From contig CALWPD010000004.1 of the NCBI GenBank assembly GCA_944383335.1, positions 1 through 54,355 on the forward strand: a stretch of DNA of 54,355 nt. The letters run 5' to 3'. Of this stretch, positions 1 to 54,355 are shown one piece after another (positions within the stretch are counted from its first letter, which is position 1; each line of letters starts with the position of its first letter). The notes under the pieces are model-generated. The model saw nothing but the letters and a program-made list of their open reading frames with translations, searched no databases and was not told where the DNA came from. The stretch is from an uncultured Clostridia bacterium. GTDB lineage: Bacteria; Bacillota; Clostridia; Christensenellales; UBA1242. Made by a program: the position numbers and the translations under genes.

Positions 1-1185
1 TTAGGCTTATCTCTAGATGATGTAACAGTTGGAATGAAAGATTCTCCATTCAGTTACACAATAACCATCTCTCGTGGGGAACTTCCAGTAGACCTTACGG
101 GTATGACTTTCTCATTTGACGAACAAAACAAAACAGCCACCCTTACATCCTACACAGGCACTGCTTCAGAAGTAAGAATTCCATCAACTGTAGACCATAT
201 AGATTCCACAGTAATTAATGGAGATGAATACCGGGTTGTTGCTATAGGAGATGAGGCATTTGTATTTAATACAACCTTAACTAGTGTCAAAATACCTAGC
301 ACTGTAACGGATATAAAGTATGGGGCATTTGCTGCTTGTTATTATTTATCTTCTGTAGACTTTGGCACAAATTCACAACTAAAGACTATTGGAGAAGGTG
401 CGTTTAATACGTGTTTTCGATTAACAACAATTAATATACCAGCAGGTGTAACAAGTATAGGAAGGATTGCTTTTAGAGGTTGCGAAGGTTTGGGAGTAGT
501 TAGCTTTGGAGATAATTCACAATTAAAAACTATAGGAGAAGAAGCCTTTTATGAATGTGCAAGTTTGGCCACCTTCACCATACCTGATGGAGTAACAAGT
601 ATAGGAGATTCTACCTTTTATAGTTGCTCCAGTTTAACCACCATCACCATACCAGACAGTGTAACAAGTATAGGATCATCTGCCTTTGTTTGCTCCAATT
701 TAACCAGCATAACAGTTGATATAAACAATCAAAATTATAGTAGTGATGAATATGGTGTATTGTTCAATAAGAACAAAACAACACTTATTCGATATCCTGT
801 CGGCAACACACGTACATCATATTCCATACCAGACAGTGTAACAAGTATAGGAGCTTATGCCTTTACTGGTTGCGACAGTTTAACCACCATCACCATACCA
901 GAAAGCGTAACAACCATAGAAAATTCTGCCTTTAACATAGCTTCATCCTGTTCCTTTCAAACAGTTTACGTCAATGGACAGGACGTTGTAGATACACTTG
1001 TAAACTCGTACGGCAATGCTGACGCGGGACAAGCAGGTGGATTATTATATGGTTTTCGACCAGGTGGGAAGGTATACATAAAAAATGGACTCATTGTTCC
1101 ATATAATTTTGATAAATACTTTGAAAAACAACTTGAGCAAGAAACTGTCAATGGCGTTGTTTATGATGTCTATGTAAGAAAATAA
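1..1185 (+). CDS. BspA-type (LRR_5/TpLRR) leucine-rich repeat surface protein, 5'-truncated by the window edge
   Basis: Repeated 'L..I.IP.SVTSIG..AF..C' units and the 'YSSDEYGVLFNKNKTTLIRYP' insert typical of BspA proteins. Frame 1 is open from base 1 (LGLSLDDVTVGM...), so ATG 34 is probably internal. Confidence 0.9.
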   Translation, partial: LGLSLDDVTVGMKDSPFSYTITISRGELPVDLTGMTFSFDEQNKTATLTSYTGTASEVRIPSTVDHIDSTVINGDEYRVVAIGDEAFVFNTTLTSVKIPSTVTDIKYGAFAACYYLSSVDFGTNSQLKTIGEGAFNTCFRLTTINIPAGVTSIGRIAFRGCEGLGVVSFGDNSQLKTIGEEAFYECASLATFTIPDGVTSIGDSTFYSCSSLTTITIPDSVTSIGSSAFVCSNLTSITVDINNQNYSSDEYGVLFNKNKTTLIRYPVGNTRTSYSIPDSVTSIGAYAFTGCDSLTTITIPESVTTIENSAFNIASSCSFQTVYVNGQDVVDTLVNSYGNADAGQAGGLLYGFRPGGKVYIKNGLIVPYNFDKYFEKQLEQETVNGVVYDVYVRK

Positions 1186-1328
1186 AATTAATATAATATA
1201 TCAATAAGTGTTATAATTCATAAACATAAATTGGTCTTGAAAGGTTTTTAAAAAATAAAATAGTTATTGATGATTAGAAAAAGTAACAAACTTTTATAAA
1301 AACATTCATTTTATTACATATTTTTTGC

Positions 1329-1357
1329 GCATATTAAAAAATTTTTTACTCACAATA
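1329..1357 (+). promoter_or_regulatory. Candidate sigmaG/sigmaF-type promoter for the YjzC-family ORF
   Basis: GCATA-17 nt-CACAATA, followed by GGAGG and ATG. Confidence 0.5.
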
Positions 1358-1373
1358 ATGTCGGAGGTAAAAA

Positions 1374-1535
1374 ATGGACGTAAAAACATGGAGACCTGGT
1401 GAAGAAGCACCAGAAAGCGGAAATTATGCTTGTTATGATGACAATGGCAGATGTGGTGGAAGTGTTTATCTTGAGAAAGGTCAAAGATTTCCAGCAACAC
1501 AGCATAGTGGAAGTTACTATAAATCAGAAAATTAA
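1374..1535 (+). CDS. yjzC: YjzC-family small protein (53 aa), absent from the ORF track
   Basis: GGAGGT SD then MDVKTWRPGEEAPESGNYACYDDNGRCGGSVYLEKGQRFPATQHSGSYYKSEN*. The PGE.AP.SG.Y...G...V...KG.RFP.T pattern is characteristic of YjzC. A terminator follows. Confidence 0.85.
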   Translation: MDVKTWRPGEEAPESGNYACYDDNGRCGGSVYLEKGQRFPATQHSGSYYKSEN

Positions 1536-1542
1536 ATTTTGT

Positions 1543-1578
1543 AAAAATACCTATAAATTGTAGGTATTTTTATTTTTT
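1543..1578 (+). terminator. Intrinsic terminator
   Basis: AAAAATACCTATA-AAT-TGTAGGTATTTTT hairpin followed by a T-run. Confidence 0.75.
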
Positions 1579-1626
1579 CCTTGTCATTAAAACTTGTTTA
1601 TGGCATACTCTTTTTAGAGGTGTAAT

Positions 1627-2271
1627 TTGGCAAAGTTTAATGAAAAAAATTTTCATCAAGAAAAGACAACAATATATTCTATTGACTCTTTACTTGGCAA
1701 AGATGAACAGGTGCTATTAAAAACAAAACCAAATAAAAAAGCATTTATTGTTTCTAAAATCCTATTTATGCTTCCTTTTGCAATGCTATGGATATTTTTT
1801 GATGGTTTTATGATATATATGATGGTTGTTAACGATGTGTTTAGCCATATTCCAGTTTTTATAAACATTTTTCTGGTAGTTTTCTTTCTAGTTCATTTGA
1901 CGCCATTTTGGATATGGCTAGCTAATACCTTAACTGCTTGGGCACAATATAGAAATATTGAATATGTTCTCACAAACAAGCGCATTATTATAAAAAGCGG
2001 TATGATTGTGGATATAAAAAACATTTATTATGTTGATGTTGAGTCGATAAATGTAAAAGTTGGAATTGTCGACAATATGTTTAAAGTTGGAGATATTTAC
2101 ATAAAGTGTAAACAAAGTACAGCTTTCATTATGGATGTTACACAGCCCTATGTTTTATCAAACAAAATTCAAGAAGTGGTAAATGATATAAAAACTGACA
2201 CATTGTATCCAAATGCTTTGAGACCAAAAAATAACGAAGGTTTTAATACCCAATATGTACGCAAAAAGTAA
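1627..2271 (+). CDS. Membrane protein with a bacterial PH (bPH_2-like) domain
   Basis: Two TM segments, then 'EYVLTNKRIIIKSG...IYY..V.SINV..G.VD..FKVGDIYI'. GAGGTG SD before TTG. A sigmaE-like TCATTA...CATACTCT lies upstream. Confidence 0.8.
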   Translation: MAKFNEKNFHQEKTTIYSIDSLLGKDEQVLLKTKPNKKAFIVSKILFMLPFAMLWIFFDGFMIYMMVVNDVFSHIPVFINIFLVVFFLVHLTPFWIWLANTLTAWAQYRNIEYVLTNKRIIIKSGMIVDIKNIYYVDVESINVKVGIVDNMFKVGDIYIKCKQSTAFIMDVTQPYVLSNKIQEVVNDIKTDTLYPNALRPKNNEGFNTQYVRKK

Positions 2272-2475
2272 TGAGTAATGATAGTTTTCTTTCAAAATAA
2301 GAATACATAATATTTAAGCATATTGATTATTTTTACACTTTTGCCAGTGTGAAAATTGAGCAGTTTTACCCTAAAATTGTGCTAATTCGACAAAACTAGT
2401 CAACATATTTTTAAGGGTTATTCAAACAATAAAAGTGAACAAAAGGGGACAATGGCAAATTTTTTTGTTATTTCG

Positions 2476-2504
2476 TTGACAAAAAAAATGTTATAGTATA
2501 CACT
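2476..2504 (+). promoter_or_regulatory. sigmaA promoter of the large surface protein gene
   Basis: TTGACA-17-TACACT. A single 0A-box match TTCGACA lies at 2386-2392. Confidence 0.7.
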
Positions 2505-2538
2505 CTATTTGTTTAATTTAAACTAGGAGTTTTAGTAT

Positions 2539-5500
2539 ATGAAAAAATCTATAAAAAAGGCCTGTTCAGTTGCATTGCTTTTAACTTCAACGGTGGCCCT
2601 TACTGGTGCAAATGCGCTTGTTGTTGACAGCATTACAAACAACACAAAATCTCAAGTATATGCAGAACCACAAACAGAGAGCGCGCTTACTATGCTTGAG
2701 TTATCCTCATATAAAGATACCGTATCTCTTGGTGAAGAGTACCCTATTCCAACGCCAACATTTAAAGTAAATGGTGTTAACCAGACGGAGTCCGCAACAA
2801 TAGAAAAAATTGTTACCGATTCAGTTGGAAGGCAAGTAGATATTGAGGGCGACTCTTTTGTGGTCAGCGGAATAGGCGAATACAAAATAACTTATAATGT
2901 CAAATATAACGATAAAACATATTCGACAAGTATCTCAATTTATTCAACCGTAAGCGAGAATTCTCTTGAAATTATTGAGAATACAAATCGTACTTTGCCG
3001 GGTGATGTTTATCAAAGTTTCACGGGGAATATTTATATCCCAAATGCAAAGGTTGTGTTTGCTGACGAAGATTTAGCTCAAGATTACAACATTGATATAA
3101 AGGTAACATCTCCAAGCCAAAAAGTTGTAAACTTTGATGCAGAAACAGGAGTTTTAGATACTAGCACCATAAAAGATGGCGATTTACTTGAAGCAGGTAC
3201 CTATAGCGTAACTTATACAGCCAAAACAACAGAAGGTGTATATCTTGACAGTGTAACCGAAGAGTTTACAATATTACCTGATGATGCTTTCAAAAGTAAG
3301 TATGGTAGTTTGGATTATAAACTTTCATTTGACTATTCGTCAACAGCGCCAACAACTGCAGATATAGGAGATGAGCTTGTTTTGCCACAAGTAACAGGTA
3401 GAATCGGTTCAGAAGAAACGCCTGTTTACTATACAATTCAAGCACTTGTATACATTAACGGAAAGACAGAGAATGTTACTAGTCAAACTATTTCAACCAA
3501 CGAAGATGGTAGATATGTCTTTACTGCTCAAAAGAAGTACACAATAGGTGGACAAGAGTACAACGTTACAAATGGAAGATATCAGTTCTATTATAATGTT
3601 ACAGATGCACTTGGTAAAAAGGCAGAAGAGACTGGTTTTACTATTGACGGCGTTAAAGATACACAAAAGCCAACAATAACAATAACAGATCCATATACAG
3701 TTGGAGAAACAGACGAAGTTAAAGATATGAGTTATAAACTTCAAAACAACTTTGAGCTCGGGCAGAACGTAGTTTTGAAGGCAGTTTATGCGGAAGATCT
3801 TGCTGACGATTTTTCGGACCTTACAATAGAAAGATATATCCGTAAGTCTGACCAATCTTCAAAAGAAGAAGATATTTATAACGATTCAGAGAGAACTGAG
3901 GAGAATGTATTCTCAAAAGATATTGTCTTTAATAAAACGGAAGTTTTTGACTTCGATGCTGATACAATGATAGATGCTGGAAAGCTTGAAAATGGAACAT
4001 ATACAGCATATTATCGTGTAACAGATAGTGCAAATAATACACAAACTATAAGTTATACTTTTGTTGTTGATAATACATTCAACTTTGAAAGTAAAACAAC
4101 AATAGAATTCCAAGATACTTTCCCAGTTTCAATAAATAGGGGTGATAAAGTTACATTCACACAACCTCTTGCATCAAATGATGATGATGAAAGGCTAGAA
4201 ACAAGAATATATTATAAATTTGACAATTCAGAAGCTGATGGCTGGGATGCTTGGACACTTCTTGAACCAAACGAAGATGGCAAGTATGTCGTACCAACAG
4301 ATGTTGAAGGTGCAAAGACATTGACAATTCGTGCAATGGCCATTTCAGATGCACTTACAACGAAACTTGAAACAGCAGTTGACTCTAGTGCAGATATAAC
4401 TAAATATACAGGTCTTAAATATGGTTTCCGAGAAGTTGAAATTACAATAAGAGATAACGAAGATAGTCAGGCTCCATATGATGTAACAGTTGAGCGGTGG
4501 ACAGAAGAAAGCTATTCTCAAAACAGTGATATTACAATTCCAACACTCACTGTTTCTGATGATCTAGTTGATTATGTAGATATTGATCTAAAAATTAATC
4601 ATATAAACGAAGATGGCACTATTGGGCAAGAATTCTATGCAGAAAATGCAGTGCTTATGACAACAGGGAGTACAAAAACATTCAGCGGTGCAACATTCTA
4701 TGCTAATCTTGCAGGAACTTATAATATCGTATATGAGATCACCGATGCAGCGAACAACAAGATTTGTGTTTATCAAAGTGTAGAAGTTGCAAAAAACGAC
4801 ATACAGACGGAACCACATTTTGGTAATCTTCCTGAAAGTTTAAATGGTGGAAAATTAGAGTTCGGCGAAACGCTCACACTTCCAATCCCAGAGCTTCCAG
4901 TTGGAGACTATGGTTATAATGTAAATGTTCGTGGTCCAGTTGGTAGTCAAATCAATAAAGAAACATTTACTCCAAAGAGAGAAGGCACTTACACAATCGT
5001 TTACACGCTTTACCATAATGAAAAATCAACTGAAACGCTTGATACAAAAGAATTCACGGTCGAGGTTAGCGATACAAAAGGCCCAGAAGTACGCGTTGAG
5101 TGGAATCTTGAACCATCCTATTCTGTGAGAGAACCCGTTTTGATTCCAGTATTTACCGCAAGCGATGTTTCAGGAATAAACTTGGAAGATTCAACAATAG
5201 TCATTTCATCCAAACTCAATTCATTTAGAAGAACTATATATGGTAACGAAATTGCAACTGAATTTGAGAAAGGTGAAGATGGTAGACTTTATGTCCCACT
5301 AAACTATAATGAAATTTACACTGTAACATACACAGTTTATGATAACTCAACTGCAAGAAATTCAACAGTTGTAACAAGAACAATTCGTGTTGGCGATCTT
5401 GTGGAACCAACAATCGTACTTCCAGACAATTTTGTTCCAACAAATGTCAAACTTGACACAACACTTGAATTTGATACAAAAGGTATTTCGGTTACAGATA

Positions 5501-5859
5501 CAAATGGCGAGGGTCAAACAGTAACTATTGATTCAGCCGACGTTGTTATAACAATCGAAGGACCAAATGGAGAACTAGAAAATCTTAATAAAGACGAGGA
5601 TGGAGTTATCAATGACGGTAGATTTAAATTCGATATTACTTCAGCAGGTGATTACACCGTTATCATAAGTGTGGAAGACGAAGCTGGCAATGAAGCAATA
5701 ATTCGAAGACCATTCACAGTCAATGAATCGACAGTTACTCCACTTTCTGATAATGAAATTATAACAATAGTTTTAATTTGTGTTGCAGTACTTGTGCTTG
5801 CTGGTGCAGTTGTATATGCAATCATCTCAAGTAAGAATACAAAAGCATATAAACAATAA
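2539..5859 (+). CDS. Large secreted, C-terminally membrane-anchored protein with tandem Ig-like domains
   Basis: N-terminal signal peptide. Recurrent 'D...P.I' and 'G.Y.I.Y...D.A.N' motifs in an acidic, beta-rich sequence. C-terminal TM helix with a basic tail. Confidence 0.8.
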   Translation: MKKSIKKACSVALLLTSTVALTGANALVVDSITNNTKSQVYAEPQTESALTMLELSSYKDTVSLGEEYPIPTPTFKVNGVNQTESATIEKIVTDSVGRQVDIEGDSFVVSGIGEYKITYNVKYNDKTYSTSISIYSTVSENSLEIIENTNRTLPGDVYQSFTGNIYIPNAKVVFADEDLAQDYNIDIKVTSPSQKVVNFDAETGVLDTSTIKDGDLLEAGTYSVTYTAKTTEGVYLDSVTEEFTILPDDAFKSKYGSLDYKLSFDYSSTAPTTADIGDELVLPQVTGRIGSEETPVYYTIQALVYINGKTENVTSQTISTNEDGRYVFTAQKKYTIGGQEYNVTNGRYQFYYNVTDALGKKAEETGFTIDGVKDTQKPTITITDPYTVGETDEVKDMSYKLQNNFELGQNVVLKAVYAEDLADDFSDLTIERYIRKSDQSSKEEDIYNDSERTEENVFSKDIVFNKTEVFDFDADTMIDAGKLENGTYTAYYRVTDSANNTQTISYTFVVDNTFNFESKTTIEFQDTFPVSINRGDKVTFTQPLASNDDDERLETRIYYKFDNSEADGWDAWTLLEPNEDGKYVVPTDVEGAKTLTIRAMAISDALTTKLETAVDSSADITKYTGLKYGFREVEITIRDNEDSQAPYDVTVERWTEESYSQNSDITIPTLTVSDDLVDYVDIDLKINHINEDGTIGQEFYAENAVLMTTGSTKTFSGATFYANLAGTYNIVYEITDAANNKICVYQSVEVAKNDIQTEPHFGNLPESLNGGKLEFGETLTLPIPELPVGDYGYNVNVRGPVGSQINKETFTPKREGTYTIVYTLYHNEKSTETLDTKEFTVEVSDTKGPEVRVEWNLEPSYSVREPVLIPVFTASDVSGINLEDSTIVISSKLNSFRRTIYGNEIATEFEKGEDGRLYVPLNYNEIYTVTYTVYDNSTARNSTVVTRTIRVGDLVEPTIVLPDNFVPTNVKLDTTLEFDTKGISVTDTNGEGQTVTIDSADVVITIEGPNGELENLNKDEDGVINDGRFKFDITSAGDYTVIISVEDEAGNEAIIRRPFTVNESTVTPLSDNEIITIVLICVAVLVLAGAVVYAIISSKNTKAYKQ

Positions 5860-5863
5860 GCTT

Positions 5864-5902
5864 AAAAAACATACGGTTTAAATAATATAGCCGTATGTTT
5901 TT
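5864..5902 (+). terminator. Intrinsic terminator
   Basis: AAAAAACATACGG...CCGTATGTTTTT hairpin. Confidence 0.75.
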
Positions 5903-5939
5903 ATTTACATTAATCATAATTTGTGATATATATTTTAAT

Positions 5940-7385
5940 ATGAAAAAACTCTCCGATATTTACACAACACTTACTCAATCAGAAAAAGATTTTCCATTGT
6001 TTTTGGATTTATTAAATCAACCAACACCAACCGAAGATGATCTTTTTGCTATCATGGATATAGCTAAATTTGTAAAAGACAACTATATGTATCATGGTGG
6101 ACAACTTGAAGTTAAACTTTTGAATTTGGACAAGGAAATTTTTGCGTATATTGAGTCAAAGGTTAACATAAAAAACAGTAAGAGAGATTGGGATGGCATG
6201 CTATTTTACCTTGACAAGCTTGCCTACTATTTTCCTATTTCAAAAGATGTTTTAATTTTTGATGGGGTGGAAGATTTTACTCTATATAGTATGATTTTTC
6301 CTCAAAAACATATAAGGCTTTCATTTGGTATAGAACATTGGTATTTTCTAAAACGTGGCGTTGCATACAGACATAAAGAAGATTATAAAAATGCAATACA
6401 AAATTTTAATAATGCCATAAAATGTGCACCAATGTCTATGATCCCATATGAAGAACTTATTGGCACATATTTTGATAAAGATGATATAAATAGTGCAAAA
6501 ATAGTTTTAGATAAATATTATAAATTTGCAAGAACATCCTATCATTTGGGAGTTTTCTATTATTATACAGCATTATATTATTATAAAAAAAATAACTATT
6601 TTGTAGCATACATATGTATTTGGTATGCACTTAGGTTTGATTTGACTTTGGCAATGCGCAATTCTCTTGCAGAAAAATTGAGCGAAATAATGTCCAATGA
6701 GAGCTTGATTGTAGGTGCATTTGGAACAATAGAATATAAATCTTTAAATGCCAATAAAATCCCTGTTTGGTACTCTTTGGAAATACTAAATGCATCCATA
6801 GAAATGTACAAAGCGTGCATACTTTCGCCACTTGAAGAATTTAAGTCTCTTAAAAAAAGTTTGAGAAAAAAGCTTATACAATATAAACTGTCTGCATATG
6901 TTGAAAAAATAGAAACCAATGCTAACTCCAACAAATATATGTTTTTGTTTGACTTGCCAAGTTTATCACTTAAAGTGGATAAAAATTGGCAAATCATATA
7001 TGAAAATAATGAAACTGTAGATGGAGTAATGTTAGAACTTGAAAATGGACAGGATACTATGACTGTAATTATGCGTAAAAGCACAAGTCAGTTGGACATA
7101 CTTTATAATGAAGAGATGGAAAAAACAAAAAAATCTGGATGCAAAATAAAAAGTGAGCAACAAATAACAACTATAAACAAAACCAATCTTCGAATTGTCG
7201 ATCTTTACTTTGATTCTTCATTAAATATGAAGTTTATGTACTTAAAAATAGGTGAAATGTTCATAATTATATCTTTGGTTTCAAAGGATAATACCGGTGG
7301 AGAGAGAACTCTTCTGGAAGTGGCAAATTCAATAAAACAATACAATAATATCGAAAAAATAACTAAAATGGGGAAATTTTTGTAA
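5940..7385 (+). CDS. TPR-containing protein
   Basis: 'YFLKRGVAYRHKEDYKNAIQNFNNAIKCAP' is a TPR motif. The start was moved to ATG 5940 because 5895 lies inside the upstream terminator. Confidence 0.7.
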   Translation: MKKLSDIYTTLTQSEKDFPLFLDLLNQPTPTEDDLFAIMDIAKFVKDNYMYHGGQLEVKLLNLDKEIFAYIESKVNIKNSKRDWDGMLFYLDKLAYYFPISKDVLIFDGVEDFTLYSMIFPQKHIRLSFGIEHWYFLKRGVAYRHKEDYKNAIQNFNNAIKCAPMSMIPYEELIGTYFDKDDINSAKIVLDKYYKFARTSYHLGVFYYYTALYYYKKNNYFVAYICIWYALRFDLTLAMRNSLAEKLSEIMSNESLIVGAFGTIEYKSLNANKIPVWYSLEILNASIEMYKACILSPLEEFKSLKKSLRKKLIQYKLSAYVEKIETNANSNKYMFLFDLPSLSLKVDKNWQIIYENNETVDGVMLELENGQDTMTVIMRKSTSQLDILYNEEMEKTKKSGCKIKSEQQITTINKTNLRIVDLYFDSSLNMKFMYLKIGEMFIIISLVSKDNTGGERTLLEVANSIKQYNNIEKITKMGKFL

Positions 7386-7455
7386 GTAAAAAAATAGCCA
7401 TAAAATTGCTTGAAAATGGCTTGAAATAACTTCAAGATATGTTACAATAATCAAT

Positions 7456-7941
7456 ATGGAAAATATTGTTATTTTGGGATTGGATTACGAATATAATATA
7501 AAAGTAGGCAAGACACTTTCTGATGATTTAGGTATGTTTTTTTTAGATTTTAAGGAGTATGTTGAATATAATTTGTTTTCTAGAAAAGATATGCTTGAAA
7601 AATGCGGAAAAGGCTATCTTGCACTGCAAGAGAGGAAATGCGTGGCAAGTGCTTCTGAATTTGAAAACACCGTAATTTGTATGCCTTATAGTTATTTTTG
7701 TAATGAAGATGCCCATAAATTATTTACATCGGCTTATAAAGTTTATTTGTATTTTTCAAAAAATAAACTAAAAAAACTTCCTGTTATAGAAGATACAATC
7801 ACAGTCGATTTGATTACCTTTTCTGATAGAGATGAAGATATAACGAAAGTATGCAACTTAAAAATATGCGTTGGAAATAAAAAAATAGCCACGATTTGTC
7901 GTGATATTTCAAAAAATGTAGAGGTTAAAAATGAACATTAA
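7456..7941 (+). CDS. Shikimate-kinase-like protein with a degenerate P-loop
   Basis: 'NIVILG.......VGKTLS..LG..FLD' and 'E.CG..Y....E.K' follow the AroK pattern, but GxGKS/T is replaced by DYEYNIK. Confidence 0.65.
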   Translation: MENIVILGLDYEYNIKVGKTLSDDLGMFFLDFKEYVEYNLFSRKDMLEKCGKGYLALQERKCVASASEFENTVICMPYSYFCNEDAHKLFTSAYKVYLYFSKNKLKKLPVIEDTITVDLITFSDRDEDITKVCNLKICVGNKKIATICRDISKNVEVKNEH

Positions 7942-9889
7942 TAACAAATGCATCAACCATCTTCGCTGTTTATCCGCTGAGATGATAACAAATGCAAATA
8001 GTGGACACCCAGGTGTTGCCTTGGGTTCTGCAACTATTTTTTATGCACTTTTTAAAGATCATTATTTTTATGATATAAAAGATCATAATTTTATAGCAAG
8101 AGACCGGTTTGTTGCATCTGCAGGACATGTAAGTGCACTTTATTACGCCACGGCCTATATGTTTAATTTTGGCCTAGGTGAAAATGATTTAAGAAGTTTT
8201 AGACAATTAAATTCTGCCACACCAGGTCATCCAGAGTACAAAGTTACAAATTTTGTGGAAACATCCACAGGGCCACTAGGGCAGGGGGTTGCAAATGCTG
8301 TTGGTATGGCGATTGCCGAAACCATGCTCGCTCAGCGTTTTAATGCACAAAAATATCCAGTATTTGATAATTTCGTATATTGTTTTGCGGGAGATGGATG
8401 CCTTATGGAAGGAGTGGCTCAAGAGGCTTTGAGTCTTGCAGGCACTCTAAAACTTAATAAGTTTATTCTTTTATATGATTATAACAATATGACTATTGAC
8501 GGAAAAGCAGAGGAAACAAATGCAGAAGATATTCGTAAAAAATTTAAAAGTATGCACTTTAATGTTATTTATGTAAGAAATGGTAATAATTATAATTCTG
8601 TTACAAGGGCAATCGCAAAAGCAAAAAAATGCCAAGACAAGCCAACAGTAATAATTTTTAAAACTATTATTGGATATGGTGCTGACACAGCGGGACAAAA
8701 TGCGATTCATGGCAAACCACTTTCTACACAAGAACTGTCTGCGCTCAAGCAACGACTTGGAGTAAAAGAAAGTTTTAGTTTACCAAGTGATATAAAAGAA
8801 TATGTATTAAAAACATCACAGAAAAACAGTACGTTAATTGAAAAATGGAATAATATGTTTGCAGTTTATAAGACAGCAAACCCTGAACTTTATAAACAAC
8901 TTGTTGCATTTTTATCTAATAAAGAGATAGACATTCAAAAACTCATTAGAGAAGATTTAATCACTCAGGATTTGAGTGGTCGTGATGCAAACAGTATAAT
9001 ATTAAGCGATATTTCTCAAAAAATGCCTAGATTTGTTGGTGGAACAGCAGATGTTGCAGCCAGCACAAAGGTATATTTAAAAAATGGTGGCGATTATTCC
9101 TCCCACAATAGAAAAGGCAAAAACATTCACTACGGCATTCGAGAACACGCAATGGGTGCAATCTCTAATGGACTTTCACTTGTTTTAAAGTCGCCAGTGT
9201 TTTGTTCTACTTTTTTGGCATTTTCCAACTATATGTTGCCACCAATCAGAATGAGTGCCCTTATGAACTTGCCCGTGTGGTATATTTTCTCACATGATAG
9301 TTACAAAATAGGTGAGGATGGACCAAGTCATCAGAGCGTTGAACAACTTGGTACACTTAGGTTAATTCCAAATTTAAATGTTTATCGTCCTGCATTCACA
9401 AAAGAAATTTATGCTTGCTATGATCTTGCATTGAATTCATCTGGTCCAAGTGCATTTGCCCTTGCAAGGCAGACGCTAAAATCTCAGGATGCCGACTATG
9501 ACTTTATCAAAAAAGGTGGATATGTCCTTAGCGGAGATACTGGCGATATTGAAATATTAGCAACTGGAAGCGAAGTGGAACTTGCTGTAAAAGTAAAAGA
9601 TATGTTGGGAAGCCAAGATATTAAATGTGTTGTCGCAAGTTTTCCGTGCCTAGAGCAGTTTGATAGGCAACCGAAAGCTTACAAAGATAATGTTTTATCT
9701 AGGGGTAAACTTTTAGTGAGTTTGGAGGCTTCTGATGACAATATTTGGTATAAATATATAGGTAAAGATGGTCTAAGAATAGGGGTTGACAATTTTGGGA
9801 AAAGTGCCAAACCAGCTGATCTTGATGAATATTTTGGTATGACTGCGTCAAAAATAGCAAAAAAATTAAAAAATTATTTAAATAAATGA
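7931..9889 (+). CDS. tkt: Transketolase
   Basis: ANSGHPG, STGPLGQG, GDGCLMEG, GIREHAM and GEDGPSHQ motifs. Confidence 0.97.
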   Translation: MNINNKCINHLRCLSAEMITNANSGHPGVALGSATIFYALFKDHYFYDIKDHNFIARDRFVASAGHVSALYYATAYMFNFGLGENDLRSFRQLNSATPGHPEYKVTNFVETSTGPLGQGVANAVGMAIAETMLAQRFNAQKYPVFDNFVYCFAGDGCLMEGVAQEALSLAGTLKLNKFILLYDYNNMTIDGKAEETNAEDIRKKFKSMHFNVIYVRNGNNYNSVTRAIAKAKKCQDKPTVIIFKTIIGYGADTAGQNAIHGKPLSTQELSALKQRLGVKESFSLPSDIKEYVLKTSQKNSTLIEKWNNMFAVYKTANPELYKQLVAFLSNKEIDIQKLIREDLITQDLSGRDANSIILSDISQKMPRFVGGTADVAASTKVYLKNGGDYSSHNRKGKNIHYGIREHAMGAISNGLSLVLKSPVFCSTFLAFSNYMLPPIRMSALMNLPVWYIFSHDSYKIGEDGPSHQSVEQLGTLRLIPNLNVYRPAFTKEIYACYDLALNSSGPSAFALARQTLKSQDADYDFIKKGGYVLSGDTGDIEILATGSEVELAVKVKDMLGSQDIKCVVASFPCLEQFDRQPKAYKDNVLSRGKLLVSLEASDDNIWYKYIGKDGLRIGVDNFGKSAKPADLDEYFGMTASKIAKKLKNYLNK

Positions 9890-9960
9890 ATATAAATACA
9901 ACTATTGTATAAATTATATATGTAGGCAAATAATCCTACATCAGTAGGTATAGCCTACCG

Positions 9961-10014
9961 AGCAAAAAGGGTTACAGCAAATGTATCAGTGGCTGTAATC
10001 CTTTTTTGCTTTTT
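9961..10014 (+). terminator. Strong (bidirectional-type) terminator after tkt
   Basis: AGCAAAAAGGGTTACAGC...GCTGTAATCCTTTTTTGCT-TTTT. Confidence 0.75.
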
Positions 10015-10084
10015 AGGAAATTTTGATAAAATATTTTGTATTTACAAAAGTATTTGTTATACTAAACTTACATTGGAGGATAAA

Positions 10085-10615
10085 GTGAAAATAGAAATTG
10101 TTGAAAGAAATTATGATGTAGGGGTTAGACTACGTACTTTACTAGAAAAAAAGATTGAAAAATTGAATAGATACTTTCAAGATGCTGCCGTTGCAAGAGT
10201 GGTTTGTGCTAGCGAAGGTAAAAGGTTTAAGCTTGAACTTACAATAATAAACAAAGGAAATATATACAGAAGTGAAACTTATGGTGAAAACATGTATGAA
10301 AATATAGACATAGTTTTACCAAAAATTGAAAGACAGATAATTAAATACTACCAAAAGAATAGAGATAAATTTAAAAAGAGCGCTCTTGATACACAAACAT
10401 TCGAATTCATTGAAGAAGCACCAAAAACAGAAGAAAAATCTATTTATAGGCATAAAGTATTTGACCTTGATCCAATTACAGTTGAGGATGCAAAAGAATA
10501 TCTTGAAAATCTTGAACACGATTTTTATGTGTTTCTTAATGCCGAAACAGGTAAAATCAACATTCTTTACAATAGAAAAGATGGTGATCTTGGTTTAATT
10601 GAGTGTAGATATTAG
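10085..10615 (+). CDS. hpf: Ribosome hibernation promoting factor (long HPF/RaiA)
   Basis: HPF N-domain ('LNRYF','MYENIDIV..KIERQI.K') plus S30AE C-domain ('PITVEDA...LE.L.HDFYVFLNAETG.INILY.RKDG.LGLI'). GGAGG SD before GTG 10085, with its own TTTACA...TATACT promoter. Confidence 0.93.
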   Translation: MKIEIVERNYDVGVRLRTLLEKKIEKLNRYFQDAAVARVVCASEGKRFKLELTIINKGNIYRSETYGENMYENIDIVLPKIERQIIKYYQKNRDKFKKSALDTQTFEFIEEAPKTEEKSIYRHKVFDLDPITVEDAKEYLENLEHDFYVFLNAETGKINILYNRKDGDLGLIECRY

Positions 10616-10664
10616 TTTAAAATATCGTTTATTGTAAATACTCTCTTTGTGGGGAGTATTTTTT

Positions 10665-11165
10665 ATGAAACGTATTTTAAAAACATTTTCATTTCTATTT
10701 TTTGCTCTAGTTTTGCTCTTTGGTGGTTGTGATTTAAACAATAATGCATTAAGCGTGTCATTTCAAGATATTTCACAGATTGGTGCTGATAAATCTCAAA
10801 TCAAAATTAACTATCAAGAAGAAAAAGATTACAAAGGCAAGTTAACAGATATATTGCTTAAATCTAGCCAAGAGCAAACACACTTGACTTTCACTATAGA
10901 ACTAGGAGAAACATATAACTTAAATTTAACGTTAGCAAATACCTACTATAGTTTAACAAAATTAATTTCAGACATAAATCTTAAAAGTGCTGATTTTATT
11001 AATTACGAAGATGCAATTTCAAAAACTTTTATAATTTCATCAAATAAGCCCACAGAACTTACGTTTATTGCTGTTGTGGCAGAGTTAAGTCAGGGTGAGC
11101 AACTTGTAAATTATTTTGAGGTATCAAGACCATTTACAATCAATGTACCCCAAAAAGTTGATTAA
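10665..11165 (+). CDS. Hypothetical lipoprotein
   Basis: MKRILK + hydrophobic stretch + LFGG-C lipobox. GGGGAG SD before ATG 10665. Confidence 0.7.
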   Translation: MKRILKTFSFLFFALVLLFGGCDLNNNALSVSFQDISQIGADKSQIKINYQEEKDYKGKLTDILLKSSQEQTHLTFTIELGETYNLNLTLANTYYSLTKLISDINLKSADFINYEDAISKTFIISSNKPTELTFIAVVAELSQGEQLVNYFEVSRPFTINVPQKVD

Positions 11166-11205
11166 AATGTTTGAAAAAAATCACATATTATTGTAATATA
11201 AATAT

Positions 11206-11850
11206 ATGATTGATGTAAAGAATTTATATTTAAAGTATATTCGTGAGTATTATGCGCTTTTTGATGTAAATTTGCATATTCAAAAAGGTGAAAGTGTGGC
11301 ACTTGTTGGCGATGAAGGTAGTGGAAAGACTACTCTTCTTCGTGTACTTGCTAAACTTGAAAAGTATGATAAAGGTGAAATATATGTTCGAGAAATAAAC
11401 TTAAATAAAGTTGACTATAAGACTGATATTTCGCTTGGTTACATATCTTCAACTCCAGTTTTTTTTGAAAACAAAACAATATATGAAAATCTAAAGTATG
11501 TTTTAAAAAGTAGAAAGGTAAAACCAAAAGATATTGAACAAAAGGTAAATTCGGCAATTATTGAGTTCTCACTTGAAACCTTGCGGAATAAAAAAGCAAA
11601 AGAACTTTCCCTTTATGAGAAATATATTGTTTGTATTGCTAGGCTTTCACTGCGTTCGCTTGACATAGTGCTAATTGACGATATTTTTGAAAACCTAGAC
11701 TCAGAACAACAAAATTTTATAATATCGTTGATAAAAAAAGTATTTGTTGATAATAAAGTTACAACTCTCATTGCTAGCAGTGAAGAAAATTTATTAAAAG
11801 GTGTTTGTAAACGGTTCATCCACTTTAAAAATGGCTCTGTAATAAAATAG
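11206..11850 (+). CDS. Orphan ABC ATP-binding protein (FtsE-like) with degenerate motifs
   Basis: Walker A GDEGSGKT. Signature LSLYE instead of LSGGE/Q, Walker B LIDD, and no H-loop His (IASS). Confidence 0.8.
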   Translation: MIDVKNLYLKYIREYYALFDVNLHIQKGESVALVGDEGSGKTTLLRVLAKLEKYDKGEIYVREINLNKVDYKTDISLGYISSTPVFFENKTIYENLKYVLKSRKVKPKDIEQKVNSAIIEFSLETLRNKKAKELSLYEKYIVCIARLSLRSLDIVLIDDIFENLDSEQQNFIISLIKKVFVDNKVTTLIASSEENLLKGVCKRFIHFKNGSVIK

Positions 11851-11895
11851 AGAGAAATAAAGTAGATGAGATTTTTGCTATAAAATTTTTGATAT

Positions 11896-12138
11896 AAAAA
11901 AATATTCGTATAAAGTTTGACCATACGAGTATTTTTCGAAGGTAATTCTCAGAGCGACGGTTTGTTGAGATCCTTCGTCAGCCGTCAAGTAGAGGCCGTT
12001 CTCAGGATGACAAGAAAGTGCCGTCAGGGAAGTCGTTCTCAGGATGACTTTTTTCGTCGTTCTGAGCGTCAGCGAAGCACCTCAACTACTTCGTCATTCT
12101 GAGACTGGCTTACAAAGCGTCGACCTACGAAGAATCTC
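11896..12138. repeat. Mosaic array A of GTCA/CGTC-type palindromic (REP-like) repeats plus a 40-bp palindrome
   Basis: Units of the form GTCATT/CCTGAG-loop-CGAAGA/GATCTC: minus strand 11927-11958 (degenerate), 11967-12011 and a partial unit ending 12048; plus strand 12056-12083 and 12093-12138. Palindrome at 11896-11936. The same unit types recur at 54094-54355. Confidence 0.85.
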
Positions 12139-12170
12139 AATAAAAGTCGTGAATTTCACCCCCAAAGTCA

Positions 12171-12227
12171 AAAAAATTACAAATTTTTTAAAAAATTTTG
12201 TTAAAACGCTTGGCAAGACTAGGGGGG
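12171..12227 (+). repeat. Degenerate copy of the poly-G promoter module at 30641-30708
   Basis: 50/59 identical by hand alignment to 30641-30699 (...TTGTTAAAACGCTTGGCAAGACTAGGGGGG vs ...TTGTTAAAATACTTGACAAGACTAGGGGGG). Confidence 0.85.
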
Positions 12228-12304
12228 CAAAAAGCGTGCGTTTGTTTATATCCTACTCACACTTAATATAATTTATGAATAATATAATTTGTTGAGGAGG
12301 ATAG

Positions 12305-13321
12305 ATGAAAAAATTTAGTATTTTACTGATTGCATTGCTTTTATGTGTAACTGCAACACTATATGCGTGTGGTGATCCAAAAAATGATGAATATGTAACA
12401 CTTCGTGTAAATGAAGTAACTCACAGCATATTTTATGCCCCATTATATGTAGCGATTAACAATGGCTACTTTGAACAAGAAGGCTTAAAGATAGAATTAT
12501 CTAATGGCGGTGGTGCAGACAAATCAATGACTGCAATACTTTCAGGTGATGCAGATATTGGACTAATGGGTCCAGAAGCGGCTATATATGTAACAGAAGG
12601 TGGTGCAAATGACAAACCTGTGGTGTTTGGACAGCTGACAAAGAGAGATGGTTCATTTATTGTTTCTAAAACTGCAATTCATGATTTTACAGTTGCTGAC
12701 CTTGTGGGAAAGGAGATCATTGGCGGAAGAAAAGGTGGAGTGCCTGCCATGACACTTGAATATGTTATTAAAGAGGTTGGCTACACAGTTGGAACTGGTG
12801 GAAATCAGGTAAACTTAAGGACTGATGTGGCCTTTGATTTGACAGCCAGTGTATTTGATTCAACAGATGCAGATTTTTGTACGCTTTTTGAACCAACCGC
12901 AAGTGAACTTTGTGCAGAGCGTGGGTATCACATAGTTGCATCAGTGGGCGAGGTTAGCGGAGAAGTGCCATACACTGCTTTTATGGCAAAAAGAGGCTAC
13001 ATTAACGATAATCCATTGACAGTTGAAAGGTTTTTGAGAGCAGTTTATCGTGGATATAGATTTTTACTCACAGCGGATGTTGATGACATTGCCGAAAGTT
13101 TAAAGCCATCATTTGAGGGAGTGTCTGAAGCAAGCATAATAACTTCAATTCAAAGTTATATTAATTGTGATGCGTGGGTTAATAGTCCTGCAATGACCGA
13201 AACAGCTTTTGATAGACTTCAAGACATTATGATTTCTGCTGGAGAACTGGATCAAAAGGTAGAATTTTCAAGTGTTGTTGATAACACTATTGCCAATAGA
13301 GTTTATGCATATTTTGCATAA
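12305..13321 (+). CDS. NitT/TauT (SsuA/THI5-like) ABC transporter substrate-binding lipoprotein
   Basis: Lipobox LYAC and 'EVTHSIFYAPLYVA...GYF..EGL.IEL..GGGADK'. Confidence 0.9.
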   Translation: MKKFSILLIALLLCVTATLYACGDPKNDEYVTLRVNEVTHSIFYAPLYVAINNGYFEQEGLKIELSNGGGADKSMTAILSGDADIGLMGPEAAIYVTEGGANDKPVVFGQLTKRDGSFIVSKTAIHDFTVADLVGKEIIGGRKGGVPAMTLEYVIKEVGYTVGTGGNQVNLRTDVAFDLTASVFDSTDADFCTLFEPTASELCAERGYHIVASVGEVSGEVPYTAFMAKRGYINDNPLTVERFLRAVYRGYRFLLTADVDDIAESLKPSFEGVSEASIITSIQSYINCDAWVNSPAMTETAFDRLQDIMISAGELDQKVEFSSVVDNTIANRVYAYFA

Positions 13322-13334
13322 GAAAAAAATTTTT

Positions 13335-13363
13335 AACACTCGCATATTTTTGCGAGTGTTTTT
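13335..13363 (+). terminator. Intrinsic terminator/stabilising hairpin after the SBP gene
   Basis: AACACTCGCA-TATTTT-TGCGAGTGTT-TTT. Confidence 0.7.
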
Positions 13364-13424
13364 GTATATGTTTTTAACATTTTTTGGATAATTCAAGTAC
13401 AATGATTTGAGGAGGTGAAAATAA

Positions 13425-14189
13425 TTGGAAAATTATTTACAATTAAAAGATATTTCACTTTCATATCACACAAAAGAAGGTGAGGTACTTGCACTATGTG
13501 GCATAAATTTTAACGTGGAAAAAAATGAGTTTGTGAGTATTGTGGGACCAAGTGGCTGTGGAAAGACAACTATACTTTCACTGATTGCTGGGCTTTTAAA
13601 ATCCACCAAAGGTGAGGTTTTGCTTGATGGAGAAAAAATCTCCAAAGATACAAACATAGGATACATGTTTCAAAGGGATAATTTGTTTCCATGGCGAACG
13701 ATATATAAAAATGTGTGTATAGGTCTTGAAATAAAGCATAAAAAAAAGGATCAACAAAGTTTACAACATGTTGAAGACCTTTTAAAAAAATATGGTCTAT
13801 ATGAGTTTAGAAATAGTTATCCAAGTCAACTGTCAGGAGGCATGCGTCAGCGTGCAGCGCTTATTCGTACGCTTTGTTTAAAACCCAAAATTTTGCTTTT
13901 AGATGAACCTTTTTCGGCACTTGATTACCAAACAAAACTCAGCGTTTGTGATGATGTTCATTCCATAATTACGAAAGAAAAACAAACGGCAATTTTGGTT
14001 ACGCACGACATATCTGAAGCCATTTCAGTTTCTGATAGGGTAATTGTGCTTTCCAAAAGGCCAGCCAAAGTAAAAAGTATACAAACGATAGATTTGAAAA
14101 ACATAGAATCGCCATTAAAAAGGCGTGAAAGTCCAAAATTTTCAAAGTATTTTGATTTAATTTACAGGGAGCTTGGCAGTGAAAAATAA
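13425..14189 (+). CDS. NitT/TauT ABC transporter ATP-binding protein
   Basis: GPSGCGKT, LSGGMRQR, LLDEPFSALD, VTHD. Confidence 0.93.
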   Translation: MENYLQLKDISLSYHTKEGEVLALCGINFNVEKNEFVSIVGPSGCGKTTILSLIAGLLKSTKGEVLLDGEKISKDTNIGYMFQRDNLFPWRTIYKNVCIGLEIKHKKKDQQSLQHVEDLLKKYGLYEFRNSYPSQLSGGMRQRAALIRTLCLKPKILLLDEPFSALDYQTKLSVCDDVHSIITKEKQTAILVTHDISEAISVSDRVIVLSKRPAKVKSIQTIDLKNIESPLKRRESPKFSKYFDLIYRELGSEK

Positions 14190-14997
14190 GAAAAAAATCA
14201 TTAACTATTCTAAAGAACATCAAAAATATTTAAAGAAAATTAAAGTTGATAAATTCACAACATTGATTTCACAAGTTTTGTTACTTGTTGCTATTGTTGG
14301 ACTTTGGGAACTCTTAACACACTTGAAAGTTTTGGATGCATTCTTTTTGAGTTCTCCTTCAAGGATGATTAGTGAACTTATAGATCTATTTAAAAGTGGT
14401 ACACTGTTTTATCATATAGGAATAACTCTTTATGAAACATTAATTGGTTTTGCTATCGCCACAATACTTGGAACTCTTATTGCCATAATTCTTTGGTGGA
14501 GTAGAAAACTAAGAAAGATTTTAGAACCATATATCGTAATTTTAAATGCACTGCCTAAAATAGCGCTTGGTCCAGTTATTATAATTTGGGTTGGAGCGGG
14601 CACTTCAGCAATAATAACTATGTGTATTTTAATATGTGTAGTCATTACAACATTATCAATGCTTTCTGCATTTTTAGAATGCGATGAGGATAAAATTGCA
14701 CTTTTGCGGTCTATGGGAGCAAACAAATTTCAGATACTCATAAAACTTGTTATTCCAAATGCTTTAACAGAATTCGTTTCAGTGCTAAAAATAAATGTTG
14801 GTATGAGTTGGGTTGGAACAATAATGGGTGAATACTTAGTTAGCAAGGCGGGACTTGGTTACTTAATTGTTTATGGTGGACAGGTTTTTCAACTCGATTT
14901 AGTAATGGCAAGCACGCTAGTACTTTGTATTCTTGCTTGCATCATGTATCTTTTTGTTGGTATTTTGGAAAAAAAGGTTAGGAAACATAAGGAATAA
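14173..14997 (+). CDS. NitT/TauT ABC transporter permease
   Basis: Multiple TMs, 'LNALPKIALGP', EAA-like loop 'LLRSMGANKFQ', 'GLGYLI'. Confidence 0.9.
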   Translation: MAVKNKKKIINYSKEHQKYLKKIKVDKFTTLISQVLLLVAIVGLWELLTHLKVLDAFFLSSPSRMISELIDLFKSGTLFYHIGITLYETLIGFAIATILGTLIAIILWWSRKLRKILEPYIVILNALPKIALGPVIIIWVGAGTSAIITMCILICVVITTLSMLSAFLECDEDKIALLRSMGANKFQILIKLVIPNALTEFVSVLKINVGMSWVGTIMGEYLVSKAGLGYLIVYGGQVFQLDLVMASTLVLCILACIMYLFVGILEKKVRKHKE

Positions 14998-15948
14998 GAT
15001 AAGATAAGCACCAAATATACCAATAACAGGATAAAAGTATTTTATTAAAAAATCAAACTTAACAAAAGAACATACGGCACATAAAACAACTGTAAAAATA
15101 GAATTTAAAATTTTATATTTAAAATTAAAAAATGATTTTACAGTAATAGTTGTGCTTATGAGTGTCGTTATTATTGCAAACTCAATTAAAACTGCATATA
15201 GTATATAAAGCAAATTATGACTTTGAGCGAGCGACAGCATTGGTATGCTGTCGCTTATTGTTTCTGGATTAGATAACCCAGCAAAAATCATAACCGTCAT
15301 TATCACACATAAAATGACAGATGTCCAAAAACTTATTTGTTTACATTGTTTATCTGTTAGTCTAAATGCAGATGATGATATAACAAAATAACTTAAAAAT
15401 ACATTTCTTGTTACATATGTAATGGAATTGTAGGGCAGAAGGATAATGTTAGAAAGGATAGTGTTATGAAGTCCATCAAAGTTAGAGAAACAAATTATGC
15501 AAATAATAATAATGGTAATTGGAATTGTAATCATACAAATAATATTTAAATATTTTAAATTTTTATTAATTAAAAAAAACAAAGAAAAAATAACTATAAT
15601 TATAAATAATATTTCATAAAAAACTGAGGAGATTTCGAGAGACTCTCTTAATCCACTAATCATAGTGGAAGAGATTATAACAAATGAGATAAATGTAAAA
15701 AATTTTATTAATTTATTATTTTTTTTAAATATTATATAATTTAATTGATTAGTATTTTTTATATCGTTTTTTGCACCTATTATTAAAAGTTTGTATATGC
15801 AAAAATAAAATCCAAAAAAAATAATAGGCAAACTCAAGAATGAATAATAGCCAAATATTGTGAAAAATGTTGTAATTTCTTTGCCACTCGCAAAGCCTGC
15901 TCCAATAATTGTCCCTAAAATTAAGAGTGTAATTTTTAAGCATCTCAT
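14917..15948 (-). CDS. YkvI-family membrane protein
   Basis: N-terminal 'GTIIGAGFASGKEI..FF..FG' and C-terminal 'F..LI..FYP.IG..G' signatures. Confidence 0.8.
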   Translation of the reverse strand: MRCLKITLLILGTIIGAGFASGKEITTFFTIFGYYSFLSLPIIFFGFYFCIYKLLIIGAKNDIKNTNQLNYIIFKKNNKLIKFFTFISFVIISSTMISGLRESLEISSVFYEILFIIIVIFSLFFLINKNLKYLNIICMITIPITIIIICIICFSNFDGLHNTILSNIILLPYNSITYVTRNVFLSYFVISSSAFRLTDKQCKQISFWTSVILCVIMTVMIFAGLSNPETISDSIPMLSLAQSHNLLYILYAVLIEFAIITTLISTTITVKSFFNFKYKILNSIFTVVLCAVCSFVKFDFLIKYFYPVIGIFGAYLILFLMFPNLFFQNTNKKIHDASKNTKY

Positions 15949-16014
15949 AGAATATATTTATTTATTAAAAGTAAAAATTATAATAAAAAAGTATAATTAA
16001 TATAAAATAATAAT

Positions 16015-16623
16015 ATGAATTCAAAAGTAGTGAGCATATTTTTATTAATTATACTGTTTGCATTTTGTTTTTCAAGTGTTATACCTTATCCAAATTTTGT
16101 CAATGACAATTTCTTGCTTGCAAAGGACCAACAGACCATAAATGACAAATATGAAAAAGAAGAGCATATTGTCGAAGATAATTCTGCCGAAGTTGAAGTT
16201 CTTTCATATGATTGGTTTGATTTTATGGATGAACATTTCACAAAATATGAAACGGTTAGAGTTATTGATATTTGGAGTGAAACGGAATATTATGTTCAGC
16301 GTTTTGGTGGGTACAATCATGCAGATGTTCAAACAATAGATGTTGAAAATACAGAAATATTCAAGAAAATTTATGGAGGTGAATGGTCATGGGCACGCAG
16401 ACCTGTTTGGGTTGAAATAGATGGACAATTTTTTGCAGGTTCAACTAATGGTATGCCGCACGGGTTTTCAATTTTGGACAATGGAGAAGGTGGGCATACA
16501 TGCATACATTTTTTAAATAGCAAAACGCATGGTACAAAAAGGGTTGATGAAAAACATCAAGAATGTGTTAGTATCGCATCACAAAATAAGGCACTCTTAA
16601 ATGAGTACCTTTTTAAAAAATAA
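16015..16623 (+). CDS. Secreted protein with a clostridial cell-wall-associated domain (possibly L,D-transpeptidase-like)
   Basis: Signal peptide, then 'GGYNHADV...IYGGEWSWARRPV...GSTNGMPH...GHTCIHF.NSKTH' with a His/Cys pair. Confidence 0.6.
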   Translation: MNSKVVSIFLLIILFAFCFSSVIPYPNFVNDNFLLAKDQQTINDKYEKEEHIVEDNSAEVEVLSYDWFDFMDEHFTKYETVRVIDIWSETEYYVQRFGGYNHADVQTIDVENTEIFKKIYGGEWSWARRPVWVEIDGQFFAGSTNGMPHGFSILDNGEGGHTCIHFLNSKTHGTKRVDEKHQECVSIASQNKALLNEYLFKK

Positions 16624-16625
16624 CT

Positions 16626-18350
16626 TTAGGTTATATCTCGTCTTTTAAATATTAGATGCGATAATGCATTAAATACTACAATCATAAGCCCAAGAACAAT
16701 GGCACTTGTCAAGAAATTGCTGTCAGGCAAAATATTCATACTTAACATTCCAAGTTTGGAATTACCAAAGTATTTGAATAAATCAAAGTGTCCAAAAGGG
16801 GTATATTTTAACCAAGCACCACCTATAAGACCATTTAAGACCACTTGTGTGGCGTATATAATTGTTGTCAAGAAAACTGATAATGTATTGGACTTAAATA
16901 ACAAGCATATAAGCATTGAAAGTGATATATAAAATAATAAATTGACGACAAGTGAAAACAAGTATAATATTAAAAGTAGAGCAGGGTGTATTGAAATAAC
17001 CGAAGAAGCATTAAACACAACAAGACATTGTGTTGTTGGCAAGCCATACATTACACTCCCAACGACAAATGAAGCAATAGTGGATATTATCGTAAGCATT
17101 ATACCAAACATCAAACAAGATAGAAATTTACCAGAAAAAAGTTTATTTCTTGTGTAAGGTCTAATTGCAATCATTTTCATAGTTCCACTAGATTGGTCGC
17201 CCGCTATGCTACTGCAAGCATAAAATATCGTAAACACTATAATTAATACACTTAGAATTTGCATAGAGTAAACTGTGTAATCATATGCATTACTTGTTGC
17301 ACCGGAAGCGACATTAAAGTTGAATGATGTAAGATAGTTGTATTCAAAATCATTGTTTTCAAGTAAATAATCGTATATTTTATTTTTTTCGTTTAAAGCA
17401 TACTTTGAAACTTCGTTATAACCAATAAGGTTTTTAAGTTCTGTATCAGATTTATCACCAATTCTAAGTAGCATAAATTTATTTTCAAGTAAAGTCATAT
17501 TCATTTGTGCATAAGAATTGTACTGTGCAATGTATTCGTTGATTTGCGAAATATCATCTTCGTCTGTGCTTTGATATATATCGTTGTCAGCAATAAAGTC
17601 CTCAATTTGTTTGTTATAAACATCATTTAAAGTTTGTTTTGCGTTAGTATAATAAGTTTGTATAAGTTCATTATATGTGTCTATATCGATTGACAATTTT
17701 TCCAAATTTGAAACAATTTGCCTAGATGAAGGTATTGTATAGTTTTGCCTTATTGTATTTGCTAGATTAATAAAATAAGAAGGAGTGTTTGATGCATTTG
17801 AATTTTGGGGTATCACATCATACAGCTTTTCAATTTCATTGAAAATTGTATTGTATTCTGAAATTGTAAAATAGAAATTGAGCGTTTCGCCTTTTAATGT
17901 TGCGAGATAACTCATAAGGTCAGAACACATTTGTTTTAATTCATTAAATGTTGCAACAAATGATGCCATTCCGCCCGTTGAAGCGGATATTTGGTCCTCT
18001 TTAAGATCGTTTGTAATGCAAGAATAAATAGCATAAACTCTATCTTGAAGGTTTTTTAGTTTATCATCTTTTGCAATACTATCAAATTGGTCTTCTATTT
18101 GCTTAAAGAGCGTCTCAAAAGAGTTGTCTATGCTAGATTTATTTATTGAATTGGCAGAGCTTTTGAATTGTTGGTATACAGCACTCACACTTTGGCCAGA
18201 ATATGAGAGTTTTATAGTGTTTTGCGTAGGAGAGTAAAGTAGGTTAGTAAGTATCAAAATGATGATCAAAAGGGCCGTCAAAATAAATATAGATGGCCTA
18301 TAAAAAATTTTATTTAATTCTGCTTTGGCAAGCCTAAAAATTTTACTCAT
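16626..18350 (-). CDS. ABC-2 type exporter permease with a large extracellular domain
   Basis: 'AELNKIF.RPS' start and one TM, then a ~310-aa loop, then 'SIAGDQSSGTMKMIAIRPYTRNKLFSGK', further TMs and the 'FKRRDI' end. Confidence 0.88.
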   Translation of the reverse strand: MSKIFRLAKAELNKIFYRPSIFILTALLIIILILTNLLYSPTQNTIKLSYSGQSVSAVYQQFKSSANSINKSSIDNSFETLFKQIEDQFDSIAKDDKLKNLQDRVYAIYSCITNDLKEDQISASTGGMASFVATFNELKQMCSDLMSYLATLKGETLNFYFTISEYNTIFNEIEKLYDVIPQNSNASNTPSYFINLANTIRQNYTIPSSRQIVSNLEKLSIDIDTYNELIQTYYTNAKQTLNDVYNKQIEDFIADNDIYQSTDEDDISQINEYIAQYNSYAQMNMTLLENKFMLLRIGDKSDTELKNLIGYNEVSKYALNEKNKIYDYLLENNDFEYNYLTSFNFNVASGATSNAYDYTVYSMQILSVLIIVFTIFYACSSIAGDQSSGTMKMIAIRPYTRNKLFSGKFLSCLMFGIMLTIISTIASFVVGSVMYGLPTTQCLVVFNASSVISIHPALLLILYLFSLVVNLLFYISLSMLICLLFKSNTLSVFLTTIIYATQVVLNGLIGGAWLKYTPFGHFDLFKYFGNSKLGMLSMNILPDSNFLTSAIVLGLMIVVFNALSHLIFKRRDIT

Positions 18351-18358
18351 ATCTTCTC

Positions 18359-19327
18359 CTAACTGATTGCAGTATTGTGGCTTTGGTTGATAATATTTAA
18401 AAATACATCTTCAAGCGAATAATCAACATCACCGGCAGCATAAACAAGAACTTTCTTTTGTGTTAGCATAACAATCATTTGTGGCAAACTGTTTCTATTT
18501 TTTGCATTTATATAAACTTTATTTCCTTGAATTTTAACTTTTGCTTTAAAAAATTGCATTATTAGTTTTCCAGCGAAATTTGGAGCATTACACTTTATAA
18601 ACTGAGAGCCTGCTTGAAGGCAGCTGTGTTTAATTTCTTCCATTGTCTTGACTTGGATAATTTTGCCTTTGTCAATAATTGCGACAATATCGCACAAGTT
18701 TTCCATTTCGCTAAGTATGTGGCTTGATATCAAAATAGAAATTCCTTCTTTGTAAGCAAGTTGTTTAAGCATCATTCTGAATTCTCTAATACCATTTGCG
18801 TCAAGGCCATTTGTTGGTTCGTCAAGAATCAATAGTTTTGGATGGTTTAAAAGTGCTTGTGCAACCCCTAGACGCTGTTTCATACCAAGTGAATATTTGC
18901 CAACTTTGTCTTTAATTCTGTTACCTAGGCCTACAAGAGTTGCAACTTCCTCTATCCTTTTATTTGATACATTTCCAGAAAGTTTGGCAAAAAATTTTAG
19001 GTTATTATATCCTGATAGATAGGGATAAAAAACAGGAGTTTCAATCATTGCACCAACGTTTTTTATGGCTTTTTCAAATGCTGTCTTAACTGAATATCCA
19101 CAAATAAAAGCATTGCCAGAAGTTATATGAGCAAGTCCTGTTAGCATTTTGATAGTAGTGCTTTTTCCCGCACCGTTTGCACCCAAAAAACCCATAATTT
19201 GACCGGGAAAAACATTAAGCGATATGTTGTTTACCGCGACTCTGTTACCATACCTTTTGGTCAAATTGACAAGGCTTAATATTGGTTTTGTTACTTGTTG
19301 TTGACTTGGATTTATTTTTCTCTCCAT
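18359..19327 (-). CDS. ABC-2 type exporter ATP-binding protein (BcrA/YhcH-like)
   Basis: GANGAGKST, YSLGMKQRLG, LDEPTNGLD, SSH. Confidence 0.93.
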   Translation of the reverse strand: MERKINPSQQQVTKPILSLVNLTKRYGNRVAVNNISLNVFPGQIMGFLGANGAGKSTTIKMLTGLAHITSGNAFICGYSVKTAFEKAIKNVGAMIETPVFYPYLSGYNNLKFFAKLSGNVSNKRIEEVATLVGLGNRIKDKVGKYSLGMKQRLGVAQALLNHPKLLILDEPTNGLDANGIREFRMMLKQLAYKEGISILISSHILSEMENLCDIVAIIDKGKIIQVKTMEEIKHSCLQAGSQFIKCNAPNFAGKLIMQFFKAKVKIQGNKVYINAKNRNSLPQMIVMLTQKKVLVYAAGDVDYSLEDVFLNIINQSHNTAIS

Positions 19328-19876
19328 TTATTCCTCAATATCAATTAATGTTTCATATACATTTTCATAAATAATATGCGCTTTTTCTCGCCAAATGTTT
19401 GTTGCGCCTATTGCGCTCTGCCTTGAAGGAGCTTTTATTTTAATCTCAAACATAGGCTCATCAATGAGTGCAGATCTTATTTTTAAACACACAGTGTAAC
19501 TACCGTCAGAGTTTCTATCAATGGTGCTTACATATTCTTGAGAGCGTTTAAAGGCCATCCTATTTTCTTTTACGTATTCTGTGATTTGGTCTCTTAGATC
19601 TTTATCTATCCTTTCATAGAAGTGTGATAGACAATTTCTTCCAGTATAGGTTATTGTGTACCTATCTTCTTCACTATTTCCGTTTGTTTTATAAATAAAG
19701 CCCGCCTCAACAAGATTATAAATAATCTCCTTACACTCCATATAATTATTTATCCAATTATTTTTGCCGTAACAAATATCAATAATTGATTGTTCTGTTA
19801 AGGGAATTTCAATTTTCTCTAATACAAACAGCACAATAAGTTTATATAACGTTGTCTCTTGTTCACGGTTATCCAT
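19328..19876 (-). CDS. DUF4364-family winged-helix protein
   Basis: 'LYKLIVLFVL.K...PLT...I', 'Y.IT..G...L..F', and a C-terminal 'W......IY'. GTGGAG SD before MDNREQ (19876). Confidence 0.8.
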   Translation of the reverse strand: MDNREQETTLYKLIVLFVLEKIEIPLTEQSIIDICYGKNNWINNYMECKEIIYNLVEAGFIYKTNGNSEEDRYTITYTGRNCLSHFYERIDKDLRDQITEYVKENRMAFKRSQEYVSTIDRNSDGSYTVCLKIRSALIDEPMFEIKIKAPSRQSAIGATNIWREKAHIIYENVYETLIDIEE

Positions 19877-20012
19877 TTTATCTCCACTTTTGAAATATGA
19901 TATCACATTATATCGTAACTAGTCAAATATATATAAAAATAATGTAATTAATCAAAGGGGTTGAAATATAACTTGTCCTATGTTAAACTATTATAAACAC
20001 CAAGGAGAAAAT

Positions 20013-20801
20013 ATGTTAAGTGATAGGGCTTTAAGAAATGTTCAAGCTTGTCTAGCAAGTTGTGATGAACTTATAAATGGTAGATTTATTTTTGCCGAGA
20101 ATATTATTGCAAAAATTTTACAGAATATCAGCGACTCAAAAGAAATTTATGATTTGATAGCGGAATGTATGCAAAGCTTCAATTTTGATAGGGAGTTTAA
20201 TAGAGCAAAAGTTAAATTGCCAACAAAAGATGGATATTTTGTTATGCCGGACAGCAAAGCGATAGTGTTGCCATTGGTTTTTTGTATTTTTGTAGATATA
20301 AGAGATAAAAAACTAAACTTGCATGAATTTATCAAAAATTATTTCACCAGTGAAAATATGAATGAATTTGAAAATTTTGCCCAAACTGTTGTTGTTCCGT
20401 TTAAAGAAGCTATTGCATATTGTTTTGATTTGGATAATAATAAAAACCAACCTAAAAGTGAGGGAAAGTCAGATGTGCCAATTACAAATGATATATCCTT
20501 ACCAAATCATGTGGAGATTGAAGATGATCATAGTAATCTTTCAAAACTTATGAAAGATACGAGCATTATTTTAAAGCAAATGCAGGATGAACTTCATGCT
20601 GACAAAAAAACAAAAGAAAATCTTAAAAAAGACCTGGATTACTTTATATTGTGCATGCAAGACTGTATAAAAAAATTAGATATAAAAAACTTAAGTGCAT
20701 ATGTTGTAGGTTTGACTTACATGACTAACAAGGCACATTCATTAAGATTTTTAGTTTCTGACCTTAAACAAAAACTTGGAGAATATTATTCATTAAATTA
20801 A
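20013..20801 (+). CDS. Hypothetical protein
   Basis: Long ORF with AAGGAG SD before ATG 20013. No motif recognised. Confidence 0.7.
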   Translation: MLSDRALRNVQACLASCDELINGRFIFAENIIAKILQNISDSKEIYDLIAECMQSFNFDREFNRAKVKLPTKDGYFVMPDSKAIVLPLVFCIFVDIRDKKLNLHEFIKNYFTSENMNEFENFAQTVVVPFKEAIAYCFDLDNNKNQPKSEGKSDVPITNDISLPNHVEIEDDHSNLSKLMKDTSIILKQMQDELHADKKTKENLKKDLDYFILCMQDCIKKLDIKNLSAYVVGLTYMTNKAHSLRFLVSDLKQKLGEYYSLN

Positions 20802-21743
20802 CATTATTGCAAGCACAGCGCATATGATTGTGGAGAAAATCATATGTGTTGTTTTTTGTTTAATAAAGCAGCCATATGTTGTTATGTCTTTTAAAAATGC
20901 CATTGACTGCATAGTTGTGGATAACCCGCCAAAAGATATAATTGCACTTGAAAGAACCGTTTTTGCATATAAAGAGATTGGTAGAGCCGAAATATCAATA
21001 CAACCTTTTGTAATTTCAAGAAGTCCGCCTAAAGCTGCAGATGAAACATTTTCGTTAATTCCTAATTTTTTAAGGATAAAAACTATCGGGTAAAAAATGT
21101 TTAAACTATTTAAAATTTGAATAAGAATAAAAGCGATAGCTATTATTCCACCAATAAGTACTATAGAAAAAATGCTGTCCATAACGCAACTTGATAAAGT
21201 TGTATCACTATTTTCATTTTTTACAATATATGGAGTATCAGTTATTTTTGTTTTTTTACCTCTATACAAAAGTCCATTTAAAAGTGCACCGAGGATATGT
21301 GATGTATACAAAATATATCCTACCTGTGGAGAAAGTAACATACCAGTACCAACACTTCCCACAATAAACATGGGTCCTGAATTAGAAGTAAATGAGATGC
21401 ATTTTTTTGCCTCATCTTTTGAGAGCATATTGTTTTTGTATAAATCAGATATAAGTTTGCTTCCAACAGGATAGCCTGTGAGAATACTCATAATAAAAGC
21501 GTATGAAGAAATGGGTGGAGTGTGATATGTTTTATACATAAGTCTCCCGAATAAGCTAGAAGCATTTTTTACATATCCAAGAGATGTTAAAAGTTTTGTA
21601 AAAATAAAGAATGGCAATAAAGAAGGTAAAAGTACTGTAGACCAAATAGTTATTGCATTAAAACAAACATCAATATAAGTACTTGGAGATACAATTATTG
21701 CTATTAAAATTATCAATATTGCAATAGATAAAAACTTTTTCAT
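20793..21743 (-). CDS. ylbJ: Sporulation integral membrane protein YlbJ-like
   Basis: 'W..VLLPSLLPFFI', 'GYPVGSKL', 'N.GPMFIVGSVG', 'GLLEITKG', 'FGGLS...Q'. Confidence 0.85.
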   Translation of the reverse strand: MKKFLSIAILIILIAIIVSPSTYIDVCFNAITIWSTVLLPSLLPFFIFTKLLTSLGYVKNASSLFGRLMYKTYHTPPISSYAFIMSILTGYPVGSKLISDLYKNNMLSKDEAKKCISFTSNSGPMFIVGSVGTGMLLSPQVGYILYTSHILGALLNGLLYRGKKTKITDTPYIVKNENSDTTLSSCVMDSIFSIVLIGGIIAIAFILIQILNSLNIFYPIVFILKKLGINENVSSAALGGLLEITKGCIDISALPISLYAKTVLSSAIISFGGLSTTMQSMAFLKDITTYGCFIKQKTTHMIFSTIICAVLAIMLI

Positions 21744-21814
21744 AAAAACTTTTTGACAAAGTGTTTGTCGATATTGTACTATATGTAAGAAAGGTTTTAC
21801 TTAGAAGAGGGCAT

Positions 21815-22795
21815 ATGAATTTTTTTAAGTTCTTAAGAAAACAAGCAAGCAAATTTAAGAAAACAATAGTTTTTCCAGAAGTTGCTTTTTCAGATAGGGT
21901 TATGAAAGCGGTAATTTACCTAAAAAAACATAAAATTTGTGATGTTATTTTAATAGGCGATGAAAGTTCACTTATTATGCAAAATAAGGATTTAAAAGAT
22001 TATAGGATATTAAATCCAAAAACTTTTGAAAAAACAGCTGAGATGACAGATGAACTGTACAATGCAAGGAAACACAAAGGTTTGACGGCGGCTGAAGCAA
22101 AGGAACTTATTTTGGATCCATTTTATTTTGCTACAATGCTTGTAAAATTGGGGTATGCAGACGGAATGGTTGCGGGCGCAGAAGTTCCGACAGCTAAAAC
22201 TTTTAGGCCGGCACTTCAACTTTTAAAAGAAAATGAATTTGTTAGTTCTTTTATGTTAATAGTTGGAAAAAATAAATTGACTGATAATCCATTTGCACTG
22301 GCAGATTGTGGACTTGTTGTTGATCCTACGAGTGATGAGCTTTGTTCCATAGCTGAACGCACAGCATATGAGTATTCGAGGCTTACAAAAAATGTACCAA
22401 AAGTGGCATTCTTGTCTTATTCAACAACGGGCAGTTCAAAAGGAGTAAGCGTTGAAAAAGTCAAAAGTGCATATGATAAATTTGCAAGATTGCATAATGA
22501 TATTGATGCTCAAGGTGAAGTCCAACTTGATTGTGCACTTCTTGAAAATGTTGCCAAGACAAAACTTGGCGATAATGCCAAATACTATGGCAAAAATAAC
22601 GTATTGATATTTCCCGATTTAAATTCGGCAAATATATGCTACAAAGCAATTTCATATTTTGGAAAACTTTGTGCAGTCGGTCCAATCGCTGTTGGCTTTG
22701 CGAAACCTGTAAATGACTTGTCTCGCGGGGCAACGGTAGAGGATATTATAAATTTAACAGCAATCACAGTATTGCAATGTAAGGAGAAACAATGA
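21815..22795 (+). CDS. pta: Phosphate acetyltransferase
   Basis: 'IVFPE', 'ADCGL', 'VAFLSYST.GS', 'GEVQLDCA', 'IFPDLNSANI.YK', 'KPVNDLSRG'. Directly precedes ackA. Confidence 0.95.
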   Translation: MNFFKFLRKQASKFKKTIVFPEVAFSDRVMKAVIYLKKHKICDVILIGDESSLIMQNKDLKDYRILNPKTFEKTAEMTDELYNARKHKGLTAAEAKELILDPFYFATMLVKLGYADGMVAGAEVPTAKTFRPALQLLKENEFVSSFMLIVGKNKLTDNPFALADCGLVVDPTSDELCSIAERTAYEYSRLTKNVPKVAFLSYSTTGSSKGVSVEKVKSAYDKFARLHNDIDAQGEVQLDCALLENVAKTKLGDNAKYYGKNNVLIFPDLNSANICYKAISYFGKLCAVGPIAVGFAKPVNDLSRGATVEDIINLTAITVLQCKEKQ

Positions 22796-23988
22796 AAGTT
22801 TTAGTAATTAATGCAGGTAGTAGTTCATTAAAATATCAACTTTTTGATATGAACGGCGAAAAAGTTATAGCAAAAGGTAATTGTGAAAAAATTGGACTTT
22901 CGGACTCGTTTGTTGTATACAAAGGTAATGGTTTGGAAAAGGTAATTGATGTATATATGCCAACTCACACTGAAGCCATACAAGAAGTATTCAAAGTTTT
23001 AACGAGCCAAAATATTGGAGTTTTAAAATCTCTTGATGAAGTTGAAGTTTTTGGACATCGTGTACTTCATGGAGGTGAAATTTATAAAGACAGTGTGGTT
23101 GTAGATGATGAAGTTTTAAAAAATCTTGAAGACTTGAAACCACTTGGCCCACTTCATATGCCGGCCAATATTGCAGGTATTAGGGCTTGTATGAAACTTT
23201 GTCCAAATAAACCAAATGTTGCAGTTTTTGACACGGCATTTCACCAAACAATGCCTGACTATGCTTATCTTTATGGTCTTCCATATGAGGCATATAAAGA
23301 TTGGAAAATAAGGAAATATGGTTTTCACGGAACATCACATAAGTATGTTTCGGGCGAGCTTGCAAAATGCATAGGCAAACCTATAGAGGAGTTAAAACTC
23401 ATAACAATACATTTGGGCAATGGTTCAAGCGTTTGTGCTGTAAAAAATGGCAAAAGCATAGACACTTCAATGGGATTTACACCACTTGAAGGGCTTATTA
23501 TGGGTACAAGATGTGGTGATTTGGATGCTTCTGTTTTGGAATATATTTCAAATAAAACGGGTTGGACTATTGCCGAAATTACAAACTATTTAAACAAAAA
23601 AAGCGGTGTCCTTGGTATAAATGGTGTTTCATCTGATATGCGTGATAACAATGCCCAAATAGAAGCAGGTAACCAAAGAGCAAAATTAGTAATTGAGATG
23701 CTGGCATACAAAATAAAGAAATACATTGGTTCATATGCTGCCGCTATGGGGGGACTTGATGGTATTGCATTCACCGGTGGTGTAGGAGAGAATCAAGAAG
23801 ATGTTCGTGATTACAGCACATCTGACCTTGAATTCTTGGGAATTAAACTTGATAAAGAGAAAAATTATCATATTCCTCGTGGAACAGTTGAAGAATTGTC
23901 AACAAAAGATAGTAAGGTCAAAATCTATCGTATACCAACCAATGAAGAGTTAGTTATAGCGAGAGATTGCGTTAGACTTTGTAAATAA
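22792..23988 (+). CDS. ackA: Acetate kinase
   Basis: INAGSSSLKY, GHRVLHGG, FDTAFHQT, YGFHGTSH, MGFTPLEG, IPTNEEL. Confidence 0.98.
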   Translation: MKVLVINAGSSSLKYQLFDMNGEKVIAKGNCEKIGLSDSFVVYKGNGLEKVIDVYMPTHTEAIQEVFKVLTSQNIGVLKSLDEVEVFGHRVLHGGEIYKDSVVVDDEVLKNLEDLKPLGPLHMPANIAGIRACMKLCPNKPNVAVFDTAFHQTMPDYAYLYGLPYEAYKDWKIRKYGFHGTSHKYVSGELAKCIGKPIEELKLITIHLGNGSSVCAVKNGKSIDTSMGFTPLEGLIMGTRCGDLDASVLEYISNKTGWTIAEITNYLNKKSGVLGINGVSSDMRDNNAQIEAGNQRAKLVIEMLAYKIKKYIGSYAAAMGGLDGIAFTGGVGENQEDVRDYSTSDLEFLGIKLDKEKNYHIPRGTVEELSTKDSKVKIYRIPTNEELVIARDCVRLCK

Positions 23989-23999
23989 TAAAATTTTTG

Positions 24000-24028
24000 T
24001 TGACATAAATATAATTTGATATTATAAT
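24000..24028 (+). promoter_or_regulatory. Consensus sigmaA promoter of rpmF
   Basis: TTGACA-17-TATAAT. Confidence 0.85.
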
Positions 24029-24080
24029 ATAAAAGTTAAAAATACTGCCTTTATTGGCAAGTTGAATATAGGAGGATAAA

Positions 24081-24278
24081 ATGGCAGTTCCAAAACGCAA
24101 AGTGTCAAAGGCTAGAAGAAACACAAGAAATTCTGCAAATTTCAAGGCTACACCTGTTACACTTGTTGAGTGTCCAGAATGCCACGCACAAAAACAGCCA
24201 CATAAAGTTTGTCCACATTGTGGATACTATAATGGTAAGAAGGTCGTGGAGACAGAAAAGCAAGCCAAGGCAGAGTAG
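24081..24278 (+). CDS. rpmF: 50S ribosomal protein L32 (Zn-ribbon form)
   Basis: MAVPKRKVSKARR...CPEC...HKVCPHCGYY. Confidence 0.97.
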   Translation: MAVPKRKVSKARRNTRNSANFKATPVTLVECPECHAQKQPHKVCPHCGYYNGKKVVETEKQAKAE

Positions 24279-24380
24279 CTTTTATCAAAATTAAAAACAT
24301 GGCAAGTATATGTTTGTACTTGCTTTTTTCTATTATTTATATTATTATAATTGTTGGTATATTTCGCTTAGGAGTGTCTT

Positions 24381-25415
24381 ATGAAAATAGTTATCGATGC
24401 CTTTGGTGGCGACCACGCACCGGGTTGTGTGATTGATGGCACCTTAATGGCTCTTAAAAAATTTGATGACATTGAGATTGTTTTGACTGGAGACGAACAA
24501 AAGTTAAAAGCCATACTGAAAACAAAAAAATTTGATAGTTCAAGACTTAGTATAATAAATGCACCAGATGTTATAACAAATAATGATGTTCCAACCGATG
24601 CAATCAAACACAAAACGAATTCATCGCTCGTTGTTGCATTTGATTATTTAAAAAATAATGATGATTGTATTGCATTAATTAGTGCTGGTTCAACTGGCGC
24701 AGTTTTAACTGGCGGTTTTTTAAAAATTGGAAGAATTAAAGGCGTGTCTCGTCCCGCTCTTGCTCCATTTTTTCCAACAGCAAAAGGTGGTATGGTTTGT
24801 TTAATAGATTGCGGTGCAAATGTTGAGTGTAAACCAATAAATTTATGTCATTTTGCACTTATGGGTTCACTTTATTATAAAATTATGTTTGGAGTTGAAA
24901 ATCCAAAAGTTGCCTTACTTTCAAATGGAAGTGAAGAAAAAAAAGGGAACGATCTTTGCAAGGCAACATATCCACTACTCAAAAACCTCCCTATAAATTT
25001 TGTTGGAAATGTTGAGGCTAGATATTTTATGACCGGCGATGTTGATGTAATGGTTACAGATGGTTTTTCTGGAAACATTCTTTTAAAATCAGTTGAAGGC
25101 GCGGTAAAATTTACAACAAAAGTAGTAAAACAAGCAATGCTCAGTACAATTATCAGCAAAATTGGTGCACTGCTTTGCAAACGTTCTATTGGAAAAGTTA
25201 AGGACAAACTTGATTATAACAAGTATGGTGGTTCATTGTTTATAGGCTGTAAAAAAACTATTATAAAATCGCATGGTTCAAGTAAAGATGTTACAATTTG
25301 TGCGGCGATAGAACAAGCACGAAAGCTCGAAATAAATAAAGTAAACGAGCATATTAAAAATATGATCGAAAATATGCCACAATTAAATCTTGAGATTGGA
25401 GAACATAATGATTAA
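24381..25415 (+). CDS. plsX: Phosphate acyltransferase PlsX
   Basis: 'IDAFGGDHAP', 'SAGSTGA', 'RPALA', 'DCGAN', 'DGFSGN', 'KSHGSS'. Confidence 0.96.
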   Translation: MKIVIDAFGGDHAPGCVIDGTLMALKKFDDIEIVLTGDEQKLKAILKTKKFDSSRLSIINAPDVITNNDVPTDAIKHKTNSSLVVAFDYLKNNDDCIALISAGSTGAVLTGGFLKIGRIKGVSRPALAPFFPTAKGGMVCLIDCGANVECKPINLCHFALMGSLYYKIMFGVENPKVALLSNGSEEKKGNDLCKATYPLLKNLPINFVGNVEARYFMTGDVDVMVTDGFSGNILLKSVEGAVKFTTKVVKQAMLSTIISKIGALLCKRSIGKVKDKLDYNKYGGSLFIGCKKTIIKSHGSSKDVTICAAIEQARKLEINKVNEHIKNMIENMPQLNLEIGEHND

Positions 25416-26034
25416 AGTAAAAAATTATGTTTTCAAAGATGAAAACCTAATAATTCGTGCTCTCACACACTCTTCCTATAGTGATAACAATTATGAGAGA
25501 ATGGAATTTCTTGGCGATAGTATTTTGGACTTTCTAGTTGCAAAATATTATTTTAAACATTCAAACTATGATGAGGGTGTGCTTACAAAAATGCGTGCAC
25601 ACACTGTGTCGATGGTCAATTTAAGTCAGGTTTTTGATACATTACATTTGGCGGATTTAACAAAACTTGGTAAGAGTTGCAAATCACTTACAAAATCAAT
25701 AAAATGTGATATGTTCGAAGCCGTTGTGGCAGCAATATATTTGGATTCTGACCTTAAAACATGTGAAAATTTCGTATTTGAAAACATATTTTTAGATAAT
25801 GAAAAATCTCTTGAACTTTTGGATAGTAAATCTCGACTTCAAGAGTATGCACAAAAATACAATTTTCCCGTTTGTTATGAATTAATTAGCCAAACGGGGC
25901 TGGCACATAACCCTACATTTACTGTTCGTGCTAGCATGGGAGAATTTAGTGAAGTTGCTCAAAGCAATAATAAACAGATTGCAGAGAAACAAGCAGCACA
26001 AAAAATTCTTGACAAAATTGAGGAGAAAACATGA
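25408..26034 (+). CDS. rnc: Ribonuclease III
   Basis: 'ALTHSSY', 'NYERMEFLGDSIL', 'DMFEAVVAAIYLD', and a C-terminal dsRBD. GGAG SD before ATG 25408. Confidence 0.95.
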   Translation: MIKVKNYVFKDENLIIRALTHSSYSDNNYERMEFLGDSILDFLVAKYYFKHSNYDEGVLTKMRAHTVSMVNLSQVFDTLHLADLTKLGKSCKSLTKSIKCDMFEAVVAAIYLDSDLKTCENFVFENIFLDNEKSLELLDSKSRLQEYAQKYNFPVCYELISQTGLAHNPTFTVRASMGEFSEVAQSNNKQIAEKQAAQKILDKIEEKT

Positions 26035-29000
26035 ATTTTAAACAAATAGAACTTGCAGGCTTTAAATCATTTGCAGATAAAACTGTTATTAAGTTTGATT
26101 CTGGTATCACAGCCATTGTCGGACCTAATGGTTGTGGAAAAAGTAATGTTAGCGATGCCATACGCTGGGTACTTGGAGAACAAAGTAGTAAACTACTTCG
26201 TGGTTCCAGCATGCAAGATGTTATATTTAATGGTACTGAAAAACGAAAAAGTATGTCTTATTGTGAGGTTACTTTAATTTTTAATAACACAGATAGATAT
26301 TTTAATTATGACAACGACGAAGTAGCCATAACTCGTAAACTATATCGTAGTGGTGAAAGTGCATATCTAATCAATAGAACACCTGTAAGGCTCAAAGACA
26401 TTGTAAATCTTTTATATGATTCTGGTATTGGCAAAGATGGATATTCAATTATCGGTCAGGGCAAAGTTGATGAAATAATTTCATCAAAACCAGAAAACAG
26501 GCGTGCTATATTTGAAGACGCAGCAGGTATTTCAAAATTCAAGTCTAGAAAAATCGATGCTGAAAGAAAGTTGGAACGAACTCGGGACAACCTTTCCCGC
26601 GCGGGAGATATTTTGACAGAACTTGAAAGGCAAATGGGGCCACTTAAAAAGCAAGCAGAGAATGCTAAGATTTGGCTTGAATTAAAAGACAGATTAAAAG
26701 ATCTTGAAGTTAATACATATGTGTATAGTTATAATAATGCGAATGCAACAAAAAAACAAATAAACACAAAACTTAGTGCTATTGAAGAAGAACTTATTCA
26801 AAGACAACAAGACCTTTCGGCTTGCACAAAAAAATATGATGCAAACACAGAAGAAGTTAACAATATTGATGCAAATATAAATGCAAATCATGAGTCAATT
26901 CTTCATTTGACTGTGGAACTTGAGAAACAATCAGGTGAGGCGAATGTCATTCGTGAGCGCATAGCAAACCTTAACGAAACTAAGTCAAAGATAGGTATTG
27001 ACCTTTTAAATAGTACCAATATAATTCAAAAAGATAGTGCTGAATTAAAATTCAAAAAAGACAAATATGACGGAGTTGTTGAAAATCTTCAGAAGTTAAA
27101 TTTATCTTATGAGGAAATATCCAATGATTATTTAAGGGTTATGGATGAATTAAGCATGCATGAAGATCAAACTCAAGATTCTCAGCAGAAGATGATTGAC
27201 GCTCTTGATAAACTCACAGATATAAAAGCAAATTTCAGCAAGTATAAAGCAGAAAGAGATATGCTTAAAGATAACCTTGTTGAACTTTCTAATAGACTTG
27301 AAGATGTCAATAAAAGCGTTACTGATAAAACCAAAACAAAAGATGAAGTTGCAAACGAAGTTGTTAAGTTAAAAGCCAAACAGGATGAAGCAATTACGAA
27401 TTTAAATTCTGCGAGAGCGAAACAAGATCAATTAAAAACTGACATTCAAACGCTTCAGGAAGACCGCTATCGCATAAGTTCTAAAGTGCAAGTTTATGAA
27501 AATAGGAAAACACTTTTAGAGGAAATGCAAAAAGAATATGATGGATATTCTTATGCTGTAAAAAAACTTTTAAAAGAAAGTGAAAAAAATAGTGAAGTTA
27601 AGTCAAAAATGGTAGGTGTTTTGGCTTCACTCATAACTGTACCAGAAAAGTATGAAACTGCAGTGGAAATTGCACTTGGAAACGCAGTGCAAAATATTGT
27701 TACATTTGATGAACAAAATGCAAAAGATTTAATTTACTTTCTAAAGACCAACGAGTTTGGTCGTGCAACATTTTTACCAATAACAAAACTTAGACCAAGA
27801 GCAATAGCACAAGAAGACGCTAAAGCACTTACATTTAAAGGGTGTTTTGGTATTGCAAGCGACCTTATTTCATACGGCAATAATATAAAAAATGTCATAT
27901 CAAACTTACTTGGTACAACAATTATTGTTGATAACTTGGACACAGCAATAGCAATTTCAAACAAAACAAAACTTTCGTATAAAATCGTAACTTTGGATGG
28001 AGATGTAATCAATCCGCAAGGTTCGATGACAGGTGGTTCTAAAAAACATGAAGTTGCCAACTTAATTAGTCGAGATAGAGAGATCAAGACTTTAAATATT
28101 GAACTCACAAAATTAAAGAAAGAATTAGAGCAAAAAACATCAGATATCTTTAAATCTCAAAAAGAATATGAAGAATTAAAATTTGAAATAAATAAACTTT
28201 TTGATGTAAAAAATACAACAGAAATTAATTATGCAAAAGAAAATGAAAAATTGGCATCCTTCACATCAATTTTAAATAATGAGATAGAAGAACAAAAAAA
28301 TCTTGAAAGTCAATATAAATCAACTTCGATAAGGATTGAAACTCTGACTAGAGAACTTGAAAGTATTGATGAACTTGAAAGCACTGCACAAGAAAATAGA
28401 ACATCGGCAAACAAATTTATTGCTGAAAGACAGGCAAAGTATCAAGAGCTAAGCAAAAAGCGTGATGAGTTAAATGAAAATATGACTCGTGTAAAAGTTG
28501 AAATTGCCTCACTTGAAGCACAAAAAATTTCATTTGAACAAGATTTTGACCGTTTAAATGAAGAGATCAGAGTAAATAATGCCTTAAAAGTCAATTTCCA
28601 AAATGATATTGACAAACTTGATAAAACTATTTATGAAGCAGAAAATATAATAAAAGTACAAATTGAAACACAGGCGAATCAAGAGTCAAAAAACAAACTC
28701 AATAAACTGCGTGAGGAAATGCAAAATTATGAGTCTAAAAAGCAGAGTTTACAGAGTGAAATTCAAAAACTTAATGATCAAAAAATGCAAATCATGGACA
28801 ATATAACCAAGCTCAACGATAAACGCACAAATGCACAGCATCAACTTGAAAAAGTCGACATAGAAATTGAGCAGATGCAGGAAAGAATCTACGAAGAATA
28901 TTCATTAACATACACATCTTGTCAACAGTTTGTCCGTGCAGATTTTGATATGGACAAAGCAATGCCAGAGATTGCAGAAGTAAAGCGTGAAATATCTAAA

Positions 29001-29624
29001 CTTGGATATGTTAATGTTCATGCAATCGAAGATATAAAACTGTTGTCGGAGCGCTATGATGCACTAAAAGAACAGGCCGATGACCTTGAAAAAGCAGAAC
29101 AAAATCTTTTGCAAGTCATAGAAGAGCTCTCGACAGAGATGACGCAAAGATTTAAAACAGAATTTGACAAAATTAATGAGCACTTTAAAACTACGTTTAG
29201 AGAACTTTTTGGTGGTGGTAATGCAAGACTTGAGTTAACTGATCCTGATAATCTTTTGGAATCTGGAGTAGATATTGTTGCTGAGCCACCAGGCAAAAAA
29301 TTGCAAAATATAACGCTTCTTTCTGGTGGAGAAAAGGCGCTAACTGCCATTGCAATACTTTTTGCTATCTTAAAGTTAAGACCAATGCCATTTTGTTTAT
29401 TGGATGAAATTGAGGCGGCACTTGATGATTCAAATGTTGGTAGATTTGCCGAATATCTTAGAAGATTCAGCAAAATAACTCAGTTTATTGTAATAACGCA
29501 CAGAAAGCCCACAATGGAACTCGCTGATTGTTTGTATGGTGTTACAATGGAAGAAAAAGGTGTATCAAAAATGGTTAGTGTCCAACTTGCTGACGCACTA
29601 AAAAATATTGAGGAGAGTAAATAA
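26031..29624 (+). CDS. smc: Chromosome segregation protein SMC
   Basis: GFKSFAD, GPNGCGKSN, hinge GRATFLP/GSMTGG, LSGGEK, LLDEIEAALD. Confidence 0.98.
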   Translation: MNFKQIELAGFKSFADKTVIKFDSGITAIVGPNGCGKSNVSDAIRWVLGEQSSKLLRGSSMQDVIFNGTEKRKSMSYCEVTLIFNNTDRYFNYDNDEVAITRKLYRSGESAYLINRTPVRLKDIVNLLYDSGIGKDGYSIIGQGKVDEIISSKPENRRAIFEDAAGISKFKSRKIDAERKLERTRDNLSRAGDILTELERQMGPLKKQAENAKIWLELKDRLKDLEVNTYVYSYNNANATKKQINTKLSAIEEELIQRQQDLSACTKKYDANTEEVNNIDANINANHESILHLTVELEKQSGEANVIRERIANLNETKSKIGIDLLNSTNIIQKDSAELKFKKDKYDGVVENLQKLNLSYEEISNDYLRVMDELSMHEDQTQDSQQKMIDALDKLTDIKANFSKYKAERDMLKDNLVELSNRLEDVNKSVTDKTKTKDEVANEVVKLKAKQDEAITNLNSARAKQDQLKTDIQTLQEDRYRISSKVQVYENRKTLLEEMQKEYDGYSYAVKKLLKESEKNSEVKSKMVGVLASLITVPEKYETAVEIALGNAVQNIVTFDEQNAKDLIYFLKTNEFGRATFLPITKLRPRAIAQEDAKALTFKGCFGIASDLISYGNNIKNVISNLLGTTIIVDNLDTAIAISNKTKLSYKIVTLDGDVINPQGSMTGGSKKHEVANLISRDREIKTLNIELTKLKKELEQKTSDIFKSQKEYEELKFEINKLFDVKNTTEINYAKENEKLASFTSILNNEIEEQKNLESQYKSTSIRIETLTRELESIDELESTAQENRTSANKFIAERQAKYQELSKKRDELNENMTRVKVEIASLEAQKISFEQDFDRLNEEIRVNNALKVNFQNDIDKLDKTIYEAENIIKVQIETQANQESKNKLNKLREEMQNYESKKQSLQSEIQKLNDQKMQIMDNITKLNDKRTNAQHQLEKVDIEIEQMQERIYEEYSLTYTSCQQFVRADFDMDKAMPEIAEVKREISKLGYVNVHAIEDIKLLSERYDALKEQADDLEKAEQNLLQVIEELSTEMTQRFKTEFDKINEHFKTTFRELFGGGNARLELTDPDNLLESGVDIVAEPPGKKLQNITLLSGGEKALTAIAILFAILKLRPMPFCLLDEIEAALDDSNVGRFAEYLRRFSKITQFIVITHRKPTMELADCLYGVTMEEKGVSKMVSVQLADALKNIEESK

Positions 29625-30520
29625 TGGGAATATTTAAAAAAATTTCACAAGCACTAAAAAAAACAAAGGAAGCTTTAGCAAGGAAATTAGATGCTTTACT
29701 TTCTGGTGGTGAGATTAATGATGACTTTTATGAGGACTTAACGGACATTTTAATTTCTTCTGATATTGGCTTTGAGTGTAGTGAAGAAATTGTCGATAAA
29801 CTACGCTTGTATGCAAGAAAAAATAAAATTAGAACGTCAAATGAAGTAAAAAATGCTTTAAAAGCTATCTTGATTGAAATTATGGAACAAGCACCACAGG
29901 TTGAAATTAAATTCCCTGCAATAATTACAGTTGTTGGTGTCAACGGAGTCGGAAAGACCACAACTATTGGTAAACTTGCGAAATATTTTAAAAAGCAGAA
30001 TAAAGAAGTTACACTTGTCGCTGGTGATACATTTCGTGCAGCTGCAAGCGAACAACTAACAGAGTGGGCAAATAGAAACAAGGTGCGTATAGTTAAACAT
30101 GAAGAAGGCACCGATGCCGCTGCTGTTGTATTCGATGGTGTTTCAAGTGCTAAAGCGAAAAAAACTGATGTGCTTATAATTGATACAGCGGGAAGACTTC
30201 AAACAAAAATCAATTTAATGGAAGAACTTAAAAAAATAGACAAAGTTATAGACAAAGAATATCCAGAGGCAAATAAATATACATTTATCGTCTTGGACGC
30301 TACCACTGGACAAAACGCACTTAGTCAGATTAAAAATTTTAATGAATATGTAAAAATTGATGGTATTATATTGACAAAACTTGATGGAACGGCAAAAGGC
30401 GGAGTGGTATTTGCTATTGCAAAAGAACTTGAACTTCCTGTCGAGTTTGTTGGAACAGGTGAAACTATTGAAGATATTGATACCTTCAATGCAACTGAAT
30501 TTGTTGATAATATCATTTAG
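29624..30520 (+). CDS. ftsY: Signal recognition particle receptor FtsY
   Basis: GVNGVGKTTT, DTFRAAA, DTAGRLQ, TKLDGTAKGG. Confidence 0.98.
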   Translation: MGIFKKISQALKKTKEALARKLDALLSGGEINDDFYEDLTDILISSDIGFECSEEIVDKLRLYARKNKIRTSNEVKNALKAILIEIMEQAPQVEIKFPAIITVVGVNGVGKTTTIGKLAKYFKKQNKEVTLVAGDTFRAAASEQLTEWANRNKVRIVKHEEGTDAAAVVFDGVSSAKAKKTDVLIIDTAGRLQTKINLMEELKKIDKVIDKEYPEANKYTFIVLDATTGQNALSQIKNFNEYVKIDGIILTKLDGTAKGGVVFAIAKELELPVEFVGTGETIEDIDTFNATEFVDNII

Positions 30521-30536
30521 AATAGTTTTTAATACA

Positions 30537-30576
30537 AAATACACACATTTGATGCACGCTTGTGTGTATTTTTTTT
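30537..30576 (+). terminator. Terminator of the plsX-ftsY operon
   Basis: AAATACACACA...TGTGTGTATTT followed by a T-run. Confidence 0.75.
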
Positions 30577-30602
30577 ACGCAATTTTACATATTTTTACAA
30601 AT

Positions 30603-30629
30603 TTCGACACCGTTCGACACCGTTCGACA
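30603..30629 (-). promoter_or_regulatory. Three tandem perfect Spo0A boxes (TGTCGAA on the minus strand), 10-bp period
   Basis: TTCGACA-ccg-TTCGACA-ccg-TTCGACA. The 0A-box consensus is TGNCGAA. Confidence 0.7.
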
Positions 30630-30681
30630 CAGTTAAATATAAAAAATCACCAAACTTTTCAAAAAAATCTTGTTAAAATAC

Positions 30682-30714
30682 TTGACAAGACTAGGGGGGG
30701 GGGGGGGGTAAACT
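30682..30714 (+). promoter_or_regulatory. sigmaA promoter with a G15 homopolymer in the spacer (phase-variable candidate)
   Basis: TTGACA (30682-87), AGACTA, G15 (30694-30708), TAAACT (30709-14), then AGGAG SD and ATG 30732. Confidence 0.85.
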
Positions 30715-30731
30715 ATTTTTAGGAGTAAAAA

Positions 30732-32555
30732 ATGAAGAAAAAAGGTAAGTTGTTTTTAAGTTTATGTACACTACTTTTCAGTTTGGGAGTAATGTGCTTT
30801 GGAGTGTACAGTGCTGTACAAGTACAATTCAATGTAAACGGTAGTATAAACTATGTCGCACCAGATGCAGAATTTAACACTGCAATATACACGTCAGCAA
30901 TGCTAAGTTCAGAGGATTTAATAAAGAGTAGTGCTGATAATTACAAAACTTTAGGCATAGGGAATATACCATTACCCCTAGCCAAAGATGAAAATGGTGA
31001 GCCATATATTTACACCACACAGGCTTCATATCCAGAAAATGAGGGAGAGCAACCTGAGTACAGTTATGCAGAGTTTAATGATATAAACTTAGATTTTAAC
31101 GATTCAAATTGTAGGATATATTACATAGTAATAAACATTAAACCAACCGAAATTATGGATAATTATACAGTACAAGCAACAATAGAAAATAATACACCAA
31201 CAGGGAATAACTTAGGACATTATGAAACAAACACTGCACTAACTTTCACCGAGGCCAATGTAGGACAAAATGTAGTGATTGCATTTTGGGTAAAAGATTC
31301 ATCACAAGAGATACTAGCCGCCAACTTGGATATTACAATCACATTAACAAATGTTCAAGCGAGCGTAAATGTGGAGCAGATAACAGTTGGGAAGACTCCA
31401 GTATCCGGAACACTAACTTTAACCAAAGACACGGCAGTGAAACTTCCAACCACAAATATCAAAATTCAGCCAAATGCTAATCAAGAAAATAAAAGGACAG
31501 AGATAACACTTAATCTAAAGTCATCACTACCTAATTACGCTCGAATGTTTGTAAACTACAATAAAAGTACAAATACAGATATCAAAGTAAATGCATCATC
31601 ACTATACCTAAAAGATAGTGGAGTTTACAAGATATATGTAGATAACTACTCTAGTTCTGCAGTTGATTTGGATGATTTAAACATTTCAATCCTATTTGAT
31701 GTACAAACAGAGTTATTACACTATGACAATGATAACCAATATTATTATGTAGAAATGGGAACCCAAATGCGGGATGGTGAGACTAAAAATGAGTATTTGA
31801 AATGGAAATTAGTTGGAGTAGGAGACGGGGGTTATGATACCTTTGATAAATTTACAGATTTTGATTCTGCAACTGGTAGACTGGGGGCATTTGTTTTAGA
31901 GAGCTATATAGATGTGAATAGTCCCGACGGGTCGGGGAGAAAATTGAATGAGGTTGCATTCGCTAATTATTATAATAATATGTCTACGCATTTAGAAGAA
32001 GAGTGGGTAGGATATCAACAATCAGCCAATGATTATGGACAAAGTACAGTTGCAAGATATTTGAATGGAGTGGATGTATATAAAGGCTCAATAAGTGGTG
32101 ATAATATTTTCATACCAGAGCAAACTATTAATACATTGGTATCAACATATGCTAGAGAACCTTCAACTCCATCTAAGCCTGATCCTTCTTCACATTATTC
32201 CAATATGTATACTGATTTTAATATAGATATAGAACACGATTTGGTGTATCAATTAATAGAAGTAAGACAGACATATGAAATATGTAATGAAAACGGAGCT
32301 TATTATCCACCAGTATACGTGGGAATTGTTGATAACTATTTTTGGCTTTTAAGTTACAAAAATGTATCTACTTTTTTTGATAATGACAAGCAAAGAATGT
32401 GGCATTCAACAGATTATTGGTTAAGTTCTCCTGCTGGTGGTTCCGATTATAGTGAACAACTAGTTGATTCAAATGGACAACTTTATGAGGATGGATATGA
32501 TGCTTCATCAATTTTAACAGTTCGTCCTGCGTTTTGCATGCCATTACAAAAATAG
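30732..32555 (+). CDS. Secreted/surface protein with a C-terminal DUF6273-like domain
   Basis: Signal-like N-terminus (MKKKGKLFLSLC...FGVYSA) and a beta-rich stalk. C-terminal 'YVEMG...LKWK...Y..STV..YLN...FWLLS...YWLSSP...V..NG...VRPAF' pattern. Confidence 0.75.
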   Translation: MKKKGKLFLSLCTLLFSLGVMCFGVYSAVQVQFNVNGSINYVAPDAEFNTAIYTSAMLSSEDLIKSSADNYKTLGIGNIPLPLAKDENGEPYIYTTQASYPENEGEQPEYSYAEFNDINLDFNDSNCRIYYIVINIKPTEIMDNYTVQATIENNTPTGNNLGHYETNTALTFTEANVGQNVVIAFWVKDSSQEILAANLDITITLTNVQASVNVEQITVGKTPVSGTLTLTKDTAVKLPTTNIKIQPNANQENKRTEITLNLKSSLPNYARMFVNYNKSTNTDIKVNASSLYLKDSGVYKIYVDNYSSSAVDLDDLNISILFDVQTELLHYDNDNQYYYVEMGTQMRDGETKNEYLKWKLVGVGDGGYDTFDKFTDFDSATGRLGAFVLESYIDVNSPDGSGRKLNEVAFANYYNNMSTHLEEEWVGYQQSANDYGQSTVARYLNGVDVYKGSISGDNIFIPEQTINTLVSTYAREPSTPSKPDPSSHYSNMYTDFNIDIEHDLVYQLIEVRQTYEICNENGAYYPPVYVGIVDNYFWLLSYKNVSTFFDNDKQRMWHSTDYWLSSPAGGSDYSEQLVDSNGQLYEDGYDASSILTVRPAFCMPLQK

Positions 32556-32615
32556 TGGCAGTTCTTGCCACTATGTTGCAGACATAAATGCTTTTATGTT
32601 CTGCAATTTTATTTT
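32548..32615. terminator. Two adjacent terminator hairpins for the convergent genes
   Basis: ATAGTGGCA-GTTCT-TGCCACTAT has a T-run on the minus strand (nifJ). TTGCAGACATAAA...TTTATGTTCTGCAA-TTTT serves the plus strand. Confidence 0.7.
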
Positions 32616-32632
32616 GTAATAAAAAACTTATT

Positions 32633-35600
32633 TTATTCATTTTGATTTTGAATTTTTAACATATCTTTTAAAAATTGTCGTCTTTGCTTGGCATCATGCG
32701 CACTTTGTGCAAAAAGTTCATTGGCTCTTGTTTCATCAATCTTTTTTAATGATGCAAAACGGGTTTCGGTATTTAGAAAGTCCATATAACTTTTTGTGGG
32801 TTCACCGCTATCTATGCTAAGTGGTTTTTCAAGGTTAGGGTTATATCTATATAAGTTCCAATACCCACTTTCAACGCATAGTTTCATATGGTTGTTTGAC
32901 ATGGACATATCAAAACCATGATTTATGCAAGGAGCATAGCAAATTACGATGCTTGGACCATCAAATGCTTCTGCTTCAGAGAGTGCTTTTATTGTTTGAT
33001 TTGCATCTGCCCCAAGACTTACGCTAGCAACATAACAGTTTTTGTTTGTCATAAATATTGCGCCTAGATCTTTCTTTTTTGTAATCTTACCATTTGCACT
33101 AAATTTTTCAACGCTTCCTCTTGGACTGGATTTTGAAGCTTGCCCGCCCGTGTTACTGTAAACTTCACTATCAAGTACAAGAATATTTACATTTTCTCCA
33201 CTATTAAGCACATGGTCAAGCCCACCATAACCAATATCATAAGCCCATCCATCACCACCTATTATCCATATAGATTTTTTGACAAGATAATCGCTAAGCC
33301 CTAAAAGCATATTATAATCTTCGTCTTTAATTTTGGATAAATATTTTTTTGCAAAGTTTCTAACTATTGATTGTTCTTTATAATTTAATGTTTTTTCACT
33401 CAAAAATTTATTTAGATAATAATTTAATTCATCATCACATTTTGGTAAAATATTTTTAATAACTTTTTCAAGTGTGATTTGATTTTGTCTTTGACTAAGA
33501 GCCATTCCATACCCAAACTCTGCATTATCTTCAAATAAAGAATTTGCCCATGCTACTCCGTGTCCGTCTTTATCTTTTGAATATGGACAAACTGGATATG
33601 AACCGCCATATATACTACTGCAACCTGTTGCATTTGCTATTATCATATGATCGCCAAAAAGTTGCGTGAGTATTTTTATATATGGTGTTTCACCACATCC
33701 TGCACAAGCATAACTAAATTCAAAGTAAGGATCAAAAAATTGCAAACCTTTTGTGGATTTTTTTTTAAAAATAGATTGATATTTATCTATATTTTGTGAT
33801 TTTAAGTAATTTTCTTGTTCTTTTTCTTGTATTTTGTCGAAATCTACCATTTCAAGTGCTTTTTTTAGTGCAGGGCAAGTGTTTGCACAAACTCCACAAC
33901 CTGTGCAATCAAGTGGACTTAATTGAATTTTAAACTTATACCCCGGCATTGCCATTGCATCAATATAAGTTTGGTCTGCTTGCTCAGATTTTGTAAGTAT
34001 GCTTCTAAGTGCGGAATGTGGACAGGCAAGAGTGCAATTTCCACATTGTATACAATTTTCTTTTATCCATTTAGGTAAATTGATTGCGATTCCTCGCTTT
34101 AAATATTTTGATGTATTGGTTGGTATACTGCCATCAATACTAAATTTAGAAACTGGCAATGAATCTCCTTGCAATTTTTCTATTGGTTGAATAACATCAT
34201 TAAAAAACTCATTTTCAGTTTTTGCTTTAATGGTGTCTATATTTGAATATTTGAAATTTTTGTAATTCACTTCTTCAACATTTTTAATTGCCTCATCTAT
34301 GCATTTATAATTCTTTAAAACAACATCATCGCCCTTTTTTTGATATGAGCGTTTCGCATTGTCTTTTATCTCCTGTAATATTTCGTCAAAATTGCCGAGA
34401 TTGGCAATTTTAAAAAATGCAGTTTGCATAATTGTGTTTATTTTTCTACCGAGTCCATTTTTATTTGCTATCTTTTGCGCATCAATAATGTATAGTTTTG
34501 CGTTATGTTTTTTTAATTTGTCCAAAAATTCACGGGGGAGAACTTGAGATAATTCATTGCTTTTAAAACGTGTGTTTAATAGCACTGTCCCGCCATCTTT
34601 TAAGGATGAAATAAGGTCATATCTTGCAATAAAAGTAAAGTTATGAATAGCTATAAAATCGTGTTTTTTAGGTTTGTACGAACGAAGAATTGGCAACTCG
34701 GAAACTCTTATATGCGATGTTGTTAAACTACCAGATTTTTTTGAGTCATATTCAAAAAATGCCTGTACATACTTATTTGTTTTCTCACCAATAATTTTAA
34801 TGCTGTTTTTGTTTGCGCTGATTGTACCATCAGAACCAAGTCCATAGAACTTCATTTCAAAGCAGTTTTCATTTATATCAAAATCAGAAAGTTCAAGTGA
34901 TGTGTTTGAAACATTGTCATCTATTCCAACGGTAAAGTGGTTTTTGCTGTTGTTACTTTTTAAATTTTCAAAAACTGCTTTTACGCATGACAAATCGAAT
35001 TCTTTTCCGCCAAGACCATACCTTCCTCCGACCACTTGAATATTTTTGTTGTATTCGGAAAGCGAGGTGGCTATATCAAGCATTAAAGGTTCACCAATGC
35101 TTCCACTCTCTTTTGTTCTATCAAGCACTGCAATCTTTTTTGTGCTTTTTGGCAAAATTTCAGTAAACAAATCGGCGAAGAATGGACGGTAAAGTCTAAC
35201 ATTAACTAAGCCAATTTTTTCTCCACGGCTTACAAAATAATTGACATATTCTTTTATTGTAGAAACTGAACTTCCCATTGAAACAATTATATGTTCAGCG
35301 TCCTTTGCGCCAAAGTATTCAAAGGGAGCATAGTGTCGGTTACTGATTTTTTCAATCTCCGAAAAAGTTATTAAAGCTTTCTGCTTTACTTCATCATATA
35401 GTTTGTTAGCGCGTTCTCTGTTTTGAAAATAAACATCTGGGTTTTGTGCAGTGCCTCTCGCTATTGGATTACTCGGAGAGAGAGCACGCTTTTTAAATTC
35501 AAAATATTGTTTGTAGGGAAATATACTTTTTATATCTTTTTGGTTTATAAGTTCAATTTTTTGCATTTCGTGGCTTGTTCTAAATCCGTCAAAAAAATGC

Positions 35601-36106
35601 AAAAATGGCAAACTACATTTTATAGTCATAATATGTGAAAATAGTGCCATATCATAACACTCTTGAACACTATTAGAACATACCATACAAAAACCAGTGC
35701 TTCTTGTTGACATGACATCACTGTGATCGCCAAATATGCTTAGTGCATGTGTGGCGAGAGCACGTGCCGAAACATGCAAAACGGCGGGCAATAATTGTCC
35801 AGCAATTTTATACATATTTGGGATCATCAATAAAAGTCCTTGACTTGATGTAAAAGATGTAGCAAGACTTCCTGTTTGAACGAGTCCATGCAGTGCTCCA
35901 GCAGCACCGCCTTCGGACTGCATTTGTTTAACCAACACTTCACTTCCAAAGAGATTTTTTCTGCCTTGTGTTGACCATTGATCAATTAGTTCTGCCATTG
36001 TAGATGACGGCGTAATTGGATAAATCACGGCAACTTCAGTAAAGTTATACGCCATTTCGGCACATGCTGTATTGCCGTCTACGATTTCGGTTATTTTTTT
36101 AGACAT
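32633..36106 (-). CDS. nifJ: Pyruvate:ferredoxin (flavodoxin) oxidoreductase
   Basis: YPITPSS, MQSEGGAAG, GLGSDGT, two CxxCxxCxxxCP clusters, ACAGCGET, GGDGWAYDIG. AGGAG SD before MSKK (36106). Confidence 0.97.
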   Translation of the reverse strand: MSKKITEIVDGNTACAEMAYNFTEVAVIYPITPSSTMAELIDQWSTQGRKNLFGSEVLVKQMQSEGGAAGALHGLVQTGSLATSFTSSQGLLLMIPNMYKIAGQLLPAVLHVSARALATHALSIFGDHSDVMSTRSTGFCMVCSNSVQECYDMALFSHIMTIKCSLPFLHFFDGFRTSHEMQKIELINQKDIKSIFPYKQYFEFKKRALSPSNPIARGTAQNPDVYFQNRERANKLYDEVKQKALITFSEIEKISNRHYAPFEYFGAKDAEHIIVSMGSSVSTIKEYVNYFVSRGEKIGLVNVRLYRPFFADLFTEILPKSTKKIAVLDRTKESGSIGEPLMLDIATSLSEYNKNIQVVGGRYGLGGKEFDLSCVKAVFENLKSNNSKNHFTVGIDDNVSNTSLELSDFDINENCFEMKFYGLGSDGTISANKNSIKIIGEKTNKYVQAFFEYDSKKSGSLTTSHIRVSELPILRSYKPKKHDFIAIHNFTFIARYDLISSLKDGGTVLLNTRFKSNELSQVLPREFLDKLKKHNAKLYIIDAQKIANKNGLGRKINTIMQTAFFKIANLGNFDEILQEIKDNAKRSYQKKGDDVVLKNYKCIDEAIKNVEEVNYKNFKYSNIDTIKAKTENEFFNDVIQPIEKLQGDSLPVSKFSIDGSIPTNTSKYLKRGIAINLPKWIKENCIQCGNCTLACPHSALRSILTKSEQADQTYIDAMAMPGYKFKIQLSPLDCTGCGVCANTCPALKKALEMVDFDKIQEKEQENYLKSQNIDKYQSIFKKKSTKGLQFFDPYFEFSYACAGCGETPYIKILTQLFGDHMIIANATGCSSIYGGSYPVCPYSKDKDGHGVAWANSLFEDNAEFGYGMALSQRQNQITLEKVIKNILPKCDDELNYYLNKFLSEKTLNYKEQSIVRNFAKKYLSKIKDEDYNMLLGLSDYLVKKSIWIIGGDGWAYDIGYGGLDHVLNSGENVNILVLDSEVYSNTGGQASKSSPRGSVEKFSANGKITKKKDLGAIFMTNKNCYVASVSLGADANQTIKALSEAEAFDGPSIVICYAPCINHGFDMSMSNNHMKLCVESGYWNLYRYNPNLEKPLSIDSGEPTKSYMDFLNTETRFASLKKIDETRANELFAQSAHDAKQRRQFLKDMLKIQNQNE

Positions 36107-36163
36107 ATTTGCTCCTAATATAATATGTGAAAACAATTTTAAGTTTAACACAAAACACTAGTT

Positions 36164-36181
36164 GTGTAAAACAATTTACAA
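36164..36181. promoter_or_regulatory. Rex-like operator upstream of nifJ
   Basis: gTGTAAA-ACAA-TTTACAa palindrome resembling clostridial Rex TTGTTAA-N4-TTAACAA. Its right arm doubles as the truA -35. Confidence 0.45.
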
Positions 36182-36209
36182 ACTTGGGAGTTTAGTTTAT
36201 TATAAATAT

Positions 36210-36947
36210 ATGCGAAGAATTTGTATTTGTTTTTCTTACAAAGGGACTAGCTATTCAGGACTTGTTGTTCAGCCAGGAAAGGACACTATTGAAAAGAGAA
36301 TTGAAGATGCACTTTTGTTTGTTACAAAAGAAAAGATTAGAATATATCCAAGTGGACGAACTGATGCGGGTGTGCATGCATTAAGGCAATTTGCACATTT
36401 TGACACTGAGTCAAAAATAGAATGTGGTAAACTTGTATTAGCACTCAACACGTATTTACCCAATGATATAAGGATAATGTCTGCTAGGCAAGTTGAAGAC
36501 ACTTTTGATGCAAGAAAGAACGCAAAGTTAAAGATTTATATTTACATCGTTTCAATGTCGAAGATTACTAGTCCATTTTTGTATGATTATGTGTGTGAGA
36601 GAAAACATCATTACAACTTAAGTTTGTTAGATAAAATAAAATGTAAAATTGAAGGCACCCACAACTTTAAAGCATTTTGTGCTACTCGCTCGGGAAGAAA
36701 AAATTTTGAGCGAACGATAAAAAGCATAGAGATTACTCAAAAAGATGAATTATTATTCTTCAAAATTACAGGAAATGGATTTTTATACAATATGGTGCGA
36801 ATAGTCGTTGGCACAATTTTGGATGTGGCAGACAATATTATACCTATTGAAAATATCGATAAAATGTTTGAAACAGGACAACGGAAGTATGGTGGTCGTA
36901 CACTTTGCGCCAAAGGACTTATGCTGTATGATGTAAAATATTTATAA
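36210..36947 (+). CDS. truA: tRNA pseudouridine(38-40) synthase
   Basis: SGRTDAGVHA, G.HNF..F, GNGFLYNMVRI.VG. Start at ATG 36210. Confidence 0.95.
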   Translation: MRRICICFSYKGTSYSGLVVQPGKDTIEKRIEDALLFVTKEKIRIYPSGRTDAGVHALRQFAHFDTESKIECGKLVLALNTYLPNDIRIMSARQVEDTFDARKNAKLKIYIYIVSMSKITSPFLYDYVCERKHHYNLSLLDKIKCKIEGTHNFKAFCATRSGRKNFERTIKSIEITQKDELLFFKITGNGFLYNMVRIVVGTILDVADNIIPIENIDKMFETGQRKYGGRTLCAKGLMLYDVKYL

Positions 36948-37052
36948 GTTTTTATGCATAATAATGCATAAAAATTCATTATTAAAAACTTGGATGCAAG
37001 TTGTGAAATTTGTAAAAATATGCTTGTCATTATTGATTATATATTATAAACT

Positions 37053-37131
37053 AGTGCTGTCTTTTATTAAGGCATATTTTTTTGTAATGTTAGCCCCTTC
37101 AAAAAAGTTTGTCTTAACATTAAAAGTAGCA
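37053..37131 (+). promoter_or_regulatory. L13 ribosomal protein leader (autoregulatory 5' UTR)
   Basis: Lies 5' of rplM. GTGCT...AGCAC closing stem and an AATGTTA-GCCCC...TAACATT stem carrying the GCCCC motif. Confidence 0.6.
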
Positions 37132-37153
37132 CACAATTTTTTGGAGGAAATTA

Positions 37154-37597
37154 ATGAAAACATTTATGCAAAAGCCAGAAAATGTGGAAAGAAAGTGGTA
37201 CATTGTTGATGCAAGTAATATGCCGCTTGGGAGACTTGCAAGTCAAGTAGCAGATATTTTGACTGGAAAAAACAAACCAACATATACTCCACATGTTGAT
37301 TCTGGTGATCATGTTATAGTTATAAATTCAGATAAAATAGTTTTAACAGGGAAAAAACTTACTCAGAAAATGCTCAGAAGCCATTCAGGTTATGCTGGCG
37401 GACTTAAAGAAATGGATTACAAAACCGTTATGGCAACAAAATCTAATGTTGCAGTTGAGCGTGCAGTGAAAGGTATGCTTCCTAAGAACTCTCTTGGTAG
37501 AAAAATGTTTACAAGACTTAGAGTATATAAAGATGCAAACCATGGTCATGAGGCGCAAAAACCTGTTGAACTTACACTAAAAGGAGTTAGGAACTAA
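37154..37597 (+). CDS. rplM: 50S ribosomal protein L13
   Basis: [37 protein letters not shown]. Confidence 0.98.
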
Positions 37598-38022
37598 TGG
37601 CAGAGAAGAAAAGCAAAACTGCTAGCAAGAAAATTGTTCAGTTTCTTGGCACAGGCAGAAGGAAAAAGGCGATTGCAAGAGTAAGACTACTTCCAAATGG
37701 AACGGGCAAAATAACAATAAATAAGCAAGATATTGATGAGTATTTCGGTCTTGATACTTTAAAACTTATTGTTCGTCAACCACTCGAAGCTGTTGATGCA
37801 GTTAATAAATATGATGTATTTGTCAATGTTATTGGTGGTGGACTTTCAGGTCAAGCGGGAGCAATAAGCCACGGTATTTCAAGAGCGCTGATTCTTGCTG
37901 ATGAATCTACTAAGTCTGTTCTTAAAAAAGGTGGCTTCCTTACTCGTGATAGTAGGATGAAAGAGAGAAAGAAATACGGACTCAAAAAAGCACGTAAGGC
38001 TTCACAGTTCAGTAAAAGATAA
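37597..38022 (+). CDS. rpsI: 30S ribosomal protein S9
   Basis: [43 protein letters not shown]. Confidence 0.98.
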
Positions 38023-38100
38023 TGTAAAAATGGAAGAGAAATCTTCCTTTTTTGTTTTCGTTTTCATTATTTCTGTGTATAATATAAACATGAGGAGATT

Positions 38101-39015
38101 ATGTACGATTGTATTATTATAGGCAGTGGTCCAAGTGGAATGACTTGCGCATTATATTTAAAAAGAGCGGGAAAAAATATTTTGGTTTTAGAAAAAAGTA
38201 TGCCGGGTGGTCAAATGGTAATCACAACAAATGTAGAAAATTATCCGGGTTTTTCACATATAGATGGTGCTTCACTTGCTACTTCCATGTTTCAACAAAT
38301 TACATCTCTTGGTGTTGAAGTTAGGTTTGAAGAAGTTATTTCTTGTGATTTAAAAAACAATATAAAAGTAATAAAAACCGACAAAAATCAATATGAATGT
38401 AAAACATTATATATTGCAACAGGAGCATCATCTAGACTTTTGAATGTTGATGGGGAAAAACGACTTACATCAAAAGGAGTAAGTTATTGTGCTACATGTG
38501 ACGGAGCCCTTTATAAAGATAAAATTGTTGCTGTGGTTGGTGGTGGAAATAGCAGTTTGGAAGATTGCCTGTATCTTTCAAATGTCGCAAAAAAGATATA
38601 TCTTATTCATAGGCGGGATGAATTTCGTGGGGATAAAGTATTGATTGATCGCATAACAGATCTTAAAGAACAAGGGAAAATTGAATTTGTTTTAAATAGT
38701 CAAGTTGTTGAAGTATTGGGCGATGATAAAGTTACTGGGATAAAGGTATTAAACAAAATTTTTTCAAACACTCAGATAATAGAAGTTGATGCACTATTTG
38801 TTGCTATTGGTAGAACGCCCGATACGGCAATTTTCGAGGGATTAGAGTTTGATGATGCAGGTTATATTAAAGTGGATTCAAATAAAAATACAAACATCAA
38901 AGGCGTATTTTGTGGGGGCGATGTTTCTAACACTCATCTTCGTCAAATTGTTACAGCGTGTGGAGATGGGGCAACCGCTTCACTTTCAATAAACGAATAT
39001 CTTACAAAACATTGA
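38101..39015 (+). CDS. trxB: Thioredoxin-disulfide reductase
   Basis: IIGSGPSG, GVSYCATCDG, VVGGGNS, IHRRDEFR, GD....LRQIVTA.GDG. Confidence 0.96.
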   Translation: MYDCIIIGSGPSGMTCALYLKRAGKNILVLEKSMPGGQMVITTNVENYPGFSHIDGASLATSMFQQITSLGVEVRFEEVISCDLKNNIKVIKTDKNQYECKTLYIATGASSRLLNVDGEKRLTSKGVSYCATCDGALYKDKIVAVVGGGNSSLEDCLYLSNVAKKIYLIHRRDEFRGDKVLIDRITDLKEQGKIEFVLNSQVVEVLGDDKVTGIKVLNKIFSNTQIIEVDALFVAIGRTPDTAIFEGLEFDDAGYIKVDSNKNTNIKGVFCGGDVSNTHLRQIVTACGDGATASLSINEYLTKH

Positions 39016-39444
39016 TTATTCTTGTAAATATGTTTTAATTTCTTCAAAACTTTGTTCTTCAAAACTTTTTAAATTTTTAGCAAGTTCCACGATATCTTTA
39101 TCTGCATCTTTATATGTTTTCAATTCTTTATACAAACTAAGAGTTCCACGAACGGTACCCATCAAAAAAAGTTCGGCAATATGTTCGCTAGATTTGTCGA
39201 AAAGAGTGGACATTGTTATAGATAATTTGAGCATTGTTTTTGAAAAAATACTAGCATCATTTAATTCCAATTTTTTTTCTTTTGCAAGTATTTTGCATTG
39301 TTCCAAATACTCTAAATATTTTGCTTTTGTATTTTTCATAAATTCTTTTAATTTTGTACTTCTAAATTTAGGGTACATATTTTCTATTGCTTGCACAGCC
39401 ATTTTTATGTTTTTATAAATTTCACTTAAAAATTTTTTATTCAT
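39016..39444 (-). CDS. Ferritin-like four-helix hypothetical protein, probably forespore-expressed
   Basis: Helical protein with 'IAE....G..RG' and 'EE...EE.K.YL' patterns. AGGAG SD and a CATAATA sigmaG-like -10 upstream. Confidence 0.65.
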   Translation of the reverse strand: MNKKFLSEIYKNIKMAVQAIENMYPKFRSTKLKEFMKNTKAKYLEYLEQCKILAKEKKLELNDASIFSKTMLKLSITMSTLFDKSSEHIAELFLMGTVRGTLSLYKELKTYKDADKDIVELAKNLKSFEEQSFEEIKTYLQE

Positions 39445-39531
39445 ATTTTTCTCCTATTACTATTATGCAAAGAAAAAAATATTTTATTTAAAAAATGAAT
39501 ATTTTTTTTATAAAATTACAAACCAAAATAT

Positions 39532-40950
39532 ATGAAAACGAGTACAAAGATTTGGATTGTAGTATTTTTAATTTCGCTTGTGGGAAGTTCGCTTACTGCA
39601 AGATATTTATTTTCAGGAATAACCATTTTAAATGGTACCATTTTTTTTAATTTATCCACACTTGGTTGGGTTTGTATTGTATTTAATTTATTAAATTTAG
39701 TAAGTGGAAATATCTTATTTTTTAAATTCTTAAAAACAAGAAAATTAAGTACGGTATTATTTCTATCAACAGTACCATTGACGCTTGTTTTTGGCGTGCT
39801 TATGTTCGGACTTTTTAGCATAAATAACTATGCAAATAGACCTGCCGTATTTGTAAAGGTTGCGTTAAATATCACCAGCACAAATAACAATAATTATTAT
39901 TGGATGATTTTATTGGTTATTATATATTTGATAGTTGTTTCACTGACTTTTGTCATTGCAACAAAACCTATTAAAAAAATTGAATTAATAACCAAAAGAT
40001 TAGCGTATGGAGAAGTGCGAGACAAAATCAATGTTGGTGGAACAAAGCAATTTCAAGAAATCGAAAGTTCTTTAAAAAAGATAAATGAAAACTATAAAAT
40101 AAAGGATGAAGCAATAAAACAAACAAGCGTTGAATATGAGAAATTTATTCCCAAAAAATTGATAAAATTTTTAGGTAAAAAAAACATTTTGGAACTTGAA
40201 CTTGGAAGCCAAGTCAAAAAAACAGCGACAATACTTTATTGTAATATAAAAAAAAGTGCAATGGTTTCAAAAATGTTGAGTTTAGAAGACAATTTTAATT
40301 ATATAAATTCATACTTAAATATTGTAACTCCAATAATTAGAAAATTTGGCGGTTTTGTAGATAAATATTTAGAGAATGGAATTATATCCGTTTTTATTTC
40401 ACCACAAAATGCCATTACATGTGCAATTAATATATCTCGAGCAATAAAACAAAAAAATCTATCTGACGCATTGCCTAAATTTGAAGTAGGATTGGTTATT
40501 CACACTGATGAAATAATTTTTGGAATTGTAGGTGATGAGCAAAGGAAGGCACCAACAATTATAACAAATTCTATGGAACTATTGACGAAATTAGATGACA
40601 TAAACGAAACATTTGGTTCAGTAATGCTTATAACAAGAAATACATTAAACGCATTGCCAACAGCATTCAAACTAGCGTATAGGTATATTGCGGAAGTGGA
40701 TGCTGTAGGAACAGAGCAGTCTGTTTTTGAGTGTCTTGAGGTATTTTCACGTCAAAAGCGAGAAAAATTAAAAAAGCATCATTTGGAGTTTGAAAACGGA
40801 GTTAGAGCTTATCAAAAAGGCAACTTTGAACAAGCTAAGCAAATTTTTGAAAAGGTTTATAGACAGGAAAAAGATGATAAACCTTGTTATGTATATTATA
40901 ATAAAAGCACCGAAAACTTAGGACATTTACCACTTAATGCACATGAGTAA
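39532..40950 (+). CDS. Membrane protein with HAMP-like and degenerate class III nucleotide cyclase domains plus a C-terminal TPR-like segment
   Basis: 4 TMs and a HAMP-like linker, then 'YEKFIPK..I..L', 'ATILYCNIK', 'GGFVDKYLENGIISVF', 'IHTDEIIFGIVG'. Confidence 0.8.
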   Translation: MKTSTKIWIVVFLISLVGSSLTARYLFSGITILNGTIFFNLSTLGWVCIVFNLLNLVSGNILFFKFLKTRKLSTVLFLSTVPLTLVFGVLMFGLFSINNYANRPAVFVKVALNITSTNNNNYYWMILLVIIYLIVVSLTFVIATKPIKKIELITKRLAYGEVRDKINVGGTKQFQEIESSLKKINENYKIKDEAIKQTSVEYEKFIPKKLIKFLGKKNILELELGSQVKKTATILYCNIKKSAMVSKMLSLEDNFNYINSYLNIVTPIIRKFGGFVDKYLENGIISVFISPQNAITCAINISRAIKQKNLSDALPKFEVGLVIHTDEIIFGIVGDEQRKAPTIITNSMELLTKLDDINETFGSVMLITRNTLNALPTAFKLAYRYIAEVDAVGTEQSVFECLEVFSRQKREKLKKHHLEFENGVRAYQKGNFEQAKQIFEKVYRQEKDDKPCYVYYNKSTENLGHLPLNAHE

Positions 40951-40994
40951 TTATTTGTAACACTTTTTGCATATATATTATTAAGGAGTTGAGT

Positions 40995-41294
40995 TTGGAA
41001 AGTTCATTTCTAGAACTTAGGTGCAAAGAGGTCGTAAATGTTGTGGACGGGAAGCGTTTGGGGCATATTGTTGATATAGTTTTTGAATTATCAACCGGTA
41101 CAATAACTGGGCTTGTTGTTCCGGGCGATAAAAACATCTGGAATGTCTTTAAATCAGGCGGAGAAATTTTTGTTCCATACAATCAAATTTGTAAAATTGG
41201 GGATGATACAATCTTGGTAGAGCTATATTCAACCACTCTTAGAGGTAGTTCAAACACAATCTCTTTTAATGAAGCAAAAAATAAAAAATCCTAA
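40995..41294 (+). CDS. YlmC/YmxH family sporulation protein (PRC barrel)
   Basis: 'ELRCKEVVNVVDGKRLG.IVDI', 'VPY..I.KIGDD.ILV'. AAGGAG SD 6 nt before TTG 40995. Adjacent to nrdR as is usual. Confidence 0.93.
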   Translation: MESSFLELRCKEVVNVVDGKRLGHIVDIVFELSTGTITGLVVPGDKNIWNVFKSGGEIFVPYNQICKIGDDTILVELYSTTLRGSSNTISFNEAKNKKS

Positions 41295-41359
41295 CTTACA
41301 TCTAGACAAATTTGTTTTGTTAGTGTATACTAAAAACGCTGATACGATAGGAGAAACAA

Positions 41360-41797
41360 ATGAAGTGTTTATATTGCGGAAACGCAGATAGTAAGGTTAT
41401 TGATTCTAGAGAAACTGGCGATAATTCGATAAGGCGTAGGCGTGAATGTTTAAAGTGTGGAAAGCGCTGGACTACATATGAAACAATCGAAAATACACCA
41501 ATTTTAGTAATTAAAAAAAATGGTAGCATTCAACCATTTGATAAAAACAAAATTATTAATGGAATAATCAAGGCTTGTGAAAAACGTCCTGTCAGTTTGA
41601 TTCAAATTGAAACTATTGCAAGCGACATTGAAAAGAAATTGAAAGAAAATAAACATGAGGTTGAATCAATCAAGATAGGTGAAATGGTTATGGAAATGTT
41701 AAAACCATTGGACCAAGTATCTTATGTTAGGTTTGCATCGGTTTATAGACAATTTACAGACGCTACAAACTTTATAGAATTTTTAAAAAATGAATAA
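41360..41797 (+). CDS. nrdR: Transcriptional repressor NrdR
   Basis: MKC.YC...DSKVIDSR...IRRRRECLKC..R.TTYE, ATP cone, YVRFASVYR. Confidence 0.97.
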   Translation: MKCLYCGNADSKVIDSRETGDNSIRRRRECLKCGKRWTTYETIENTPILVIKKNGSIQPFDKNKIINGIIKACEKRPVSLIQIETIASDIEKKLKENKHEVESIKIGEMVMEMLKPLDQVSYVRFASVYRQFTDATNFIEFLKNE

Positions 41798-41831
41798 ACA
41801 TAGTTTACTTTAATTCTTCATACAATTTAGT

Positions 41832-42068
41832 ATGAAGAACTTTTTTTTGAGTGATGTTATTGTGAATAAACAATTCACAATAATAGGTATATGTGATGAT
41901 ATAGATATAAAAACAAAAACAAGACTTTTAGAGTTTGGCTTTTTTTGTGGACAAAAGGTTGTTGTAAGAAACAAGTCATTAAAAAAGGGAGTGTTGCTTG
42001 TTGAACTATCAAATCAAATGATTTCACTTAGAAAAAAAGAAGCATCTTGTGTGGTAGTTTATGGATGA
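41832..42068 (+). CDS. feoA: Ferrous iron transport protein A
   Basis: 'RLLEFGF..G..V.V', 'ISLRKKEA'. Overlaps the feoB start. Confidence 0.85.
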   Translation: MKNFFLSDVIVNKQFTIIGICDDIDIKTKTRLLEFGFFCGQKVVVRNKSLKKGVLLVELSNQMISLRKKEASCVVVYG

Positions 42069-44055
42069 AATTTTGATAGTTGGAAATCCAAATACTGGGA
42101 AAAGTACATTGTTTAACACTCTTACAGGAGAAAAAGTACACACGGGCAATTTTCATGGTGTAACTGTTTCTTTTACAAAAGCAGCATCAAAATACACAAA
42201 TATCTCATTTGTAGATTTGCCAGGATTATATAGTCTTTCTCCTAATAGCTATGAAGAGAAGGTTTCAGTCGATTACATTTTATCGCACAAAAATTCTGGT
42301 ATTTTGTGTTTATGCAATAATCAAACGCTTAGGAGAAATCTTCTTCTTGCAAATGAACTAATAAAGCTTGGAAGAAAAATTTTGCTTGTGATTAACGAAG
42401 TTGACAAGGATATTGAATTAAATTATGAAAAACTTCAAAAGAAGTTAGGTGTTATAGTTATCTCTTTAAAAGCAAATAATTTAAAAACATTTGGTAGTCT
42501 GTTTAATTTGTTGAGTGAGTTAAAACCTATAAACTCAAATACAAACGAAATAAACTTTTATAAGGAAAAAACACTTTGTGGATGCGAATATTATTGCAAA
42601 TTGCTACAGTGTGAGAAAACTGTAACAAATGAAAATCATAGATATTTGGAAAATTATATAAAATCTTATTATAATAAAATTGATGAAATATTAAAATATT
42701 GTGAGTATGAAACAAAAAAAATAGTAGGCAAAAGTAAAATAGATAAAATCATTTTGAATAAATATTTTTGTTTGCCAATATTTTTTTGTATTTTATTCTT
42801 TATATTTTATCTAACTTTTTTTAGTGTTGGAAAATTTTTATCGAACAATTTAAAATATTTTATACAAAACATAATTGGGGAAAAAGTAATTGACTTGTTA
42901 TATGATAATAGTGTTCCTGATTTTTTGATTTCACTAACAAAAGATGGGATATTTAATGGTGTTGGTAGTGTCGTAGCCTTTTTGCCACAAGTTGTATTGT
43001 TATTTATTTTTTTGGATATTCTTGAACAATCTGGCTATATTTCAAGGCTAGCATTTTGCCTTGATGACACGCTTAAAAATGTTGGGTTGTCGGGTAGAAG
43101 TGTTTATACTTTGATTATGGGTTTTGGTTGCAGTACAACTGCTTCTCTTACCGCTAGAAATATGAGTGATAAAAATGCAAAAATAAAAACAGCACTTTTA
43201 TCTCCATATATGAGTTGTAGCGCAAAATTACCCGTCTATGCTGTTATAGGTGGAGCATTCTTTGGCACACAAAATATTTTAATAATTGCACTTATCTACA
43301 CTTTAGGAGTTATTGTCGCACTTTTAATGAGTTTATTTTTAGAAAAAACCAAGTTACATTCCACTGAACAAACATTCATTATGGAGTTTCCGTCATATCA
43401 AAAGATATCTATAAAGCACACTATTTCTTACACTGTTGAAAGCGCAATTTCTTTTTTGACACGAATAGGCAGTGTAATCTTATCACTTTCAATAATTGTT
43501 TGGTTACTTATGAATGTTTCTTTTTCACTTACATATGTAAAATTTTCTGGGCAAAAAAGCATTCTTCAAACTCTTGGCGAAATACTTGCACCTTTATTTT
43601 CTCCGCTTGGCTTTTCTTCTTGGGGTATAGTAAGTGCATTGCTTGCGGGACTTATTGCCAAAGAAGTAATCGTTTCATCAATCGCTATTTTTAATGGTGT
43701 AAACACATCATCGATATCAGAAAGTATAATTTTAACTTCAAGCGTTGTCCATTTTACTCCTGCAAGCGCTATGAGTTTTATGATATTCTGCTTACTTTAT
43801 TGTCCTTGCATTTCGACACTAGCCACATTTAAAAAAGAAATAGGCATAAAGTGGACTGTATTTTCAATAATTTCTCAATTCATTATTGCATATATAATTT
43901 CAATGTTTACATATACACTTTTTAAAATAACTGAACTCTATGGATATTTTAGTGCAATAATTTGTGTTATTATTGCCTTTATATTGTTTTTTTCACTTAT
44001 ACGCTGTTTCAAATCAAAGAAAAGGTGTCTTTATTGTAATAAAAGGTGCAAGTAA
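42061..44055 (+). CDS. feoB: Ferrous iron transport protein B
   Basis: GNPNTGKST, GN..GVTV, DLPGLYSL, 'FLPQ', 'GFGC', 'MSCSAKLPVY', 'LY.PC'. Confidence 0.93.
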   Translation: MDEILIVGNPNTGKSTLFNTLTGEKVHTGNFHGVTVSFTKAASKYTNISFVDLPGLYSLSPNSYEEKVSVDYILSHKNSGILCLCNNQTLRRNLLLANELIKLGRKILLVINEVDKDIELNYEKLQKKLGVIVISLKANNLKTFGSLFNLLSELKPINSNTNEINFYKEKTLCGCEYYCKLLQCEKTVTNENHRYLENYIKSYYNKIDEILKYCEYETKKIVGKSKIDKIILNKYFCLPIFFCILFFIFYLTFFSVGKFLSNNLKYFIQNIIGEKVIDLLYDNSVPDFLISLTKDGIFNGVGSVVAFLPQVVLLFIFLDILEQSGYISRLAFCLDDTLKNVGLSGRSVYTLIMGFGCSTTASLTARNMSDKNAKIKTALLSPYMSCSAKLPVYAVIGGAFFGTQNILIIALIYTLGVIVALLMSLFLEKTKLHSTEQTFIMEFPSYQKISIKHTISYTVESAISFLTRIGSVILSLSIIVWLLMNVSFSLTYVKFSGQKSILQTLGEILAPLFSPLGFSSWGIVSALLAGLIAKEVIVSSIAIFNGVNTSSISESIILTSSVVHFTPASAMSFMIFCLLYCPCISTLATFKKEIGIKWTVFSIISQFIIAYIISMFTYTLFKITELYGYFSAIICVIIAFILFFSLIRCFKSKKRCLYCNKRCK

Positions 44056-44101
44056 TACATATTTGTTTGTATTTTGCAGATATTAATTAAAAGAGGTATT
44101 T

Positions 44102-44713
44102 ATGAATTTTTCTTTTGTTATAATGGGAACACTTGCAATATTATGTGCATTTGGAGTCTTTGAAGGGTTTATAAAAAATTGTGGACTAAATAGGCTTATA
44201 GTTTCTTTGTTTTCCCTAATTGGGGCAATTTTGTCGCTTATTGGAAGTGTTCAAATATGGGGATATAATATTTCTTTAAATGTTTTTAATTGTACTTTGG
44301 CTTTCGTTATGTTGCTTCCTCGGTTAAAGAATATAAAAAACATTATTTCTATGTTTATATGTTGTTTAATTATAATAGCCACATTTGTATGTTATAGCGC
44401 TTTTGATTTGACAAACTTTGAATATAACTTTGTACAACCTTATGTTTATATGTCAATTTGTATTGGACTTATATTTTCATTATTTGTAGATAATGTCAGT
44501 GCAGTATTCTGTGGATCATACATTGGCAGTATAATATTTGAGATTGTAACTTTTGATTTGTTTGGACAGAATATGAACTCTGGCTTTTTGCTTGGAGGAG
44601 AAATGATGATTACATCAATTATTATTATTTCTTTAAGCTATATATTGCTATTTAATTTTAAAAAACTTTTTGTAAATTTGAAAATTAAAAATAAGACAAA
44701 AACACTTAATTAA
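44102..44713 (+). CDS. Hypothetical multi-pass membrane protein
   Basis: About 7 hydrophobic segments. GAGGT SD. Confidence 0.7.
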   Translation: MNFSFVIMGTLAILCAFGVFEGFIKNCGLNRLIVSLFSLIGAILSLIGSVQIWGYNISLNVFNCTLAFVMLLPRLKNIKNIISMFICCLIIIATFVCYSAFDLTNFEYNFVQPYVYMSICIGLIFSLFVDNVSAVFCGSYIGSIIFEIVTFDLFGQNMNSGFLLGGEMMITSIIIISLSYILLFNFKKLFVNLKIKNKTKTLN

Positions 44714-44766
44714 ACTTGTTAAAATTTGGGTTGTGTGCTATACTTTAATCAAGGAGAGTATGTATT

Positions 44767-46086
44767 GTGGCAAAGCCATTAGTTGCGATAGTTGGACGCC
44801 CAAATGTTGGAAAAAGTACATTTTTTAATAAACTGTGTGGCAAGAGAATTAGTATTGTTGATGATTCTCCAGGTGTTACTCGTGATAGAATTTACGCTGA
44901 TGCTGAGTGGTGTGGACATAATTTTAGAGTTGTAGATACTGGCGGGATTGATATCAAAAGTGATGATGTTTTTCAAGATGCAATAAGAAATCAAGTTGAC
45001 ATTGCAATAGATTTTGCAGATGTTATTGTATTCATTGTGGATGGTAAAGAAGGACTTACACCTATAGATCAGGAAGTCGCACAGATATTGCGAAAAACTA
45101 ACAAAAAGGTGATTTTGGTCGTTAATAAACTTGATAATTTTGAAGTTGAAAAAAGCTATGAATTTTATTCGCTAGGCTTTGGTGAACCTTTTCCAGTTTC
45201 ATGTGAGCAAGCCAAAGGTTTGGGAGAGGTGCTTGATGAAATAGTATCAACTCTAGATAAATGTGATCTTAATGAAGAGCAAGACGCGATAAAAATTGCC
45301 ATTGTTGGACGTCCAAATGTTGGCAAAAGCAGTTTGACAAATAAAATACTCGGTTTTGATAGGACAGTTGTCAGTGATATTATGGGGACAACTCGTGATG
45401 CTATTGAAACAGAATTTGCCTATAATAAAGAAAAATATGCCGTGATTGATACAGCAGGACTTCGCAGACAGCGCAGTTATGACAAACAAAGTGTTGAGGG
45501 TTATTCTGTTATACGCTCTATGGAAGCTATAGAACGTGCAGATGTTGTTGTGGTTGTCTTTGATGCCACACAGGGTATAACTGAGCAGGATGTAAGAATT
45601 GCGGGGTACGTTCATGAAAAAGGTAAGCCAAGTGTTATAGTTATAAATAAGTGGGATATGGTGAATAAAAACACCTATACGATGAATGAATTTGAAAGTA
45701 ACCTTAAAGACGAACTTTCATTTATGGCATATTATAAAAGCATATATGTTTCGGCTGTAACAGGACAAAGACTTACTGGTATTATAGATTTAGTGAAAAT
45801 TGTATATGACAATTCAAGCAAAAAGATTGCAACTGGTAAGTTAAATGAATTATTAGGTGAGGCAATTCTTTCAAATGAACCTCCATATAAAAATGGGAAA
45901 AAATTAAAAATTAATTATATTACTCAAAAAGGTACCAATCCACCGACTTTTTTATTATTTTGTAATGATTCTTCACTTATGCATTTTTCATATCTTAGAT
46001 ATTTGGAAAATCGATTTAGACAAGCAATAGATTTTAGTGGAACGCCTATTAATTTTATAGTTCGCTCAAAGGGAGATAATAACTAA
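44767..46086 (+). CDS. der: Ribosome biogenesis GTPase Der (EngA)
   Basis: Two GRPNVGKS G-domains and a KH-like C-terminal domain. Confidence 0.98.
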   Translation: MAKPLVAIVGRPNVGKSTFFNKLCGKRISIVDDSPGVTRDRIYADAEWCGHNFRVVDTGGIDIKSDDVFQDAIRNQVDIAIDFADVIVFIVDGKEGLTPIDQEVAQILRKTNKKVILVVNKLDNFEVEKSYEFYSLGFGEPFPVSCEQAKGLGEVLDEIVSTLDKCDLNEEQDAIKIAIVGRPNVGKSSLTNKILGFDRTVVSDIMGTTRDAIETEFAYNKEKYAVIDTAGLRRQRSYDKQSVEGYSVIRSMEAIERADVVVVVFDATQGITEQDVRIAGYVHEKGKPSVIVINKWDMVNKNTYTMNEFESNLKDELSFMAYYKSIYVSAVTGQRLTGIIDLVKIVYDNSSKKIATGKLNELLGEAILSNEPPYKNGKKLKINYITQKGTNPPTFLLFCNDSSLMHFSYLRYLENRFRQAIDFSGTPINFIVRSKGDNN

Positions 46087-46087
46087 T

Positions 46088-46810
46088 TTGGAAATATTAA
46101 AGTATGTAGTTTTAATTTTATGTGGATACATTTTGGGAAACATAAGCTCCGCTAAACTCATTTCGCGAAAAAATCATGATGATATAACAAAACACGGGAG
46201 TGGGAATCCAGGTTCCATGAATATGCTCAGAACATTTGGTTTTAAGTCTGGCATATTAACATTGTTTTTTGATGCATTAAAAGGTGCCATTCCTGCCATT
46301 CTTGGTTTTTTTATGTTTGGTGGGTATGTTAATAGTGAACTAAGTTATGTCGGGTTATACATTGGTGGAGCAAGTGCAGTTGTTGGACACTGTTTTCCAA
46401 TATTTTATAAGTTTAAGGGTGGGAAGGGTGTTGCAACGATGCTTGGAATGTTTGCTGTTGCAGAGCCATATTGGGCAATAATTATGTTTATTATTTGCTT
46501 TTTATATTTGGTGATATTTGATTATGGAGCTTTGACATCGTTTTTGTTTATCACTGCTTTAACTGTTGTAGAAGGATATAAGTTTCACGATAATGTTGTT
46601 ATTACAATAATACTATTTTGTTTATATTTTTTAATGTGGTTTATGCATAGAAAAAATATTACGAGACTTCTTGTGGGTACGGAAAATAAAGTTAATTTTA
46701 TTGATAAGTTAAAAAAAATAGGTCAAAAAGAATCTGTTTTATCTAGAAAAGAGCGTAAAAAAATAAAAAAAGAAAATTCCAAAAAAGAGAAAGAGCGTGA
46801 AATTGGTTAA
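46088..46810 (+). CDS. plsY: Glycerol-3-phosphate acyltransferase PlsY
   Basis: GSGNPGSMN, D.LKG, GH.FP...FKGGKGVAT, H..NI.RL..G.E. Confidence 0.95.
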   Translation: MEILKYVVLILCGYILGNISSAKLISRKNHDDITKHGSGNPGSMNMLRTFGFKSGILTLFFDALKGAIPAILGFFMFGGYVNSELSYVGLYIGGASAVVGHCFPIFYKFKGGKGVATMLGMFAVAEPYWAIIMFIICFLYLVIFDYGALTSFLFITALTVVEGYKFHDNVVITIILFCLYFLMWFMHRKNITRLLVGTENKVNFIDKLKKIGQKESVLSRKERKKIKKENSKKEKEREIG

Positions 46811-46874
46811 AAATTATATAGACAAAATTATTGTTTTATGATAGAATTCACGTACATTTTATGGAGATAGAAGT

Positions 46875-47216
46875 ATGAAAAAAATATATTTTTTTGTTTT
46901 GACTTTGATAACAACTGCTTTCGTTATTGGCCTTGCACTTCTTAAAGTCAATGAAGCATGTTCAAATCAATTATTCTCAATTCCAGCAAACGTTCAACCA
47001 TATGTTGATTATGCGGTTGATTATGGTGCTATGACTCTTTTGTGCTTGTTTGCTTTTGGTGGACTTGCTGGGAAGATAATTAAGTTTATAATAATAATTT
47101 TAATTGTGTTTGCAATCATTATATTTATTATTGCAACAACCGTGCCTGAATGGATTAGCGGACTTTTTGGTGGCGGTGATGCTGTAATAAAATTGTTTAC
47201 AAATATGCTTATGTAA
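46875..47216 (+). CDS. Hypothetical membrane protein
   Basis: Three hydrophobic segments, with its own TAGACA-17-TAGAAT promoter, GGAG SD and terminator. Confidence 0.7.
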   Translation: MKKIYFFVLTLITTAFVIGLALLKVNEACSNQLFSIPANVQPYVDYAVDYGAMTLLCLFAFGGLAGKIIKFIIIILIVFAIIIFIIATTVPEWISGLFGGGDAVIKLFTNMLM

Positions 47217-47257
47217 AAAACTGCATATGCGGTTTTTTATTTTTAAAAAGGAAATTT

Positions 47258-49774
47258 ATGGAAAAACTTTTAGTAATAGATGGTAATAGTCTTGTGAATA
47301 GAGCATTTTATGCTTTGCCACTTTTAACAAATAAAGACGGAGAATATTCAAACGCTGTTTATGGCTTTGTTAATATTTTAGTTAAATGTATATCGGAAAT
47401 AAAGCCAGAATATATTTGTGTTGCTTTTGATCATTCAAGGCACACGTTTAGAACTGATATGTATGCAGAATATAAAGGGACAAGAAAAGATATGCCTTCT
47501 GAACTTAAAAGTCAAATGCCACTTTTAAAATCCCTTTTGAATTTGATGAATATTAAAATTTTTGAAGTCGCAAATGTTGAGGCGGATGATATTATTGGTA
47601 CTGTGGTTAAACATAGCGGTGTAAAGAATATTATAATCTCAGGTGATAGAGATGTTTTGCAACTTATTGATGGAAATACAGAAGTTTGGCTTACAAAAAA
47701 GGGAATTTCAGATGTAGAAAAGATAAATTTGGAGAATATTAAGGATGAGTTTGGAATTAGTCCAAGCCAAATTATAGACTTAAAAGCACTAATGGGTGAT
47801 AGTTCTGACAATATCCCTGGCGTTGCTGGAATAGGCTCGGTTACGGCCACGTCATTATTGAAACAGTACGTAACACTAGATAACATATATGCCAATATAG
47901 ACAAAATAACGGGTAAACTAAACGAAAAGCTTGCAGTAGGGAAAAATAATGCATATCTTTCATACAAACTTGCAACAATAAACACAAATTGTGATTTAGA
48001 TGTAAATATCCAACATTTTAAATATGATTTTCCTTTTAATGCAAAAGTTAAAGAATTTTTTGAAAAGTATCAATTTAGGTCGCTTCTTAGAAGGCAAGAA
48101 TTATTTTCGGAAAATGCTAACAATTTGCAATCTTCAGTCCGGAAAATAAAAGAGAATCGTATTGAATTAAAAGATGAAAACCATTTAAAAGAAATTTTAA
48201 ATGGAAAAATAGATTATTTAGCCTTTGATTTTCTAAAAGATATTGAGTTTGCGATAAATGATGAAGCAGTTTATTTTTTGTCATTGCAAGGAAATCTTTT
48301 TTCAACCATTGACGAGAGTGTTGTTTTGAAATATTTGAAACCCATTATTACTGATGAAAATATAATAAAAATAACATATGATTTAAAAGAGCATATGCAT
48401 AAAAATGATTTATTTTTAAACATCAAAGGAGAAGTTTTTGATATCAGTATTGCTCTTTATCTTATTCATGCAGGAGAAAAAATAGGCAAGGATATTATAA
48501 CGCAAGAATTTGGACTTTTGAGACAGGATTTGTTAAAACAAATGCAAAATTTAGGATTAATGTTTGTATATAATAATATTGAAATACCTTTAACATATGT
48601 GCTTTATAAAATGGAAAAGAATGGATTTTATATTAATTGCAAATATTTAACGGAATTAAATGAAAAATATAAAAACGAATTAAGTTTAATTCAATCACAA
48701 ATCTATGGTTATGCTAGTAAAGAGTTTAATTTAAATTCACCAAAACAAGTAGCGAGTATACTTTTTGATGAGCTGAAACTAAGCGATTATAACAATAAAA
48801 AACATTCAACAAGTAGTGAACATTTAAATTTACTTGTTGATAAACATCCTATTGTTTCTTTATTTATGAAATATCGAAAAATCCAAAAATTAGTTAGTGG
48901 ATATTTGGAGCCTTATACAAAGCTTGTTACTGAAAAAGGTGAATGCATTCACACTATATTTAATCAAACTCTAACCGCAACAGGAAGACTTTCTTCCAGT
49001 GAGCCTAATTTACAAAATTTACCGATAAGAGAAGAAGACGGAAGGAATCTTCGCAGACTTTTTATTTCAAGATTTCAAGATGGATGTATTGTCTCAGCAG
49101 ATTATAATCAAATAGAGCTTAGACTTTTAGCATCTTTTTCGAATGATGAGCATTTGATTGATGCATATTTAAATGGGGAAGATATCCACAGAGCTACTGC
49201 CGCAAGAATATTTGGGAAAGCATTGTGTGAAGTTACACAAAGTGAAAGGACATCTGCAAAGGCTGTCAATTTTGGAATTGTGTACGGAATCAGCCCATTT
49301 GGTTTATCAAATCAACTTGGTATATCTACAAAGGAAGCGAAAATTTTTATGGATAAATATCATTTCACTTATCCAAATGTTGCATCATATATGCAAAAAA
49401 ATATAGACTCAGCAAGAGCAAGCGGTATGAGTAGGACTATGTATGGTAGAATAAGGAAAATAAATGAGATACATTCTTTAAATAAAAATATTCAACAATT
49501 TGGCGAAAGGGTAGCAATGAATATGCCACTTCAAGGTAGTGCATCTGATATTATAAAGCTTGCAATGATAAAAGTGGATAGGCAGTTGATGCAAAAAAAA
49601 CTTAAATCAAAATTGATTTTACAAATTCATGATGAATTAATTGTTGATTGTGCCAAAGATGAAGAACAAATTGTTAAAGATATATTGAAGTCATGTATGG
49701 AAAATGTTGCAAAACTTAAAGTACCACTCGTTGTAAGTATAGGTAGTGGCAAAACTTGGTATGATGCAAAATAA
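47258..49774 (+). CDS. polA: DNA polymerase I
   Basis: 5'-3' exo motifs (IDGNSL..RAFYA, EADD, GD.SDNIPG), motif A DYNQIELR, motif B KAVNFGIVYG, motif C QIHDEL. Confidence 0.97.
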   Translation: MEKLLVIDGNSLVNRAFYALPLLTNKDGEYSNAVYGFVNILVKCISEIKPEYICVAFDHSRHTFRTDMYAEYKGTRKDMPSELKSQMPLLKSLLNLMNIKIFEVANVEADDIIGTVVKHSGVKNIIISGDRDVLQLIDGNTEVWLTKKGISDVEKINLENIKDEFGISPSQIIDLKALMGDSSDNIPGVAGIGSVTATSLLKQYVTLDNIYANIDKITGKLNEKLAVGKNNAYLSYKLATINTNCDLDVNIQHFKYDFPFNAKVKEFFEKYQFRSLLRRQELFSENANNLQSSVRKIKENRIELKDENHLKEILNGKIDYLAFDFLKDIEFAINDEAVYFLSLQGNLFSTIDESVVLKYLKPIITDENIIKITYDLKEHMHKNDLFLNIKGEVFDISIALYLIHAGEKIGKDIITQEFGLLRQDLLKQMQNLGLMFVYNNIEIPLTYVLYKMEKNGFYINCKYLTELNEKYKNELSLIQSQIYGYASKEFNLNSPKQVASILFDELKLSDYNNKKHSTSSEHLNLLVDKHPIVSLFMKYRKIQKLVSGYLEPYTKLVTEKGECIHTIFNQTLTATGRLSSSEPNLQNLPIREEDGRNLRRLFISRFQDGCIVSADYNQIELRLLASFSNDEHLIDAYLNGEDIHRATAARIFGKALCEVTQSERTSAKAVNFGIVYGISPFGLSNQLGISTKEAKIFMDKYHFTYPNVASYMQKNIDSARASGMSRTMYGRIRKINEIHSLNKNIQQFGERVAMNMPLQGSASDIIKLAMIKVDRQLMQKKLKSKLILQIHDELIVDCAKDEEQIVKDILKSCMENVAKLKVPLVVSIGSGKTWYDAK

Positions 49775-49831
49775 AGTGTGTTTTTTGTTGATTAAATTGT
49801 TGATTGTTGGTAAAATAACCATGAGGAGGGA

Positions 49832-50314
49832 ATGATGAAAAAGAAAAGATTAATTACAAATATTGTTGCGGCTGGACTCGTTTTGGTGGCATTTGTTGGT
49901 GTTTTTCTTAATATGTGGACTTTATATACAAAAAATGAAATATTGAACCAAACGAAAGTTCTTGGAAATATCACTATTTTTGAGAACAATTTTCCAAACG
50001 ATGCCATATTTGGGACTATTTGTGAAGTTTTATTGATAATTGCACTTGTTTTGGGTTGTTTGTATGTAATTTGTTATCTTTTGGGCTTTGTTGGCATCGG
50101 TAAGATAAATTGGAACAAAGTTCTCAAACTTGTCGCTTTACTTGAAATTTTAATTGCTTTGGTTGCTATAATTTTTGGTATAATATTTTGCGTTTTACAA
50201 AGCAATATTAATGAATATTTATCAACAATATTGATTCCAAATATCGGTTTCTATATGCTGGCATTGGGCACGCTTTTATCGGGCGTAGTCGGAGTGTTTG
50301 CAAATAGGAAATAA
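49832..50314 (+). CDS. Hypothetical 4-TM membrane protein
   Basis: GAGGAGG SD and four hydrophobic segments. Confidence 0.7.
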   Translation: MMKKKRLITNIVAAGLVLVAFVGVFLNMWTLYTKNEILNQTKVLGNITIFENNFPNDAIFGTICEVLLIIALVLGCLYVICYLLGFVGIGKINWNKVLKLVALLEILIALVAIIFGIIFCVLQSNINEYLSTILIPNIGFYMLALGTLLSGVVGVFANRK

Positions 50315-50322
50315 TGATTCTT

Positions 50323-50352
50323 AAAAAACTTGCCTTAATGGCAAGTTTTTTT
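50323..50352. terminator. Bidirectional terminator
   Basis: AAAAAACTTGCC-TTAAT-GGCAAGTTTTTT between convergent genes. Confidence 0.85.
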
Positions 50353-51475
50353 AAAGTTTGGATATTTGTTTAATTGCTCGAATGAATTTTTCGCATTCTG
50401 TAAAAGTATTAAAATATGAAAGTGATGCTCGTACAACACCTTGTTCCAAAGTGTTTAAAAATCTATGTTTAAGTCCGGCGCAATGAAGTCCGCCTCGCAC
50501 ACATATGCCATATTTGTCATTTAATATTTGGCTCACTTCTGTGGAACCAAAATCTTTGATATTAAAACCAATTACTCCATAAGAATTATTGGGATGAGTG
50601 TAAACCTTCACACCATTTATTTGACTTAATTCAAAATTTAAATACGTTGACAAGTCGTCGATTTTTGAATTTATTTCGTCAAAATGACTTTTTACAAACT
50701 CAATTCCAGCTCCAAGTCCTAAAATGTTTGGTGTAGGCAAAGTACCACTTTCAAATCTTTCAAGCGATGTCGTTGGTTGATATAAATTTTCGCCCTCTGT
50801 ACCAGTTCCACCAAATCGAATCGGTTTTAAATCCACATTATTTGAGAAGCCTAGGACTCCAATACCTTGTGGTGAATAAAGTCCTTTGTGTGGAGCAAGC
50901 GCAAGCATATCTATGTTGCAATGTTTCATGTTGAGTTTTAAATGGCCAGCACTTTGTGCACCATCAACTAAAAACAATATATTTTTTTCTTTGCAGAATT
51001 TTCCAATGTTTTCAATATCTGCAATTTCTCCATCAACATTGGACATATTATTTACACAAACTAGATATGTGTTTTCTTTATAGTGCTTAGAAATGTCTTC
51101 CATGGTCAAAGTGCCGGGTTTTGAAGGTGTTGCGACAGAGATTTGTATATTATGTTTTTTTGCCATTTCAAATATAGGTCGTGTACTTGCATTATGATCA
51201 TTTGAAGTACAAATAATATGTCCACCGTTTTTTATTGTGCCCAAGATTGCAAGGTTAAGGGCGTCAGTGCAGTTTTCTGTATAAACTACATTATCGGCAT
51301 TGATGAAGTTTTTGATACATTCTCGGATAGATTCAACTTTATTTGCACACATCATGCTAAGTTTGTGCCCACTGCGTCCGGGGTTTGCACTGTACTTTGT
51401 TAATCCTTCTAAAACTGCGTTTATAACTTCCTTTGGCTTTACCATTGTGGTTGCACTGTTATCAAAATATATCAT
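50351..51475 (-). CDS. Class V PLP aminotransferase / cysteine desulfurase family protein
   Basis: YFDNSATT, NPGRSGH, DGAQSAG, HKGL..PQG.G, FESGT, VRGGLHCA. Confidence 0.92.
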   Translation of the reverse strand: MIYFDNSATTMVKPKEVINAVLEGLTKYSANPGRSGHKLSMMCANKVESIRECIKNFINADNVVYTENCTDALNLAILGTIKNGGHIICTSNDHNASTRPIFEMAKKHNIQISVATPSKPGTLTMEDISKHYKENTYLVCVNNMSNVDGEIADIENIGKFCKEKNILFLVDGAQSAGHLKLNMKHCNIDMLALAPHKGLYSPQGIGVLGFSNNVDLKPIRFGGTGTEGENLYQPTTSLERFESGTLPTPNILGLGAGIEFVKSHFDEINSKIDDLSTYLNFELSQINGVKVYTHPNNSYGVIGFNIKDFGSTEVSQILNDKYGICVRGGLHCAGLKHRFLNTLEQGVVRASLSYFNTFTECEKFIRAIKQISKL

Positions 51476-51527
51476 ATAGTAATATGATATGAAATAATAT
51501 CAAAAGTTGACTACAAAGGAGGATATA

Positions 51528-51788
51528 ATGGATTACTATATTGTAGTTTTTCGTGCAAGGTCGCATACAATTAATTTTGCAAACTTACTCAGTTCATATA
51601 AAGTTCAATGTCAAATAGTAAATACTCCACGAAAAGTCAATGTTTCATGCGGAATTTCTGTCAAATTTTCGCCAAAGGATCTAATAATTGTTGAGAAATT
51701 GTTGTCAAGGCGTAACTTTGATACTTTTGGTGGTATATATCATATTATGGGTATGGGAGATATGCAACGAGTGATAAGATTGAAATAA
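51528..51788 (+). CDS. DUF3343-family protein
   Basis: 'F...SH.......L', 'IVNTPR.V.VSCGIS.KF'. AGGAGG SD before ATG 51528. Divergent from the desulfurase gene. Confidence 0.8.
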   Translation: MDYYIVVFRARSHTINFANLLSSYKVQCQIVNTPRKVNVSCGISVKFSPKDLIIVEKLLSRRNFDTFGGIYHIMGMGDMQRVIRLK

Positions 51789-51842
51789 TTGACATGTTCC
51801 TGGTATTTTTGTATAATGTTCAGAAATATTAGGAGTAAAAAA

Positions 51843-53045
51843 ATGGCAGAATTATTGGCACCTGCGGGCACTTTTGAAAAAATGGAAACGGCATTTAGAT
51901 TTGGAGCCGATGCGGTTTATTTTGCGGGTAAAAAATTTGGACTTAGAGCTTTTGCTGGAAATTTCTCAGATAATGAAATTGAAGAAGCAACGCGCTATGC
52001 ACATAATATAGGCAAAAAAGTATATATAACAATAAATATTTTGGCCCACGAAAGCGACTTTAATGGATTAAAAGAATACTTGGATGAATTGGTTAAGTAC
52101 AAAGTTGATGCAGTCATTGTTTCAGATCTTGGCATTATTGAGTTTATTCGAAATTATGCACCTACACTTACAATTCATGTAAGCACTCAAGCTAATATAC
52201 TAAACAGTTATGCTATTAACTTTTTAGCCAAAATGGGTGTTAAACGCATAATTTTGGCTAGAGAACTATCCATTGATGAAATTAAACAAATTAAAGCCAA
52301 AATATCAAAAGATATAGAGCTTGAAGCATTTGTTCATGGTGCAATGTGTATTGCATATAGTGGTAGATGTTTGCTTTCAAACTATTTAACAGGGAGAGAT
52401 GCCAATCGTGGCGCTTGTGCTCAGGCTTGTAGGTGGGAGTACACAATCACTGAGAAATCTCGCAAAGGAGATCAGTATCCAATAGAAGAAGACAACAGAG
52501 GAACATATATCTTAAACTCAAAAGATTTAATGATGATTGAACATCTTTCCGAGCTTGAAAGCGCGGGCATAACAAGTTTTAAGATCGAAGGAAGAATGAA
52601 ATCTCCTTATTATGTAGCCAACGTTGTAAATGCATATAGGCGTGCATTGGATAAAGGGAAACTGAGTCATGAAGATCTAAACATGTTAAAGAATGAACTA
52701 CAAAAGTCAAGCCACAGGAAATACACTACTGGTTTTTACCTTGGTGCAAATGACAAAGAGTGTTTAAAATCTTCTTCGCCAATTCAGTCCTATGAATATA
52801 TGGCTTATGTTATAGGAGATAGTGATGGTGAGAAAACTCTTATTGAACAAAGAAATCGATTCAAAATAGGAGATGAACTTGAAGTCTTGTCGCCAACTGA
52901 TTGCTTTAACAAAATTATAAAATTGGAAAAGATGACTGATATAAATGGCTGTGATGTATTGGATGCAAAAATTGTTCAACAGAAATTATATATTTATACA
53001 GACTTGCCACTAGAAAAAGGTGATATATTAAGAAAAAAAATATAG
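51843..53045 (+). CDS. U32 family peptidase-like protein (probable tRNA hydroxylation, TrhP/YrrO-like)
   Basis: ELLAPAG, GADAVY, HVSTQAN, LARELS, HGAMCIAYSGRC...NRG.CAQ.CR, KIEGRMKS. Confidence 0.93.
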   Translation: MAELLAPAGTFEKMETAFRFGADAVYFAGKKFGLRAFAGNFSDNEIEEATRYAHNIGKKVYITINILAHESDFNGLKEYLDELVKYKVDAVIVSDLGIIEFIRNYAPTLTIHVSTQANILNSYAINFLAKMGVKRIILARELSIDEIKQIKAKISKDIELEAFVHGAMCIAYSGRCLLSNYLTGRDANRGACAQACRWEYTITEKSRKGDQYPIEEDNRGTYILNSKDLMMIEHLSELESAGITSFKIEGRMKSPYYVANVVNAYRRALDKGKLSHEDLNMLKNELQKSSHRKYTTGFYLGANDKECLKSSSPIQSYEYMAYVIGDSDGEKTLIEQRNRFKIGDELEVLSPTDCFNKIIKLEKMTDINGCDVLDAKIVQQKLYIYTDLPLEKGDILRKKI

Positions 53046-53062
53046 AATTTGAAAAAAAACCT

Positions 53063-53096
53063 AAAAAAATGCACCATCCAAGTGATGCATTTTTTT
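53063..53096. terminator. Bidirectional terminator
   Basis: AAAAAAATGCA...TGCATTTTTTT between the U32 gene and the tRNAs. Confidence 0.75.
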
Positions 53097-53099
53097 GAT

Positions 53100-53176
53100 T
53101 GGTGGGCTTGGAGGAATTCGAATCCCCGACCTTTGCCTTAGAAGGGCACTGCTCTATCCAACTGAGCTACAAACCC
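53100..53176 (-). tRNA. tRNA-Arg (anticodon UCU)
   Basis: Reverse complement GGGTTTGTAGCTCAGTTGGATAGAGCAGTGCCCTTCTAAGGCAAAGGTCGGGGATTCGAATTCCTCCAAGCCCACCA folds as a cloverleaf. CCA is encoded. Confidence 0.95.
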
Positions 53177-53189
53177 ATGTGGTGGATGG

Positions 53190-53263
53190 TGGAGCGGGTG
53201 AAGGGAATCGGACCCTCGCGACCAGCTTGGAAGGCTGGGACTCTACCACTGAGCTACACCCGC
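53190..53263 (-). tRNA. tRNA-Gly (anticodon UCC)
   Basis: Reverse complement GCGGGTGTAGCTCAGTGGTAGAGTCCCAGCCTTCCAAGCTGGTCGCGAGGGTCCGATTCCCTTCACCCGCTCCA folds as a cloverleaf. CCA is encoded. Confidence 0.95.
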
Positions 53264-53280
53264 ACATAAAAACATATAAC

Positions 53281-53309
53281 ATTTTAGCATAAGTAATATT
53301 TCTTGTCAA
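53281..53309 (-). promoter_or_regulatory. sigmaA promoter of the tRNA pair
   Basis: TTGACA-17-TAAAAT with an extended TG on the minus strand. Confidence 0.8.
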
Positions 53310-53361
53310 CGAATTTGTAAAAAATATTTACTTATGATTGTATGTGTGCTAATATCATAAC

Positions 53362-53691
53362 ATGACTAAGTTGTTTTCAAAAAATGATAATAGTTTTATT
53401 TGCGAAAATTGTCATACATTAGTAAATAAACTAGGTTACACATCACGAGATCATTGTTCAAGATGTTTATGTAGTAAACATGTTGATATTATGCCGGGTG
53501 ATAGAAAAAATGAATGCCGAGGGTTGATGGTTCCTATTTCTTGTACAATTTCTGCAAAAAAAGGTTATATCATTACTTACAAGTGTACAAAATGTGGGGC
53601 TGTCCATAACAATAAAGCAGCAAGTGATGATGATTTTAAAGTTATAATGTCCGTGATGAATGGTACATATGATAAAATGTTTATAAATTAA
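53362..53691 (+). CDS. RNHCP domain-containing protein
   Basis: 'F.CENC...V......RDHCSRCLCSKHVD..PGDR...C.GLM.P...C.KCG...N..A.DD'. Confidence 0.9.
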   Translation: MTKLFSKNDNSFICENCHTLVNKLGYTSRDHCSRCLCSKHVDIMPGDRKNECRGLMVPISCTISAKKGYIITYKCTKCGAVHNNKAASDDDFKVIMSVMNGTYDKMFIN

Positions 53692-53775
53692 GAAAAAGCG
53701 ACAAAATTCAAAAAATTATATATGTTCTATAATGTTACTTTAGTTATTGAAAGCGTGAATTTGTAATTTTGAACG

Positions 53776-54080
53776 TTTATTAGTTATTTCAAGTATTTTT
53801 TAGTTGTTATTGGGTATTTGCATATATTATGAGTATTTTTTAGATGTTTTAAGTTTATTTCAAGCTTTTTGAATATTTTTTAGTTTATTTAAGATTTTTT
53901 TTGTACTATTAATTTCTTTTTGTTCTTAATCAGTTATTCTTAAGATTATTGAGTAATTTTAAGTTTATTTGGTTTTTTATAAATTATCTAGTCATTCTTA
54001 TGATTATTAATTCTTTATTAAGTTTTTTTGATTATTTTAAGTACTTTTCAGTTATTTTAATCTTCTTTAGTCATTCCTAG
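53776..54080. repeat. Degenerate T-rich tandem tract, ~10-bp period (consensus ~AGTTATTTTA)
   Basis: Consecutive units such as agttatttca agtatttttt agttgttatt ... agatgtttta agtttatttc ... agttattctt ... agtaatttta agtttatttg ... agtcattctt ... agtacttttc agttatttta. No ORF in the track. Confidence 0.65.
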
Positions 54081-54093
54081 CAAATCTTAAACT

Positions 54094-54355
54094 GTCATTC
54101 TGAGCGAAGCGAAGAATCTCTAACCATTGAGATCCTTCGTCAGCCGTCAAGGAAGCAATTCTCAGGATGACACACCACACATTGTCATTCTGAGACGGAC
54201 CAGAAGAGCGTCGACCAACGAAGAATCTCATGGGGCCCTTCGCATACTCTCAGGGCGACTAAAATATCGTGGTTCCAAAAAATACTCGTATAAAGTTTGA
54301 CTATACGAGTATTTTTCGTATATACTAAACATGACACATGAGGCCCTTCGCATGG
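54094..54355. repeat. Mosaic array B of GTCA/CGTC-type palindromic repeats, running off the window
   Basis: Plus 54094-54120 (GTCATTCTGAGCGAAGCGAAGAATCTC), minus 54129-54171, plus 54184-54229, minus 54232-54259, palindrome 54277-54316, and a further unit starting at ~54340. Confidence 0.88.

Follow-up and report, generated by a model that had tools for sequence, protein, structure and literature searches.

Poly-G promoter spacers in a genus-specific, cassette-built family of probable surface proteins from uncultured Christensenellales

Phase-variable multigene families of surface proteins are textbook material for pathogens and mycoplasmas. In Neisseria meningitidis, a G/C homopolymer in the spacer between the −35 and −10 boxes (poly-G at porA, poly-C at opc and fetA) tunes or switches an outer-surface protein, and the Mycoplasma vlp genes place a conserved 5′ region and signal sequence ahead of divergent external parts. 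For M. hyorhinis vlp, M. arthritidis maa2 and M. mycoides vmm, a homopolymer or repeat in the same spacer is described as setting the ON/OFF state (PMC2268961). A second kind of switch, the invertible promoter (inverton), is described in C. difficile (PMC9286219).

We analyzed a 54,355-nt stretch of DNA (hereafter the window; GCA_944383335.1, contig CALWPD010000004.1, positions 1–54,355) from an uncultured Clostridia bacterium (Christensenellales; UBA1242), together with its draft genome (0.70 Mb, 75% completeness, full size put at about 1 Mb) and 19 relatives, giving 20 genomes of the genus. A first-pass annotation had marked four accessory spots in the window, linked by common sequence, and all of these were confirmed as present (Table 1): spots 2 and 3, at 11.9–12.2 and 30.6–32.6 kb, have 47 nt in common at 85% identity, and spots 2 and 4, the latter at the right edge, have 52 nt at 81% and 42 nt at 95% in common. 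We consider it likely, with a probability of roughly 75%, that these parts of the window belong to a genus-specific family of exported surface proteins that is built from cassettes, phase-switched by poly-G tracts and recombined through its 5′ module.

Like the vlp system, this would be a multigene surface-protein family in a small genome with a slippage-prone promoter spacer. It differs in its poly-G tracts, where those of the vlp type are poly-A or TA; in the absence of a lipobox and the presence of folded LRR or C-lectin-like heads in place of tandem-repeat tails; and in its dispersed loci, as opposed to one cluster, in a Clostridia host with the standard code. With porA, opc and fetA it has in common a G/C homopolymer as promoter spacer of a probable surface-protein gene, but each of those stands as a single gene with no common 5′ cassette; tract lengths here reach G19, exceeding theirs, in a host of Gram-positive type.

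Table 1. Positions of the features discussed, numbered from the first nucleotide of the window
Feature	Position	Strand	Basis or remark
3′ part of BspA-type LRR gene, 5′ end cut by contig start	1–1185	+	Pfam LRR_5, E = 1.8e-53
P2 palindromic promoter-like element, first copy	11897–11950	+	95% over 42 nt to 54277–54318
REP array, mixed-orientation units, cores GTCAT(T/C)CTGAG / CTCAG(G/A)ATGAC	11940–12150	.	four cores at 12001–12093
Decayed poly-G promoter module copy	12150–12227	+	mutated −35, short G run
Three perfect tandem 10-nt units TTCGACAC(C/A)G	30603–30630	+	heptamer TTCGACA, 0A-box-like
Poly-G promoter module	30641–30731	+	motif layout; seven further copies in genome
−35 TTGACA	30682–30687	+	window module
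G15 tract	30694–30708	+	6 nt after TTGACA
−10-like TAAACT	30709–30714	+	abuts G15
Family gene, 607 aa	30732–32555	+	N-module HMM, E = 4.7e-27
N-module, aa 1–45	30732–30866	+	within 607-aa family gene
DUF6273/C-type-lectin-like head, aa about 326–607	31707–32552	+	predicted fold and alignment with paralogs
T-rich non-coding tract, 10/20-nt periodicity	53695–54085	.	autocorrelation
REP array	54085–54270	.	three cores at 54094–54184; many genome matches
P2, second copy, runs into contig end	54277–54355	+	similarity to C3 upstream region

A family of genes with a common 5′ module

An HMM of the N-module (consensus M.KK.KLF..L..LCF.L.V.CFGVYSA..V.Y.VSG.I.Y) matched 18 ORFs or fragments of the draft genome at E ≤ 4.4e-8, corresponding to about 16 genes, which bears out the common N-terminal export module that the first-pass annotation had suspected. 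The family is present in all 20 genomes of the genus (1–19 matches each). The conserved cysteine of the module lies inside the hydrophobic helix and is followed by GVYSA, without a lipobox. We infer that the proteins are exposed at the cell surface, where they may act in adhesion.

The predicted interchangeable heads were also found: BspA-type LRR_5, DUF6273/C-type-lectin-like, or other. Four paralogs (L005, L007, L010, L011) pass the LRR_5 cut-off, and with Pfam DUF6273 (cut-off 23.5 bits) L009 (35.4 bits) and L001 (26.3 bits) pass and L012 (20.2 bits) falls below. The gene at the left edge of the window scores 180.2 bits against the LRR_5 cut-off of 27.7. In the C13 family member, the stretch that directly follows the N-module is 50% identical to residues 24–95 of the product of this gene, whose first 70 aa are 77% identical to the C10 paralog, likewise cut at a contig end. 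This gene is thus probably a family member; the proposed link is one of paralogy, and the gene's own promoter and N terminus lie outside the assembly. Like BspA-type LRR proteins, this product and the four N-module paralogs are LRR_5 proteins; unlike them, family members carry a genus-specific N-module, and sorting signals known to NCBIfam gave no match at or above a model's cut-off.

The 607-aa product encoded at 30.7 kb consists of the N-module, a β-sandwich (aa about 34–210), a second β-sandwich and the head. In the N-terminal model a helix spans residues 3–27 and strands begin at 34. The modeled head (pLDDT 86) matched residues 32–286 of 9qa6_A, the Thomasclavelia ramosa IgA peptidase (VIA: Z 13.9, rmsd 3.9, 201 residues aligned; Foldseek E 1.3e-4), a region that the depositors name the DUF6273 N-terminal domain (PMC12402451). 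The next VIA matches were C-type lectin domains at Z 5–7; in phage receptor-binding proteins, DUF6273-like domains are described as similar to C-type lectin folds (PMC10743442). The DUF6273-bearing homologs P0011 and P0012 can likewise be aligned with the head. The initial description of this gene as DUF6273-like therefore stands by predicted fold and paralog alignment but not by Pfam, where DUF6273 had no match to the window protein at E ≤ 0.1 and the gathering cut-off was not reached. The head is thus similar to the N-terminal domain of the T. ramosa enzyme and to phage DGR target proteins; the window protein has no peptidase domain. No reverse transcriptase was found in the 75%-complete genome, and so there is no sign of DGR diversification.

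The promoter module, first noticed in two copies, occurs in eight across the genome. In the window its order is an A/T-rich part, TTGTTAAAA, TTGACA, AGACTA, G15, TAAACT, AGGAG and the start codon. Compared with the C21 paralog, DNA identity is 88–92% over 30650–30883, as against 42% upstream and 40–65% downstream; the borders of the 5′ module are sharp, with high identity inside and unrelated flanks. Each gene is best read as a single-gene cassette, whose portable 5′ module runs to about 235 bp. An A/T-rich region, TTGACA and a long G tract are followed in it by a −10-like box, a ribosome-binding site and some 45 opening codons. The protein stretch so encoded has positive charges at its start, then a hydrophobic helix, and includes the first β-strand of a β-sandwich stalk. 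Joined to this module is a ligand-binding head of one of several unrelated types (BspA-type LRR, DUF6273/C-type-lectin-like, or others).

G tracts between the −35 and −10 boxes

G/C runs of at least 8 nt number 13 in the genome, as opposed to 0.6 expected, and the longest A/T runs are ≤10 nt. TTGACA lies ≤14 nt ahead of 11 of the 14 G/C runs of at least 7 nt. Ten of the 13 long intergenic G tracts are upstream of a family N-module, and the remaining three face contig ends within 32–66 nt. At the window locus a homopolymer of at least 8 nt separates recognizable −35 and −10 hexamers, and this layout of TTGACA, G tract and −10 box is found at 10 further loci. For six family genes (C1:49168, C2, C9, C11:7400, C16 and C28) the upstream DNA, as far as assembled, lacks a G tract; at C1:49168 an upstream tract is interrupted. 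Among the relatives, 13 of 19 contain the pattern TTGACA-N1-9-G≥9, and the reversed-pattern control gave 0 in all 20 genomes. At least 22 of the 54 sites sit ≤300 nt upstream of a family gene start on the same strand, a tally made among 150 listed of 233 family matches.

Assembled spacers range from 15 to 24 nt and are mostly 19–24 nt, far from 17. In this module class G10–G12 would give a 17-nt spacer. The window G15 makes a spacer of 21 nt, where G11 would give 17, and the gene is predicted to be OFF at the assembled length; no sigma-70-type promoter with 16–18-nt spacing was found in 30400–30800 at that length. Most copies would likewise be off and two (spacer 18) near-on, calls that are soft because long G-tract lengths are unreliable in short-read assemblies. 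Alternatively, spacers of 19–24 nt may reflect a wrongly assigned −10 box.

On the reading that we favor, slipped-strand mispairing during replication would lengthen or shorten the G tract and so move the promoter into or out of a workable 17 (±1) bp spacing. Transcription of each gene would then turn on and off at random and independently of the others, yielding a population with mixed surface coats. The slippage switching postulated at the outset has gained indirect support, in that the tract constitutes the −35/−10 spacer and its length differs between near-identical orthologs. Specifically, L181 and L182 align over 1577 nt at 99.4% identity with a single gap, G10 vs. G12; they stem from two MAGs that GTDB places in different species, not from one clone, and represent a related locus in relatives, not that of the window. 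The contig data show no within-population variation; for 30694–30708 no indel is reported, and assembled contigs are uninformative on switching either way.

An alternative, which we regard as improbable, is that the tracts, far from being reversible switches, are promoter elements whose length is fixed or drifts slowly. A tract might serve as a spacer for constant low-level expression, as a regulator binding site or as a G-quadruplex former, and actual control would lie elsewhere, for example in the P2 palindrome or the TTCGACA boxes described below. The distance of most assembled spacers from 17 nt is consistent with this, as are the additional promoter-like element, palindromic within its spacer, that accompanies many modules and the lack of within-sample variation in what are assembled contigs only; moreover, a T tract upstream of the M. 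agalactiae vpma promoter is described as having no role in variation (PMC2268961). However, fixed elements fit poorly with the sole gap between the two orthologs, with G7 vs. G11 in paralogs that are 92% identical, or with a spread from G8 to G19 inside one genome. G/C runs of this length are called hypermutable in other bacteria (PMC8355987), and decayed or interrupted tracts, seen at C1:49168, L020 and L025, are what would be expected of a lost switch.

Cassette sites, dispersed repeats and an invertible segment

The first-pass annotation had proposed comparing filled and empty sites across conspecific genomes; we compared them across species. Three species (G000, G010 and G009) each have a different family gene at the ftsY|PFOR site, which in a fourth, G019, is empty. 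The postulated cassette gain and loss at repeat-marked sites is thereby supported as gain, loss or replacement at this site, but its marking by REP arrays is weak. Because the 5′ module has sharp identity borders and different family genes occupy one site across species, we infer that homologous recombination at the conserved module would generate new combinations.

The TTCGACA boxes ahead of the window cassette had been listed as 0A boxes belonging to the accessory spot. The boxes themselves are real: the tandem units were not expected once in 100 shuffles, they stand near a promoter, and the genome has a spo0A gene (Spo0A_C match, 140.6 bits, C3:3860–4168). Genome-wide, the heptamer TTCGACA/TGTCGAA is not enriched (71 found vs. 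79 expected). Boxes also follow ftsY in G010, G009 and G019, and since they persist in G019, where the site is empty, they are a backbone feature; we rejected them as a cassette part.

Other family members, in G010, G017, G007 and G009, have directly upstream a 158-nt segment that is bounded by inverted repeats of about 28 nt and found in both orientations. In this they resemble the invertons of gut Bacteroides and C. difficile, with the differences that no recombinase was identified and that the segment had 0 matches in the window's own genome (75% completeness).

REP cores number 73 in 39 clusters across the genome, and units of the array at 11.9–12.2 kb match more than 30 other genome sites. 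As short, hairpin-prone, dispersed intergenic repeats in mixed-orientation arrays they resemble REP, CGTC-tagged REP and SRM elements, and their cores begin with GTCAT, as SRMs do. They differ from SRMs in that the published pattern (PMC11893778), written as our own regular expression with no known-positive control, had 0 matches on both strands of the whole genome (mean of 0.3 in block-shuffled controls); no small GIY-YIG gene was found, the only GIY-YIG match in the 75%-complete genome being in a 599-aa ORF.

Beside both arrays of the window lies the P2 element, composed of TTGACC, about 17–18 nt holding a TACGA..TCGTA-type palindrome, and a degenerate −10. Nearly all of its seven genome copies are aimed at REP arrays, poly-G modules or contig ends; the first window copy is alternatively readable as a weak A/T-rich hairpin downstream of an ABC ATPase gene. 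Positions 54236–54355 are 90.9% identical over 121 nt to C3:67872–67991, which precedes the G9 module of C3 and its family gene by about 340 nt, and the right edge of the window is probably the beginning of another cassette's upstream region. That same G9 copy (C3:68200–68335) is 95.6% identical over 136 nt to 12092–12227, where the module has TTGGCA at 12210–12215 and G6 at 12222–12227 and, judged from these changes, is a decayed copy. Its junction is specific to the window's own genome among the relatives compared: in 0 of 11 did a REP core or G run occur in the 700 nt that precede the binding-protein ortholog. The REP array and promoter module of this spot are thus real, but the module, first taken for an orphan, is not free-standing, because an NMT1/THI5-type binding-lipoprotein gene begins 77 nt after the G tract.

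These repeats suggest another reading, namely that REP arrays and P2 mark or mediate cassette gain and loss, as recombination substrates or as targets of an unseen enzyme; we give it a similarly low probability to that of fixed tracts. Of the 10 family genes that could be tested, 3 have a REP core at ≤700 nt on their upstream side, compared with 18 among 529 other genes from crude calling (Fisher p = 0.005; family genes with <300 nt of assembled upstream DNA excluded), the contig-end copies on C3 and C22 also have one, and in G010 and G009 arrays lie between the boxes and the family gene at the ftsY site. One REP unit is also contained, with the module, in a 136-nt duplicated unit present in four copies; the REP-carrying module copies are duplicates of one unit and hence not independent. 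The expected enrichment near surface-protein genes is therefore modest, for a repeat that is genome-wide: most of the 39 clusters are away from family genes, and the 30.7-kb cassette has no core nearby, the nearest listed being at 12093. The window contains no mobilising enzyme, as originally noted, since transposase, integrase and resolvase families had no match among its 46 ORFs at E ≤ 0.001; a family search for RAYT-like proteins in these ORFs was also negative, and the SRM-pattern and GIY-YIG results above tend to weigh against this reading.

It is highly implausible that sequencing or assembly created the long G tracts, for example through the poly-G tails that two-colour Illumina chemistry can leave on reads: 6 of 14 runs do fall within about 130 nt of a contig end, but the tracts are internal, have specific conserved sequence on both flanks, always lie between TTGACA and a −10-like box and are found again in the same position in MAGs from 13 further species of the genus, from records of at least two submitters, with an empty reversed-pattern control.

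Implications, and a periodic tract at the right edge

The promoter-spacer slippage mechanism is already known from Mycoplasma vlp and Neisseria porA; what is new is the lineage and the protein family that carry the poly-G switch layout. The literature that we searched yielded no account of a phase-variable multigene surface family in uncultured small-genome gut Clostridia. If switching is true, roughly 1–2% of the genes of an about 1-Mb genome would be devoted to randomly varied LRR/lectin-like surface proteins, implying that host antibodies, phages or attachment partners exert strong and changing selection on the cell surface. More tentatively, and with less confidence than the family-level reading, the 5′ module may be a portable promoter, export and stalk-start unit that gives any head stochastic control, with the type of switch, poly-G spacer or invertible promoter, also swappable in this genus at one chromosomal hot spot, making up a mycoplasma-like combinatorial system of 10–20 independently switched genes. 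Such variation is possibly due to a life attached to host cells or other microbes.

The G tracts and invertons are concrete loci at which strain-level heterogeneity can be read from metagenomic reads, and the family explains the breaks of contigs of these MAGs at these genes. The promoters with G9–G19 spacers are a defined set and candidate tunable parts for Gram-positive anaerobes.

The T-rich tract that precedes the right-edge REP array is 53% T and 19% GC and had no good match elsewhere in its own genome. Its autocorrelation is z = 6.0 at lag 20 (measured against 200 shuffles), 5.3 at lag 40 and 3.8 at lag 10, and TRF reports one 2.7-copy 10-nt piece only, at 54034–54060.

Poly-G tracts and a shared N-terminal module

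The draft genome that holds the window (G000) comprises 698,518 bp in 30 contigs (labeled C1 and upward; the window is C4), with a GC content of ~32.5% and a completeness of 75%; genome sizes in its genus are ~1.0 to 1.4 Mb. Most of the 46 window ORFs that were scanned are housekeeping genes (transketolase, pta-ackA, plsX, rnc, smc, ftsY, PFOR, rplM-rpsI, feoB, der, polA, and others). The four accessory spots that the first-pass annotation had singled out could each be located in the sequence and are real, and repeat comparison (D5, D6, and D8) confirmed the sequence stretches that they were said to have in common.

Accessory features of the window and copies of the palindromic promoter-like element P2 in G000
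Feature	Position	Strand	Content
Spot 1	window, left edge		BspA-type LRR gene, cut by contig start (LRR_5, E 1.8e-53)
Module look-alike	window 2387-2399		resembles module core, 2 mismatches
Ig-like protein	window 2539-5859	+	1106 aa, surface domains Bact_surface_Ig-like and Big_13; adjoins BspA gene; not an N-module family member
Spot 2	window, 11.9-12.2 kb		REP array and promoter-module copy with G6
Spot 3	window, 30.6-32.6 kb		three tandem TTCGACAC(C/A)G units, TTGACA-AGACTA-G15-TAAACT promoter, 607-aa gene
tRNA-Arg(TCT), tRNA-Gly(TCC)	window 53100-53263	-	between U32 peptidase gene and RNHCP-domain gene
Spot 4	window, right edge		T-rich tract with 10/20-nt phasing, then REP array
P2	window 11897-11950
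P2	window 54277-54340
P2	C3:67913
P2	C6:29794
P2	C19:86-161
P2	C21:165-215
P2	C17:16894

Our analyses revealed 13 G/C runs of 8 nt or more in G000 (8, 9, 10, 12, 12, 13, 14, 15, 15, 15, 15, 18, and 19 nt long), compared to 0.6 predicted by base composition. A/T runs show a smooth fall-off, with none exceeding 10 nt. The long G tracts are not a product of chance. TTGACA lies no more than 14 nt ahead of 11 of the 14 G/C runs of at least 7 nt, and a G7 run at C10:12683 lacks promoter-like context. Eight loci have a longer module in common, an A/T-rich stretch followed by TTGTTAAAA(C/T)(G/A)CTTGACAA. Of the 13 long intergenic tracts, 10 are followed by a gene encoding a putative N-terminal export module (N-module; consensus M.KK.KLF.SL..LCFSL.V.CFGVYSA..V.Y.VSG.I.Y), or by its first codons before the contig ends; the remaining 3 face contig ends 32 to 66 nt away.

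A hidden Markov model of the N-module retrieved 18 ORFs or fragments from G000 at E <= 4.4e-8, the next match having an E value of 0.022. We read these as about 16 distinct genes on account of shared contig ends: 77 nt at the end of C3 recur at the ends of C1 and C11, and the overlap of C22 with the same two ends is 19 nt. The contigs of G000 often break within or just past shared 5′ modules, REP arrays, or G tracts (C1, C3, C10, C11, C12, C14, C21, C22, C24, C27, and window positions 1 and 54355). Family genes are therefore under-assembled, and their copy numbers are lower bounds. The ends of C24 and C27 showed no exact overlap when a join was tested. For six members, the DNA assembled upstream lacks a G tract; among these, C1:49168 shows a G-rich but interrupted spacer resembling a decayed tract. 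The N-module itself corresponds to no family in Pfam or NCBIfam, in which it gave only subthreshold matches to the signal region of an LPXTG family. The heads of the 14 paralogs scanned with Pfam differ: 4 contain LRR_5, DUF6273 is above the cut-off in 2 and below it in 1, and the rest have no Pfam family above the cut-off.

Predicted promoter state and the window protein

Promoter spacers were measured from the −35 element to the −10-like hexamer directly after each tract. The window copy has a spacer of 21 nt, compared to 24 nt for C12, 20 nt for C6 and C21:9664, 19 nt for C24, 18 nt for C22 and C14:67, and 15 nt for C3 and C13. C21:62 has a spacer of 24 nt by script, which used a hexamer six bases past the tract, and C14:4468 has one of 22 nt by hand, with TAAAAT directly after the tract, or 27 nt by script, with a later TATAAT. 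In this module class a 17-nt spacer would need G10 to G12. Since the window spacer is 21 nt and a consensus scan of window positions 30400 to 30800 found no promoter with 16- to 18-nt spacing, the window family gene is predicted to be OFF in the assembled state, although assembled lengths of long G runs are unreliable. No indel was listed at window positions 30694 to 30708 in a comparison that covered assembled (Logan) contigs, with no X2 piece listed across the tract, and that is uninformative on tract-length heterogeneity. Loose ends at 30866 in sequencing runs X1 and X2 were considered as variants and rejected, as they correspond to the C21-type paralog.

The relationship to that paralog changes along the gene. 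Their N-modules (residues 1 to 45) differ only by I/V at residue 42, and the proteins are 54% identical up to approximately residue 240, after which they are unrelated, the C21 head being an LRR domain. At the DNA level, identity is 88 to 92% over window positions 30650 to 30883, 42% upstream, and 40 to 65% downstream. The head of the window protein was modeled from a 37-sequence alignment (residues 241 to 607; pLDDT 86, pTM 0.88). In this predicted model, residues ~326 to 607 match residues 32 to 286 of 9qa6_A, the N-terminal domain of the Thomasclavelia ramosa IgA peptidase (VIA Z 13.9, rmsd 3.9, 201 aligned residues; Foldseek E 1.3e-4), followed in rank by many C-type lectin domains with Z of 5 to 7. 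The depositors name the 9qa6_A N-terminal region DUF6273 (PMC12402451), and a second paper reports DUF6273-like domains of phage receptor-binding proteins as resembling C-type lectins (PMC10743442). Thus, the earlier description of a DUF6273-like, lectin-like head is borne out by the fold, and also by alignments to homologs that bear DUF6273. At the Pfam threshold it is not, as no Pfam family was found for the window gene. No reverse transcriptase that would point to DGR diversification of such heads was found in the 75% complete G000. The model of residues 1 to 330 is of lower confidence (mean pLDDT 65; 75 to 93 over residues 34 to 209) and contains a helix at residues 3 to 27, with the conserved post-helix motif forming the first strand of a β-sandwich. 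The sandwich has no specific structural relative, its best Z of 6.7 falling inside the background range.

Distribution, tract-length differences, and the site downstream of ftsY

Loci in relatives were found by searching with a five-sequence N-module alignment. All 20 genomes of the genus contain the family, with 1 to 19 matches each (E <= 1e-8); in a sample of 120 other genomes from the order, only one genome had a match, and that a single one (E 1e-10). The pattern TTGACA-N1-9-G>=9 occurs in 13 of 19 genus relatives, and the reversed control had no match in any of the 20 genomes. By a hand tally against the 150 family matches listed (of 233), at least 22 of the 54 sites have a family gene start no more than 300 nt downstream and on the same strand; several sites face contig ends. 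Across the order, TTGACA-N1-9-G>=10 was present in 15 of 201 genomes including G000 (control 0), among them four genomes of other families (G098, G212, G023, and G087) with several loci each and, where searched, without the N-module family. Poly-G spacers are therefore more widely spread than the N-module family and seem to be a more general trait of these gut Clostridia, with other genes under their control. A metagenome scan with the module's upstream half, TTGTTAAAAYRCTTGACAA, matched at least 118 stretches, and none of the 80 retrieved had a G tract. By itself this half is a generic strong-promoter context.

The clearest sign of tract-length instability is a pair of loci from two metagenome-assembled genomes (MAGs), L181 and L182, which are 99.4% identical over 1577 nt with a single gap, G10 versus G12. 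G10 and G12 also occur in this module at loci L026 and L031, which are probably from the same two genomes. Within one MAG, two paralogs of 92% identity carry G7 and G11. Other family members, in four relatives (G010, G017, G007, and G009; loci L160 and L163), have an invertible promoter. Here a 158-nt segment flanked by inverted repeats of ~28 nt lies directly upstream of the family gene. Two species have this segment in opposite orientations, at 96.8% identity, and the inverted-repeat pairs are ~127 nt apart. No invertible promoter of this type was found in G000 at 75% completeness.

Both promoter types occur at one site. We compared the region downstream of ftsY in G000 and its closest relatives (G010, G009, and G019). 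In G000, ftsY is followed by the TTCGACA-type boxes, the poly-G module, the DUF6273-type gene, and the convergent PFOR gene; in G010 and G009 by 3 to 4 boxes, a REP array, and a different family gene, the promoter being invertible versus poly-G in G000; and in G019 by boxes, a hairpin, and PFOR ~190 nt past ftsY, an empty site. More distant species have another gene after ftsY, with TTCGAC-containing sequence ahead of it. The tandem 10-nt, 0A-box-like repeats are kept in all four species whatever follows (window positions 30603 to 30630; loci L197, L199, and L200). These filled and empty states argue that the site is a hot spot for family genes and that the boxes belong to the backbone. G000 has a spo0A gene, and a second tandem cluster of five box units (C12:793-840) lies ahead of a small gene with a helix-turn-helix-like motif.

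In porA, a homopolymer is located in the promoter spacer. By analogy, the mechanism here would be of the vlp/porA kind, and mycoplasma families are the nearest parallel to the joining of a conserved 5′ module to variable heads. Published promoter-spacer cases are vlp, maa2, and vmm (PMC2268961). To this scheme the present system adds a new protein family and a new lineage. The literature searched contained no description of such a system in these bacteria.

Module copy at spot 2, repeat arrays, and the window edges

The module copy at spot 2 has a −35 element mutated to TTGGCA and is contained in a 136-nt unit 95.6% identical to C3:68200-68335, which precedes a family gene. In 11 relatives, the 700 nt ahead of the orthologous binding-protein gene contain neither a REP core nor a G run, and another gene precedes it. 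We read the spot 2 module as a decayed remnant at a junction specific to G000.

G000 contains 73 REP cores in 39 clusters. Such a core precedes 3 of 10 family genes at a distance of up to 700 nt, compared to 18 of 529 other crude gene calls (p = 0.005); the test covered family members with at least 300 nt of upstream DNA assembled and with matched starts. REP cores are genuinely though modestly enriched near the family, in part because one duplicated unit contributes several copies. A search of G000 with the published SRM pattern gave no match, and no small GIY-YIG gene was found in this 75% complete genome, so the hairpin repeats could not be confirmed as Ssn-related.

The seven P2 copies have the layout TTGA(C/T)T, 17 to 18 nt holding TACGA..TCGTA, then TATACT. 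Nearly all are oriented towards REP arrays, poly-G modules, or contig ends, and in relatives P2 is located 50 to 90 nt upstream of family genes. P2 may act as a second promoter under operator control, or it may be a weak bidirectional hairpin.

At the left edge, the 5′ end of the BspA gene is absent from the assembly. Residues 24 to 95 of its product are 50% identical to the region just past the N-module of the LRR member on C13, and a C10 paralog, likewise cut by a contig end, is 77% identical to it over the first 70 residues. Four LRR_5 proteins carry the N-module besides. The N-terminal part of the C10 paralog gave no significant BLASTP match to the stalk of the 607-aa window protein, and no ortholog of the BspA gene was found in the genus, in which the best matches (56 to 63% identity) cover repeat segments only. 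On these similarities the BspA gene likely belongs to the N-module family.

The right end of the window matches C3:67872-67991, and on C3 a poly-G family gene follows ~340 nt after this stretch. By this match, another cassette probably starts at the right edge, with its gene off the contig. The adjacent tract (53695 to 54085) is ~390 nt of non-coding DNA with 53% T and 19% GC. It has no good match elsewhere in G000 and is not reported as a tandem array by TRF, its significant phasing being seen by autocorrelation only. It may represent curved DNA or a decayed short tandem array.

Follow-up and report, generated by a model that had tools for sequence, protein, structure and literature searches.

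A poly-G tract in the promoter spacer of a predicted surface-protein gene family of gut Clostridia: a candidate slippage switch

Slippage contingency loci are textbook devices of a few pathogens (Neisseria, Haemophilus, Campylobacter, Treponema and Mycoplasma), and phase variation in Clostridia is known from DNA inversion. In Bordetella fim a poly-C tract in the promoter region sets the distance to an activator site and modulates transcription through its length, and the tract of the Mycoplasma vlp genes is a poly-A run. Neisseria meningitidis porA and Treponema pallidum tp0126 have a poly-G tract inside the -35/-10 spacer and are expressed best when that spacer is 17 bp, according to the passages of PMC7864442 on these promoters. 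The same passages describe the treponemal tprE/G/J/L genes, whose tract length modulates transcription although the tract, overlapping or adjoining either the start site or the -10 box, leaves the -35/-10 spacing unchanged. As set out in the relevant part of PMC2268961, spacer indels switch transcription ON or OFF in Mycoplasma hyorhinis vlp, M. arthritidis maa2 and M. mycoides vmm, and in the parts of a 2025 phase-variation review that bear on the class (PMC11868660), Clostridia appear only under invertible promoters. The open-access full texts searched contain no account of promoters that phase-vary through repeats, either in Clostridia or among uncultured gut Firmicutes; the mechanism itself is known, and the lineage would be new for promoter-spacer homopolymer switching.

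The locus described here, upstream of a gene that we call P0001, lies in a 54,355-base window, which is the whole stretch of DNA analysed and an entire contig (C4) of the assembly of an uncultured Clostridia bacterium. It resembles porA and tp0126 in placing a G homopolymer in the sigma-70-type spacer of a gene for a predicted surface or outer-membrane protein; 17 bp, the spacing at which those two are expressed best, is also where the promoters of its own genome peak. It differs in that porA and tp0126 are single loci of diderm pathogens with ~8-11 G, one step from ON, whereas here at least 11 loci share a cassette with 9-19 G (up to 21 in relatives), the P0001 spacer is 4 bp too long, and the carrier is one of the uncultured ~1-Mb gut Clostridia. 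With vlp, maa2 and vmm the locus shares a (here predicted) surface-protein multigene family in a genome-reduced bacterium and a conserved 5′ region for each member. Unlike vlp, the repeated base is G, the loci are dispersed rather than clustered, and in place of lipoproteins with tandem-repeat tails the genes encode products that combine a signal peptide or N-terminal helix with an N-module of ~200 aa and with C-termini that are DUF6273-like or BspA-type leucine-rich repeats (LRR). T. pallidum tprE/G/J/L and Bordetella fim are likewise paralogous surface-protein genes with a G/C homopolymer in the promoter region, although here the tract sits cleanly between an exact TTGACA and a -10-like hexamer. 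The invertible promoters of Clostridioides difficile share the bacterial class and the outcome proposed here (stochastic ON/OFF expression of surface and signalling genes) and differ in relying on site-specific DNA inversion, whereas the P0001 promoter has no bracketing inverted repeats besides a small dyad.

Promoter anatomy and upstream neighbourhood

The P0001 gene encodes 607 aa and occupies positions 30732-32555 of the forward strand, with its ATG at 30732. Reading towards it on the same strand, an exact consensus -35 box (TTGACA, 30682-30687) is followed by the hexamer AGACTA (30688-30693), by a G15 homopolymer on the non-template strand (30694-30708), which is the candidate slippage site and has the same length in contigs from two sequenced samples (X1 and X2, below), and immediately 3′ of the tract by a -10-like hexamer, TAAACT (30709-30714), which matches TATAAT at 4/6 positions. 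A Shine-Dalgarno sequence, AGGAG (30721-30725), ends 6 nt ahead of the start codon. The first-pass annotation had described a G15 tract in a 21-bp spacer that G11 would bring to 17 bp, by far the longest G/C run in the window and directly ahead of the Shine-Dalgarno sequence and ATG of a gene, and all of this holds when read from the sequence at 30682-30714 and onwards to 30732; the next longest G/C run in the window measures 6. As far as sequence can place it, the tract would thus lie in the -35/-10 spacer of the P0001 promoter, and G15 is long enough to slip (~8 or more).

We take TAAACT to be the probable -10 box. Five further loci have this hexamer behind their tract (C21:9664, C24:116, L005, L028, where it stands 1 nt past the tract, and L075). 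With the usual distance of 5-9 nt between a -10 box and +1, the P0001 transcript would start at ~30720-30723, at or within AGGAG, and its leader would be only ~10-12 nt long, whereas the leaders of the paralogs at C24 and L028 are ~34 nt longer. This short predicted leader is one reason why the assignment of TAAACT as the -10 box stays provisional.

The region directly upstream of the tract is conserved. A MAFFT alignment of 11 cassettes of the genome finds ~45 nt upstream of the tract conserved across copies, and at P0001 the conserved promoter cassette (30656-30693) combines a block rich in A/T with an imperfect dyad and with the -35 box and its AGACTA tail. The dyad (30668-76 / 30682-90) has 9-nt arms that are complementary at 8/9 positions and lie 5 nt apart, the right arm including the -35 TTGACA. 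Most copies of the cassette have a similar layout of dyad over -35 box. Such a dyad may be the operator of a dimeric regulator and a second layer of control.

Farther upstream lies an ftsY-like gene (29624-30520, forward strand; SRP receptor; Pfam SRP54 6.9e-76, SRP54_N 7.8e-11), a neighbour that stands outside the switch. Behind it, at 30536-30580, a 12-nt perfect inverted repeat (30536-47 / 30561-72) forms a terminator-like hairpin with a predicted RNA fold of -13.8 kcal/mol (z -2.7), followed by U8; a simple terminator scan did not list this hairpin, which from its sequence should insulate the P0001 gene against read-through. Three tandem 10-nt units of the TTCGACACCG type occupy 30603-30632, 50-80 nt upstream of the -35 box. 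The units are one helical turn apart, and a string of two of them is unique to this position in the genome; they may form a protein-binding array specific to the P0001 paralog. A promoter scan listed no further promoter-like site on the forward strand of the gap between ftsY and P0001, and an Rfam scan of the gap found no family at threshold. Its two sub-threshold hits, RT-6 (19.3 bits vs 46.7) and ncr952 (14.7 vs 100), were taken as chance.

Recurrence of the cassette in the genome and the genus

The assembly (G000) holds 698,518 bases in 30 contigs at 32.8% G+C and is estimated to be 75% complete. Its G/C runs fall from 100 of length 5 to 7 of length 6 and one each of lengths 7 and 8; extrapolating this decay, ~0.06 runs of 9-19 are expected, and 12 are present. 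An exact TTGACA stands no more than 16 nt upstream of 11 of these 12 tracts, always with the G run on the sense strand. Nine of the tracts have the start of a P0001-family gene within 300 nt downstream, recognisable by the shared N-terminus M.KK.KLF.SL..L...CFGVYSA..V.Y.V.G.I.Y, and behind the other three the contig ends after 32-66 nt; none of the 12 precedes another kind of gene. The promoter-spacer placement first proposed for a single locus is thus repeated: 11 of 12 long tracts follow an exact TTGACA, 9 lie ahead of one secreted-protein family, and 11 of 19 congeners have the same arrangement. As in the vlp family, paralogs of one genome, here nine, each have a tract-bearing promoter in a conserved 5′ region.

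The tract is common in the family without being universal. Among 16 family genes with readable upstream sequence, 9 have at least 9 G, one has G8, 5 have no tract and one (C1:49168) has an interrupted version, in which 18 nt of G-rich but interrupted sequence separate TTGACA from TAAAAT and which looks like a counterpart that does not slip. In a relative, locus L031 (G019) has the interrupted tract G7-AGA-G7. Judged by their sequence, C1:49168 and L031 look like ‘locked’ versions of the switch.

A repeated element of ~70 nt occurs at the end of the window (54270-54355) and elsewhere in G000 (C3:67951, and on the reverse strand C19:12605, C21:9881 and C6:5328). It consists of a hairpin and then a promoter-like TTGAC-17-TATA-like stretch, and related stretches lie in the long 5′ leaders of poly-G family genes at C6, L009, L011, L021, L033 and L036. 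It could be a second, tract-free promoter or a dispersed hairpin repeat.

Seven of the 12 tracts lie less than 130 nt from a contig end (contigs C3, C12, C14, C21, C22, C23 and C24), and some contig-end tracts of relatives run into poly-A-like junk (L008, L012, L066, L080). Both would be expected if the tracts were sequencing or assembly artefacts, either two-colour Illumina poly-G or mis-joined contigs. We consider this explanation highly improbable. The breaks at the tracts are explained by the repetition of the cassette and of the conserved gene starts, which seem to rank among the main reasons why this and related metagenome-assembled genomes are fragmented, and the tract has the same placement relative to TTGACA and a -10-like hexamer in 14 independently assembled genomes, a reversed control pattern giving none. 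At P0001 itself, the tract stands 30 kb into a 54-kb contig and is flanked on both sides by unique sequence, and an 18.6-kb contig from sample X1 bridges it; its interior position, this bridging contig and the genome-wide excess of long runs together indicate that the tract is real sequence, far beyond chance. The longest tract of the genome (19 G, C23:6701-6719) lies ahead of a family gene, has G/T-rich sequence upstream in place of a TTGACA, and stands 62 nt from the end of its contig, which finishes in a poly-A run. This copy may be degenerate or misassembled.

The pattern TTGACA-N1-8-G≥9 was found in 14 of the 41 genomes searched, namely the P0001 genome, 11 of 19 congeners, one of the 5 that represent other genera within the family and one of the 16 that represent other families within the order, and the reversed control pattern in 0 of 41. 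Genomes of the genus measure ~0.9-1.4 Mb. Collecting the tracts of at least 8 G from the P0001 genome and from the retrieved loci of the 13 other genomes gave 73 distinct tracts, 69 of which have an exact TTGACA 0-10 nt upstream. A family gene follows 41 of them, another gene 8 and no gene 1, with too little sequence to tell in 23. The -10-like hexamer, 0-6 nt past the tract, is TAAACT, CAAAAT, TATACT, TATAGT, TACAAT or TATAAT. Six of the 8 non-family genes, mostly from the other genus represented by G023, encode a lipoprotein-type signal peptide as read by eye. At L025, L086, L087 and L088 (G023, another genus of the family) and at L059 (G039), TTGACA-polyG-TATAAT precedes lipoprotein-type signal-peptide genes, and L087 has two tandem copies ~1 kb apart, each with G14. 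A scan of metagenome contigs for the cassette, a gap and TAAACT returned 110 stretches, which we regard as chance matches because none has a G-rich gap.

Spacer length, tract-length change and predicted state

In the genome as a whole, an exact TTGACA is followed by a hexamer with at most one mismatch to TATAAT 46 times at a spacer of 17, versus 7-24 times at each of the other spacers between 10 and 28, and exact TTGACA/TATAAT pairs occur 10 times at 17 versus 0-3 times elsewhere. This peak indicates that the canonical spacer optimum applies here, which makes the 21 bp of P0001 off-optimum and the earlier call of a promoter ‘currently predicted OFF’ a fair one, in the sense of OFF or low. An automated best-promoter call for family genes that lack poly-G proved too noisy in A/T-rich DNA for a clean spacer histogram, so the genome-wide peak was relied on; several of these promoters in relatives can be read with 17-18 bp.

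Measured to the nearest -10-like hexamer, the poly-G spacers of the genome are 15 bp (C3, C13), 18 (C14:67, C22), 19 (C24), 20 (C21:9664, C6), 21 (P0001), 22 (C14:4468) and at least 22 (C21:62, C12), and those of the six TAAACT loci are 17 (L075), 19, 19, 20, 20 and 21. With a heuristic choice of the -10 box, the 51 tracts that have enough sequence give spacers of 15-27, with 3 at 17 and 32 at 19-21. The non-G and G parts of the spacer are weakly anticorrelated (Spearman -0.34 over these 51 tracts, whose rows are non-independent and whose -10 boxes are heuristic). The -10 choice matters: reading TATCCT directly behind the tract in place of a TATTAT 5 nt further on, for example, turns a spacer of 20-21 into one of 15-16. 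Either most loci rest OFF, or for this class of promoter we have misplaced the -10 box or assumed the wrong optimum; going by the assembled consensus, most loci would share the OFF prediction unless the -10 assignments of some subfamilies are wrong. At P0001, G15 is four slippage steps from the predicted ON length of G11, whereas classical switches are one-step.

We favour the reading that the poly-G spacer is a slippage switch of the P0001 promoter, of the porA, tp0126 and vlp type and shared across the family and the genus, and give it a probability of roughly 0.7. G15 would be the variable part of a sigma-70/sigma-A promoter (TTGACA, spacer, TAAACT), the sole recognisable promoter of P0001, within a cassette of A/T-rich block, dyad, TTGACA, 1-9 non-G bases, G9-G21 and -10-like hexamer that precedes at least 9 paralogs in this genome and, in most congeners, members of the same family. 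Replication slippage in the G run would lengthen or shorten the -35/-10 spacer, and the promoter would fire strongly only near 17 bp (G11 at P0001), its activity being poor with the 21 bp of the assembly. Random switching or dimming of every family member, independent of the others, would produce a population with mixed surface phenotypes. That slippage at the P0001 locus occurs at a useful rate and that transcription follows tract length are steps which we infer.

Between near-identical sequences of relatives, such tracts do change in length. Loci L051 (G019) and L036 (G005) are 99.7% identical over 3,032 aligned nt; apart from 7 substitutions they differ by just one indel, of 2 G within the tract (G12 vs G10). 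Among the tract pairs with at most 6 mismatches per 100 flanking bases, 3 of 4 differ in length. For the P0001 locus itself, a search for sequencing runs listed 10 DNA runs, all in the form of assembled Logan contigs, and no RNA run. An 18,611-base contig from X1, possibly the source sample of the assembly, bridges G15 with no difference. Sample X2 comes from another study and shows 0 differences over ~2 kb, which marks it as the same strain; its 338-base contig contains G15 and ends 2 nt past the tract, which it does not bridge by 31 nt. In X3 the contig ends at 30692, just short of the tract; because the cassette is repeated, such breaks are uninformative on length. Two paralogous tracts, read from loose contig ends, have the lengths of the assembly (G9 in X2, G12 in X3). 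Modal lengths look stable between these samples, which is neutral to mildly negative for slippage, and the exact length of 15 at P0001 rests on short-read assemblies only. Of the slipped-strand control proposed in the first-pass annotation, the architecture, its recurrence, the 17-bp optimum of the genome and a change of tract length between relatives stand, and a change at P0001 does not appear in the two samples that cover it.

The same observations bear on the idea that the tract serves as a fixed piece of architecture, for instance as a spacer that is rigid or A-like or, together with the dyad, as a regulator site, whose paralogous copies drift slowly in length with no useful switching, regulation being conventional and perhaps exerted by a dyad-binding protein. 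The constancy of G15 in both covering samples and of the two paralogous tracts fits such an element, as do the clustering of spacers at 19-21 in place of a scatter, the conserved imperfect dyad that overlaps the -35 box and the presence of MutS in the genus. Yet general knowledge and the passages of PMC7864442 on tract instability have uninterrupted runs of 9-21 G as intrinsically slippery in all systems tested, the lengths span 9-21 while the flanks are conserved, and the sole indel in 3,032 bases of two relatives falls in the tract. Any static sequence would serve a fixed element, but 11 of 19 congeners retain pure G, and the interrupted versions (C1:49168, L031) are exceptional. We regard a fixed element as unlikely, and slippage as the preferred reading.

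Seventeen of the 20 genomes of the genus have MutS_V; the P0001 genome, at 75% completeness, gave no match. Missing mismatch repair as a cause of slippage was rejected for MutS on this count, and high slippage is not to be credited to its absence.

The protein family and what switching would mean

P0001 has no match in Pfam or NCBIfam. Its AlphaFold2 model (95 relatives; mean pLDDT 86.4, pTM 0.83) has a hydrophobic N-terminal helix (residues 3-27), followed by beta-sandwich domains and, at the C-terminus, a mixed domain, with no repeat tail. A Foldseek search of the PDB returned only weak matches to multi-beta-sandwich structures, the best three at E 3e-4 to 4.7e-4 with TM at most 0.15; pilins and an IgA peptidase appear only lower in the list, and no fold was assigned. 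No lipobox-type cysteine is apparent by eye in the N-terminus of P0001, which lacks the lipoprotein signal peptide and size-variable tandem-repeat region of a vlp-like product.

The family shares an N-module (residues 1 to ~210) that has no Pfam family and occurs in proteins of ~200 to 1,260 aa. A search of 1.84 billion representatives found it in 210 clusters at E ≤1e-3, with 20 matches in the P0001 genome and 1-16 in each of 18 of the 19 congeners. The C-terminal part varies with the member, being DUF6273-like in P0001, BspA-type LRR in others, including the paralog P0005 of the same genome, or of another kind; BspA-type LRR_5 matches P0005 at 5.1e-20 and P0002 at 1.2e-113. The nearest Atlas clusters to P0001 (score 0.93) have DUF6273 in 62% of members. 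P0001 does not match PF19789 (DUF6273) at E up to 1, its relative P0011 passes (30.5 bits vs a cut-off of 23.5) and P0009 falls below at 20.2 bits; P0001 is likely a distant relative of DUF6273 and not a demonstrated member. Structure and sequence predictions support a family of secreted or surface proteins, which would face the outside of the cell; the adhesin of the first-pass annotation is a guess. The combination of parts suggests that domains were shuffled behind a shared module for export and anchoring.

This modularity raises another way in which the run could act, as a recombination hotspot that shuffles the family or through DNA or RNA structure (a G-quadruplex, or an i-motif on the opposite strand), in place of spacer length. 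The shared N-module with differing C-terminal domains fits such recombination, and the cassettes offer homology for exchange; this may add to slippage and does not replace it. By our own reasoning a three-tetrad quadruplex whose loops are one base long would just fit into G15. With only 9-11 G, many of the tracts are too short to form one, and for this reason we set the quadruplex reading aside; an RNA structure is excluded by the position of the tract upstream of the predicted transcript, and the constant feature of the tracts is their position between TTGACA and a -10-like box. Action through structure or recombination alone appears improbable to us, and we return to the slippage reading.

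Taken to the level of the genus, that reading would describe a ‘phasome’ of about a dozen dispersed promoters per genome, with spacers holding 9-21 G and 2-4 bp past the optimum. Its members would be mostly silent by default, and slippage would turn on rare members, different ones in different cells; on top of this, the dyad that overlaps the -35 box may bring in regulation as a second layer. It would be the first phase variation by simple sequence repeats (that is, not by inversion) described in Clostridia, convergent with Mycoplasma vlp and Treponema tpr and arisen in a further host-associated lineage of minimal genome size. We consider this wider proposal an even bet.

On the practical side, the cassettes break short-read assemblies (7 of 12 tracts at contig ends), and the tracts would mark outward-facing genes in little-known organisms. 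Tract length per locus in deep reads would be a cheap and direct read-out of population dynamics in an organism that cannot be cultivated. A family-wide poly-G system in ~1-Mb commensal-type gut Clostridia suggests that slippage-based surface variation is a common solution for small-genome host-associated bacteria, and the pressure behind switching could be host immunity, phages or neighbouring cells.
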